In this document: piece after piece, positions 1-64,000 of the stretch
Layout of the letters: the number at the start of each line of letters is the position of its first letter
How positions within the stretch are numbered: position 1 is the stretch's first letter
Assembly: GCA_976226885.1 (NCBI GenBank)
Contig: OZ320322.1
Coordinates: 28,768,001-28,832,000 of the forward strand
Length of the DNA stretch: 64,000 nucleotides
DNA from: Iphione sp. A-MEVVRFRX5
Taxonomy: Eukaryota
Direction: 5' to 3'
The notes under the pieces: generated by a model
What the model saw: the letters and a program-made list of their open reading frames with translations, nothing else
Told to the model about the DNA's origin: nothing
The model's database searches: none
Made by a program: the position numbers and the translations under genes

Positions 1-56
1 ACCCATCATTATGGTGATCTACTCACGCTCCGGCAGGCGACGCAGCCCTTACAATA

Positions 57-596
57 TGTGACCCCCAGTAACGCCACTCCAGGCAACTCTCTCTCTTTCT
101 CTCCTATAGCCTCTCCTCCCCTGCCGTGGTGATAGCGTCCCATTCAAGTATGGCATGGCTCGTGTCTAAGCTCTTCACGCTGTCACTATTCTCACCCGTG
201 AGCTACTCTGCTGCACCTGCTCTTCCTCCTTTAATTTTTTCCTGCCTCATCTCGCTCCCTTTCTCTTCCTCGCTATTCACACACTCTTTCTGCCAACCCT
301 CCCCCATATCTCATAATCCTCATGCATTTGGTGGCTGCCAATGGGAATCCCGGGCTTCACTTCGCACTCCTCGGGTTACTGATCCAATATTGAGATGCTC
401 AGATGGCCGTGGCCGTGTTCAACTACGCAGTTACAACGGCGAGGAAAAACTGGGAGTCAGACCAATGTATGGCATCCATTCAGCTATCCGCGCTTACTAG
501 TTCTCTGCCTCCCTCCCTCTGGTGGCTTCTCTAAGTGCCTTGACTGAGTGGCTTCTTGTGTGGCTTCCTTGGTGTGTGTGACACCATCCCTCCCCT
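57..596 (-). mobile_element. Possible 3' end of an LTR retroelement (polypurine tract plus putative ~527 bp LTR)
   Basis: On the minus strand the purine tract AGGGGAGGGATGG (596-584) directly abuts TGTCACA (583-577). A TG...CA-bounded segment can be drawn from 583 to 57, with a 5/6 terminal inverted match. No partner LTR, target-site duplication or pol domain is visible. Confidence 0.25.
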
Positions 597-2478
597 GATG
601 GTGGTCAGGCGTAGGCCCCGCACACCAGAGAACATGACCGGCCGTCTTCACATCTTCACTCCCTGGAGGCTATCCGACCACCATAGGTCTCCCTCCTCGC
701 TGGCCATGATGTGCCTGGGATACAAGGCGTGTGCATTCACCTTCAGGAGCCTTGCCCCAGCCTCCCTGGCCTATACGTAGTATACTCAGTCACCGACACA
801 GCGTAAAGCACTCCACTCTACAGGCCCATTGCCACGTGATATATGGGGCTCTCTCCCTGTAGCCGCGAGAGTATTCCAAGACTGCCTCGATAAGTGTTTA
901 TATATACACATACATATATGTAACAGCATGGCCAAAAAAGGAGACGTCTAGTTCAAATGGCATTCCCTCCCCTTAGAAGTGTTCACCTCGAGGAGATAGC
1001 CATATAAAAATTCCTTTTACATTGCAATTCTTAAGCTCGAGCTAGGTTCCCAGTTCCGCAGTTGAGGCAGCACAATTTACAAGGCAATATCCTTAACCTA
1101 CAAATCATGACTTTTATTCCAACTAGCATGATTTTTTTTCAACTTTCAAGATTGGCTTTCTTAGGTCCGGTCGATAAATCAATACGTAGCCGTGAGTGCC
1201 TGTAGAATCCTTTAGGAAAGTGTTACATAATTAGATATCGCAGTCTTGCGCCACATCGCATTTTCACAGGAACCGGCCAACCGTGAGTTTGGATCCTGTG
1301 AAAACAGCCGGAGGCTGGAGCCATGAATTATAGAGGCAAGCCGACCTAGGAAGCAACTTACCTCATCGCAAAGTAAGACACGCCTTATTTCGTGGACCCC
1401 ACCGTTAATCAAATGAATATGCAAGGTAGGTTTTATTGCGCGCAATAATATTGAAAAATCTCGACGCGTGCTTTAAATTTCCATATTCTTCTTTTAAATT
1501 GATTGATTGTGACAAGGGTACTTGTATAATTTTGAGTAGGAGCGTGGGTAGAGATTGGAATTAAAGCACGCCCGGGATGTAATGCTTTTCATAATAAAGA
1601 TTCCATTATTTTTCGAGTTTTAATGCAAAAGTCCCAAATTGCCGAAGAGACTTTGAAAGTGAATTATCACTTGATGGTACCTACGTCAATCTATTTCATT
1701 CGATGGGCTAATCCAGATATAAAAGACACTTCCTGTCCATATTACGTGAAAGACCTCCGAGGGCCATTTCATCGTTGCCTTGCTAAAAATATCGTAAAAT
1801 GCCCTTCAGGAAATTTTAATTTTGCAGTAAACAGGCCTCAGTGGTATTACTATACAATGTATAACAGAACCATTTAGGGATCTTCAGAACAGAGAAAAGA
1901 TCCAATATATTGTAGTTATAGAACACGACAAGAAAAGCCTCTTGAGAGGATGGCTGTCCACTACAAACAAGGCGTTGGTGTGTCTAATCGATGTAGGCCA
2001 AACAGGTTGGAAATGGAATGTGCTATTTGGTTGCATGTGTCCGGCCAGCGGACGGCGGGCAGGTCTGTGGCAGCGGCGAGGTCAGGGAAGGTCACCGCCA
2101 GGGTGACAAGGAGGCGGGAGCTTGGGGAGTACTGTTTTCTTCCTGTCTACATGCTGCTTGTCTGGTCAGGGACATGTTTGGCACACACACTAGCAGCCTT
2201 CGTCTCTTCCTTTCGGCAATTTAACTTTTAGTCGAAGAATGGCCCAAAAGACGGGAAGAATACTTCCTATAACAATATTTTACATTCATATTCCCAAGAA
2301 TCGTCGCCAGGAAAGCAAGGTGAATAAGAATCAATACGTTACCCTCGTTATATGCATAGGTGCGCCTCATAAGGCGTAATATTGAAGGGTTACCAAAATA
2401 GTATTACAGTAGTTTAACACAGGATTTTATTTCGTTGGTTAATGTGCAGACGGTCTTGGAAGAAAGAAAATCAATTTG

Positions 2479-2560
2479 ACTTACCGATACACAACTAATA
2501 CGTAAGGGCTTGTCCAAACGCTTTATTCACTCACCTGAAAATAAATCAATGCAATTCATT
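2479..2560 (-). other. Candidate recursive splice site with 50-nt cryptic RS-exon (2534-2485)
   Basis: Minus strand reads ...TTGATTTATTTTCAG|GTGAGTGAATAAAG...GTGTATCG|GTAAGTC. The acceptor AG (2536-2535) is immediately followed by GTGAGT, and a second donor GTAAGT lies at 2484-2479. The 50-nt exon has stops in all three frames. Confidence 0.5.
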
Positions 2561-2599
2561 GTAATGGAGTCTGTGAAACTGCTTCCTCTCTTTAAACAA

Positions 2600-2752
2600 T
2601 GTATAATGAGTATCGACTACTCGAAAGCATGGGACAATGAATGGCATATCATTATTACTCTCTATTTATTCTCGCCTTTCAAAAGCATCCCTGATTACGA
2701 CGCTTTGGACAAAATCATTGAAAAACTATTTCTTTTTACAGGAAGACGACTA
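2600..2752 (+). mobile_element. Possible decayed non-LTR (LINE) reverse transcriptase fragment
   Basis: ORF 2510-2938 contains IDYSKAWDNEWH...FLFTGRRL. This resembles the LINE RT pattern DFSKAFDxVxH...FLxxRxQ with roughly correct spacing. No other RT motifs were recognised. Confidence 0.25.
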
Positions 2753-3752
2753 ATGACTATTTTGATTAAAATTCTTTTTGATGACCTAAATAAAAGTCCC
2801 GATAAATCCTACTGCAGATGTTTTCTCTTATTTAACATTTTATTGTTATGTAGCTTGTGTGTACGTTTTATTGGCGCGATAGCTTCCAGAACCGTATACA
2901 AATCTATTTGTCCGAGAAGAATTTGTCTTAGAGCATAGAAATACTTGTTCCTCACAGATGTCATAAAGAAATTTCCGAAGGTTTGTATACCAAACATTTC
3001 TGGGGAAAAAACAACTTCGTAAAAAATAACGCGTATAGCTGAAGGCGATAGATTTCATGGACGACGCGATTGACAACGCAAGTGTCAAATCATAGAATCA
3101 GAGCTGTCCAAAATTTGACAGAAGAAAATGGGCTGGGGAAAATCTGGAATGCATTTAAGCACCTGAAATTGTAAACGTGTATAGCTTATCTAAAAGCTAC
3201 TTTATCAAAGGAACTTTGTCTAAGTAGTTTGCCTTCGGCTTGTTCTAGTATGCAGATCACGGCATGGCCTGCCAGAATATGACCATTACTTGCCCCGAGC
3301 CTCCAAACAGAGAAAACCGCTAACGGATGCGGGTCCCTCTCAGCATCGGTAGCACACAACATTGCCCTGAGCAACTGGCGGCGCCGGAGAGTAGCTCCGA
3401 ACAGCTCTCAACGACTCGCCGAACACATCTCAGAGCAAATCCATAGCGCTGGAGTAGAGATCCGACTCGGAAGACATCATGAACATCGCTTGTAGCAGCC
3501 GTCGAGTACATCTAAATGTCAAGGCGACCCCTAGGGAGTGTTTCGTAATGTTTTCCTCGCGGAAGTATTAGCAAAAAGGCACGTCGGATATCTGTAGGTG
3601 GATGAATGGCGGGAAGACGTAGAAGTGTTTGTAAAGAAAATGTGGGGAAATTGTTTGCAGGTACACCGTGAGAACTTCGAGTCCTGGTGGAAAGCTGGTC
3701 TACATTGGCACAGCACATCCCGATTCCTGTTTACTCTGGGAGATTCTTCAAG

Positions 3753-3816
3753 TCTGTCTGGCCACCTGTCTGTCTGTCTGCCTGTCTCTCTCTATCTCTT
3801 TTTCTCTCTGGCCACC

Positions 3817-3890
<74 letters not shown>

Positions 3891-3912
3891 CCCCCCCCTC
3901 TCTCTCTCTCTC
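3753..3912. repeat. Compound microsatellite (TCTG)n/(TC)n with an internal 50-bp-period duplication
   Basis: TCTGGCCACCTGTCTGTCTGTCTG occurs at 3757 and again at 3807, followed by (TCTG)n and (TC)n runs. Confidence 0.95.
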
Positions 3913-4571
3913 ATCCGACCTCCCTCTCAATGTCCATTTCGTGACCGGAGTATATGTACATGTATCTCGTAATGAATTACGCATTTCCCAGTGCGTTATG
4001 ACTCTTGTATACGAGGGTACCATTTATCATTTGTGGAGGTGGTTGAATGAATATAATGTCCTTTCACTAATGCAGTGCGGTCCATTCAAGCGACGTCGGA
4101 CCAGAATCTGCTTCGGCACCGCGCGGAATACAGATTGGGAAATAAATGTCGGAATCTAGGCGGCAGAATAGACTGGCAGATAATGTGCTCAATTTGTGCG
4201 GCCACTGCCGGTGAGAATAGATGGAATGACTAACAATGCGCGGATGAAGCCTTCCGGTTGTAATCGGAGTGCGGGGAACCGGCTTGTTACATGGCTTGTC
4301 GTCTTAGAGCAGTTGTAGTAGAGCAGCACCTGGTGAAGAGCGCCTAGCGCCGATGATAATCGCCGCAGCGTAGGGGCAAGTAACGCAAGCCAGGAGATCA
4401 CCACGTCCTTTTAAAAAAAACGGAAGGAGAGAACGATAGGACAAGATGTGTGATTGGACCTTGTGGTACGCCGCGTGTAGCAAAGGGGAAGTAAATATGC
4501 ACTGTACTGTTTAACAGGCGAGATATGTGTGAGCAACTTGCAACCGTGTCGATGAATGTTACTGTTAAGTC

Positions 4572-4606
4572 TGTGTGTGTGTGTGTGTGTGTGTGGATGT
4601 GTGTGT
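4572..4606. repeat. (TG)n microsatellite
   Basis: Direct observation. Confidence 0.9.
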
Positions 4607-6883
4607 AACTCTATATGTACGCATGACACCTTGCTTCAGTGGCCTTGACACAAGAAGAATCTGACCACATCGCGAGGGCTATAACGTGAGCTCACTTCAT
4701 TGATTAGTGTCGCCAATAGGGGAGCACATTCGAACCACATTATAGCTTCGCCTATCATCGGAGTGCCATAAAAACCGCCCGAACTAAAAGGGCGCGCGGC
4801 GATAACACTGTTAAGTACACTACCCCGGGCGGGGCCGGTGAATGGGGCCGAGACGTGCCCAGAAAGCCGCTCCCTGGAGGCTCCTCGCCTGGCCAATGGT
4901 GCTAGCCACTCACCACGGTCACAATCGCAGCCAGTGCGCCTTTTCAGTCAAACGCCAAACATCGAGCGGCCATTGTTACCTTTCCGGTTGGTCTGCCGCT
5001 CCGACAGCTGTTGGCGGCTGGAAGAAGTATTCGGAAGATGTGGTGTATGGCGCTAAGAATTCTGGCGCGGGGGGTGGGGCGGTTATCCAGGAGGGATGAT
5101 GGTCAAGCCGTGCTGATCTCTACGCATATGTGTGTATGTATCACTGTAGCTAAGGAAGGAAGGCTTTCCCCTGTAGGTGTATGTGTGTGTGTGTGTACAT
5201 GTGTGTATGTGTGTGTGGGGGGGGCGAGTGTGAACAGAAAGGTAGTAGTCGCGGTAAGCTAAGGCGGGTGCTGGGCAGGCGGCACTGGGGTATGGGCCTG
5301 GTACGGTTAGACCCTGAATCAACCTTTCAGCTGGCGCTGAAGTCAATGCGGACTAGAGGAGCATTCATTCACATTCCACCACCGAAATAGGCCATCACCC
5401 GACGCCCGGACAGGTCCTGATTGAATCAGCCGACATCAAGGCCCAGGAGAACCGCTTCCTGCAGACGCTACCGTCACCAGCGGCGCGGCCCAGGACAGAC
5501 CGCCGGCTTGCCAAAGGCAGGCTAGTAGTTTATGAAATTGGGAGTTTTAATGGGGCGAATATGGCGTGACGTCTTTGCTTTAAAAAAAACACGCGTCGAC
5601 CATGTTCAAAAGTCTGCACATGCTCCAGTAACGCACATCTAGTGGCAAGCAATCATCGTGTGCCGACTGGCTCTTAGTTATAATCTGTAAGGTTGGATCC
5701 GACCAGCTTCTCCCACATTATTGTTAAATGACGCGCGCCTTTGATATGGCAAAAGGATGAGGGGGACATCGGAGCGGGGACAAAATCCCAATGCAAGCGC
5801 AACGTAGCGAAAAAAAACGATGCGTCTGTATGCAGAGAGATGATCATTCTTCTAGTTATCGTCGGGGGGTCACTTCGGACAGCCAGTGTGGGCTCTGAGA
5901 AATGGAAACTATTTAATGAATACTTGGGAATGGTATGGTGTGTGGTTTATTAAAGGTCTGCCATTCGTCTATATGCAGAGTTTTACTTAATATCTGCAAA
6001 GGCCCAGCGGGAACTATGATGGCATAAGTGACTCAGCAACATTCGTCCAGCCTATTTAGTGGGGCAACCGCAGAACTATCGAAATCTGGGTGTACATTTA
6101 GTTACATAAATGTAGTGTAAAGCCCCTTAAGGACATAAGTAAAACAGGAACACTTCGGGGGGAAAATACATTGCATTTTCTATATTACAGAAAGTATTAG
6201 ATTTGCATTATATACATTCACGTACTCCCTTTTGCAATGAGATCAGTAAGGAAAGCATAGGTCTACACACAAAGCAGAACGAATACAAAATTTATGATCA
6301 GTAAAGAGGAAACCTGAGAGTTTATAATTTTGAAAAGAAGCGATGACAGTGTGTAAGTTTGTTCATCCCGCATCGATATCGTACCTTACCATTTAAGATA
6401 AAGCGAAATGGCAGTGATATCACAGTGCCATCCCTTAGTTGATTTAATATGTCCCTAACCGTCATCTTTAACGGATAAACAAAAGTGATAAGACTTCAAT
6501 ATAATAATGAAAGCATTTCTAGAGCAAATCAGTTCCTACAGTACAAAAAGGATTACCCGACTGAAAAAGGGGAACACGAGCCTCGTCATCGAAAATAAAT
6601 GAACCGAAATTCTAATCATGCCGACAAGTGAAATAGGTTGTTTAGGCTGAGGACGCTTAATGAAGTAAGAGAAACCCGGGTGACTAGTCGACTGTCAAAG
6701 CAACTGTCAAGATGCTGATGTAATCTCTGACAGTAATGAAACAACGCCGGTCGTCTACCTGCCCGTCCGTCAAGTCGCTGCTCCCGCCGACATGGCCGAC
6801 AGGCGGCGCCGCCGTCGCCGCCTTTCACAAAACCCTAATGAGCGTGAAATGATTTTCCCCCGACTTTCATTACGAGAATGCTA

Positions 6884-8900
6884 CTAAGCACCACCGTCAT
6901 CTGTTTCCTCGCCGCAGGTCGAGATGCCTTCTTGATGACGTCGACGGAAAACCCGGTGAGGGGGAACGCAGCAGAGGCCGGCGGAGGTAAGGGGGGAAGT
7001 TGCGGTCAAGACGGTGTCGTACGGTGTTAGCAAGGCGATGACGATGTTTATCGTTGGGTGGTAGTCCCACGCGCCAGTGAAGGAGATAGTGATTGCTGAC
7101 GATAAAGGTGTTAACGGAGAGTGAAGTGCGGCGCTGGTGCTCGTCATTGTGTTTACGGGCATTGTGGTAGTTAGGTTAGAATCGGCGGTGGTGGAGGGGA
7201 ATAGTAGCCAAGTAGAACTAAAGGTGGCGGTAGCGGTTGGTGATGACGGTGGTCGGTAGTAGTAAGGGTTGTCGTACTGTAAAATTGACCGTGGAGGATA
7301 GTTGGGGTGATGTATCATTGCAACTGACTGAACTGACATCAGTGCTTTTAGCAGGTTTTCCCTGCTGGTTCTTGCAGGGGAAGTGGTAGGACCGATGATG
7401 TCAAACGGGGGCTTAATATCGCGACAATTACAGTATGCACTAGGGGTGCCTGTTTCCCCTGTGTTGTTGATGGTGGTAATTGACACTGTGGCGAAAGTGA
7501 CTGAGGCGGTGCTATGTGTGGTGCTGTTGCTGTTAGTCTTCTTGTTGTTGTTGTTGCTGTTGTTGGTGGTGTAGTGAAGTTGTCAAGGATCCTCTGTGTC
7601 CAGGTGATTCGTGGTAGTGGTGCATAGTAGACCTCACTGGGATTGTGATAATGTTTTTACTATGGGTTGGGTAAGTGGATGTGGAAATGGGCCCTCTGTC
7701 CTCTGTCATGTCGTGAATGGTGAGGACGACGATGGTGGTGGTGGTGGTGGTGGTGGTGATGGTGGTGGTGGTGGAGGTAGTGCTGGTGGTGCTGGTGGTA
7801 CTGCTGGTGGTGCTGGTGCTGGTGCTGGTGGTGCTGGTGGTAAGGGGCAGTGACAGAGGTAATGGCGGCTGGTGATAGTGGTGGGTAAAGGTGACGGTGG
7901 ATGCGGTGCTGGTGTTATTGCTATGACTACTGGTGTTGCTATTTCTGTTGATGGCGATGGTGCCAGGTGTAGTATTGGATTCACAATGCCCCGGACTAGG
8001 CGTGAAAGAGCTGCTGCTTATGGCTCGCTACAAGAATCTTAAGTTAATTCTTACTATATGGTGCAGGTTGTTATACCATGAGAAGGATCCGTACCGGCAG
8101 GGAACGCCAGCTACAGCCCTGGTTGGCGCTATGGTGATTCGGGAGGGACAGCGCCGATGGTAGCAGCTAGTCCTGCTCTCTTCATGCCGGGCGCCTTTAA
8201 AGTAATATTGTTGATGGTATGAGTAGGCTTGTCGGATTGGGTGTGGTCGCTGCATTCAGGGTTGTTGGGACATGGGCACTGGTTGGTTTAGGGAAAATGA
8301 TGCCGGCAACTATATTGTTCACAGAACTGATTGATGTGGCATTGCCTGCGTATATGTACCGTGATATATACCAGGATGACAACACCCTTGGTGGACCTGA
8401 CTGTGGCAGACAGGATTTATAGTGCTGGGGTCTGTGACACCCGTGACAGTGGTGGTGTGTGCGGTGCTGTTTACAGTAAAACTGGCAGTTGTAAAAGAAA
8501 TGGTGGCATGATTAAAGCGGGGATAGTAGCGGTGAGATTAGAGCCGGGGCCAATTTGGTGTGGCTTGAGTGTCGGTATGTATGATATCGATAGTACTGGT
8601 GTTGACAGTAGCAGAATTCTGACAGCACAGTGCTGGGAAAGGCCGTGGCGTTGGCAAAGATAGCGATAACGCTTGGTACGAGTATAGTTGACTTGACTAG
8701 TGAGCGGTAACAAGAGGGACAAAGGTGGGTGAATAGACTGAGTGTATGCTAACATGTCCAATCATATCGAGAGGGAAGAGGGGAAAGGAAGTGAACAGAG
8801 GAAGTCATGTCGGTACAAAGACACACTGAAGTCGATGTTGGGAGTAGTAGTGTTAGTATGTACTAACATTACCAACTACTACTATTCATAGTAGTAGCCG
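6884..8900. repeat. G+T-skewed low-complexity block containing (TTG)n at ~7543-7572 and (GGT)/(GCTGGT)n at ~7733-7840
   Basis: The plus strand is dominated by degenerate GGT/GTT/GCT/GAT triplets. Minus-strand ORFs are S/T/P-rich, switch frames and show no recognisable domain. Confidence 0.7.
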
Positions 8901-11364
8901 CCGTAGTAAAGAAGAGAAAAGAAGGAAGAGGAAACAACACTAGAGACCGGTATTGACGGGGAAGTGAAAAGAATACGGACACAAAATGAGTCCCAAGTTG
9001 GTGGGTATGGAGCAAGGCTTGCTTGCGGCAATGGCACGTATCGACATAACCGCCAGCGCCGGTAACGTTATGTCAATTCATATGAGAAAGCCTGGTCAAA
9101 TAGCGATCAAGACTAAGTCAAAATGGATGTAGTTGCCACTCTCAAAGAGGCCGAGAAACTACGACGATCTACATACTCGCGAGACATCCTATTCCGAAAT
9201 GAACGAAGCAAAGTGCTTGTAATTATTCTCCTGGGCTAGTGTCTGGAGAACCTAATAATTCTATATTACCTGTATGTGAAGCAAGGCTACACTAAAACAT
9301 TTCTAAATATGTGCAACTTCGGAATGAATGGACTACCATAGTGTTGTGATGGATGCTCCTTTCCAATTAGTCAAAGTGTTAACAATAATATCCCTATTCC
9401 ATTTATATCATCTGTGAATATGACCACCCTATATCATCTGTACATATCACAACAAACTTAAATATGTATTACAATTGATTGTACCTAAGAATCTGCACGA
9501 TAATGTATATATAAGTATCAGGATTGATTGATGAATATTTTATTCCAACAAGTCGCACCAAAGGTCGGTATTATCAGTGTGGAATTACAGCATCACAATT
9601 ATTTGTTTCACAATTTTTACAATACAAATACAATTTGAAAAAACGTCTTATACATGTAACTAAATTGAAGAGACAGTAGGAGATAGGCAGAAGAAAAAAA
9701 TAAGTGAAAAGTAAGAAGAGAGAAAAAAGAAAGAGTTTCAATTATGAATAAAGGCAATTAAAACAACGAAAATTTTACGGCGGACCGCTACAAGGCACAG
9801 TACAGGCATGTCATAATGTTTAAGGTATAACAATTATTTTACTCTCCTTCCATCAGGTTGGTGAATGGAAACATATTTAAAGCAATCATCACAATAATAA
9901 GATTAAATTCCACAATAAAAGAATACACGGCGATTATTGACTAAGAGAAAAAAGAGAGAGAGAGAGAGCGAGACAGAACACGAGAAAGCAGGAGATATAT
10001 GAATAAGGAAGCCGAGAGGGAAGGAGATGGAAGACCCAAAAGAAATGTAGTCTTATTATCAGACATTCTCCTAGCACATGACAGAGAGCGACACCTAACG
10101 ATAACAACTTCTAATCGTTGTCAATCCTTCTGGCCCTGGGTCATGTGAGACTTCAGGTAACTGATGGTACATCATTAACGACCACAAAAAGGACAGCGGA
10201 GTTCCAATAAATGTCGATGTGGGGTGTCAAATTATGAACATGTAACATCACCCAGCGGACGAGCCTTCATTCACTCTACCGCAGTGATTGTTGGGGGGGG
10301 GGTGAGGAGAGGCAGTCGCCCACACCTAGTGACAACGTGCTATAAGTGCAGGAAGTCATGGAGTGCCAAATGGATTTCGGAGGAGCAGACTGCATATGCT
10401 GTCGCATGATGCAGCTGCCGCCACGTCTATCATGGATGGTCGGGAGTATACGTGCGTCCTTGTACGTGCATGTGTGCGTGCGTAGCGTGCGACGCGAACG
10501 CGGCCGCCGTATATCTCATCAATGTCAGCCGGTGGGCAGGCCAGCCAAGCCGGAACAGTGCCTGTTCTCAGCCCCATTAGTCCCGCCGCGGAGAGCGGAC
10601 TGGCGTAATCAGAGAGACCTTTAGCGGAGCGACCCGGTTAGACAGTGTTGAGGGCTTCCCACTGATGACCTTCGGTGGTTCGGTCGAGGTACGATCGATG
10701 TCCTTGCTCGGACAGTGATGAGAAGTGAGGCAGTGATGGTGACAGGTTGTCATGTCCCACTCGTCTCCAAGGCCATTGACGCTCGATCCCTCACAGGCAT
10801 GCCTAACGAACGCACTCGCTTCCCCTTGGTTTTATTCTCTGACAGGGCAGGGGGTAGAGGTGGGGGAGGGGGAGGGGGTTAGCCCGCGGTTGCCGACAGG
10901 GATATTTTTTCCCTCTTTTCATTTTGATTTGTACCAGGCTCAGACAGGAGACTGAAAGGAGAAATTTAGTACCTTTTGTTGCTCAATGCAAAGATTACAC
11001 AGGAAGGAAATTGGCTGGAATGATCCTTACAAGCCATCCCTTTGGCTCGAAATGTAGGGGGAAAATTAGCAGATGAAGGGCAGCATTTTAAGATCTTCAG
11101 TTTAATTGTGACAGATATTCCTGCTTCAATTCAATTTTTCGTTCTTGTATTTTAACAGAAAAATTAACACATAATCAGAAACTTCATAACAAGCATGTTG
11201 AGCTGTAACACAACATCAGACTCCAGTTTGTTTTTTTAAATTACTTTCCATACCGTTCAATTATCACGAGTCACATTGCCCTTCTATCGGCAAATCTGAA
11301 ATCCACATTGACATTTCTAAAGAGTGCGGACTGATAATGATTACGCACAAGGACTCCAATATGA

Positions 11365-11377
11365 CCACCAGGTGGCA
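11365..11377 (+). promoter_or_regulatory. CTCF-type binding motif
   Basis: TGA-CCACCAGGTGGCA-ATA is a 13/13 match to the CCRSYAGRKGGCR core. Confidence 0.5.
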
Positions 11378-14300
11378 ATAGCGAGCCGCCGCACATTGGC
11401 CTAATAATACTGTAGACCGTTTACCAGCGCCGGGGTTGGTATCCAGCTGGAACTGTCAAAGGCGTGTGCCACCGTAGATTGCTTTATCAGCGGAGGATGG
11501 CCTGGGTCCAGCCCTATACGATACAATAGCGCTGCTGACTGGGCCCTCTGGGCAGCGGGCCCTCTTCAGCGGATTTAAGCCAATTACCGATGGCAACGAA
11601 AGACAAGAGATATTACTCTACCCTACGTCTGGATTCCACGGGGCACGTTTTGGCTGAGTTAGTGATGATGGCACACCTTTAGCAATTACCAACCGCCTCG
11701 CCCCTGTCCATTGCAATGACATGACCTCCTCGGGAGGAGAAAAAACACTGTAAAAAGGAAAAGAATAACTTGCAAATGGTCCCATGGGTATTAAAGGCAG
11801 GTCCTTTGGGAGGCATCGTCGTTATAACTGTTAACATGTATCTCAACTACAAAAGCTTAAAAAAGAAGTCGATGTTAGTATCTAAAGGTAGAGCTTCGTT
11901 GAAGCCTGGAAGCAATGCCATATATATTGCAGACAGCTAGCACCGTAAATGTGAAAGAAATAAAAATAAGCACCCTTCTCACATTTAAATAGAAAAATTC
12001 ACGATGAATGCCTTGCAGAAGGTGTCTCAAATAAGCAGACTTTGGGGGTATTTCGCTACTTCTCTCTAAATGTTAGTCTGCCTGGTTTGCCACCTTTTCA
12101 TATCTCCAAATCCAGCTCCCTTCTCATAACGTTGAGTTGTGTCTGGAATTCTCCACGCCCTCTCAGAGATGTCAGTCCACGCCCCTATGGCATACTTCCT
12201 ACTGCTACTTGGCCACTGCTGATAGCAAAGCGGACAGAGCAGGGACAGTGGACTCTAAAACCTCCAGTTGTCCACCAACTCCCACCCTTCTGCTATCTAT
12301 TCCACCGGGCCGAGCACCTACAGAAAGTGGCGAGTGACAAGCGAAGACCCTATGGACCCTTAACTTTGATTGGTGTGCCCAATTCTAAATAGACCCCTTT
12401 TGACGATGGTAGGGGACAGCCAGGCACTCTAAGGAGACTACGATTAGACAGAGGCACAACAGGTTTTGGAGTTTATTTAAAATCCTTTCATTTTCTTAGT
12501 ATTGTCAGTTTATTATTGAGCATAAATACGGGTATAAGATCATCCATATTGTATTGATATAAAAGCTGATTAATTTGTGCGCATGATCCTTGCATGCTTC
12601 TTAAAGATAGCATTGCACAGGTGGTTTGTTTCCATGCATGCAAGGATCAGAGATGCACGGTATGCAGCTCCCTAGACACTATAATATTCAGTTGCATTCT
12701 GTTAATCAAGTTACTTAAAATTAATAATATGACTGAAGTCCACGTACAGAATGATGTGTTCGTATTAAATTGTCTTCGTATTACAGACCCTATGAACGAG
12801 CCGCATTTCTACTGCTCTAATCTAAAGCACAATATACTATTACTTGTAGCTGTATAAAAATTGATCTCACGATGAACGAAGAGCATCAGTTGTCATGAAA
12901 TGCTCTCGTATCAAGGCTCCGCTTGCATTCTTGTATGTCTGGTCCTCTTTGTAGTCATAGGTTTCACGGGTGTATCGGAATCACCAGCTTTGGGAAAATA
13001 TTCCAGACATGATCAAAGACATCCTCAGGAGCACGAAAGTCTGAAGTTTCCAGAAGTTTTTAACACATGTATACTATACATCGTCTTCTTATATGTGAAA
13101 AGTGCGAAATGTTCTCCTCTCGTCGAGATTTACTATCAGCTATAGATTTAACAGATGGGGAACTAAGGCTGTGTTTTTATGAATGCATGTGTTTTATGTG
13201 TGTGTGAGGACAGCATGTGGGAAACATGAACCACCTGGGTTCTCTCCATGAGTGGATGCATGTCACTCCATGCCCCTGTGGGTCGTCAGTATTCCTCATT
13301 ATTCTTTAATATTCCTCAGTGTATATAATACTAGACCGTAACAGTGTAAATCATTTGGTTCTTATGCAAATTTCTTGAACCTAAGCCAAAGCTGTGTAAA
13401 ATGTTGGGCATTATGCAAGTAATATGCCAATTGAGCTGATATATAGATGTAGCTATGACTCTTGTCCTGATCCTAACCATCATTTTCCTTTGCAATTGGT
13501 GTGTGCGTGCATGCATGGATATTGCTTCTTTCTGACAGCAGAAATCGCATGAACCTAAAAAAGGTACACACCTCTTAATTCCTAAATTCCCCACTAGTAG
13601 ACAACCTACAAGCATGCATACACTCTACATTAATGGAAGCACAACCTAAAGCGTGGGAACTAGCTTCTTCCGGGATAACTGTACACTTTCTTGAACTGGG
13701 TTTCCTGGGCAGGGAATACTTCGAGAGCTGTCATCGATCGTTCTCTTCTCGATCCACTGCAGACAAGTCCGTTTTGCAGCAATTTATATTTTGTTTATCA
13801 CAGCAGTGAATCAGGCAATGGGTGGAAATCAAATCTGCAGAGAAAAGGACTATTGGATCGTCGAACACGCCGTGGAAGTCGTCCCAGAAAGGAACGTCCC
13901 TCAAGAGACTGATCAAAATTGGTCGAGGGAAAAAGGGTAGTGAAATGGGCCCTTCTCTATAAAACTACATTTACCAGCGCATATCAAGACATTTATCCTT
14001 GCACGCCAATAATATGGGTCTTTTGTACATGGATGGTTATTGCCTTTGATATCCTCAATTAGATTCAATGGTTCGGATCGATAATATTTAATACCTCCCG
14101 GGACTAGACAATATATGAATTGGAGGTTCGTATCAATATATAACTACAGGCTACATCTTGATTCCCCATCGCACATAGTTACATACACCTTCTGCATCAA
14201 CTATATCCAAATGCTACGTTGCAGAATGCAACCGGAGTGAATTAGCTACATTACCCGTGTGTCTATTAAATCAACAAATGAACGTTTTCCAACATCATGT

Positions 14301-15917
14301 GATTAGCTAGGCTCGCGTTGCGGTATTGTAGGTAGGAAATGCTGCTAATATGAGAAAACTGGGAAGGAGAGATTGTTCCGAATTGGCCGGCCATTGTGGA
14401 TAACCACCTGTCATAGAAGGATTATCGTACTATCGTGGCAATAGGCGCTTAGCGCCGCTGAGCCAACTACCTTGGGATATAATCTTGACAATGCAATTTT
14501 CCCCAGGCTTCCCCTAGGGCACCCTCCATCTGGGCCCATCTGGGCCAATTTTCACGCTTATTGTCTCCGATAAACGTTGTGGAGGCGTTTGGAACATAGG
14601 CTGTTATGCTGAGATGTATAAGGAATGGTGGGAGGACATTTAGAGGACAAGGTAAACATAAGTCATTTGGATATACATGTACATTGTATCTATCTATAGA
14701 TATACATATGTCTCCTTCATATGAACATAGACTGTCAAGAGCAATGTCCTGAGCAAAGACATACAGAAATACAAGATGATAAAATCTTTTCATGAGAGGA
14801 AGGATTCTCTCTATATAGTATCACAAATATGAACTAGATGATTTCTAAAACAGAACAGTCACCCGACATAAGGTGAGCAACTCTATGTTTTGACCACATC
14901 TGTTCATATATAGGCTACCTTATTTTGTTAAACTCGTATCTTATATTTAAGCAAACCTGTCCTGATTTCAGGTCATATCCACATTAATATCTATGCATCA
15001 AGTGCTATTTTACTGATTGTTCTTCACGCGTGTCTAGGAAGGGTGACATATGGGAAATATTATTTAACATCGACAATGAATGGTGAGCTGATGAACTCCC
15101 CATAATACCCTGCCTGGTCCATACGTCTTTGTTCGCGGCCTGGTGCCTTCTCAAAGTCTAATACTATTGTCATGCCTGAACCCATGTTCCTTTAAGAGTA
15201 CGATGCTGGATACTCAGTGTCACAGTCTAAACATTACCCAACACCGAAAGGACATTCCCTAGTCACCTGTTACAGTATCGGCCGAGAGGCTGCGTAGAAT
15301 AGCAGCGAAGACTTAAACTGGCCTCAGATGTGTGAACAGGCTGGTGCTTAGAAGTTTGCAGCGCAGTAGTGAAATAATATGCAAACACTTCACAAGCCCA
15401 CGTCCTAATACACCCCAGTAGTGCGCCAGTTTGTATTTTTGCATTTTATAAATCAATTACGCGGATCCGCTACTTTTTAGCGTGGGATGCAAATTTAATC
15501 AAGGAGGCACAATTTATCAAGTATGTTGCATAGGCCTCTTTGATCTTCCTAAATCCATCTTGTCTGCATTCTTTTTTCCCCCTAAGTTTTATTCACAGGG
15601 GAGGGTGGATATCTTAACGCCGGTATCTGCCTCCTTGCAGGCAGTCTAAAGACTAGACAGTCTATTGTGTGAATAGATTGATCACCGCCAGGCTGCACTG
15701 TGTGAGGGCCTGCGGGTTATACTTTATCATACGCTAACCAAGGTACGCTAATATCCCTCCCCCCCCCAACTCCTGCTAGTTCTCAGAAATGCTAATCTGA
15801 GAGGAGCGAAAATCCCTACCCGTTCAAAGACGTGCCTTAATATGATTACAAAGAGCACAGTGCCTCGTTAGTTATAGCTCGCCTTTATTGGGTTCCCTTA
15901 TGCCGATTGGAGCACAG

Positions 15918-16083
15918 NNNNNNNNNNNNNNNNNNNNNNNNNNNNNNNNNNNNNNNNNNNNNNNNNNNNNNNNNNNNNNNNNNNNNNNNNNNNNNNNNNN
16001 NNNNNNNNNNNNNNNNNNNNNNNNNNNNNNNNNNNNNNNNNNNNNNNNNNNNNNNNNNNNNNNNNNNNNNNNNNNNNNNNNNN
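15918..16083. other. Assembly gap (166 N)
   Basis: Run of N characters. Confidence 1.
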
Positions 16084-16339
16084 TATGAATGTAGATTCTC
16101 GATTGTTTGTTTTATGTTATGCATACTGTATAATGTATACTCCCTCCTGCTGGACATACAGCAAATATGCATGAGCTATCGGAAGGGACTGTCCTTTTTG
16201 AGCGGGTGGGGTACCGGTGCTCTTGGGAGTACTCGAAGGATAAAGCAAATGCGCGGATGGAATTCTGACACCTTGTATAGATGCCAGATCTTGAATCCAT
16301 TTGAAAGGGAAATTAGCTGATATCCTGTCAACTTGCCAT

Positions 16340-16375
16340 CCACCAACCCACCCACCCACCCACCCACCCACCCAC
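16340..16375. repeat. (CCCA)n tetranucleotide microsatellite
   Basis: Direct observation. Confidence 0.9.
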
Positions 16376-19300
16376 TCCCGTTCACTGACCCAACAGATCG
16401 GGGAAGGTATGGGCGTATGTGTGTCGGAGATGATGGCTAGCATTTGGCCGGCAAGGTGTACCATCCGTATCGCTACGATGGATTGTTTTCATCCAGTACG
16501 GGCTTTCCTAAAAGCCTTCAGTGGCCGGGAGAAGCGAGATTCAATGACCTTCGTAAGCGTTTCGCATGCGAATCACACACCTTTCATGTTCGACGGTGTT
16601 CCTCGGCGCTAACAGAATCAACCCCTGATCGTTATGTCTGCTATTCAATCCTGCCCGATCTCCCTGAAGCAATCGGGCCTGAGTAGGCTACGGTGAATGG
16701 AACACAGCCGAGGGCAATGGAATTCCAAATTACATTGCCAACAATGTCGGGTTCTCATGGGGTAAAACGAGCCACAGCTTTTGTGAAAATCTTCTGGTAG
16801 GGGAAGATAATGTCCCGCTTGTTGGCATTGGGTTTATTTAATGGCGACAGGTCAACTAGCTAAAACTTGTCTTTCGGGGAATAATGTTGTGACGGCTAAT
16901 ACAAATTATTCATCTGTCAATAACCAAACGAGAGGAACCAACTGGAGTTGAGAGAAGGCATGGTTAGGCACACGTATGATTAGATCTGTCAGCAATTGAA
17001 AACACCTCCGTTATCGACATGTTTCAAACTGCCAAGAGTTTGTAACATTTAGAGCACAAAACTACCCTTAGACTTAATAATGGTTATGCTGCAGTGTCCG
17101 TGAATCTATGCTTATTTTCTGTTCTCTCAAATAAAAAAAACAAAATATTTCTTAGCACAGTTATGCACTAGAGTGACAATGCATTCACACAATAGAAATA
17201 TAAATTATTTTTCATACAATGTTCGTCTTTCAAACCTTTATCAAATACATGTACATAAATGTATATGTATTTCCATCAGCGCTGGTTTCCACAAGAGCTG
17301 TTCTTCAGATGAACATTTGGAATCACAATCTCCAAACCTCTGTATGATGAACACTCTCCAAGCACGATTCGTAATTGGTGTTGTGTAACACCACCAGTTA
17401 CATAACATACATAATAGTTACATCATGTATTATAATCGATGTAACTATCCAGCATTACGAACTCTATTATAGTTCCAAAGACTACATTAGATACATCCAT
17501 TGCAAATCTGTATTGAGACCACAGGTCTGTTTACCCTAACAACGGCAGAGATTGTAGCGAAGGGGGAGAGTTAATGGCTTATTGTCTGTCTCGACTCCCT
17601 CTATATATTAGTCAGGCATCGCCTGCAAGATCCTCCGGCTGCATCTTGAATGACGTTCTAGCGTGTCACTGACACCTACCCTCAGCCAAGCGGCCAGGTA
17701 ACCAATTAATTAACACCTGGTCGTGATGAGAAATGGCAATTATAGCATGCTGCCGCTCTAGTCTGGCCAGAGGCTGCAAGGGGAAGGGGAAAGAGGTCAA
17801 AGGAGAGGAGACACGCACGGCCACTGCCATCGCACGGACTAGCAAAGAAAGTCACGCGGACCATTCACTTACCAGCAAAACTGGCATATATCATCTTCCA
17901 GCAGCCACGTTTTGTAAGTTAGCCATCATTTGGTGTGTACCACCACCAGGTATTGAAACAGGTAGGATTTGGTCTCTTTCGTGAATCCTTGATTTGAGTA
18001 TTTTGCAATGTGTTTGTTTCTTGGGGGGGGGGGGGGCAAAAATAAGTGCCTCGCCAGTACATCTCTTTTAGTCTATCACGAACGTGCAACTCGCAATGTC
18101 GAGGGTAGCCTGTAGTTCCATCCCGACACCCATCCATTAGCAATATGAAGCGTACATTGCCTAAGCGCACGGGTAATACTTTTTTTACCCGGAGCAAACG
18201 CGTTAAAAGTGTTCAGGACGTGTGTGTTACGGAATGGAACGTACACCTCGCGCGAAGCGTTCTAAAGCGGCGGTGCACGCGTGCGTCCATTTCCAGCGGT
18301 CAGCGAGAACAGCACCGAAAGTACGTAGGATCAAAAATAGACGAGGGGTATCATTATCAGTTTAGAAAGACGCTTACGCCGTTGTAGTCGATCTAATTAA
18401 CCTTGAGTTTATCTCTACGGGGGTGGCAGAGTGCCGGGCGGCAAGGGGGAAGCTGTAGTGACCGGTTGGCGTGTCCAATGGGCACCGGAGGCGAAGGTTG
18501 CGTGCGAACAGGTCGTTAATGGGGGTGGCCGGCATTTCACACCAACCCCACGCCCGGAGGCGCCACTTCAAATACTCCAGGGGGAGCGGTCCCGTCCGTG
18601 TCTCCTCCACTTGGGGCCGCTGTAGTCAACCCGTACCTGGAGTGACCCGCCTCAAAAGCTAATTAACGCTTGCGAAAATAGGCAAGTGATCTACTATACC
18701 TTTGATATTCAGGTATATTTTTAAAGTACAGAGATGCAGATGAGTGTATGGATGCTATTTTTTCGGAACAAACAAAACATAGTGAGTAGTAGGGAGCCAC
18801 TTATCCCAACAGGCTTCGTTATATACAGTGCCCAGGAGCTACCAAATACATTTATACCGCTATATTATACAGCTGCGTCTAAAACACTTTAATAATTTTT
18901 ATATCATCTGCCATCAACAATTGCATTAAAATAATCACTGAATGCATTTGCGGATTCACCGTAAAGACAGGTGTGTTCAGCACTTTTTGTCTGGCACTCT
19001 TTATACATGTTGATGTGTAAGTTAAACTTAACGCCCAAATGTGTCAATAGAAATACAAGGATGAATGTGTTTCTACAGTTTATACGTTTACAGGAAGAAT
19101 TAAGCTGTTTTAATATCGAAGGGTATAGGTGTATGCAGCTACTACAATAAACACCACGTGAATGAAAGTGTTGATAATTTAACAATTCAATTTGGTATCA
19201 AGATGTTGGTATATTAAAATAAGAAATATTTTACAGTGCCGTGTTAGAAAAGTACATTTGGCACTGCCTGAGATTTGTACCCGCTGGATCAACAAAACGA

Positions 19301-19590
19301 GGACAACTATTAACTATACTGTTGGTCATTGTCTGCACAAACGTAAACATGTCGTGATCGATTTTCTTCTTGATCAAAAAACACATCCTCTATGTATCAA
19401 TTACATCCACACTCAAATACTAGTGTGTCCTACCCAAACTAAGAAGTGCGAGCCAGAAACACTTTCACATATTGAGAATTATAACCAGTTTTTCTTTTGT
19501 ATTCCTCTGTCCACGGCCCAAGAGTGTGCGGATAATCTTTTTTTCTGGGGAGGTTCCCCTCGAAAAAAAAGTAAACAAACAAGCGTGTTT

Positions 19591-19880
19591 GATAATTTTA
19601 TGATAGTCAAAGAGAATAAAAGGACCATAAAAATTCCTTTTCTTGACGTACTAAAAGCTCAGGCAATCAAATTGCTACAGCTTAAAACCACCTGAGTTGT
19701 GTTGGACCGTCAACCGGACACAACGAAGCAGGTAATAAAGCTACATGTACTTCACAACGAAAGCTAAAACACTTGCAGGAAAATGTTTGAATAATCACTT
19801 TACCACAAGTGCAGACTTGACCAATATCTGTCTTCATATGCGTGTAATGTCATCCGTGGGAAGCGCTAATTATCAAGGAA
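19591..19880 (+). mobile_element. Decayed Penelope-like element RT fragment (palm/thumb region)
   Basis: NFMIVKENKRTIKIPFLDVL resembles the PLE pattern FTxExExxxxLPFLDV. Downstream, in shifted frames, FTTS, DQYL and CHP..ALIIKELI resemble PLE T.VYRK..TDQYL..SxHP...K. Spacing is longer than canonical and the region is frameshifted. Confidence 0.4.
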
Positions 19881-22225
19881 TTAATCAAATCCTGAAAGCT
19901 GACTTAAGTCATAATGATAGAAATAGTACCTATACTGTGATACGTTCATTAGGGTAATTAGCGTGGAACTTTCAGAAGTCTTGACTGCTTCATAATTAGG
20001 CGAATTCACTCTACCTACATATGTATAAAATGTATATATCTGTCTAGGCAATGCTTGGCGCTGTGCTTGGCATAGTTGAGGACTAAATATTTCACCTACG
20101 CGAAGCTCACTCCCTGAACAGAAAGGCACTGCCACTTAAGTGTTAATTAGCTTAAATCAATGGCGACACATTATCTTGATTGTGTTGCTCATCGGACGTA
20201 AGGGGAGATTGTTTGTACACTCTGATCAATTAGAATCCAAAAACATCTTGAGATCTCATTTGACGAAATGGCTGAATGCGGTAGTAGGATTGACAACCGC
20301 GCTCATTAAAACAAGTCTTTTTGCTTTGTTGATGATGCGTGTGCAAACTTTGCTTCTGTATATTGGTGCTAATGAGCAATTTTGATGGTCGAGACCTTAA
20401 GTGTTTGGTTTGAGAGGACATTTTCTTTCCTGCTCCAGGAATGCTATCGAAGACGTACAAGTTCAGGCTGTGAACCTGAAATGATTGCCTGTCCACTACC
20501 ACTAATATGCAAATCAGTCTCATACACTGGTTCTACTAGAAATGGAATAGTTCAATTTTCACATTACAGACCCGCAAATCAGGGACATCTATCTGGCTAC
20601 AATGTCTGGAACGTGGTTCCATAGGAACAATTTGTTCAGACGACTTAAATATGTAGTAGAACTATGTCCCCTGCTGTATGATTAGAAATATAATGTCAAT
20701 GAAAGAAAGCCTTTTTCAATTTGCCTCCTGATTGAGTTCAGCGGTGTCATCCTTTTCCATTAGCAAACCATCGTAAGCAAGAAAATGCGGGCAAACACTC
20801 TCTGTATCTCAATTTAAGTGCAACTTCCGACCCTGTGCTCGGTGAGGAAAAAAAATACTTGTTGGTTGCAATTAGGTCGTTTCAATTTCATCATTTTTGC
20901 TTTTCTGACTAAAACGGCGAAGAAAATGGACTTTTCTATGTTCTTTATTACGATTTTACCCTTCTTTTTTCTTGTTTGTCAGTACCGATCAAATCCCGTT
21001 AAAAACAAATTACGCAACCCTCGTGGAGGATTAATATTACTTTCCCAATGTCATCTCTAGCGAAAACAGCAACTGGAGTGGTCTTCCTCCGCGACGAATA
21101 TCCTTCCTGTAACCGACTCCCCCGTTATCCATGTCAATTCGTCGAATATAATCCCTTATCAATGGCTTGAGATAAGCCAGCCACAAGCCGTGGATACCCT
21201 TTGTTCCGGGGTAGCAGATTATCTACTGTCACTCCTTTAAATCCTGATGATTTCCCTCTGGAAATCTTCTTGATTCTCATTCGTCCCTGCAATGGTAATT
21301 AATCCGTTCGGGGTAGTGCTGCCAAGGTGGGAGAGGTGGACTCATCCTGTGAAATGTCGCTTTCCTCGCCCAAATAAGAACTACTTCATCCCATCGTAAA
21401 CAATTCGCATCAATAATTTGTAGGCCCAGTAGTATTCCAGTGGATGTCATTCCTACGAAAGAAAGAACATCCATTGTGATGACGTGGTAAATATAGATAG
21501 TCGCCTTCCCTAACTAATGGCTCACACATATCATTGCTTACTGCGGCAGCAATACGAACGAAAAGCCACTAAGTCCATTATACTGCCTCGCCTTCTTGTC
21601 ATGGGGCGCGCCCCGTACCCCCACAGTCGGCCCAAGCAGGTAAAGAAAAGGTGTGGCACAACAAAGAAGTTCAATGCCAACAATAGGTGCTGTGATTTGT
21701 TAGCTTTTCTCCTCCGACCCAGCGAGTTGCTTTCCAAAATATGGCCCTTTTGTACGGCCAGACAAGGGGAGGCGCTGACTTGCGCATGAACTGTGGCCAT
21801 TTGTGGTCTCCCGAATGTGTCCATGGGCTAGAGCCCGCCAGCCACAATGCAGCATGCCATCGTAAACATGTTGCGATTCCTGCTGGGGTTTGGCCGGGAT
21901 GAAAAGACGAGGAGATAAACGCTGCATAAAAAGGGGAAAGGGGGGTGGCCCATGAAAGCGTCCCCGGTCCCTGTATTGGGGTCGGAGGTAGACGTAGATC
22001 ATTATGTAAATTGACTTCACCATCGAGGCTGTTTATTCTGTAGGAAAATGCCTCAGTTTCTTTTTCACGGCATTTCATCGTCTTGCTGAGAGCGGAATGT
22101 CGATAAGAAGAGAATGCCATCATTTACCACGGGCGCTTCATTTGGGTGGGAGACAGCGAGGGGGTGGGCGGTGCGCCTATCTTTTTGTTCCTCTATCACA
22201 TAAAATCTGATGAGTGGCTGGTCTT

Positions 22226-22358
22226 TAATCACGTGGGGAGATTAAAACAAAAGCAACTGGTCGTAATCAGGGTGGCCAGGGCATTAGATGAGACTCCCTT
22301 ATCAAGGCTAATCACCCACACGTTAATCAGCAGATTGTTTTAGCACAGATGAGGATTA
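22226..22358. promoter_or_regulatory. Homotypic cluster of TAATC/GATTA homeodomain sites (candidate enhancer)
   Basis: Six TAATC/GATTA cores in 133 bp (22226, 22240, 22264, 22309, 22324, 22354) plus CACGTG at 22230. Confidence 0.4.
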
Positions 22359-23043
22359 TTCTAGCCAAACTCCAAATTCCCACTTCCAGGCTAAATTCAA
22401 TTTACATTTTTCTTGGCGCCGTACCCTCTATTCGGCTGAGGTGTTGGCTTGATGGTTGTCTCCTGGTTGCTCTTCCTTTGACGGCTATTCGTCAGCCAGA
22501 AATGATTCTCTCCAAACTATTTCGTCGCCTGGTCCTTTGTCACCGTTGGCGACCTAATCGCGCAAGACCCAACTACGAACAACAATTCAATGTCTTTTTT
22601 TTTATCTGATGGAAATTTACTGTTAGAGAAGCCGTTGTATTGTCATCGTCTGATATCATAATGACTTTTGGCAGCCGTTCTTTCATACGATGATTTTGTT
22701 ATTGTCCTCTCGTTTATGGTCCTGTCGGGGCAATTATTGTTTTATTCATATTAATCAGCACAGCTCTTTTCAAGTCGGATTAAGGTGAGTTTTTCAGATC
22801 TATGGTGAATCACTACCGATCGGTCAGGGCTAAAAAAAGGGGGGACTAGTGTTTCAATTGCTGTAAAAGCCGGGTTATTCTAATCCTTCCCGATGACTCC
22901 ATATGCACTATCGCTACACGTATAGGGCACTAACACTATATCTAAAGCATACATCAACGGTATCTATCACAGACGCCTACAATGGTATATGCGGGATAAT
23001 AATACACTGTCAATATTTGTATACCTCGTGCTACATGAGTCAG

Positions 23044-23196
23044 AGAATGTCTGACTATTTAAAGCGTCTGTCGCTGGGTGGTACAGATATCGGTGGAGCG
23101 ATCATGTCGACGTATCAGCAACTGGCGCCTGTAAATTTCTCTGTAAAACAGTTGGTGGCGTTTGACAATGGCGCGACAATTAAGGCCTTGAAATAT
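23044..23196 (+). CDS. Weak isolated exon candidate, unknown product (RMSDYLKRLSLGGTDIGGAIMSTYQQLAPVNFSVKQLVAFDNGATIKALKY)
   Basis: 153 nt open in phase 0/0 between CAG| and |GTGCGG, with a protein-like amino-acid mix. The pyrimidine tract is poor and I do not recognise a family. Confidence 0.2.
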
Positions 23197-26100
23197 GTGC
23201 GGCCGCGCTGAATGCTGCACGGTACTCATTGGCAGGCGTACATAATCTCGATCGGCATCCGCCGCCTTATCAGATTGCTCACATGACAATAGCACCCACG
23301 GGAGGGCCTTAATGAGAGCAGGCTTGTCCTGGAAAACTGCTGATTGCACCCAGAAGACCTCGCGTGAGCAAAGACATGGCGAACCAGTGAGGCCCACTTA
23401 AGACTACTGACGCCGCCAAATTCGTATTTCATACGCGAAGGTGTGCCGCTAATTGCGGGGAGATGTTCGGCGTGCGGTGCCTGATACCGTGGACGTTTTC
23501 TGGATTCGGAGTAGGCTTCCATGCAAAAGTTCCGTCGGAGGTAATGCCTGTACCTCAGCCAGCTATAAACTGGGGTTGGGGGTTGGGGAGTGATATTCCC
23601 CAAGGCTAATCATATGTTGCCTTCGTATGAGTGTATACAAGGTAAAACAATATGCACATGTTAAGATGTATATATACGTGTATTATACGGTAGTAAACAT
23701 ATATATATATACATATGTGTGCATTCATTGGGCTGAATGGGTCTTATAGAGTACCCCGGCTTCCCATCACCTTCCGTCACCTTTCATTCTCTTGAACCAG
23801 ACTCCACAATGCATCCACTATACCGTCGCTTGAATGGTTGGTGGTATGGATCTTTCGGCATGTAAATAGCTCACTGCTTCATGTGGAATTTTATAAACAG
23901 CAGGTAGGCCTGGGCACCAATCATCCCCTCTTCTATAAAGCGATAAAAAAAACTTCGCCCCTGACTTCCATAGCACGTACCCTTTTAGATATCGATCCTG
24001 ATCCAGCACACAAAAACCCACCTACATGCCGTCCTTGATCGATAATAATCTAATGGCATTTTAATAATTAAATATTTAATTTGGTCCGACCGATGTGAAG
24101 AAACAAGTGACGTGTGAACTCCACGAGGAGACTTTAAACCTGCCGGGAATTTTCAGCGTATGATCCGAAGCAGAGGGAAGCCCATGCCATGCGAACGTTA
24201 TGCTATTAATAGATTTTTTCCTTGATAATACACACGGATCTAAGTGAACTATATTCACGAAGAAAAGTTTTACTATCATCAAGACGGTGACTACATTTGT
24301 TCAAGTGCACACGTGCATGCCTGGTACAAGACGCCTTAATGTGACGTTTTCCTATACTACTTACACCCCGGGCTGCTCATTGTTCTTTGTACAACATAGT
24401 AATTAGAAATCTTCCACCTGATGGTGACGCTAACTGACTATATTATGGTTGGAAAGTCGACAAGTTTCTATATGATCTGTTCTGTTTTATAACAGACTAT
24501 GCTACAGACGATGCTACATGTACTTCCCTTTATTGTTTGTAGCTTTTGAATAAGCGAATCTCAAATTTCGAAGGAACGAGTGCTGGAATCTACACTTAGT
24601 TGCACAAGGTCTTAGTGATAAGAAGCGTTCTGCTTTGCAAAATTAATCGTATGAAGTGAATTCTGTAACTGTCACAGTTGGGAAAGTGTCAATTTTGGAA
24701 AAATTTAAGACAGCATTTCAGCCGTTTAAGCCCTATCCACACTCGGCAGGAGAACTGTACGATACAAGCAATCACAACAATCCATGTGCGCAATTGAAAA
24801 ATATCAAAATTCTGATTGGTTTATTATTTCATTCCCATTTCTTTTTCCCCTTGCATTAATACAAAGGACACAAAGACTCGTGTCTCCCTCCTCTCCCTCC
24901 CGCTTTATCAGAAACGGAAAAAGACTTCACACGGATGCGGGTCGATTCATGTTTTCCGGGAACCTACTGCATTGTGCAACGACTGTCAATCGCAATCATC
25001 AATGATTATCTTGCATTTTAACCACGTTAACCCTTGCGGGTCAGATCTGCTGGAACACCTAGTGATCAGACCTACTCATCATCACCCCCCCCCCCACTGC
25101 CGGTCATCACAGGTCACATACGTACGGGAACACGGCATGAAATTGGCAGCCCAGGGTAAGTAGTAGTGCCATCGGAGCATAATTTGGGAGTGCACTACCA
25201 GCGTATAGGTTGGATTGAGAAGAGGATTAATGCTGGGGTGAAGGCAGGAGGCAGCTAGCCGACTGGCCTGACCTACTTTCTACTTGGTGTACACCACTAG
25301 ACACCGTATAAATAGTTCTCTTTGATTACCGAGCCTCTCGGCTGTGAGCAGAAGAAGGTGTGAAAAACAGCGCGTCAATTTTTCCCCTCTCTCTCCCTCT
25401 CTCTGTCTCCCCCCCTCTTTACCCACGCACCACGGCGTATGTTGATAGATCCTATGCGCGTACGGCCCTGTAATCTATCCTCGCTGGAGAGAACCAAATG
25501 CTCATTACTATTACATCATACTTGTCCCTCGCCAACGCGCGTCCCTTCATTATTGCACATCTCAATTGCAATTGACGGAGAGTCGGCGACATTTCACCGT
25601 TCGGGTGCTTCAACCCTGCTAAACTATCCGGGTGATCTGCGACGCTAGACAGCGGCACCATCCGAAATTCCTACACTGTGGTGCAAATTTAGCTGGCCTT
25701 TTGTTGCAGAGCCTGCCCGGCTTTCGAAAGCAGGCTTTGCGTCTGTGATAAAGGAATTCCTAACGCGTATGGAAGTCGACGAGCGCTGTTCTGTCCACGT
25801 ATAACGAGCAGGTCCAATCTATCAGTCTTGCAGTCCAATTTTCTGTACACTATATGAAGAGGACGGTGTCTACCCTTCGTCTTGCCCTGTAATCTGACGC
25901 TGGAGAATAGATTTAAAGGGTGTTTATTAAACGAAATGTGTATAAAAGTCTGAGAAACAGCATCAAATGTTCCAGATGAAAACAGCTGCAGGTCATCCTT
26001 GAAAACGTAGACGTTTTTCCGAAGCAGAGATTTTACGTATTTCCCACTGACATAATGCCCTAGTCTGTTTGATCCGATTCGGTCTGTGCATTTGCAAACC

Positions 26101-27506
26101 ACAGTCGCCGTTTGTGCAAGGCAGAGTCAGCAAAGGCTCTCCAGGGGATCCTCCATGAGGTGGGAGAGGCAAGCGGGGTGGGCTCAAGGGGGATTGAAAT
26201 CAATGCGCCCCGGCAGGGGTACCTGCCGCTTAGCCTAGCTGTGTGCGGCCAGGTGTGGTTATGGGGGTACCCGAGTTAGCCAAGCAAACCCTTCTATGCC
26301 AGGCGTCCCACACAGCCGAATGGGATGGGTTTATGAATTATGGACCGACAGATTCCGCAGCAATTATCACAGGATTTTAGGTCGATGAATTGTACAAACT
26401 AGGCCCAGCTATATTAAGATGTCGGAACAAGATAACGATGGATGCAGATTCACGAGACTTGGGATTAGTGTGTATTGACTGCACGAGGCTCAAAGAAGAG
26501 AGGAGACGAAGAAGATTCGGTAGAAATCCAACATCAATGCCTTCATTGTGACCAAAAGCATAAGAATGGCTCAGAGGGACGAGATGCTATTATTTTTTTT
26601 AAAGAAAACCAAGATAAGGAAGCAAGGAGAGGCAGAAGGAATAGGGCAACGAGGAAGAGGGGAAATGGGACACGTTCCTCTTGTGTGTAAATCCCATTGG
26701 TCACTAGGCAACAGATCCAAGAGACTTTGAACGTCACAGCTGACAAATGATTCCTCGCGGGGTCTGTCAGCCTGGTATCAAGGATGCACAAAACCTTGGC
26801 CGACCAGATCCGCGAGAGGGCATCAGTGTGCTAGGCGGGCGAATACTCTCTTGGTTCAGGGGGTCGCCAACTGGGACCAAGGGACAATCCCAGTAAGTCC
26901 GGACTAGACCAGATACCCAAGTGTCTGCTGAGTCAGACACTTGGATGCATGCATCCTAACATAGACTATTTATAGGGTTGACACTTCCTAATGTCTAACT
27001 TTTGGCAATCTAACCACTAGTACACTCATGCGATACTGTAAGCTCGATGTTTTTACAAGTATGTACATGTATATTGATTTGGGTAAGTCGTGGTGCTTGG
27101 TACCGAAATACCATGCCGTATTCTCGAGTTATGCAGAGGAAAATTGGCTAACTTACATTATGACACAAGCAGTTTTCATTCATTCCTGACACTGCTCTTG
27201 ACCTAGGGGAAGCCGAAAGGTATCAGCACTTGACCAAAATATTGAGGTTTATACAGTAGCCTGTTTCATTTTCTGATTTTGTGTCGGTGATAATTGGATT
27301 GTCCTCAAGAGAAGGGTTCAGGTCAAAAACCTACAACCCCCAGGACAGGACAAAAATGAAATTACACACTGTGCACTGCTTGCTAAGTAGCCTTGATTGA
27401 CGGTAGATTGTGATCGATTATAGGGGATGACCCTATGCGCTGCTGAGATAATAGGATCAGTTATGTCAAACTGGCAACAGTTAGAGCGACAGTGATGTTG
27501 CTCCAA

Positions 27507-27575
27507 ACCTACCAACTAGTGGGTTAACAGGGCAAGCAATGGATGATGATTACCTAGACAAAGCAGCACCACTCA
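27507..27575 (-). other. Weaker recursive-splice-like site with 41-nt cryptic exon (27553-27513)
   Basis: Minus strand reads GCTGCTTTGTCTAG|GTAATC...ACTAGTTG|GTAGGT. The 41-nt exon has stops in all three frames. The regenerated donor GTAATC is suboptimal. Confidence 0.25.
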
Positions 27576-27713
27576 CATAAATAGTCTTCTATACAGTGCT
27601 CGTTTTCGACGTGATAGATTCAGGGATTTGTTTGTACTGAGGTGATTTTAAGATATTATTTTACTCCATGACATTTGCGTATCTGTCAAGGTTGCTTTTT
27701 TTCCAAACGTCGG

Positions 27714-28043
27714 TTTGATATCCTGATTATTATTACCGGTATGAACTCGTACAATGAACGGATAGTTTCGAGGTCTATCTCATGTGTCTCAAAACATCAT
27801 CTGATTTCTGTCAAGCACATTCAAATTTACGATGGTGTTAAGTTCATACTCAAGTCCACGGTTTTCGAATTACACGATTTTTTTATGCAGCTCGCTAACG
27901 ATCTTGTCTCTGAAACTTCCCACATAAAACGCAAAAGGTCAAGTCGTCTGCATGATACAAGAGCTGTGAGCACATTTTATATGGAAGGACCTAATGCTAT
28001 TTGCTGGTACTTGGGGGAAATAGGACGAGATGATATAAATTGA
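27714..28043 (+). mobile_element. Decayed Penelope-like reverse transcriptase core
   Basis: One frame carries, in PLE order, FDI.....T (motif A-like), VKFILKSTVFELHDFFMQ about 50 aa later (cf. LxxCLxSTYFxFNGxFYxQ), STFYME (cf. ANLYME) and GRDDI (cf. RYVDDI). Confidence 0.5.
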
Positions 28044-31016
28044 AAACCAGTATATACACTCTGTAAATATCGTTTTTTCTGTGTCCCATTTGTCTCCATA
28101 TTTACTACTATTCATCTGTTGACGTGGTTGTACTATTGTTGCTTCTTGGAACGGTAATTTTATGCAACAGATGTATGACAAAAGAGCTTCGAATGACGGT
28201 TAAAAAATGTTACTTTCCCATTGACAGAATCATGTCGCAAGAGAAATGAACCTAAAGCACCAATAATTCAATATGATTCACCGTTTTATATAGTGTCCTC
28301 TAATGTCTGTAGAGATATGCATATGAGATTTGCTCTCGTGACTATTTCCTTCCATGTCACTACCTTAAAAAAACATGAGACTTCGGATAATATTTATAAA
28401 GTACATGTAATTTGCATCTGATGTACCGGAATGTCCGTCATTTGTATGCAGGGCTTAGAAAGGGAAAATGACTAATGCAACCTTGTTTAGGGGCAGGAGT
28501 TGGCTCTTGTAGAGCCAGAAGTTCTGAATGTGCCTTATCTTTCTATTAAGTCTGGTGGCATCGCATGTTTAGATCTTACAGCTTAAGACGTAGAAGCACT
28601 TAGATAAAAACACCGAGACACTGAATAAGCTTCCAGCGAAAGTCGAAAAAGCAGCCAGACAGATCAGGGAATTACCACACCGTGGTAAAGAACGCTGCAG
28701 GAACCCCAGAACCTGACAATATTAAAACACTTTTTAGGGAAAAAAATAATTAAACAGGTCTCTTAATCGCTCAAGTCGATTTCAGATTGATTTATTGGAC
28801 TGTTTCATGTTGACGCTTATTCCACAGACAAATCTATTATGCATAGGCTTTCCAGACGGAGAAAAATAAAAAGTTGCTTTGAAGCCTTGAAGAATTCAAG
28901 GTGTCAACGATTGGCGCTGACGAAGAATAGTTTCTGCACGACATGATCTGCATGCTATTTATTGATTCGCCGGAGGACTGAAATGATCAGAGAAATAGCT
29001 TCCATTCGCCCCGCCAGAAGGCGCCTCGAACGCTTTCCATCGGTGACGCATATAAACGCCCCGGTCTTTGTTCAGTGTAATATGTCTAGGTACATCGTGT
29101 TCAATAGCATCGTGGTCCTATTAAGCCTGGCCCAAAAGACCATTGCAGTGTTATTACCCATACTTGGCACGCCAGCACCTTACCCCCTTACGCACACGAA
29201 CCACTCCCTTCCCGCCTGTGGCCGGAACTCTTTAGCCACAATGCTTCATTATCCATCGCATGACAAACGCTACCTCTGCGTCTGCTCTGTCCTCCCCATC
29301 TCCTGTTCCAAAGAGTTCCATTTCCCGTTTCGCAAAGCAATGTGGGCTACGGCCTTTTAAAGGAGGGTCAGCAAAATTCTCTTTGTTGCGTTTCAATGTT
29401 TTTGCAAACAAAATTAAACATGTACCATAATACGCCGTGTTTGCTTCAAAGTCCCACGAGTTTGGTCAACATTCTTTGTGATAAAACTCCCTCCGTGTCT
29501 CCTTGCAGAGAGAGTGAGAGAGCGAGAAAATGGGGGAAATTTTGCTCTCTCGGGAACTGTAACTGGCTTTATAGTTATTTCCTTCGAAGTCTCTCTCTCT
29601 CAAACGATCTCATTCACTGTTGTCCTCTGCTTCGCATTCTTTTCTCTCTTTCGACCTTTCATTCTTCTTCCATGTGTATATGAATTTATGCATACCTTAA
29701 TGTACATTGTATACATATACATGTATTTACATATCAATGATCCTAGCTTCTCCCCCCCCCCCTTAATCTCTCTCTCCATCTGTGGGAAAGTATTTCAGCC
29801 GACCAGACCTACAAATTGGTAAGACGAAACCGACTTTCACTGCATTAATAATACAGTTCTTTCCCAGAATCAGTGATAGGTTAATTGCAGCCTTTCGCGA
29901 AGGCAAACCCGGTCACTGACTTGAAGATTGGTAGTCATCCCTTACGATGACTATGAGATGAAACCAAATTAGAGGGCAGTCTGAGAACCCCTACGTCCAA
30001 CCCCAGCATACGCCTACATAAACGGGATGTCTTTCAAAGTTCCACATGTAAAGCTTTCTGTGGGAGGAAAGAAAGCCTTACGCTAGACAGAGTGGAACAT
30101 TAAGGCGTCTGCTTGTGTGTGTTTATTGTAGGCAGGTATAAAAGTTGGCGCAAAGCTTGCTGAAAGGCCGGGGCCTCTGCCATCACGGTGGCCATTGAAT
30201 TGGGCGGCTCCTTGCCCCCAGTGGGCCACGGGCCTGCAGGGCCCATTACATTGCCGAGTGGCGTTTGAAATGGGGGGGGGGGGGGTTCTTATTGCAGACC
30301 TAGCATTTCACACCTTGCGCACCCCCTGCTCACGATTCATACAAAGCCGAATTGGGTTTCCCTGGATAGAACGGACGAATGGGCTGGTGCGAATTTCGGT
30401 GCAGCGCGGAATGGGGTGCGTGGCAAATTGAGTGTCCACCAACGGTAGGTCTGGGTTCTCATTAGTATTGTTTCCCGCGGAGCGACTCAGTTGAAGTCCC
30501 GTTTTCGAACTTAGCAATACCCCTTGCTCTCTCAATATAGGAACAGGGCACCACCTACCATGGCCCTGTCTCCTAGAATTGATATGACAAATTGCAAGGT
30601 CGATACAAACCTATCTACTGCGAGCGAGACAGGATTTCTACACCTGATTGGCCTCTAACGTGAGGGGAAATTGAACGACTCGTAATGGACGCAATAAAGT
30701 TTGCCCGCCATTTCTCTCCTTCTTATTATCTGGAAATGGCATACAGGTTGCCATGGATTTGGAGTCTAACATGCGTGTGATCTTCGCTCTGCACGCACAC
30801 CACCTTCGACTAGCCTATCTTAACTTGGACGTGGCGGACGTGGAGGGAGGTGGGGGGGGGGGTTCTTGACCTGACCAAGGAGACACCGTACACCAGTCTA
30901 TGCAGGCAGGACGCCCCCCCCCCACCCCGCACCCCCTTGCAGCTGCGTATGGGCCCCACATCGTCGGATGCCGCCCCTTCTTGCAGGCAGGCTGCCTGCC
31001 TGTCCGGAGATCCACC

Positions 31017-31043
31017 CAGCAGCAGCAGCAGCAGCAGCAGCAG
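31017..31043. repeat. (CAG)9 microsatellite in a GC-rich segment with poly-G/poly-C runs
   Basis: Direct observation. Confidence 0.9.
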
Positions 31044-34000
31044 CCCTGCCACCAGCGACGTGTGAAAGCGCCGCCCGCCCGTAATTGGTATAATTACCCG
31101 CACCGCTCGGGGGACCAGCCGAGCCGGGTTCGGGAGGTGTGGGGGGGGGGGGTACTTGTACCGCCTTCCAAAGGCAAAACCGCCAACTTTCGTCGTTTAT
31201 ACCTGGCGGCGGGCGCCTCGGCTGATATGTCATCATGTCATTACCAGGCTCCCGTCAGGGGGCGTTGGTAGGCAGACCACTGCTTGGGGCGCCGGCAGGG
31301 GGTTCGACGTTATTGCGCTTAAGATCGATCTCCTGAATTATTGGACAGCTGTGTGTTCTGTATCCTATTCTCCATGGCCTAGCATCATGACCCAGGTGTT
31401 CGGACAGAAACGTATTTGCTGCCCCCCCCCAAATAAAGTCTAGCAGATGTAGCCCACCTGAATGTCAAAGAGACACCTCTATTCAGGAATGCTATCAATC
31501 TACCCCTGTCATTTAAAGTTATGTTTTCGCCCAGTTTCCCATAACATTTGACTGCAGTTTTCCCTATTCAAGGTCAGCATTCTGTAATCACATGTAAATA
31601 CCATCTTTTAAATGGACAGTCATCAAACATAGAAGTATTTACAATGAAACTGTACAAAGTGCGCATACAGCATAATCGTCGTCAATATCATTGAAATATC
31701 ACTGAAAGCAAAAAATAAAAAAACAAAGAGAACAAGTCTACACTGAATCGCAATTCTGAGGGAAAATAAGTTAAGTATTGCAATTTCGAATCATTTTCCC
31801 TTTGCAATACAGGGCCTATCGAGTCGTATCGTGCATGTTCAAAGTGGCCTTACCGCTCTAAACCTGTCGCCAATAGCAAGGTAGGCTTAAGCTACCGGCG
31901 CGCCGACAAGCGGCGACCGGACCAAGTTCATTGGAGGTGCAGTGATGGTGAGAGGCTACGTTGTAACCCAATCATCGGGCCCCATCACACTCATTGTTGC
32001 TGCTGCGAACCTGGCACTCCAGTGGCCTTTGCTGGCCGGCAACACCAACAGTAGCCTTAAAGCATGTAATTTAGTCACCGTCAATCAATGCCAATTGCAG
32101 TGGCAGAGCTTTGTTGTTCTATACGAAGTATCAGGGACGTCAACCGTCACGTGATAGGTTCGTTGGATCAGCGCCACCAGGTTAAGGGACTGTAGTTGTC
32201 AGAAGTGTCACACCTACATGTTTATGTTTACACGTATGGCGTGATCATTTTATACGTGTACATGTATATGAATATCAAAATACAGGATAATACTGTACCA
32301 GTGAAAGATGTGTTCACTGAACCGTATGTATACATGTACATGATGGGTTCATTGCTAATGGTGATTCTTAAAAAGATGCTAATTTAACCATCATATCTTT
32401 GAATTATATAGGGGGCGGCAGTAAATTTTAGAGGGAAGGGTAAAGTTGCATAATATGAAAGTTGATTTTAATAACGTGCATGCCCAATGCTCAACCAGAG
32501 CAGGACTCTGAATCCTGTACCTGAAACTGTCATTACATTAATCTGAGATGACGAGATCATTCCCTGGATAGTTACAACTATGTAATTGGTAGCAGGTCTC
32601 CCGTGGATATGCGTGTGTCTGGGGGCGTGTACATGAGTGAAAATATATCAGATATTAGAGAAAATATACAATCAGTAAATTAGACTTCACATTTTAAAGC
32701 ATAAAGTTACAAAGAAGCGTGATATGCACCGCGAGAGTGATGAAAATACAATTGAAGGAACACTGTAAATTTCCAAATAGAAAAGTTACAAGAGATAAAC
32801 AGGAGCATCAGGCATCAGCTAATGGGAAATTTCTATTGAAATACATTACTTTAACGTAAATTGAAAAGATAAAATCACAGTTAGAATTGATCCAAGTATT
32901 GGGCCAACTAAAGGCATGAAAATACCGTCAATTGACCTGAGAAGAAAACCATGGGGAAGCCGTAAGATAAGAGGAAGGAACATAATTAGATAGTTAGATA
33001 CAGCTACAGATATGCAGCTATTATAGATAAGGATAGATTTTCAGAGTCAGACAAAAGGACAAGAATGCAAATATTAACAGAAATCCATACAGACTATTAA
33101 TGACATGTCTAAACTATGGGGGTAACGGGATAAACTTTATTGTCTTTTAATATCTATGCCCATCTTCCGTGCTCAGTTCAATTACAGCAAATTAATTTTC
33201 CAGCTAGTTCATTAAGACGAGGTTTTATTGAATGTAGAAAGCACATGCAGCTGGCTATATCTTGTCCCAAAGACCCGCAGGCATCGCGTCTTATGCATAA
33301 TTCGTGTAGGAGACTTTTGAAGGCAATGCCCAGTCGGTAAAAAAAATACACGTAGACAAGTTGATAAAGCAATGAGAGCGAATTTATAAAGACAAGATAA
33401 GAGACGCTGCAGTTGAGCCTCCATTATTGAATGCACGTCAAAAAGGTCGCTCGCAGTCTCGATTGTTTGGAGACAAAAGGGGCAGTGGGAGATGGAAGGG
33501 GGAAGGTTTGGCTCTGACGCACGTTTCGACGCCCTTCATAGCGTGGGTGCTTGAGCAGAGACAAGGCCGTTTCTGTAATGACCTTTTCAGAACGTGACTG
33601 AGAACATCATCCGACCGTAGGCTTTCCTTGATCGACACTGTTAATTGCCCATGCCACGATCCCAACCGCACTCTGTTTCAGCCGACGCCCTACAAGGGCA
33701 CTTTCTGCAGATGGCAGACATCTTTGCGCACACAATTGTACTCTGTTGGTGATGGTTTGGAAAAAGGGGCCTTTCCGAGTTAAGTATCGGTCGCAGAGCT
33801 GACTCATCCCATCACAGAGATCCTCGTCCCCGGCAGTTGGTCGTGACTGATATCATCGACGGATAAAACGATCGTGACCAAAAAAAAAATGTTTTACTCA
33901 GACATTGCATTAGCGAGGATGGATTCATTTCGTTGTTGTATTGTTGCAGGCAGCACGCTACTTCATCAGAGGGCTTTTCAGCATACATCTGCTTTTGACT

Positions 34001-34810
34001 GTGGTGATGTATAAGTGTGTGTGTGTGTGTGTCTGTGCGTTTGATGAAGCGCATGAGCTACAGGCGGACAAATAAGATGATGAAATAACGTTTGTAATCG
34101 GCAAAGCTGCGAAAATGGCACATAAAGCTGATGAGTCTGTTAATTGCTGGCAGTTCAACCTATAGTTATAACACTGGATGATGCCCGTGATAAAGGTCTG
34201 TGGAAAGGGGAGCAGCTGATCGAGGCCGGTGAAAAGGGAACAGAGGACTATAGTATGTATCCCTCTGTCGACCTGCACGTGCAGTTCTTGTTTCCGCTGT
34301 ATAAAATGTACGTTGAACAGAGTGTATGCGAGTGTGTGTACGTCTAAATGTCAGCAGTCATGAAATGTGCGTGCGTGCCTACACACGCGTCCGTGCGAGC
34401 GGGAAATGCACGTGGCCGCGTGATTCGGTGGAACCTAAAAGCATGAGCACGTGCGTTTGCCCTGTGCATGGTCGGCCATGCGCAAAAGTTAATCTTTTTT
34501 TTGTATCCTCGTGTGTGTATCAGCGCGTTCGTGTAGGGTGGGGTGTGTGTGTGTGGGGGGGTGATGCTTGTCAATGCGTTTGTTCGAAAATGTTTTTCAC
34601 GTATGCTACTCATAAGACGCACTACGCACTAGCGAACACGCGGAAGGCCGCTTCACGCACGTGTGTGTGGCTCTCTGCTAAGATAACTCCCCATCTGAAG
34701 CACTCCCCCCAAACCCTATGGGTGTGCCCATCAGCACTCGCCGTCGTAACAGATGTCATGTCATGCCCACATAGACATGCCCCTCCTGATTAGCTTCAGG
34801 TATCGAGACT

Positions 34811-34860
34811 CGACCGTCGGCGCATGCGTCATGACATGGCGGAAGTGGAAGCTGCAGGTC
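34811..34860 (+). promoter_or_regulatory. Housekeeping-type promoter motif cluster (NRF1, YY1-like, ETS/GABP) in a CpG island
   Basis: GCGCATGCG (34820-34828), CATGGCGG (34835-34842) and CGGAAGTG (34840-34847) are packed within 30 bp. The CpG-rich zone spans about 34330-34930. Confidence 0.45.
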
Positions 34861-35939
34861 GAGCGATGCTGAAGGCGTGGGCTTCATGGTCTGACCCAGT
34901 CTAAAGCGCAAGTGGCGAAGGTTTATGGCTTTGTTGCAAGACAAATTGGTTCATTACCGTTAAGTGCCTCAAATGAGCAGAATATGATTTTTCTATGAGC
35001 TTCATGTTCCCTCCCTTGCACGGTAGAACCTCTTTTTCTCATTCAGTCTCGTTCATTCTCCATAATGCTATTCGTTCCTTCCTTGTTCTTCAAGACCAGA
35101 AAAACTACTTTACATCAATCAACACTGATCACCTAAATGTATGTAAAACTAAAGGTATTCGTCCAAGGAAAACTGGGAGTCATTCGTATTATCTCTTACT
35201 TCACTTTTCCAGTTTTCAGATTTACATGTTTATCTCGTCTAATCAATAGAACTAGCTGAATACGTACAAATACGTTATTTTATAGATGTGGCACATATTC
35301 CAGATTCTAACCTGAAGCAGATACATCAGTGTGACCTAGATCCATCATCAGTAGATACCAAAGCATGCACATGGCTGCTTGTATCTACACTATCAGTCAA
35401 GTGTTCATAAACTGCTCCTGTCCGAGACTACACTACGAGGGTCTAACTGCAGTTTAACTCGAGTTCTGGCAAGTTTTCTGGTGCATATATAATCATGCAG
35501 CGCTCATCAAATAACCCTCGATACATATCTTTCCTATTTGTCTCATGAAAACGCCGGTCGGCTGTAAATAAACGGCGCGCTGCAACTCATAAAGGCTCAG
35601 GTCGTCTCCATCTGTCCCTGTCCGTTACCCATTCATCCTTCATTCAGGTTGAGCCTGGCGCCCGCCAGTGCCACTAACCGGACCGGCTGCCGGCGACCTG
35701 CAAGGCCTAGTCCAAGCCACACCTCGACTGGCCGTGTCCGTGGCTGCGTGCTGGGCGTGGTGGCTAATGTGGTCCCCGCCTGCCAGCTCCACCTCGCCAG
35801 CCACTGCTTTGGTAAGGTAATTTACGACCAGACTAACTCCAATCAAGTCATCGTTTTCTCGTCGGGGCCCTTTTTATCAGCCGTCCAGCGCGCCATATTT
35901 CACACCCAAGTTGTCGTGACTCGCCGTCCGTCCCAATCC

Positions 35940-37200
35940 CAACGATCCTGGTCGTCCTACCCACCACTTCCACCACTACCATCTGCCACCACATGCCACC
36001 ACCTACCACCAGCAGGTTCCCCCCACACCACCACCTCCCCACAAGCTAACCCCCACCGTTAGCAGCAGCAGCAGCAGTAGCAGCAGCAGCAGGCTCTTCC
36101 TCCCCTCACATGCCCGACACTGTTCACCGACCAAAGCCTCATCCTGCTCAACACATCAACCGCAGCACAACCGACACCCCCTCCCCCCCCGCCTCCCCAG
36201 CTCCACGGCCCTCAACCACCAACGCCAGGCTTGCTGCCTGCCACAACCTCCCCCCAGGCTTAGCCTCCCCCTGTGTCTCGTTGCCCATCACACATTCATC
36301 CCAGGGATTTGCACCAGCTCGTGGCGCTGTGCATCCGTCCGCGTCGGTTTTACCCGGCGCTGCTTTATCGCCGGCCGCACGCGCATTCCGTCACCGCAGG
36401 AGGATCTGCTGCCGTGTCAGCCGCTCGTCTCCTTTCTTTTCCAGCCCACGACATCCGTCCATCCCTCTCTCTCTCTCCACAAGCCTCCTCCTACTCCAAC
36501 CAACCAACCAACCATCGCCTCCCCCCTGCTCGCCCGCCAACCCGACCATCCACCTCCACCACCGCTACCGCCATCCTCAGCAACAGGAAGCTGAGGAAAA
36601 GCAGCAACGCCCCCTATTGTCACTATTCTAAGTAACACTCAAACCACGAACTCCAATGGTTTTTTTTTTCTTTTACAAAGGAACCAGCATCATGCCCAGC
36701 ACTATCAACATCCAAACTACTACCGCTATCACAATCAGAAAACACTAGTACCATCTCATACACCTAGTATTTCCAACAATGCGGCGTTAACAACCTGTTG
36801 TTCGAGACACACGTGCCTTCATTTAACTTCCACATCGTTCCGCAAAGTTATCACAAACAGGTGAAAACAGATATCGCCATGATCCGCACCTCAATTAGCG
36901 CTCCAAGAAAGGACTGCACACAACGGCAAAATTACCGATGGCAACATTGTCGAGTTACCGGACAGAAGCAACACGGCTACAGGCCCCAACGTGAATGAAA
37001 ATACCCATCGACACTATACACGCAGTAAAATATCGCAAATTTGGGCCTACTGAATACCATCATCAAGTCATTCTTTTTTATCTCTACACCACCACCACTA
37101 ACACCAATTCCTAATCAACGCCACAGCAGCTTGTGCATCCAGCATTTCGGGGTGAAAACCATTCCCAGCTATACTCCCCTCCAAACTCCAGCCTCATCCT
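35940..37200. repeat. C+A-skewed low-complexity block with interrupted (CAG)n at ~36060-36091
   Basis: The plus strand is dominated by CAC/ACC/CAG/CAA triplets. The overlapping ORFs are P/H/S-rich with no domain. Confidence 0.65.
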
Positions 37201-37901
37201 AGCGAGCCGTATCCGCACGGCCCCATCCCCCTCCGACGCAATGAAAATTTACACGTTCACACGTCGACAGGCGTTCCATCAACGTCCGTCCGTTGATTAG
37301 CAAATATGCACTAATTAATGGGCGTCGATGACGCTGAAGGATTGCCTATGACGACGACGGCTGCGCATTTTCGTCATTTTTTCCCCCACTCTGCTTTTGA
37401 GGATCATGTCTTTCGAAAGCCCAGCCAGTGCCGTCGACAGAGCAGTCATAACCACTATCAGCGCCGCTCCCAAAGGGACTACATGCTACTCATTTATTAG
37501 ACAACTATTCAAACACGCACGAAGAATGCGTAGATAGGAACAGATGCATATAAAGGCCGTTTGAAACAATAGGGACTGAAGATGGCCAGAGTAGCATGAG
37601 TAGTATATGCATGTACTCGGGCCGGTCTGAGTGGGTGGAAATTCAAAGCCAGCAATAGAGACGAACTTGTCCACGATCACATTGGGTGAGAAACGCGAAT
37701 GTGAGTTGTAATTCTATTACTTTAACATTTTAAAACGTACTGATTCGTAACAACATGGACGGTGAGGAAAAATGGCCTCAGTTTCCTTATCTGGCAAGCG
37801 TCTCGTGAGGCCAAGTAGTGTTCGACGCGACTCCCAAAATGCAGTTCTCGTGTAGTGAGAGGCTGCTGATGGACTAGGCCCTACCTCGTGGAGACAGCAG
37901 T

Positions 37902-37903
<2 letters not shown>

Positions 37904-37953
<50 letters not shown>
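37904..37953. repeat. (GA)n microsatellite, ~25 units
   Basis: Direct observation. Confidence 0.95.
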
Positions 37954-37956
<3 letters not shown>

Positions 37957-39708
37957 GGTACAAGGCATCTGAATTGCTCGCAGCCTGTTATATCAAATTA
38001 TGCTATGGTTTTAGTCCTCGGTACAACATCATATCACGTTCCATCGCAAGATTAATCTTCATTGAAAATGTAAAACGAGCCTGTAGACGCGACTCCAACG
38101 TCACGTACACTGAAAAAGCAACGGCACACACGAATTGGTTGAAAATCAATCTACGTGCCCTTAGGAGAAGCCAGACGCTGCCGTAAAAATGTTATATTTA
38201 TATTATAACATGTACCACCCTTCGCCTACTGTCTAGCTGGTAGTTGTGCCAGTATATGGAACCTCTTTTGTTTCTGTGTATTTTTTGTTGTTGTTTGTTT
38301 TTTTGGGGGGTGGGGGGGACCTGTGCCGGTGGGGTCATAAAACCAGACAATCAATAGTGTCTATGGTCGACACCTGGAGAACGTCAAAGGCAGAAGTGTA
38401 TAATAATTGGTGGAGGATGCGTGTGTGGAACAGAGCGCTTTGTTGTCCGGTAAAGTCACCTACCAATGACCTTGTCTGGTTGTACACATGTGTATATGCC
38501 AGTAATACTGCTTGAAGCTACTTTGGAGCCTAAAGTATGTGGGGAAGAGGGGGACGGGCGACCTCAAGCTTTGATCGGGCTCCCCGCTCATGTGCGCAGG
38601 AACGTGTGAGTATATTAGTAGTATTGCTTCAAATGGGGCACCTTAGAGCTTGTCACGGGCTGGCGTGACTCTTAGAGGACAGCGGTAAATCACACGGAGC
38701 ATACGATTCGTTTGATGACGCACGCAATGATAGAATCAGGTCGGAGCAGAATGGCTGGCTTTCAGACAGTCATTGGCGTCCTTTCCCTTGGCTGCTTCCT
38801 TTTATACAACTATCAAAAGCATTCGTTCTGCCTTTACCTCCAGGTGGCAGTTTGCAAGGCTGGGCCACCGTGTCTCTTGGTTATGGCTGGAGTTGTTTAC
38901 AGTTGTAATGGTGCTCCACTTCAAGGTATCACCCGGCCCTCTTTTAAAAGTGCCTCCAGTCGTGGCCCTCTCACTCCGCTCGGCCTGGGATGGCCTGCCT
39001 GGCGAGCTCTTAACCCAGAACACATGAAAGGTGTGGTGTAACACAAAATAACCCTTTTTTGTGGGTGCTCCTCCCAGGCAGCGGCTTTTATAACTCCTTC
39101 AATGCAGGGGTAAAGTGGAACCGAAAAAAAGGGGATGAGGGTCAAACGCCTCGTGGGCGGCGGGAGTAGGTGGGTGGGTGGGGGGTGGGGTTGCGGCCAA
39201 AGGCAGCGTGTGTCTTCAGGGCTGGAAGGCACGAAGCGTGTGGAAGAAAGGTTCTGAAATCACAGCGATAAGGATGCCATGTATGAAAAAGAAAGATACA
39301 ATGGAAGGATGATTGTCTCACCTGTTCGGGTACAATAAATCAGCGCCTTAAGCATGTGAGAGGGGGCAGCTCCCTCACTCGGCGCCGCCGCCGCCGCCGC
39401 CGAGTACAACAGCAACCAATTTCCCTGGCCGCACTAAGTAACGCACCCGTATCACGTTACAATCCCCGACTACCTGCCGGCTTAACCGTTCAAATCTCCT
39501 TGCCTCTTCTAATCCATAATTCCCTCGCAGACGAGGGGGAAAACCACCATAGGATTAATTTTTCAAATCATGCAAAGGATTTTTTTTGCGTTCTAACAAA
39601 GTGTCGATTTCTAAAATATACATGGTTGGTAAGGGAGACGACGGGGTCCCAAAAAATATAAATGAATGTTTATAAAACGTCGGGGAGTTTTTTTTCCTCC
39701 TCCTCAAG

Positions 39709-39895
39709 CGACATCTGTCAATAAAGATGTAAATGGAAGCGCTGACCGTAAGGAGAAGCAGAACGTGAGCAAAGGTGAAGGTCGCAGCAAGGTCACGCCT
39801 GCTGCGACACCTACCTGGGTGGGCGCCGTGATCAATGTTCATTTCAGGTCAGGTGTCAACAAGCGAATGGCCATGGTGAATGGGCAGGCATGGAG
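39709..39895 (+). CDS. Candidate exon 1 of a phase-compatible two-exon segment, unknown product
   Basis: The tract TTTTTTTTCCTCCTCCTCAAG| precedes an open frame (TSVNKDVNGSADRKEKQNVSKGEGRSKVTPAATPTWVGAVINVHFRSGVNKRMAMVNGQAW) that ends at GAG|GTAAT. Confidence 0.22.
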
Positions 39896-39963
39896 GTAAT
39901 AAAGCAGAAACCGTGTTCTTTACAAAGGTACCCTAAGTGTTCTTTTTTTTCATACGATACCAG

Positions 39964-40084
39964 CGCCACCTCCCTTTCACCGTGCTCAAAGGTCTTCACC
40001 ATTGGCCACGTGCGGTCGGAAGTTCATGTCAACGGCACCATTGCTGAAGAGGCCTCCGTTTACGCTCTATTGACAATGTTATGA
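39964..40084 (+). CDS. Candidate exon 2 (terminal) of the same segment
   Basis: The 68-nt putative intron 39896-39963 has GT, a CTAAG branch-like site, a T tract and CAG. Splicing keeps the frame: ...AW-S-ATSLSPCSKVFTIGHVRSEVHVNGTIAEEASVYALLTML*. Confidence 0.22.
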
Positions 40085-41869
40085 TTATCTATCTCTTTTA
40101 GCATCTTTTTACAGGTAATAGACCAAAAAAAAACATTCCAGGTTATGTGCTATACAAGTCGAAATTGTCCTGCATTCCTTTACTTAGGTACCACATTCTG
40201 TCCGTGACAACGACTTAGTTATGAGGGGTCACGCAGACTTGGGTTTAACCATATGAATAAACAGTGCAGTGCTTTTTTTGTCTTGAGACACCGACTGCCG
40301 CATAATTTTGGGCCTCGCAAGACACACTAGCGTGATAGACGGCGACAGGGAAAAGAGTGCGGCTCAAAAGTAGGAGACAAAGTGCGGGTGGAACGTGCGT
40401 AAAAGCTTGGCCAAGTGAGTGATCAGGGGCAGGGCTTGGGGTGAGTGATGTCCACTGGCGTGGGATAACACCCTGGTAGATCCACTGAGCTTCCCGCATG
40501 TTGCCCGGAGAGTGGCACAGACCCTCACACGCACACGGCCGTCCCCTCATAAACAAATAATGGCCGATTCATTAGACCCCTTGGCGGCCACGAGCAAGCC
40601 GGGAACAGTCTAAATTTGGAGACCCCCGTCTGTCGACATGACAATGACGTAGTGCCCAGGCTAAGTCCGGGCTAACCTCCAGCCTGCTCCAGTTGGTGAG
40701 GACCTCCCCGCACTCCGCCGCCCCCTTAATCTTATTCCTGTCACCTAATATGGGCCTTAATCTGCAATGCCCTCTACCTCGGCGGGCGAGGCTGGCCATT
40801 ATGTGTATCTCTGCACGGAGGGACATTCATTTCGCCCGTGATAATCTGTTAGATTTATTAAAGCCCTGGATGGGTCGGGGATGGGTGGGTGGATGGGGTT
40901 GGGGGTGGGGGTCAGGGACACAATGATAGATCAGATGGATTGAATAATGATGACCGTCATAAAGACCTCCCCTGCTGTACGGGAGGTCTCTTCCATCACG
41001 GCCTAGTTAATATTGTTAATTCTCTGGCAGGCTTTGCCACTCCAGCTAACTACGCCTCATACAAAGTGTGCGTGAGCCACTTACATAAGATGGGAAGGCT
41101 GGACACTACAAATGGCTGCGGGCCCACAGGAGGGTAACCAAATATACCCCCTGATAACAAAAGAGCATACAAAAGCTACTGTCCGCTACAAAAGTGTGTG
41201 GGTCCTCCTTTAGGCAACGCTCGATATTTATGTCTTTATACTGATGGTTGCAAGCATGCAATGGAAGGCGAATAAATCTCCTCCTAGCTTTCTACCCCAT
41301 CCTTCTTCCTGTTCTCAACTCCAACTCGGCCGCTGCTCTCCTTGTATCGGGTCGCTATTCCCTCACGCCCCTCCCGTATACTATACCTATTAGATTCTCC
41401 TACCATTTCTGGCTGAGCAACTTGCGGCGTTCTTCGGATAAACGGTCAATTTGATTGAATGATCGTTGTAAATCGAGTTGGGTAAACCACTCTTCTGTCG
41501 CAGCAAGGCGACCAGCTTTTGTAAACACATTTTGCACACAGCTCTAACGCCGAGGAAATTGACGGCCGGTCCAAACTAAACACAATGTCCTCCCCATTTT
41601 AACTTGCAGGCGTTCCATTTAAGATACTTTGGGTGAAGGATCTGAATTCTATTATTTCCGTGCAATTCCCTTTACGCTTTGTCTCCCTAACCCGAGGAAG
41701 TAGCATGAAGATTACATTATGGCCAATATAGTTGAATTCTGCGGTGATTACAAAAGCAGCGCTTGTATTGTCAGCTCATTCACATGCAGTCATACGGTTG
41801 ATTTCGTCAAGGAAGATAGGAACTCCTTTCTACAATTATGAAGACCGAAACTCTGCAGTTTGTGGATAG

Positions 41870-41945
41870 GATCGTGAATTTTAAAAACATGACGACAGCT
41901 TCCATCTTTTCACACTTATGACATTTTCTCTCCTCATCACAATCA
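41870..41945 (-). mobile_element. Possible LINE ORF2 C-terminal zinc-finger remnant
   Basis: Minus strand reads DEERKCHKCEKME and then, with one frameshift, SCRHVF. This fits Cx2C...E[ST]xxHxF. The final Cys is not seen. Confidence 0.3.
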
Positions 41946-43640
41946 CGCATTAGAGTCGTCCAAAATGTAAAATATCTAAATGCTCATCTGTAAAAAGTTT
42001 AGGCTTGGCACTATGACGGATAGTCTACATAATTATCTCCCACAAGATGATGCATTATATATGTAGGAATGCACAGAGTTCATGGAGTTGGACCTCGTCA
42101 AAAGGCTAACTTGATTTGCGAGGTGAAAGAGCCCAAACCACCGACACCGTAAGTCATTGACCTTTACCAAAAATACACGTCAACTCTCCCTATCGCTAGA
42201 CATTCTCAAAAGACTACTAGCCTGCTTCACGAATATTATACGGTTGTCTGGCGAGGTGTCCAGCACTGACAACAACTGAGAAAGCTGGTTTGTTCAACTA
42301 GCATTCCTAAAATTGATCCCCACACACCTGCGACATAAATCAGACGTGGGAGCTCCCCCCCCGCCCCCGACCGGGCCTGACCTCTGACCTCCTGCATCAA
42401 CAGGTTGCGGCTAGATTGTGTTCATAGTCAGACAACGGTTTATACACAGCGACGTCAGGGCTCATAGCCTCGGGGGCCCTGGCGGAGAAACCCCACATCT
42501 TCTTACGGTTATAGAACTGTCAGGAGTGTTAGATTTTTACCTTGGCCGCCTCCGGCGCGGTGAACATAACGACAGGCTGATGGAGATAGATTTTGGTGCG
42601 AGATCGTCCTATGGACCGCCACTCAGATGTATATTTATGGTGACGCTTAAGTCTTAAAATGATCTGCAATGCATCAGTGTCTCCAGCTTCAGTGACTTTA
42701 TTGAGAACAGGGGCGGTCCATGCGAGAAAAAAAACCTTACATAAAAATGTTGAAGGTCAAGTCACATCTATTACAGACTTTAATATTTCCCGGCGAGCGA
42801 CTGCCATGTGATTGATGGTAAGGTAATTATCGACAGGTAACAGTTATATGTTGCAGCGAGGAGTGTAACGGACAGAAAAACAGGGGGTCCCCCCTTTGCT
42901 ATGATCACATGTCGTGTTCCAGCATGCAAGGCAACCTTCCGTCAAGCGACTGCGTCACAGTTAATCGAGCTATCACTGCCGGGCGGCGAGCCAGTGGGGG
43001 ATCCAACTGACGGTGTCAAACAGCATGCCACTGACATACTGCCAGTCGCAGTATGGGTCAACGAACTAACTCAGGCAAACTATTGCATGTTTGGCGAGAA
43101 GCTCGATATGTGTGTATGGAGGGAGGGGGGGTAAAAGGCTTCTGAGAAATAGCTTTCGTCAGATAGAAAGGAGGCGTATTACGAGCATTGCTGAGCATGA
43201 ACGTGGGCGATATTTTCCAACCAAAAAGCCAGTAGAATATGCTCATGGAATTCGCAGTTGCGTGCGAATATGGAGCGTATATTGTTTTTATTCACCACTG
43301 TGTGTAATACTTCACTGCGGTCAGGCTGTCGCAAAGACAAACATAGTTGATAACAAATGGGCGAACGGTATCAGTATCTTCGTGCAGATATACTACAGAA
43401 AGATCAGCATAATGAACATAACATGAATTTAACAATTAGTGTAATGAATATTAATCAATTCGAATTAATGCGCCGTCTCGGAAATTTATATTCGAGGAGA
43501 CGTGTGCCCCGCGGATCTGTGTTTTGTCCTGTATTCTTTCCTTCTCCCGGTGGTCTTTCCGTGCGTTTTAAAAGTTGCTCCATTAAAGTTGTACGGGCCA
43601 CTCGATCAAACCAACCGTAATAGGTGCATTTGACAGCGTC

Positions 43641-43713
43641 GTAACCTTGGCGACCGTTGTCAGAACCATCTGGTAGGCTGTCACAAACACATGCCGATGG
43701 TTGCCATGGAAAT
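43641..43713. promoter_or_regulatory. Pair of RFX X-box-like motifs
   Basis: GTAACCTTGGCGAC (43641-43654) and GTTGCCATGGAAAT (43700-43713) are near-matches to the X-box GTTGCCATGGCAAC / GTNRCC-n-RGYAAC. Confidence 0.4.
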
Positions 43714-44199
43714 AGAGCAGAGACCATCGCAAGTCCAGAGGCCAAAAGGCAAGAAATCAATGGAAGCTCCAGCGAAGCCTTGTTGGTATTGAACATTAAG
43801 CCTGCTAATCGGTTGTGCTCTAAAATACGGAATTATATGATCACTGTTAACACTCCTCCTGGCAGGGATTATATAAACAGTATTCTTCCCGAGGCTAATA
43901 CCATCAACGCCGACTTGTTTCCACCTTTGAAGGACGCCTCGAAACTGGAAACCAATTTGATTAGGAATCAGAAGGGTGTGCTCTCATTTAATCATATCTC
44001 GGCGTGAAGAACCTGACAAGTGTTACAACACAGAACATCAAAAGCGCCGCTTTCTTATCGGTCTGTTTGCTGCCGCGATTGGAAAAACAAATGGAAGCCA
44101 CTATGACTGAGTTTCAAAAGGGCTTCAAGTTGCTGGCTTTTCAGCGTTTAGTAGTGGGCATAAGAACACATGGCGTTGACAATTTCGATTAAAGCCGGA

Positions 44200-44640
44200 G
44201 CAATAGGAGAAACAATGCGATTTTCAGGGCGGGGTAAGATGATCGGCCGTCGATCTGTGTTAATCCCTGAATGCAATCACAGCGACACGGTGGCCGGCGC
44301 GACAAGGAGATAACCACATCGACTTCAAAGCAGATCAAAGAGATACCACACGATTAGCCCGCGCATGCGCGACAATCACGTGACTTTCATTTATTAATTT
44401 CCACGTAATTATCGGCGTGGCGCAGGCGCGTCCCTCCATCGGCGCGATAACGGCGGACGCCGCTAAAGTTTCCGCCCGAGAGGCGACGGCGCGGTGGTCG
44501 TTTCCACGCGACAGGAAACGTTCACAAATCGCACGTAATGGCAACGAGAAGTGGTGCTAGAGGCGGGAAGAGCCGCATTAGTATCTCGTATATATCGGCG
44601 GGATATGATAGGTCAGGTGTTCTTCGATGAGAGGCGGACC
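44200..44640. promoter_or_regulatory. CpG island with a perfect NRF1 site and tandem TCF/LEF-type sites
   Basis: Dense CpG, GCGCATGCGC at 44361-44370, TTCAAAG at 44324 and ATCAAAG at 44334, and CACGTG nearby. Confidence 0.45.
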
Positions 44641-46491
44641 AGTAAATACTCATGGGCGCTATGTTCCGAGAGACAGAATGTAATTAGATCTGACACCAAG
44701 AAGGACGTTTTTCATCATTACGATTGGCTGTCTTTCTCTATTCTCGCGACTATTGTCTATAAACTATGGCCACATGTACGCACTTAGGGGAAATTAATGC
44801 CGTAATCCCTGGTGATAGAACGAATGCTTGTACACTAATCATGAGGTCAGATGATTTCTTTCTATCTGAGCCATCCGAAACTTTTGAATTGATTAAAACC
44901 TGCAGATCACTTCTTATTGTTGGAATTTGATGCAAGTCGCTAATGACAAAGAGAGAGGCGTACTACAACAGGTCCTGACTAAATATTTTGCGGATATGTC
45001 CTTGCTTTCAGAGGCAGGGATCAACTATTGTATTACATGTATGCAATTCGGTGGTGCACATGAGATTCAATAAGCATTTGAGGTTCGCCTGTGATAGATC
45101 TGTTGGATCATGTAGGAAGCCTTCCCATGTACACGTTTAACCGTTTCATTTGCATTGCCATGACATCTGAGAATGACCTGAAACGTACTAGAACCTAACC
45201 TGTCTGTTCATAGTGCATATGTCAAGGTAAGCCTGACTCAGATCATGCGTCAACCGACTTTTGTCCAACCAGATGCATGGGCATGACGGCTGTCAATTTG
45301 ATTTCAACAGCAGCAGTTCTCTACCTGGGCATTTTGAGGTCATTGTGTCTAGTGTAGTAAAACATACAGTCTGCAACATGAGGGTACGGGGATTTGGCAA
45401 TTAAGATAAAGCGGACACCATTGTCCGAAACGTGTACGTGGAAGAGCTGCCTTCTTCCTAATGCCTCCCATCGGTCCATTTGCGCCAAAAGTCACATCCC
45501 ATAGAGGATTACTTTGCAGTGTAGATACGGGCATTGATATAGCTTTGCCGTACGACATGTATATATACATGTACATGTATATAATATTGTTTATGGGTCA
45601 TGATTGTTATTTACTTTTCCTATTATTTCATATCTTCCATATTGTTCCCCTGGGTATTCCGAATTATACACCTTGACATTAGTACGACTCCAGTGGCTGA
45701 TACTGGCAATGAAGCAATACGCACTTTCAATGACCTTTCGCTCCCAATTCAAGGCAGCTCTAGATGCCACAAAGGACATCCTGAATTGATTCAGTCGAGA
45801 CGGCGCATACGTTATGAATCGGTACAACTGAGGTCAACTCAGTTGGCCTTATGAAACCATGGCCATACTCTTCGCAGAACAACATTATGAGTCGTTCCAG
45901 AAAAGCCCATTAACACAACCATGAGGTGAGGTCGCGTACAGCTCCATAATTTGGACATCTGGGTAAATGCTCACCATCCGTTGTCTTATCCAAGTTATAT
46001 TTTATACATGTATATTTGTTAACATGTACCGTACACTGACGGAGACATAGGTACACAGATGTACAGTGTACATTTGGATTATCATTTCCTTCCGAACTGA
46101 CCAGCAATGCTCTACACTTGTTTTGAATGAATTTAATAGATAGATACCCCTAGTGATAGGTTCTGTTCCTAATGGCTGAGGCCCACGTAGTACTTACTAA
46201 TGAATCGATAAATACTTAACAGAATAGTCATGCTACTAACTCTGTGATACATGCGTATGTATTTTCCTTTCTTAGATTTTTTAAAAATATGTTTTGCCAC
46301 TTTGACAATAGATATCCCACGTGATATTAGTATCAAGTATGACCAGGTAAGTGTTTCGTCAGCATCTAAGTTTTTTTTCAAAGTCTGGTCCCCGCTCTGC
46401 CTTTTTCTGCGTTCTGATCATGACAGCTATCTCATACCATCTTTATGATCTTTTGACATGGACATATCGATTTGGTGATATACAAAAAGTA

Positions 46492-46554
46492 ACTTACCAC
46501 AGCAGGGGGACGTCTCAATTATTAACAGGACTCACCTGGAAAGAGACAAATATG
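46492..46554 (-). other. Candidate recursive splice site with 38-nt cryptic RS-exon (46535-46498)
   Basis: Minus strand reads CATATTTGTCTCTTTCCAG|GTGAGTCC...CCTGCTGTG|GTAAGTT. The 38-nt exon has stops in all three frames. Confidence 0.55.
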
Positions 46555-49500
46555 TGTTTATTTTACATATTTTATTGGTTGTCTGTACACTGACGCATAT
46601 CTCAAGGACTACACAACCGTAGCGTTATTACAGTTAGGTCGTATATCAAAGTTTCCATAATTCTGCTATAAATAAGGCTATGTGAAACCTAAGTGTCACG
46701 GAGTGAAATTTATCCTTCTTTTATTACAGCTAGCGTTTGACGCATATGTCTAACTTTTTATGTTTACTTGTTCAGACTGCATGCATTATAATGGGGCAAG
46801 ACATGATAAATGAGTCAACAAAGGTAAAGAGGAATAATGCATGAACATGCCAGTTTTTTTTACCCTACAACAAGCTCAGCCTACGGGAGGCTTCAACCAA
46901 GCCCACAAGGCAATGACCTGCCTGAGGAGTAGGGGGTACTGTTTGTCGAAGGCGCTTGGTCACCACGTGTTTACAACTGTTGCTAACAACAGAAACCCGA
47001 GCCCGGCCCACTATCTGAGACCTACCCCCACTACCCCTCCTCCTTCCGTTTTCACTTTCCTCCCCAGCCTTTCCTTACAAAGCTAGTGACAGCAGACTGC
47101 CTGCATGCTTACCTGTGTACCCCATGACGTAGCATCCCCCCCATCGTCGTCCCTACTCGTTCCCACTCTCACCGCCCCCCCCACCTAAAACCATGTCGCC
47201 AATACCAATGAGGCCTATTTCCCTCTCAGGTTTCACTCAGACTTTCTATCCCTCCAGGGCTTGCTGATAGGCTACTGGGCATGCGGCAACCAGTTTGTCC
47301 CATCATGGCTGCGGGGGATCCCCTGACAATTATCATGAAAAAATCAAAAGCCATTGATTTTCTTGAATTAATTAATTCCGTTTCGTTGGGACTGGAGCAG
47401 ACAACTTCATTGACGGTATATCTCTAGTTACACCACTCGCCGGTACCGGTTCGGCCTCGACGGGCAGGAAACATGTATGGTGTGTGTCCTCTTCAAGCTG
47501 AAGAACACTCACCACTCATCCCAAGAATTCATCACATTAGGGCATGGTCACGTCGCGGATGCAATTGTATTATGCCGGCGAGGGCTTCTGTGAGCCTTTA
47601 GGATTCCTGTAGTACTGCGTGTTAAAGGCAGGATTTAATTGGATATGCCTGGCGACATGCGCCACTATCAGCACCTGTGTTCGGTGAAAAAGTATGATTT
47701 TGTTTCAATCCTACCAATTATTGTCTTTGGTATGGCAAACAAATCCGAAATTGTATTAAACGTATTTATTTATATTCTCTAACCACCGGTCAGAGAAAAA
47801 GCCATCAATAGTTGGTATACGAATTTGTCAGACGTATTGTTTAAATGGCTATGTTCTGGTTGCTTGGGGGTTGGTTTACTGGCAGTTATTCCAGTTCTTC
47901 TGCCCTTCGTCCTCATCATGCATGGATGACGACACCTTCCCCTGTGTGTATGCATACATACAAGCACCCCCCTGTCAGATGTATGCCGGCGTATATATAT
48001 ATGTCTCTCATCTTCATCCACAGCATCCATTGACATCAACAGAAAGCGGTATCACATGCAACGAGAGTGTTCATCTTGAATCTCTGTTGGATTATTAGAC
48101 CCATATGCATCAAATATAGCATCCCTTTAGAAAAAAAAAGAAAATATTGTTGACTGTATGACGTCTATCGGGTTTATTCATTTAAAATGCAATTCTCTAT
48201 GTCGGCAAGATTTTCGTTAACTCTACATGAATATCGCAGTATGTACATTCATTCGGCTTTGGTTTCGATCATATTTGAGGGATCCCCTACAAGACGACTG
48301 TCACATGACTCGTGTCGGATGATAAGAGAGTAGTAGAGGCCGCATTTCTCACCGCTACGAGCAACTTACAAAGAAAGCCATTACTAGGGAGCAAGACACC
48401 ATGTCCAGCGCACCCAGCGTTCGTCTTCTCAACCATAATCAGATCCATTTATGGAGGAGAAATACACGTAGGAAGTAAAAGGAAGCACCTGTAAATTATA
48501 TTCCCCGACACTCGGCTATTGAATTCGGCGCCAAGGGTTATCATGTGATAAGTGTTTCCTGCCTTTTCAGATAGGAGGCGCTGCGCTAGGAGTTGGCTCT
48601 TCATTCAGTCAATACCCTCCGGCGAGGAGCAGTGCATTTTAATTCGCTTAGAACGCCGGGCACTGACTTTCTTGGTAACTAACTGAGGTCCGGGCCGCCG
48701 GTGCGTAAAGACACGCCAGCGGTGAGGGGCCTACCGGGACAAATGGACAAATGGAACCGCATACATCGCCCTTGATGTAATTGAAAAATAACACAACCGG
48801 ACAGCGGGGATAAGCAGCGATGGAAATGCAAGTAGATCTGGTGGGAGATGGAGAGGGGGAAGGGCGAGGGGTAAAGCACGGGCGTCCAGAAATGGGGCCC
48901 TCCCAGATGGTAGGGCTGTGGAGGAAGTGAGTAGGGCAGTGGGCGACGACAGCGCCGCCAGCGGCGAGGGGGGTGGGCAATGGCTTTGTGTGGCGGGATG
49001 CGACATTTTGTATGACTATCATGCCCATCAGCAGTGCATTCACTCAGAAGGAAATAAACCCGATTCATCTTCATGAGAATCAGAGAGGCATACGTGGTGG
49101 GAAGGGTGGGAAGGGTGGGAGGGTGGCGTTGTGGTTTGGAGGTAGAGACGAAGGGGTGTGGGTGGGAGGCATTTGCAACCCCATTGCATTTATTCCATCC
49201 GCTTGCGCTCGTCTCTCACAATACAACGTGACCTGATTACACTGTTTTACTGTTCTTCATTTGCTCCTGGCGTAAACTGCAATGTCATATTCAAATCAGG
49301 TAATTTATCACACCAACAAGATGACTTTCTAAAAGCTTGCATGCAAACGGGCTGTGGCTTGTCAGAGATGTAAGTCATTTGTCACCCGGGCTCCCACGAT
49401 AAGGTGAAAGGCAGCCTGCAAGTACATGACAAATATGTGTCCACAAGGCACTCACTTTGAAACAAGTAAATTATATCTTAGCTTTGGTGGAGGGTAAGTT

Positions 49501-50736
49501 TTTATAACACAAACAGCTTTTTGTAAAAGACAAAAAAAAATGCATTTGTGCGTCTTCAGCACATCTTTAATGCAGACATTTAATGGCCGCAATACGTTAC
49601 AATCCATCTACACCGAAATAAAACACCGCCATAAAAGGGCACTTAGCATCAAACATTCATATTTTTAACAATTCGGAGTGGTACTTCTTATATGTTATAG
49701 ACACAGTTCGGTCAGCATGGTGTTTCCGTCACCGAGCAATAATTATTCTCATGGTAAGTTGGGGAGTGGGGTGGGGGTGGGGGCTGTGCGGTCCTGATAG
49801 TAGCTATTGCAGCAGCCTAGAGAATGACACTTGATTGGAAAATACAACCCTGTTTCTCTTGAGTATATTTCGAAGTGTTGATTTTAAAAAGCTCCAGCAC
49901 ATACTTGTGTCTACAAACACAATATTCCCTGACAGCAGGTGGACGGGGTAGCGAGAAGGGGAAAAAGGGAGTTGATTCGCACCTGTGCAAACCCGTGCAG
50001 GTGGGCCTTGTCCTGGAAGGTGGGCGGACCTATGATCATACCTCAAACACCAAGGTACACAAAGGAGACATACAGACACAGATTCGGCCGAGGTGTGTGC
50101 AGTTACTTGGAAAGGGTGCGCAATGAAATGGGGGACCCCAGCCATTTATGACAAGGCGAGGTAGAACACAAACTTGGTGGTCTCACGCCATCCACAGTCA
50201 GGCTTAATAATAGTTCTCAGCATGAGGTTTCGCGAGAGGGCTTAGTGGACGGTTTGTTTATAAAGATGGACGAGGACATTTTTGAAAGGTACATTTTCTT
50301 CCTTAAACTTTCGCCTCGCATAGCGCACAGCAAGGCGTCTCATACACCACCACCACCAGAAGAGCTTCTTTCAACGTAAACCTATGCAATTCACGTATGC
50401 AGAGGCAGATACGGAGCCGCTGTTCTTTCCGGCCAAGCCAGCCGGAGCAGCTCGCCTCTGCTTCTATGAAAATTAGACTGAGCTGCTCAGGTGGCGAGCC
50501 GGGGTCTTTTGGGGAAGTGGTCCCGCGTGTGATTACTGGACCACTTCAGTGGTGAATGAAAACAAGTGTAGATAAGCTTGTCTGGCGGACAGTGATTGAT
50601 TGGGCCCGGCTATGGATCCTTCCCTGGCTAGCGTACACACCTTCAGCCCCGAAACCCTCCCTTATACTCACGCATTCACACACACTCACGCACACACACG
50701 CACGCACACCCACCCCTTCTCCCCCATTCTTTGCAG

Positions 50737-50766
50737 GTGAAAGCACAATCCTGTTCAACATCCACA
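50737..50766 (+). other. Candidate 30-nt frame-preserving micro-exon
   Basis: CCCTTCTCCCCCATTCTTTGCAG|GTGAAAGCACAATCCTGTTCAACATCCACA|GTGAGT has a strong acceptor and donor and is open in two frames (VKAQSCSTST or ESTILFNIH). Confidence 0.35.
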
Positions 50767-51259
50767 GTGAGTAGGGGCCTCTTGAGACCATGCAGGGGTA
50801 AGAAAATCCATAATGCTCATACACGATGTACTAACGGTCAGTACAATATGCTCTTTTTGTGTAGAAAGTGTTCCCTCAACGGCTGTTTCCCGATGATACG
50901 GCGACTTACAGAAAAAGCACAAGAATAGGTCTACTGCACTCTTACCAGTTTACTGAGAAAGGATTGTCGGGAGGTTCGTTACCAAGTACATAGATGGCTT
51001 TGAGAGGAGTAAGAACTTTTGCAAAGCCTTCATGAATATGGAGTCCTAACTACACCCCCATGCATTTTATGACCAAATATTCATGATTCCTCGAATAGCT
51101 CCGCCTAGCGAATTATTCCACTGAACAAAAATCTAGTCTTTGAGATTAGAATAGAAAACCTCACCCATGTTGTGTTAACCGTTCGTGGGGTATACATGTG
51201 CACTATAGAGACTCACTTTGGCGCACTTCACACACCTCAACACAATACCGCGGCTAATA

Positions 51260-51700
51260 TGCTATGCGCACGTGAGCAGTTATCGGTCAGGCGCAGCGTG
51301 GGGGAAGGCCAGCCAGTTGACATCAGCAGCGAAAAGTCGGGAACAAAGCTGACCCTGACCGCACCGCGAGGAGACGACGTGGTCGCCGGCGGCGGCGGCG
51401 GCGGCGACCGCGCCACAAAAGCCCGGCCTTGTATCTGGTAATTGCCGTCCACAATGGCCGCCGCCAGGTCGGGGAGAGCAGCGAGCCAGCGACCGCGCCG
51501 CTCACACGCCGCGCACGGGCCGCGTTAAAACCGCGCGGCGATTCGCGCGCGTGCGGGCGGAGGGCGGTGTGAATTATACATGTAAATGCGCATTGAATTG
51601 AGGACAAGAGCGGCGCCGCAAGACCCCGCCGGCGCGCGGACATTAATCTTTTATGGCGGTGTGTGAAAAATCTGATGGTTGCATTATTGTAATTGAATAA
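51260..51700. promoter_or_regulatory. Very CpG-dense island with adjacent homeodomain-type sites
   Basis: (GGC)n at ~51386-51405 and repeated CGCG stretches, then ATTAAT and TTTATGG (51650-51656) and TAATTG. Confidence 0.4.
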
Positions 51701-54700
51701 GCACAATGCGGTAGGGACTGGGGTGGTATAGCGACCTGTGTTACTAGAAGGCTGGAAGACAACCTGTGGCAAAGGATAGGCTGCGGGTTGTTGGAAGGAA
51801 TCTAATGACCACAGGTCAGCCAACAGCATAATGAGATCTAAGGAACCTTATGTACATCATCTAAACGTCAGCTCTGTTTATAAAGAGTGGTTCCTATCCA
51901 ATATCCGAGGCTATGTTGATGGGTAATGCTGCCATTTTCTTTTACTAAAACACGAACTCGGGTTTATTACCTTTACTTTTACCTGGTAATCAAAAGTCTG
52001 TATGATATTTCAGCCTCTATTAAGTCCCCAGCATGATAAGGATAATGGAGATATCAAGGAGTAGTGCAACTGGAAATCTATGGAATATGTCAGCGCTTCT
52101 TTGGCTTTGTAATGCAAGCAATCAACGTCCTGTGTTCGTATGATGAAAGAAGAGAACCAAAGTTAATCAAACGATTGCTTCAAAATACCGAATTCAATGT
52201 GTACTGTTCGAAAGTACTATCGTTCATGAGTCAAAGGTGCTTTGTGTAAGAGTCTCGCCGTATGTCAAAGAGCTTTAATTAAAGCAAGACTATAATACAG
52301 AAATGAAGACATATATTGAAACATCAGCTGGAAACAACACTGGAATACCGCTGCTGAAACCTTTGGAATCGTGTTAGTTTTTATTCTACTTTGGACTTCC
52401 ATAATGTTAATATCCAAAGCGCATTCCTTTTCGTTTCCTAATAGAAACCATATTATAGAACATTTTTGTAGATACTTAGCAATGCTCTATACACCCTAGT
52501 CTGAACCTACTGTAACATGCGAGTGTCTAAGAGAGTGCTGACAAGTGAACAGCAGAACAGATAACAAAAATAGAGAATATGGTTCACTCCAAATACACTA
52601 AAATAGTTATGCATGATGTGATCTTTCTCATATGTGCAACAAGAAAGGGTCTGTTTATTCAGGAAAACATGTTTACTTATATATTTTAGTGTTCACAATA
52701 TCACACAGAATACATAATAGTAGCTGAAAATAGAGTATTGTCTAAACATATGTCTGGTCTGGGGGAAACTGCATAATCCCAACTCCTGCTGTGCCATAGA
52801 TAATAATGATGCAGTTACCCTACAATGCAATACTTATCTGCACAATATAATTCTAAAACAGATCCCCTGCGCAGATCACCTGAAACGGATTACCCTGAGC
52901 CAGATCACTTACAAAATACATGCACACACTACACCATGAGAACAAATCAGGGCCAACACGTATGTAACTGCACTGATATGGAGTCACTTAGCATTGACCA
53001 TATGCTTTAATTGAAAGTATATGGAGCATATTGAAACTTGGTTGTACATATATATACCCCACAGTCTTAAGACCCTGTTCACATGTATCCTATAGGAAAA
53101 TATGTCTATGGGTCCGGAGATGTGGAATACTTCCTGTTTTTTTCTACTTTGTTGCACAAATATGCATACCAGATGTCTTTTTCCGTAGAAAATCCATCAC
53201 CAGTGGATTTTGAATACGGATACATGTCCTAATCCATTTTGAAATGGAGGCATATGAACATATTAGTAGAATTACTATGAGTGGTTGAAATACATCCATG
53301 GAGCCGTAACCATTTTAGGAAAATATGGATACAAGTGAATACAGTCTTATTCTGACTCAAAGTACAGGTAATACATGGGATAAATCTGCCAGATCATACC
53401 AAACAAATTAGGGGCAGAGGGACTGATGTTCTGCACTAACCTTTAAGGTGATGCGAATTTTCTTATGGGCTATCACTTACTGGACTAATGCTTCACAAAG
53501 GTAGACTGTGAGCTGGTGGCGGCACGCTATGGTCATGGTGCGAGCCATCGTCAGTTTGCTATATGCCTCGATTAAACGCCATCTGTTAAATGGGTCGTCT
53601 TTGCAGTTCTTCGATTGTTACCACAAGTGTCTACACGCTTCAGCGTTTCCATCGCTTTAAATAGTGGCTTTATTAAAGCGATATCCTTTTTAGAAATGGA
53701 TTCTTACTTATATCATCAGTTTACGCCAAATAAAAGCTTATTCTGATTCTCCTAGAAATCTTAGTCGAATACGTTGGATTCTGAAACACAACACGGCATG
53801 CCTAGTGCACTTCCATACCGGTGCTGCACTAACGAACATGGCATTCTGACAATTTTTGTGTCAGCGGTAATCTGTCATTCGGCTGAGACCTGACTGTAAT
53901 TGCTGTATTCATTTTCTCAAATGAGAGCAACACCAGGCAATAGTTTCTCTGTGAAAATAAAATCGTGTTTACAGGTATTTCCATTTCACTGTGGCTCTGG
54001 TTGGATCAACATTGGAAGAGCATATTGAACATTACTAATCTCCAGAAATGTAAATTGTTCTCAAGAGGGAATTCCAGATTATAAAATATTCAGGACAGGA
54101 ACACTCCTGTACAAATGAAAATTGATAACTTCAAGAGAAAAGAAGGAATAGTTGATGCAAATTCAGTCTTGCCATGCGGGCTTAAAAAATCCATATAATT
54201 AGCTCCTGTGCTTCCTACAATAAATACTGCTAAGAGGATTATTGTTCATATAATTCATTCAAAGAACTTTGGCAGAAACGTTTTAACCTGTTCATTGAAG
54301 GGAGGAAAACGTCATCACGGTGTTTAGTACCGTATTATTTCGTGTAATTCAGTACATGACTATAGCTTTATATCGAGGTTTACCCCCACAATATTACTTA
54401 CTGCAGAACAGTATACACTACCTTTTAGCAATATTACTGTCATTTTACGGACACTTGTTGGTAATTCCTTCCCATTTACATGTATGTATGTTTCTCACTT
54501 TAAGGCTTCTGCTCTATAAGGAAAGAACTTCATAGATGGCTTGTCCTGTTCAGTGTTGGTAAATTGGAGACACGGTGCGGATGCAGGCTCGTGATGATGA
54601 CTCGCGCTCCTACCTTTAACTTACATGGACATGATGATATCGATGCATAATATATAGTAAAGAGACCAAGCATCAAAAGGTCAGAAAGATGGCCAATGGG

Positions 54701-55647
54701 CTAGGATGTCACCAAAATGAGCCAACAGGAGAGAACAATTGTGTCTACAACATGGTTAACGACTGGCACCTTTACGCCGCCGGCTCTGCTTATTCCGGGT
54801 ATAACGAGGGGAGATGTGGGTTAACTAGAAATACCCGGAGGCTGTCCATGCTTCTGGATGATCATATGAGACATATGAGCGGTGAATGTGTATGTAGCCG
54901 GGGTTGTGCCGTGGGGGGGGGGGGCTGGGGAGGACGTTAGTGGTAAAAGGAGAATATCTCATTAACAAGTAGTGTTTACAGGGAGCCGAGGTAAATGTTG
55001 GGAGGGGCTATCAGGGTGAGCACAGCTCCACATGCTCATTAATGAGACGGATATCACATCAGGCGACGCACACCGCACTTCACTGCATACTGCTCTGTGG
55101 ACTAACAAGGTACACGCCTGCCCGTAACTAATACAAAAGATGCCTATCTGCGACAGGCGACAGGTGGGTGATGAGTTTTTTTTTTCTTTCTCTCTTCCAC
55201 CGGATATTCGAACACGCCCTGACAAACCAATATATGCAGACAATGGAAGAAGCAATACAAGAAGACTTTCTCCACACGTATGCACATAATTTTTTTTTCA
55301 AATCAATTCTCCCTGTGTTACTCCCCCTCCCCCCTTGCACCGTTGGGTCGGAGTCACATGCCAAATACATTAACCTCAGCTCGGAGAAGACTAATTAATG
55401 ACATTGTTAGCGAGTTATTCTGTCAAAAATAAAAATTCCCGGACTATTTCCTGCAATGCGTGGGGACGACAGTAAGAAGAATGGGCCCGGAGGCGGTGTC
55501 TCCCTGCACTGGTTTAATTGCTGCGGCATCTGGCCGACATGGGGCCGCCCACCGCCAAGAATTGTAAAAACAGGAAATTAATCGTGCCCGAGCTGGAACG
55601 GTGGAGACCGCTGTACAACGGGTAGCCGTGTTGGTGGTGCTGTTGGT

Positions 55648-55662
55648 AATAGTAGTAGTGGC

Positions 55663-55747
<85 letters not shown>

Positions 55748-55758
55748 CTAGTAGTAGT
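55648..55758. repeat. (TAG)n microsatellite, ~30 units
   Basis: Direct observation. Confidence 0.95.
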
Positions 55759-56525
55759 GGCCGTGCAGGTCTAGGCAGAATAACATTACGATAATACACG
55801 CGCTGCGAAAGGGCCAGTGAGATGCCACTGCCAGCGGCGACACCGTACAATGCCTGTCCTGATGTCCTATAATGCTGGGATTGGACACCTTGTATTGTTT
55901 GGCAGAAGCATACATGAGGCTACACCACCAGGCTACTTGTACCGAGTGCGGCTACACTAAGATTAAGATGATACTGAGTTGTTTACAATTGGCTTCTCGG
56001 TTGAGCAACAGTAGAGCACTAGATTAACGTTCTCCAACAATAGTAAACACACGTACTATTTTTCACTATCGGACCTGTCTGTTAGATAGTCCAGGAGTAC
56101 ATATACCGATGGACCCTGGCAAGGTATACTGGCAAAGGACTGATCATTCCTCATTTCAGTCTTTCACTCGTTCAGTTTTTAGTTTGCTTCTGTTATCTTT
56201 AAGCTGGTCCTGTCATGTCCAGGCTTTAGACTCATTCGGTTTCTCTTGGACGCCTTTCCATATTTTCCATATGTTATTTGGTCGCTACCTTTTTACCTCC
56301 CGGGGTTTTACCCAACCCTCTCCGTCTAGGTCTCTAAGCCCCTGGCCCTATATTTCTTCTCAATACTCTACCCCCAACAGCTTTATTTCTTAGAAGTCCT
56401 GTATAGTTATTTGCATTAATATCTATTGCATGTGCCTTGTATCACCACCTCTCTCTCCTTGTCCTCTTCTATTCCTCGATCCGCGGCTTCCTGTCTGTTC
56501 CTCTCTGTCCTCGTCGTCGTCTTCC

Positions 56526-56589
56526 CCCTCCTCCTCCTCCTCCTCCTCCTCCTCCTCCTCCTCCTCCTCCTCCTCCTCCTCCTCCTCCT
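56526..56589. repeat. (CCT)n microsatellite, ~21 units
   Basis: Direct observation. Confidence 0.95.
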
Positions 56590-56741
56590 CTTCCCTATAC
56601 CTACTTGTCCTGGTATCTCACAGGTGCTCCATCTTAATCCAGGAGCCGGTCGTCATGACGGCCTCCCGACACATTACCGTGACATTTACCCGGGGCTCAG
56701 CGGTGTGAGAGCCGCCACGTGCGAGCTGCTCATCTCTGCAG

Positions 56742-56852
56742 GAGCCGCTCAGCACACAACCATGAGCAGTTCATCCGGCTAAAAATCGCTGCCGAGGAAA
56801 TCGCCAGTAGGCATCGCAGCCCTGAGCGACAGCGGGCGACAACGGGGACGAG
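56742..56852 (+). CDS. Candidate symmetric internal exon, unknown product (SRSAHNHEQFIRLKIAAEEIASRHRSPERQRATTGT)
   Basis: The 111 nt between CTCATCTCTGCAG| and GAG|GTAAAT have a single open frame, in phase 2/2, with a charged helical-looking peptide. No family is recognised and it lies inside a CpG island. Confidence 0.3.
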
Positions 56853-57270
56853 GTAAATAACCTCTTCCTGCAGCCGCACTGAGCGCTGAGCTGGGGAAAG
56901 ATGGCACGAATCTAGACGACTAATGAAGTCTCAGCTCCTACCGGTCTCTCACTATGGCGCTGAACCAACCAGGCGCATGTAATATAAGACTGCTGCGCCT
57001 GGAAAGTCCGAATTTCCTGCAGCAACTTGCTTGCGAAGGCAAACACAATGTCGTCTTTTAACATGAAATATCGACCCCTGTCCGGCGGGATGTGACGTAA
57101 TGTATGCGAATCTGACACGCCCAAGAATGCAGAGGAAAAAGAAGGGGAAAAACAAAGAACTTCTGGAAGTGCCCTTTTTTTCTAGTGGATATAGGCCGTT
57201 TCATGATACCCCATCCTGTCTTTGGATCCCAGCCGGCGATACGTCCGGCCAGAGTTCGTTCGAAGCCATG

Positions 57271-57283
57271 CCGGCAGGGGGCG
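57271..57283 (+). promoter_or_regulatory. CTCF-type binding motif
   Basis: CCGGCAGGGGGCG is a 13/13 match to CCRSYAGRKGGCR. Confidence 0.4.
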
Positions 57284-58580
57284 ATAAGGAGACGTCACGG
57301 AGGGCACATTCATTACCGTCGACGTCGAGCGCCCCTTACCTCCGCTTGCCGTTGACCCCACGTAGCTCAGCTTCACACTGGCGGCTGGCCTCACCCGGCT
57401 TCTAAGCTAGCCTACGTACAGCTAATGTTATGACGCTGGTCAACCCCGCCTGCTGGCCTGCCTTATACCCGCCCGTTTCTTTTACACCGTGCTCCCACGT
57501 CTCATGCATGTACAACGCATAGAACCTGATTACGCGGCGAATGGAGGACATACGGACAATTCATTATCCAGATACTGCCCGTGTTTTACTTGCTGTTGAC
57601 GTATTAACATCAACATGTGCCTCATCGGTTTACATTCAAACTTAATCAAATGATCCAATAATATCTCACTCCATAGATCACATCTATTCCTGGTGATTTT
57701 GTCTGTACATATATTATTTAGCAACCCGCATACAAGTTATAGTTGGTTGCTCTTGAATTCCTTTGTATAGCATTCCATTGTGTAGGTATTCATTCCACGA
57801 ATAAAACTTCTCTTAACAGGGACATGCCTGTACATCTATATTGTTATTATACACTAACTACAACTAGGACATAAAACATGAATATGTACATAGTTTCAAT
57901 ATGTATTAATACTTGTGTACGTATAACTGAACAGGCATGTAAAGCGTACATACGTGTACTTATGTAAGCGTAGATGAACAGATGTACTGGTATTAGGGAG
58001 ATCAGATAAACATCGTTTTTAAAGAATAATGAAACGAACTCCTCTGAGAAAGCCCATCCTCAAATACTAAATACAGTACTATTAGTACTCCTAAAGCGTT
58101 GACCGACCACCAAATGTATTTTTAGAAGTATTTCTATACCATCTTCCTGCTGAGGCTGCATTAAATGATATAAAGATGGTTAGTTTACACAAACCATGAA
58201 AGGGCCCTTAACGTTTTTATTCCTGGGGCACCAAAACAAACGGCCGGCATCGACACTGGTGCAGTTCTTAATTTTACAGTTGTCTGCGCGCAAATTCCCT
58301 AGAATATGACAAAACCCAAAAAATAGTGGTTCATGACCGCGTAGGCACTTCGCCTCAAATTAGGTATGTCGCCCGTAAGGAGGGGGGGCAGGCCATTTCA
58401 TATCATTAAAATCTGGTTCCATGGTCTAAAAAGTGTACACAGCCTTTTTTTCCTCCCTCTCTGTTTAGTGTTGCTTTTTGTCCCAGTTCATTCGCTCAAT
58501 ATTTAAAGCCTGCATCAAATGGCCCTCGCTCACGGGTGGGTCGTTACAGGCCACCATTCCATTATCAGCCCCGACGGATA

Positions 58581-58593
58581 TGCCACCTAGTGG
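58581..58593 (-). promoter_or_regulatory. CTCF-type binding motif (reverse orientation)
   Basis: The reverse complement GG-CCACTAGGTGGCA is a 13/13 match to the core. Confidence 0.5.
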
Positions 58594-60435
58594 CCTTCGG
58601 TAGTATCAGTTTGATGCCTATTTTAATGGCAGTGATCCGGTGATCTCTTTCACCTAAGGGAGAGGCAGAGAGTTTAGCGACCCCGGGACTTGTGGGCCTG
58701 GGGCCCCGCCATTTCCGGCATTGGGTGGGCGGGGAAAGGGGCCCGGCATGCAGGACTGACCACTCGCGGTGCTTACTGAAGTGGTCTCAGCACTCGGTAC
58801 CATTAGTTGTCCCAATATGTCAGGATCAGCACCGCCCGGCTCCTAATTCACAGACTGGAGCATGTACGGCCGAGCCCCATTTCAGCCATTCAGAGGAATC
58901 TGTGCCCCTCGTGTTGCTTTTATGCTTTCTGGCTTTCCCACGTTCTGGCCTTGCTAGATCACGCTAATCTGACCTCCACCGCCGGTTGTACTCCTGACTG
59001 CAACGGTTGCTATTTCTCTGTCCTAGAAAAAAGCAGACCTAAATGGTGAAAGTTTAGATGTGCACGGCATGAAGCCGCCGTGCTTACTGGAAGTGGGGAA
59101 AAGGATCAATATGTAATGCTTTTAAGAGGCGTTCGACGGCAAATGTTTAGGCAATCTTAGTAGGTTTTCATCGTGACGGTCCTTGCAATTGTATAATGTC
59201 TGGTAACTCCAGACTCCGCTTGGCCAAGAAGCGGACGAGAAAGGCTTCCTCGAGTGCAGCTCTGAGTTCGGCATGCGACTTGCTTGGAATATCCTGGTAA
59301 TACAACAGTGAGAAGGAGTTATGACAACTAAAGTGACACTTGTTATGCTAACATGATAATGAACCCTCTCTCTCCCATGTGGGAACAGACATAACACAGA
59401 CCTAGCAGGTCAGACCCACTGCCTCCTATTTACATAACGCGGGGGCCCCACCCCAACTCTGCATTATACATTCGGACCGGCAGGGCATGGCCACCCCAAG
59501 GGTGTTGTATTAACACCCCTTTAAGATAGAAAACCCTCATCGTGGACCGGGTTTGATATGGGAAGTAATCGGTGATATGCATGTCTGGACTGAACACCGC
59601 CGGCCATGATGAATCACTGGGTGATTTGTAGACTTGTTTAACGCTAATAATTGTGCGGAGAATGCAGGGATTGAGGGCAATGGTCTGAAATAGAAACGCA
59701 ATATCCTGAGTGGTTAGTATTTAGTCCCTTTGAGCGGGGAATGCCTTGTAAGAGATTAATATTGAAAATGCTGTTTTGATTGCCAAGGAGGACAGGTCCT
59801 CGCAGACTTGACTAGCCAATTAATGTAGTGTTAATTTCCTGAGCCCTTTTTTGTTCGCAGCAAACTATCATTTGAATTGAGTATCAATTGACTCAGCTTT
59901 TTTCGCTCGCAATTCACCAAGTCACGTCTCACAGTCATGTAATATTTCGGCGCTTCCGTGCAATTTCACAGCAGCCAACAATGAAAAAAAGACTCTGTCA
60001 GTGCGGAATTCACTGGTGACAAGACGTTAGCATTTTGTGCATAACTCAAAGCGCGTCTTAAATTAGGTCCAAGTTTATATGACAGCTCCTATTCTGAGTC
60101 AACGCTTTTGAGGTTGAATAGTGCATGCGACAGACAATACATAATGGGCCACAATATGGCGTCGTCATGGTCGGCGGCAGTAATTTCCGGTCGGTGCTGC
60201 GGGCGTGCTGGGCAAGTGACCATGGGGCCGATTGCCGCTAGGTCGCGCTGCAGGCGTCAGGCGTAGGGACCGACGATGTGGGCGGGGCTTGGATTGTTAA
60301 ACAAGGAGGGGTTAAGGAAGGGGAGGAAATGGTGAAGGTATTTAATCACGCCAGCCAGAGAATACTGCCGAATGTGTACTGACACGGCTTCATTGTGACA
60401 AATGTAGCAACGAGAAAGGTAATAACTGTTACCAC

Positions 60436-60445
60436 TGCGCATGCG
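60436..60445. promoter_or_regulatory. NRF1-type motif
   Basis: TGCGCATGCG lies next to the CpG-rich zone 60130-60290. Confidence 0.3.
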
Positions 60446-60528
60446 TATATGCCCTAGCTGCCCGCTCGAGCGAATGAATATGAGAGTGGCTGGGGGCCGG
60501 GAATGATGGAGAAAGAGGGTGAAGACGA

Positions 60529-60530
<2 letters not shown>

Positions 60531-60608
<78 letters not shown>
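60531..60608. repeat. Compound microsatellite (AG)20(ACAG)n
   Basis: Direct observation. Confidence 0.95.
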
Positions 60609-63600
60609 TCAGAATTTCCCTTGTTCTCCCCTGAGACTTGTGCCTGTCATTCCTAACTGACCCCTTGACTATACCTTTCAACATCACGTGACCGAAAGAC
60701 AGACAGACAGAACCTGTAAAAAGGAAAAAGTGAGGAGAAAAAAGGCATCAAATTGTGAGAGGCCCTGTACCTACCCGCTCAGTGAGATGAGTTAAAGCGG
60801 CCAGCACCTAAACGTCTTGCCGCAGGACCTTCACAGCGTGGAGGCGGCAGTATGGTAAATGCAATGTTTTGGTCGGCCTGCCTTGGTCTCTCTTTGTAGC
60901 TAATCGGAGGACGTAAATTGCGGTTGATTACACCGCATATCAAGTGTCGACGATGCGTCAGTGAACTTTGGACCACAGCTACCCGAGGACGGCCCTATGG
61001 CTGGCCTTTCCCCATGGCCAACCCTACTAATTGATACACGATCGTAGTGGGTGATCTCAGATCAATTCTGTCCTGACAGGCTGGGGGATACACAGCAACA
61101 ACTAAGGAGGTATTCCTTTCGAGCTTCTGACCGCTAGAACTGGCCTTTCTCTCCTGCATGCTACATCTTGCAATACATGAATATGATTCTTGTGTGCTGC
61201 CTCTGTTTCATTGTCCCAATTGCTTTATTTTACTTTCTACATACAGTATATATTATGCATGCCGACGCTCGCCAGTATCCCTCGGTCATCAGTGCGCATT
61301 ATGTTTCTTCATACAACGTTTCAATGTACATGTAAAGCGCACGGGGGAGGACGCTGTTAGGGAATCATCCTCAAACAGAGAGAAACACTCAAGCATAAAA
61401 AAACGGAACTGCGGCAGACTGGGAGGGAGTGCGTGTTGACCGCTGCTCATTGCCATGGAACTGTCCAATGGATATTAGTGGGCGGACAAGCAAGAAGGGG
61501 CCGAGTGCTTTCCTCATTGCAGGACGACAGCGTAGGGCAGGCGGGGATAGCGGTTAGGGGGGGGGAGGAGCCGGAGGGGTGGGCGATGCGCTTGAGGCAT
61601 GGCAACGGGATATCGTGGGCTATATCAAAGGGGAACAGGAGCGCAGATCCAATTATCAAGGGCCTTCCTATTAATGGGATAACTTTCAAACTCATAATGG
61701 AGCTTGATGTGATAGAGGACAGGCATGGAGCGCTGCCTAACTCGTGTACCCTGCGAGCAGCAATGGTCACGACATGGGCCGCTCGCCTATATAGACCACA
61801 GATACTATCTATTGATAGACACTGCACGGTCAGGTGCTGCACAGATGACTAACATTAGTACGCCATATCCCCAAATCCCACCCCCACCCCCAAAGAAAAA
61901 AATATATATAAAAAAAGGGAGAACTTGTCTCTTTCTACCGTACTGAATATTACGGCAAGAACGACACATGTATATCCACAAAAATGGAGTGCCTTTTGAA
62001 AGTTCATGACTATATAAAGGGTTGGAAAAAAAACTTCTAGACTGAGTTAAAGATGGAGACACGATAGCTGAAGTAGGGCTCTAAAGCATAAAGCGGACCC
62101 CGTCAGTTTAGTCCCTTGTTAGCAGCATCTGGTTGTGATTGCGATGCTGTTTGCGTTAGATTAGGACCAATGGAAGTTTGGGAGCAGTCGTTGGCGTGTA
62201 TGGAGTTAATGGATCCTTGGAGGGGCCTTAAGGCTGTAGGCGCACAGAGAAAACTGAAGTATCTTCAGGATTTGAGGAATAACTGCTCCGGAAAATACGT
62301 CATCAGAACTGGACATGTCGGTCAATCAAATAGGTGAGTTTCTAAGGCAGGAAGCACCTGCCAGTTAATAATCCATTGACCATCACATTTAAGGCCACTA
62401 TGGTGTCATTTATATCTGACATGGTCATAAAAGTATGTAGTCCAACTAAAAACAAACAACCTATACTGTGGACATTTCGCCAAACAAAGGTGTGGCATAC
62501 ATGTATAGCCGTTGTAAATCCAATAAAAACGAAACTTCAGTAGGTCTTAAGTGTAAATGGGTTACCTCTCGTAGAACAAAATTGTCTGGTCCTGTATCCT
62601 GTTCACGTCGAGGTTGGGTGGGGTAATATTCATCAGGATAAATAGGTTTTCCATGGAAGATTGGTCATCGCCTCCCCACTGCACTGACGCAGACTGGGTG
62701 GCATCCCCCCCCCCCATCCTACCTGGTTTTAGTGGGGGGGGCGGTGGGTGGGATTAGCCATCTTACCTGACTTCATTATGCTCACCCGCCGCCTCTATAT
62801 TAGGATGACATCTTCATCCACTTAATCTACCCCATCTCGATTGTATTCAAGGTTGCGTTCATAGAGAAAGACCTCAATCAACCTTCATTATACCAGAGTC
62901 GCCTGCCTCCTTCTAACCTCGTCATAAAAAGGCTTCTTCTTTTTTTCGCCCAGGTGAACTTAATTAAATCTAAATGGTATTTTGAACAGGTAAAAGCAAT
63001 TCAGATAGTGGTCACATGAGCCGTAGCGGTTCCTTTACGAGAAACGTTCTCTTAGACGAGCACTTCTTGATATTAAAGGCTTCTGTCTTTTTTTTACTAG
63101 AGCTTATAAATAAAAGTTTATGAGGAGGGATATGACTGGAGGAAAGCACCACCTGGCTGTGGAGGAGGACCAGGGTTTGCAAGATCAGGCCATTCCTGCC
63201 CACCGCCATAACCTGGATACCCACCTATATAGCTACAAAGACCATTCTTGTGGGAGGCAGCCGTGCGTGCGGGGATATAGGGCCTAAGCTTACTTGATGT
63301 GGTCCCCTTGTAGCCATGATAATACATCACCTGGAATGCCTTGGACAATGCGCCTCCATATTCATTGAGATAACAGGTAGGGGACGCTGCCTGCGACAGG
63401 CAGCGGAACAAAGGAGGGTCCGCCACACACCTATGACCTTCGTAAATCAATTAATCACAACCGTCATATTTTCCCTCCTCCCAGCGCCATTCTTTTCCTC
63501 TATCTTTACACCAAAAGCTCTCTGTTGCTGTTCTCTGTGTTTTTGACCCACCCGCCCACTCCCAGACACTTTCACCAAACGCAGGTTTATCGTACACTTG

Positions 63601-64000
63601 AATACCCTGTATATCACGAGAGAGTTCGGTTACTGGTAGCCAGTACCACTTCCGAGTCTAAGAACGATCTAATGGACAGATAGGTGGTTGTGGCAGCGTA
63701 TTGATATCCCAGTATGTCTGTCTCTAATTTATCACCATAAAAAAAGACATGAATATACTCGATAATAGTACTATGATATCTTCATGGAAGAACGACCAAC
63801 GCACACCTAGTAGCACCTTGCATTAATGGGTGCATCGATTTTAACATTTAGCATCGATAGCGTCAATCGTAGTGTACGAGTCAGGGCGATGTAGAGTAAT
63901 AAAATGTTCATCATGTTGTCCCCTACAGTATTGTGACTCTATGCTCCCGTACGGGGATCGATATCAAACCACTACTTCCACATAAGAATGCAGAATTCGC

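What the first reader, a model, noticed from the sequence alone, without database searches (positions are those of the whole stretch)
2479..46554. Series of candidate recursive-splicing (ratchet) sites with poison RS-exons on the minus strand
Seen: only three CAGGTRAGT 9-mers were found by eye in the window. Two are on the minus strand (AG at 46537-46536 and 2536-2535), each directly preceded by a pyrimidine tract and followed 38 or 50 nt later by a perfect GTAAGT donor. A weaker site of the same design is at 27553. All three short exons contain stops in every frame. The spacing is about 19 kb and 25 kb, and no convincing minus-strand coding exon lies between them. Established: recursive splicing in Drosophila and in long mammalian genes uses 3'ss|5'ss junctions defined through short, usually PTC-containing cryptic exons. 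Inference: this window is one giant minus-strand intron removed stepwise, in a lineage where I am not aware that the mechanism has been described.
Basis: partly seen in the sequence, partly recalled or inferred. Interest (0 to 1): 0.8.

Follow-up and report, generated by a model that had tools for sequence, protein, structure and literature searches.

The report
Two candidate recursive splice sites
Two spots 44 kb apart on the minus strand of a gene-poor stretch of an invertebrate genome carry the full sequence layout of fly-type recursive (stepwise) intron-splicing sites, more than chance explains, but no RNA data, host gene or related species could be obtained to show that they are used.

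Summary
Two of the three claimed sites are real and stand out. At 46536 and 2535 on the minus strand, a pyrimidine tract plus CAG is fused to GTGAGT. A perfect GTAAGT donor follows 38 or 50 nt later, and the short exons between have stops in every frame.

Of all 462 AG|GT sites in the window, only these two combine a good acceptor, a good donor and a strong downstream donor. About 0.005-0.009 such sites are expected by chance. Both also have long AG-free zones upstream.

The third site (27554) ranks 31st of 462 and is background. The bare count of CAGGTRAGT 9-mers is not significant. So this is a pair, not a series.

The layout matches the published Drosophila ratchet point with a cryptic RS-exon of about 50 nt. 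No sequencing run was listed, so transcription, strand, junctions and intron status are untested. I found no coding exon of 60 aa or more on either strand. No host gene or orthologous locus could be obtained, and an unresolved assembly gap lies between the two sites.

The same scan has already flagged similar sites on other pieces of this genome, some reported as conserved in Fat-like and Dachsous introns.

Verdict: a plausible but unproven new member of a known kind.

The parts
46538..46582 (-). Acceptor region of site A. It is a 45-nt AG-free zone ending in the pyrimidine tract tttgtctctttcc (46550-46538). A branch point is presumed inside it but was not mapped.
   Evidence: The AG-exclusion zone is 45 nt against a median of 11 for all AG|GT sites; only 8% of sites reach 45.
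46530..46537 (-). Site A ratchet core AG|GTGAGT. AG is at 46537-46536 and the regenerable donor GTGAGT at 46535-46530.
   Evidence: It ranks 1st of 462 AG|GT sites, with acceptor score 6.4 and donor score 4.5.
46498..46535 (-). Site A candidate RS-exon, 38 nt, with stops in all three frames.
46492..46497 (-). Site A downstream competing donor GTAAGT.
   Evidence: The U1 duplex is -9.1 kcal/mol. The regenerated ratchet donor gives -9.2 to -12.2 if the upstream exon ends in G.
2537..2570 (-). Acceptor region of site B. It is a 34-nt AG-free zone ending in the pyrimidine-rich tract tgatttattttc.
   Evidence: The AG-exclusion zone is 34 nt; 14.5% of sites reach 34.
2529..2536 (-). Site B ratchet core AG|GTGAGT. 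AG is at 2536-2535 and the donor at 2534-2529.
   Evidence: It ranks 3rd of 462, with acceptor score 4.1 and donor score 4.5.
2485..2534 (-). Site B candidate RS-exon, 50 nt, with stops in all three frames.
2479..2484 (-). Site B downstream competing donor GTAAGT.
   Evidence: The U1 duplex is -9.3 kcal/mol. The regenerated ratchet donor gives -10.0 to -13.0 if the upstream exon ends in G.
27507..27575 (-). The claimed weaker site: tgtctAG|GTAATC, a 41-nt stretch, then GTAGGT. I judge it not distinguishable from background.
   Evidence: It ranks 31st of 462, with acceptor score 0.8, donor score 0.4 and an AG-free zone of 16 nt.
15918..16083 (.). Assembly gap of 166 N, length estimated, lying between site B and the other sites. 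Continuity is untested.

Best explanation
The two modules at 46536 and 2535 on the minus strand are most likely functional recursive splice sites (ratchet points) of the fly type. They would sit inside a long intron, or introns, of an unidentified minus-strand transcript.

Inferred mechanism:
1. The acceptor and the GTAAGT donor 38 or 50 nt downstream together define a short cryptic RS-exon.
2. The upstream exon is spliced to the AG.
3. That step regenerates a donor, exon|GTGAGT, at the junction.
4. The regenerated donor pairs with U1 as well as or better than the RS-exon donor. It is therefore used next, which removes the stop-filled RS-exon together with the following intron segment.

What is shown is the sequence layout and its excess over chance. 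Transcription, the order of the steps, skipping of the RS-exon and membership of one intron are all inferred.
For: - Both sites have a pyrimidine tract, CAG|GTGAGT and a perfect GTAAGT 38 or 50 nt downstream.
- They are the only two of 462 AG|GT sites with a strong acceptor, a strong donor and a strong downstream donor. The expectation is 0.005 to 0.009, so P(2 or more) is about 1e-5 to 4e-5. That gives about 0.05 over the 712 windows x 2 strands read in this genome.
- The AG-free zones upstream are 45 and 34 nt against a median of 11.
- The RS-exons are stopped in all frames.
- The two modules are not copies of one repeat.
- Both lie on the same strand, with none on the other.
- The regenerated donor is predicted to be equal to or stronger than the RS-exon donor for any upstream exon ending in G. 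This is the condition for skipping in flies (PMC8605326).
- The layout matches the published fly ratchet point with a cryptic RS-exon of about 50 nt. It also matches the enrichment of strong donors after recursive sites (PMC6110457).
- No coding exon of 60 aa or more was seen in the window.
Against: - No RNA evidence of any kind: no run was listed.
- The host gene, the intron boundaries and even the strand of transcription are unknown.
- No orthologous locus was obtained, so conservation is untested.
- There is no strand asymmetry in composition, and AATAAA is not depleted on the minus strand (33 plus, 44 minus).
- The segment between the two sites is 44 kb, much longer than the 9.1-kb mean of fly recursive segments.
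- An assembly gap separates the two sites.
- The feature definitions were partly set after seeing the sites. Across the roughly 250,000 windows of the whole scan, some chance pairs are expected.
Confidence: 0.5

Rival explanations
1. The modules are real splice signals but are not recursive. They would be short non-coding, UTR, poison or lncRNA exons, or dual-use AG|GT sites serving as a donor in one isoform and an acceptor in another. The exons would be included or alternatively used in an unannotated minus-strand transcript and not removed by re-splicing.
For: The acceptor + 38/50 nt + strong donor layout is also that of an ordinary short exon. The RS-exon donors are perfect GTAAGT and could win the competition if the upstream exon ends poorly (-5.5 to -6.3 kcal/mol with a non-G exon end). 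Expressed exons that begin with a donor motif are common in vertebrates (PMC8605326, PMC6224609).
Against: An ordinary exon begins with GTRAGT only about once in 2000 by chance, yet both do here. Stops in every frame and lengths not divisible by 3 (38 and 50 nt) argue against coding cassette exons. In flies this exact layout is nearly always recursive.
Confidence: 0.25
2. This is a chance co-occurrence of splice-like motifs in untranscribed or intergenic DNA. It was picked out because the reader searched many windows for this pattern.
For: The 9-mer count alone is not significant. The third site is noise. There is no evidence of transcription or strand bias. A plus-strand exon-like module with a perfect CAG|GTAAGT sits only 150 nt from site A, which shows that such motifs occur on both strands. 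Scan-wide, about 250,000 windows were read.
Against: The full architecture is expected 0.005-0.009 times per window and is seen twice on one strand. Independent extra features agree with function: the AG-free zones and stops in all frames. Corrected for the windows read in this genome, the expectation is about 0.05.
Confidence: 0.15

Closest known systems
Drosophila intronic ratchet points with cryptic RS-exons (Hatton 1998; Burnette 2005; Duff 2015; Joseph 2018; Joseph & Lai 2021, PMC8605326; Pai 2018, PMC6110457)
   Same: Both have a (Y)nCAG|GTRAGT core, a short cryptic exon of about 50 nt closed by a second strong donor, out-of-frame stop-filled exon content, a ratchet donor predicted at least as strong as the RS-exon donor, and a location in a long stretch free of coding exons.
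   Different: No RNA intermediates, saw-tooth coverage or conservation are shown here. The organism is not an insect; earlier unchecked notes call it mollusc- or worm-like. The 44-kb segment is far longer than the 9.1-kb fly mean. The donor is GTGAGT and not the fly-preferred GTAAGT.
Vertebrate recursive splicing through RS-exons (Sibley 2015; Blazquez 2018, PMC6224609)
   Same: Both rely on exon definition of an RS-exon beginning with GURAGU. Inclusion of the exon would act as a poison exon with premature stops.
   Different: In vertebrates most RS-exons are annotated, included exons held in place by the exon junction complex, and only a few sites are fully cryptic. Which applies here is unknown.
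Computationally inferred ratchet-site enrichment in large introns of non-fly invertebrates (Shepard et al. 2009, PMC2773006)
   Same: The evidence is of the same kind, namely motif excess on one strand. The density here is 2 per 64 kb, or about 3 per 100 kb. The paper reports 0.5 (sea urchin) to 2.2 (fly) per 100 kb in large introns, against about 0.1 on the complementary strand.
   Different: That study used annotated introns genome-wide. Here there is one unannotated window, and the sense strand is assumed.

Membership tests
Recursive splice site (ratchet point) with cryptic RS-exon | Juxtaposed strong 3' and 5' splice sites, (Y)nNCAG|GTRAGT | tested here: met
   Met for 46536 and 2535 (ranks 1 and 3 of 462). 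Not met for 27554, which ranks 31st with donor GTAATC.
Recursive splice site (ratchet point) with cryptic RS-exon | A second 5' splice site a few tens of nt downstream that defines a short RS-exon (about 50 nt in flies) | tested here: met
   GTAAGT lies at +38 and +50. Only 2.4% of AG|GT sites have such a donor 25-100 nt downstream.
Recursive splice site (ratchet point) with cryptic RS-exon | RS-exon is non-coding or out of frame (premature stops) | tested here: met
   Stops occur in all three frames, and the lengths of 38 and 50 nt are not multiples of 3.
Recursive splice site (ratchet point) with cryptic RS-exon | Regenerated ratchet donor competes successfully with the RS-exon donor | tested here: inconclusive
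   U1 duplex energies favour or equal the ratchet donor if the upstream exon ends in G: -9.2 to -13.0 against -9.1 and -9.3 kcal/mol. The upstream exon is unknown.
Recursive splice site (ratchet point) with cryptic RS-exon | Lies on the sense strand inside a long intron of a transcribed gene | not testable with these tools
   No annotation and no RNA run were available. No coding exon of 60 aa or more was found on either strand, which is compatible with a long intron but equally with intergenic DNA.
Recursive splice site (ratchet point) with cryptic RS-exon | Splicing intermediates: exon-to-ratchet junction reads, lariats from the ratchet donor, saw-tooth nascent RNA coverage | not testable with these tools
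   The look-up of sequencing runs listed no run, so read laying could not be used.
Recursive splice site (ratchet point) with cryptic RS-exon | Evolutionary conservation of the AG|GT core amid poorly conserved flanks | tested here: inconclusive
   No orthologous locus could be fetched. ORFs overlapping the sites are not on record and have no homologues. Of the two metagenome scans, one gave nothing and the other one false positive.

The most novel reading that the evidence does not exclude
The two sites are working recursive splice sites in a spiralian (mollusc- or annelid-like) animal, dividing an intron of more than 44 kb. No experimental report of recursive splicing in molluscs or annelids was found in the held library. 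Together with the similar sites the scan flagged in Fat-like and Dachsous introns of the same genome, this would extend fly-type, RS-exon-mediated recursive splicing to a third major bilaterian branch and argue that it is ancestral to bilaterians.
Probability: 0.45. Interest if true: 0.5.

Novelty: new member of a known kind. Interest (0 to 1): 0.33.

Why it matters
Recursive splicing has been shown experimentally only in Drosophila and vertebrates. For other invertebrates there is only motif-enrichment evidence (PMC2773006). Genuine sites in a spiralian genome would show that the cryptic RS-exon mechanism is widely shared among animals with long introns. They would also give concrete coordinates (46535 and 2534, minus strand) for a junction-read test.

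On its own this window adds little. It offers two more sequence-only candidates, with no host gene, in a genome where the scan already holds better-anchored cases.

Tried and rejected
- **RNA evidence.** The look-up of sequencing runs on 41600-51500 listed no run.
- **Rfam.** No family matched at the gathering threshold.
- **Repeats.** Only simple repeats were found. The sites are not in a dispersed repeat, and the modules are not homologous to each other.
- **Coding exons.**
  - Pfam on the 10 longest ORFs gave nothing.
  - A codon-periodicity scan of all ORFs of 60 aa or more flagged only trinucleotide repeats.
  - The word search found no homologue for the 232-aa ORF at 6887-7582(-) or for the 80-aa ORF over site A.
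  - Splice-site-bounded open exon candidates on both strands look random.
- **Orthologous DNA.**
  - Exact look-ups of ORFs overlapping the sites found nothing.
  - The first metagenome scan gave nothing.
  - The second gave L001, which blastn and alignment show to be a seed-driven false positive.
- **Strand-of-transcription proxies.** GC/AT skew and AATAAA counts were uninformative.
- **Gap continuity.** The flanks do not overlap, so it is not testable.
- **Earlier notes.** They hold nothing on neighbouring genes and nothing on RNA confirmation.
- **Literature.** I found no substantive paper on recursive splicing in molluscs or annelids.
- **Not attempted.** A Pfam scan of all roughly 580 ORFs of 50 aa or more, because it would have needed very long typed reference lists.
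- **Taxon.** It was not determined here.
Full report
**Observation**

The window holds exactly three CAGGTRAGT 9-mers: two on the minus strand (2529-2537 and 46530-46538) and one on the plus strand (46344-46352). That count is unremarkable. The expectation is 1.11, and 10 of 100 dinucleotide shuffles give 3 or more.

Reading the minus strand confirms the described layout at two sites:
- tttgtctctttccAG|GTGAGT, followed 38 nt after the AG by GTAAGT.
- tgatttattttcAG|GTGAGT, followed 50 nt after the AG by GTAAGT.

The intervening 38-nt (46535-46498) and 50-nt (2534-2485) stretches have stops in all three frames. The third site at 27554 is tgtctAG|GTAATC with GTAGGT 41 nt later. Its short exon is also stopped in all frames.

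**Is it more than chance?**

AGGTRAGT occurs three times on each strand. Only the two minus-strand sites also have a pyrimidine tract and a GTRAGT 25-100 nt downstream.

Second-order Markov simulations that keep local composition gave 0.00875 such full modules per strand-window (800 strand-simulations). That means P(2 or more) is about 4e-5, or about 0.05 after multiplying by the 712 windows x 2 strands read in this genome.

I also scored all 462 AG|GT sites on both strands with generic acceptor and donor weights from my own textbook-level frequencies, not species-specific ones. The two sites rank 1st and 3rd. They are the only sites that combine acceptor 4 or more, donor 4.4 or more and a strong downstream donor. 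If those three features were independent, 0.005 sites would be expected.

Both sites also have long AG-free zones upstream, 45 and 34 nt against a median of 11. Real acceptors are expected to have this.

Site 27554 ranks 31st of 462 and fails even lenient thresholds, and no further minus-strand candidate appears when thresholds are relaxed. The finding is therefore a pair of strong sites, not a series or ladder.

**Surroundings**

The window looks non-coding on both strands:
- There are no Rfam families and no dispersed repeats, only microsatellites.
- The 10 longest ORFs have no Pfam domain.
- No ORF of 60 aa or more shows codon periodicity, apart from trinucleotide repeats. The median chi-square of 6.3 is what non-coding DNA gives.
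- The longest ORF (232 aa, 6887-7582 minus) and the ORF overlying site A have no homologues.
- Exon candidates bounded by good splice sites are few and look random on both strands.

It fits intergenic DNA just as well as an intron.

Base skews and AATAAA counts (33 plus, 44 minus) give no hint of the transcribed strand. The two modules share nothing beyond the splice motifs, so they are not copies of one element.

**The gap**

The 166-N gap at 15918-16083 lies between site B (2535) and the other sites. Its flanks do not overlap, and the 5 kb on either side have the same GC content. Nothing more could be tested without reads.

No reading frame is at stake. Two things do depend on the scaffold join: the 25-kb and 44-kb spacings, and the assumption that both strong sites lie on one molecule.

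**RNA and comparative evidence**

The look-up of sequencing runs listed no run for 41600-51500. Nothing can therefore be said about transcription, strand, junctions, lariats or saw-tooth coverage.

Attempts to reach an orthologous locus through the ORFs that overlie the sites also failed:
- Exact look-ups found nothing.
- The word search found nothing.
- One metagenome scan found nothing.
- The other returned L001, which has no DNA similarity to the window (best blastn E = 3.7) and was a seed-driven false positive.

**Mechanism**

The layout is that of the fly ratchet point as now understood. An SA|SD junction is followed by a short cryptic RS-exon ("~50 nt") and a downstream donor. The RS-exon is recognised by exon definition and then skipped, because the regenerated ratchet donor out-competes the RS-exon donor. 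Its content is poorly conserved and out of frame (PMC8605326). Strong donors are enriched after recursive sites (PMC6110457).

Here the U1 duplex energies of the RS-exon donors are -9.1 and -9.3 kcal/mol. After the first splicing step the ratchet donor would reach -9.2 to -13.0 kcal/mol if the upstream exon ends in G, as most do. It would reach only -5.5 to -6.3 kcal/mol otherwise. Skipping of the stop-filled exons is therefore the likely outcome, but this is inference.

The 44-kb segment between the sites is much longer than the 9.1-kb fly mean.

**Comparison with what is known**

Recursive splicing has been shown in Drosophila and vertebrates. [quoted passage not shown] Two sites in 64 kb fit that range.

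I found no substantive paper linking recursive splicing with molluscs or annelids in the held library. I did not determine the taxon myself. Earlier unchecked notes on other pieces of this genome call it mollusc-type or worm.

The same scan has already flagged similar sites elsewhere in this genome. Follow-ups reported conserved ratchet motifs in Fat-like and Dachsous introns, and another window had three candidates with no host gene. These raise the prior that the lineage uses the mechanism, but they are AI notes that I did not test.

**Verdict**

Every sequence hallmark is met, but transcription, intron status and conservation are untested.

My probabilities:
- About 0.5: functional recursive sites.
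- About 0.25: real but non-recursive short exons or dual-use sites.
- About 0.15: chance.

It is a new member of a known kind. Interest is modest, because the mechanism is known, the evidence is sequence-only, and better-anchored examples exist in the same genome.

Noticed in passing
window:46276-46352 (+): A plus-strand exon-like module: acceptor tattttcctttcttAG, a 71-nt body open in one frame, then a perfect CAG|GTAAGT (the third 9-mer). It lies only about 150 nt from the minus-strand site A. It could be chance (roughly 0.14 per strong donor) or a sign of plus-strand or bidirectional transcription.
   Followed up: partly
window:6887-8027 (-), within the G-skewed stretch 4000-10000: Two overlapping long minus-strand ORFs (232 and 164 aa) rich in Thr/Ser/Pro/His lie next to a (TGG)n array at 7733-7841. 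GC skew on the plus strand reaches +0.26. There is no Pfam domain and no homologue, so they are probably a compositional artefact. A low-complexity nested gene is not excluded.
   Followed up: partly
window:35568-36640 (+): A C/A-rich stretch (GC skew -0.24) where all three plus-strand frames stay open over 36264-36591, with ORFs of 224, 193 and 123 aa. This looks like a composition effect, not coding. It is one of several GC-rich islands (30-31.3 kb, 36-38 kb, 50-52 kb) that might be regulatory.
   Followed up: partly
window:3751-3912 and 60522-60613: (CTGT)n/(CT)n and (AG)n/(ACAG)n microsatellites form arms up to 97% complementary, 56.6 kb apart. Other long arrays are (GTA)38 at 55646-55758, (TCC)29 at 56508-56594 and (GA)25 at 37904-37953.
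   Followed up: no
window:1355-1364 (-): A third minus-strand AGGTAAGT (G of the AG at 1362) with a perfect donor half but a poor acceptor (gatgAG) and no downstream donor. It could be an ordinary donor about 1.2 kb downstream of site B.
   Followed up: partly
window:62933-62960 (+), 50716-50745 (+), 9836-9864 (+): Very strong acceptor-like tracts fused to weak GT (for example ttcttctttttttcgcccAG|GTGAAC). These are acceptor-only signals on the plus strand, of unknown meaning.
   Followed up: no
L001:1380-1484: Metagenome contig Ga0126333_1082296 was returned as a 'relative' of the ORF over site A (43% identity over 35 aa). It shares only a 12-nt seed and has no significant DNA similarity, so it is a false positive.
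   Followed up: yes

Follow-up and report, generated by a model that had tools for sequence, protein, structure and literature searches.

Signals for two splice donors and one splice acceptor lie close together on the minus strand of a 64-kb stretch of DNA (C22:28768001-28832000; the window, meaning the whole stretch that was analysed), and the acceptor is fused directly to the first of the donors. This raises the question whether the locus is a recursive splice site that serves the stepwise removal of a long intron, or whether it is an ordinary short exon, a regulated switch or a coincidence of splice-like words. In known systems a ratchet point of the form (Y)nNCAG/GTAAGT (the slash marks the splice junction) opens a short (~50 nt), out-of-frame cryptic RS-exon that is followed by a downstream donor (PMC8605326; PMC5126111). 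Our analysis suggests that the locus is probably a recursive splice site that opens a cryptic RS-exon of 38 nt, placed in a long minus-strand intron that most probably is a 5' intron of a semaphorin-5-like gene. The features on which the argument draws are collected in Table 1.

Table 1. Features in and around the window and related loci elsewhere in the assembly. Plain numbers are window positions; C1, C2, C4 and C22 denote genome coordinates.
Feature	Position	Strand	Basis or remark
Fused motif TTTGTCTCTTTCCAG/GTGAGT (TTTGTCTCTTTCCAG itself 46550..46536)	46550-46530	-	
Candidate recursive site, 3' splice site: pyrimidine tract TTTGTCTCTTTCC + AG	46536..46550	-	sequence read
Regenerated 5' splice site (ratchet-point donor) GTGAGT, immediately 3' of the AG	46530..46535	-	sequence read; genome-wide pattern match
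Candidate cryptic RS-exon, 38 nt, non-triplet, stops in 3/3 frames, without ATG	46498..46535	-	
Downstream 5' splice site G/GTAAGT, which would define the RS-exon	46492..46497	-	sequence read and pattern matches
Second site of the same layout: ATTGATTTATTTTCAG/GTGAGT, 50-nt interval 2534..2485, GTAAGT 2484..2479	2479..2550	-	C22:28770479-28770541:-
CAG/GTAAGT word	46344-46352	+	188 bp from the candidate site
Stretches of highest CpG o/e	43750-45250; 50750-52250		1.2-1.3 and ~1.15, respectively, vs a window median of 0.79
CTG/CAG-type microsatellite, long	55580-56780		poly-Leu or poly-Ser ORFs on both strands
CT/GA-rich simple repeat	3600-4160		
N run	15918-16083		
Semaphorin-5-like gene	C22:28715540 (C-terminal exon) to ~28745460	-	exon-by-exon tblastn and genome search
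Two Sema exons	C22:28739282-28740678	-	Sema-domain genome search
Most 5' mapped semaphorin-5-like exon, encoding ...QQDPAVHVYRQPNIVQYTELSVDIPRQQLIVGAK	C22:28745350 to ~28745460	-	
Example clusters of layout matches	C1:129.25-129.48 Mb; C1:132.34-133.01 Mb; C2:11.39-11.54 Mb; C4:92.41-92.83 Mb		
Sema exons of the paralogous semaphorin	C1:132540228-132553044	+	gene from ~132.54 Mb
Layout matches upstream of the paralogous semaphorin	C1:132339539; C1:132453827	+	200 and 86 kb upstream of its mapped exons

The motif is observed directly in the sequence and agrees with the juxtaposed (Y)nNCAG/GTRAGT consensus of ratchet points, and a G/GTAAGT donor 38 nt past the AG closes a short exon of the kind (~50 nt) that accompanies them. 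The GTGAGT (46535-46530) is separated by 32 bases from the second donor GTAAGT (46497-46492). Both the regenerated and the downstream donor had been described in the original prediction, together with an exon of non-triplet length with stops in all frames, and reading the sequence bore this out, as the interval measures 38 nt and has a stop in each frame. The span proposed for the whole arrangement, 46492-46554, holds the motif but extends four surplus bases too far at the upstream end. The acceptor had further been called optimal, which is accurate for the pyrimidines (12 of the 14 positions preceding the AG) and for the AG-free zone, with 47 nt to the closest upstream AG, but not for the branch point: within the 70 nt upstream of the acceptor no yUnAy or TNAY motif was found, just an A-rich stretch. 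By U1 complementarity, the two donors of the candidate RS-exon look about equal in strength, with continuous U1 pairing from -1 to +6 in the second donor (GTG/GTAAGT) and a G at +3 in the rebuilt one (GTGAGT). The 651 bp surrounding the candidate site are single copy according to a whole-genome search, and a repeat or transposon origin of the site was rejected on this ground.

Near the candidate site, the plus strand carries a CAG/GTAAGT word, whose minus-strand reading, ACTTACCTG, is identical to the 5' end sequence of U1 snRNA. It has neither a pyrimidine tract nor a partner donor and Rfam returned no U1 at this place, so we rejected it as a splice feature and regard it as probably a coincidence.

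In order to judge how far such signals exceed expectation, patterns were searched across the 1.18-Gb assembly, with the same pattern read backwards as control. The short word YAG/GTRAGT occurs twice per strand in the 64-kb window. Genome-wide, Y9-AG/GTRAGT alone was found 390 times compared to 317 in the control (1.23-fold), and most such words are therefore due to chance. The picture is different once a second GTRAGT is placed at a gap of 17-47 nt. Under this layout, Y6-AG/GTRAGT yielded 129 matches vs 43 in the control and Y9-AG/GTRAGT yielded 64 vs 3, an excess of about 20 times. The candidate site is one of these 64 matches (C22:28814492-28814546:-). A stricter pattern, Y5AG/GTGAGT N{17,47} GTAAGT, gave 48 matches vs 7 in the control in 1.18 Gb, and these include the candidate as well as the second site of the window.

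The enrichment falls across gap bins. At a gap of 48-78 nt the Y9 layout gave 28 matches vs 9, much of which consisted of tandem repeats, transposon copies and re-hits of the 17-47 bin, and at 217-247 nt the Y6 layout gave 44 vs 25, with about half of the 44 being tandem repeats or repeated copies. The nearby second donor is therefore distance-specific, corresponding to RS-exons of ~26-60 nt, among which 38 nt is mid-range. The surplus of Y9-AG/GTRAGT over its control (73) is close to the number of sites carrying a nearby donor (64), which fits a working unit that includes exon definition. Expressed as a fraction, 64 of the 390 Y9AG/GTRAGT sites (16%) carry a nearby donor, vs ~1% by chance. 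A G at -1 is seen in 27 of the 64 second donors when these are counted by eye, about twice the base frequency.

Two further observations were made on the genome-wide matches. In about one fifth of the fused sites the donor reads on as GTRAGTACC. Tandem repeats with CAG/GTGAGT in their unit, at C11:7984339-7985029 (-) and C13:16208424-16209172 (+), inflate the raw counts, and any genome-wide census of the layout needs to have such repeats removed.

The layout matches are not scattered independently of strand. They were observed to group on one strand across 100-400 kb (Table 1), and among neighbouring Y6-layout pairs no more than 500 kb apart we counted by hand ~21 on the same strand vs 1 on opposite strands. 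The window follows this pattern, as the second site lies 44 kb downstream of the candidate in transcript direction and on the same minus strand. Its 50-nt interval is likewise non-triplet with stops in all frames. Both sites belong to the 48 stricter matches, with no further C22 match inside 10 Mb, and by a rough estimate 48 random sites should yield ~0.04 same-strand pairs genome-wide that are no more than 44 kb apart. The layout was found neither on the plus strand of the window nor on either strand of the 200 kb of sampled flanks. Taken as a prediction from sequence, a recursive site with an RS-exon thus gains statistical support from the layout count of 64 vs 3, the one-strand clusters and the second site 44 kb off.

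Some clustered sites resemble each other beyond the consensus, namely C2:11429913/11455556/11536329 and C4:92405800/92818224/92831708; the same holds for C4:10960473 vs C4:116519178. This likeness suggests duplication of entire RS modules.

What the window itself encodes was assessed by several scans. Rfam and tRNA scans of the 64 kb returned nothing, and a Pfam search of stop-to-stop ORFs with a minimum length of 62 aa (50 aa at 42-51 kb) returned just one borderline match to DUF3915, from which we judge that no gene and no transposon protein can be recognised in the window. When AATAAA, GTRAGT and acceptor-like words were counted on each strand of the window, they gave no hint of minus-strand transcription. 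The two stretches of highest CpG o/e flank the candidate site, one downstream and one upstream on the minus strand; if they are unmethylated islands, as may be the case, they would be candidates for promoters. As promoter hints, the CpG o/e peaks of the window were uninformative. Simple sequence is present in the form of a long CTG/CAG-type microsatellite and a CT/GA-rich repeat, and there is one N run (Table 1).

A candidate host gene is observed in the neighbourhood. The flanks were sampled over 200 kb in alternating 10-kb blocks on both sides of the window. On the right, only a reverse-transcriptase fragment was found. On the left, Pfam searches of long ORFs revealed plus-strand Sushi exons and, on the minus strand, a TSP1 exon resembling SEMA5B, and a Sema-domain search of the genome added two Sema exons on the minus strand. 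A protein search with one of the Sema exons retrieved full-length semaphorins, including a semaphorin-5A-like protein of Lingula anatina and a protein of Owenia fusiformis, which also points to a spiralian as the probable host. By reference to homologous proteins, the exons were then mapped singly. They make up a compact minus-strand semaphorin-5-like gene with a Sema domain, a PSI and several TSP1 repeats, and with introns of ~0.3-2.5 kb. The Sushi-repeat gene, on the plus strand, lies farther left than the semaphorin-5-like gene. The candidate site shares the strand of this gene and lies 69 kb upstream of the mapped exon nearest to the 5' end, and we infer that transcription from this gene would run across the window.

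A strong pyrimidine tract precedes the most 5' mapped exon, which encodes ...QQDPAVHVYRQPNIVQYTELSVDIPRQQLIVGAK and contains no in-frame ATG. The first ~45 codons of the gene (signal peptide and DFRxISYEDL-type motif) were not found in the sequence read, which comprised 0.7 kb upstream of the QQDPAVHVYRQPNIVQYTELSVDIPRQQLIVGAK exon, the block 28748001-28758000, the whole window and the right flank as sampled. In this search, N-terminal sequences from the Lingula and Owenia proteins and from two further full-length homologues served as tblastn queries, and regular expressions were used for the DFRxISYEDL-type motif. Two stretches between gene and window, C22:28746179-28748000 and 28758001-28768000, which together account for 11.8 kb, lie outside the sequence read. 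As ~45 N-terminal codons and the ATG are missing from the mapped exons, at least one further 5' exon is predicted upstream. If the signal-peptide exon and a promoter lay within these 11.8 kb, the window would fall 5' of the gene, barring a distal promoter.

A paralogous semaphorin is encoded on the plus strand of C1. Two layout matches are found upstream of its mapped exons on the sense strand (Table 1), and the paralogue with its upstream layout sites forms an arrangement parallel to that of the window.

According to the published model, exon definition permits the upstream exon to be joined, after which the rebuilt donor normally beats the donor of the RS-exon and the cryptic exon is removed (PMC8605326; PMC5126111). 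We derive the steps at the candidate site from this model. At first, the acceptor at 46536 would be recognised together with the downstream donor at 46497 as a short exon. Joining of the upstream exon to 46535 would then rebuild a donor, consisting of the end of that exon and GTGAGT, and this donor would remove the remaining intron, probably through the second site at 2534. The 38 nt would normally be absent from the mRNA, since the rebuilt donor would remove them together with the intron.

How probable is it that these signals have another origin? Splice-like words could arise by chance in untranscribed or antisense DNA and leave a site without function, and several of our results point in this direction. 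The fused motif without a second donor is only 1.23-fold above its control, an upstream exon was not located in the sequence read, the signals in the window show no strand asymmetry and a branch-point consensus is absent within the 70 nt upstream of the acceptor; all of these also count against the recursive reading. The layout as a whole argues otherwise, as its ratio of 64 to 3 leaves only ~5-8% of such sites to be expected by chance, and the occurrence of two of the 48 stricter matches 44 kb apart on one strand contrasts with the ~0.04 pairs expected genome-wide. Both sites also lie on the strand of the neighbouring long gene. We hold a chance origin to be quite improbable, and we rate it somewhat above the 5-8% false-positive rate of the class because the intron itself is a prediction. 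If the signals are functional, they might alternatively specify an ordinary short exon, either an alternative exon of 38 nt in the 5' UTR or a simple poison cassette exon, that is spliced non-recursively and begins with GTGAGT by accident. A plain exon does not predict that the AG-GTRAGT fusion goes with the short-exon layout (16% vs ~1%), and the second site in the window displays the identical fusion. We therefore regard this explanation as rather improbable, despite the fact that a good acceptor followed after 38 nt by a good donor is enough to define a possible exon, that a 5' UTR tolerates stops in all frames and the interval contains no ATG, and that the site may lie 5' of the start codon.

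The original prediction had gone further and proposed an NMD-coupled switch, in which competition between the donors directs part of the transcripts to NMD via inclusion of the 38-nt poison exon. This is the published donor-competition model restated, which PMC5126111 describes for vertebrate RS-exons. The two donors, about equal by U1 complementarity, would make partial inclusion conceivable, and an interval of non-triplet length with stops in 3/3 frames is what such a switch would use. A premature stop would, however, arise only in an intron within the coding region, and the search of the sequence read did not reveal the first coding exon. Since the cryptic RS-exons of flies are usually out of frame and yet skipped (PMC8605326), out-of-frame stops are no evidence of regulation, and we consider a regulated switch unlikely. 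Recursive splicing through an RS-exon that is normally skipped remains our preferred reading, and we infer that the site would be used in this manner.

The preferred reading can be compared to two known systems. With the ratchet points of Drosophila (Burnette 2005; Duff 2015; Joseph, Kondo & Lai 2018; Joseph et al. 2021, PMC8605326) the candidate shares the fused (Y)nNCAG/GTRAGT core and an exon-like interval closed by a downstream donor, which is ~50 nt long in the fly and 38 nt here and out of frame in both. As in Drosophila, several sites are found on one strand in a gene-poor stretch next to a long neuronal gene. The present host, in contrast, is not an insect, its best protein matches being from an annelid and a brachiopod, and while the Drosophila set was defined by RNA sawtooth patterns, junction reads and cross-species conservation, the sites reported here are predicted from sequence. 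The second system is the "binary splicing switch" of vertebrate RS-exons (Sibley 2015, summarised in PMC5126111; Blazquez 2018, PMC6224609), which comprises exon definition, donor competition and premature stops if the RS-exon is kept. This is exactly the mechanism put forward in the original prediction. The vertebrate cryptic cases reported are few, come from brain genes with very long introns and were discovered from RNA, whereas sequence statistics led to the present ones.

The mechanism as such is already known from Drosophila and vertebrates, and the candidate site would add a new example. A full-text literature search returned no substantial paper on recursive splicing in molluscs and none tying recursive splicing to semaphorins. 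When all observations are read jointly, it is possible, and we put this forward tentatively, that recursive splicing operates throughout this genome via obligatory short RS-exons (~26-60 nt), with at least 60 strict sites in same-strand clusters, and thus outside insects and vertebrates. The semaphorin-5-like gene would then be a case in which a 5' intron spanning at least 69 kb is divided by two sites, and its near-equal donors might permit regulated inclusion of a poison exon.

If the candidate site is used, the genes whose long introns are removed stepwise would come to include a guidance gene, semaphorin-5-like, from an invertebrate that is not a model organism. Such use, along with the genome-wide count of 64 vs 3, would further argue that the design of a ratchet point combined with an RS-exon is older than the major bilaterian split and not a speciality of flies or vertebrates.
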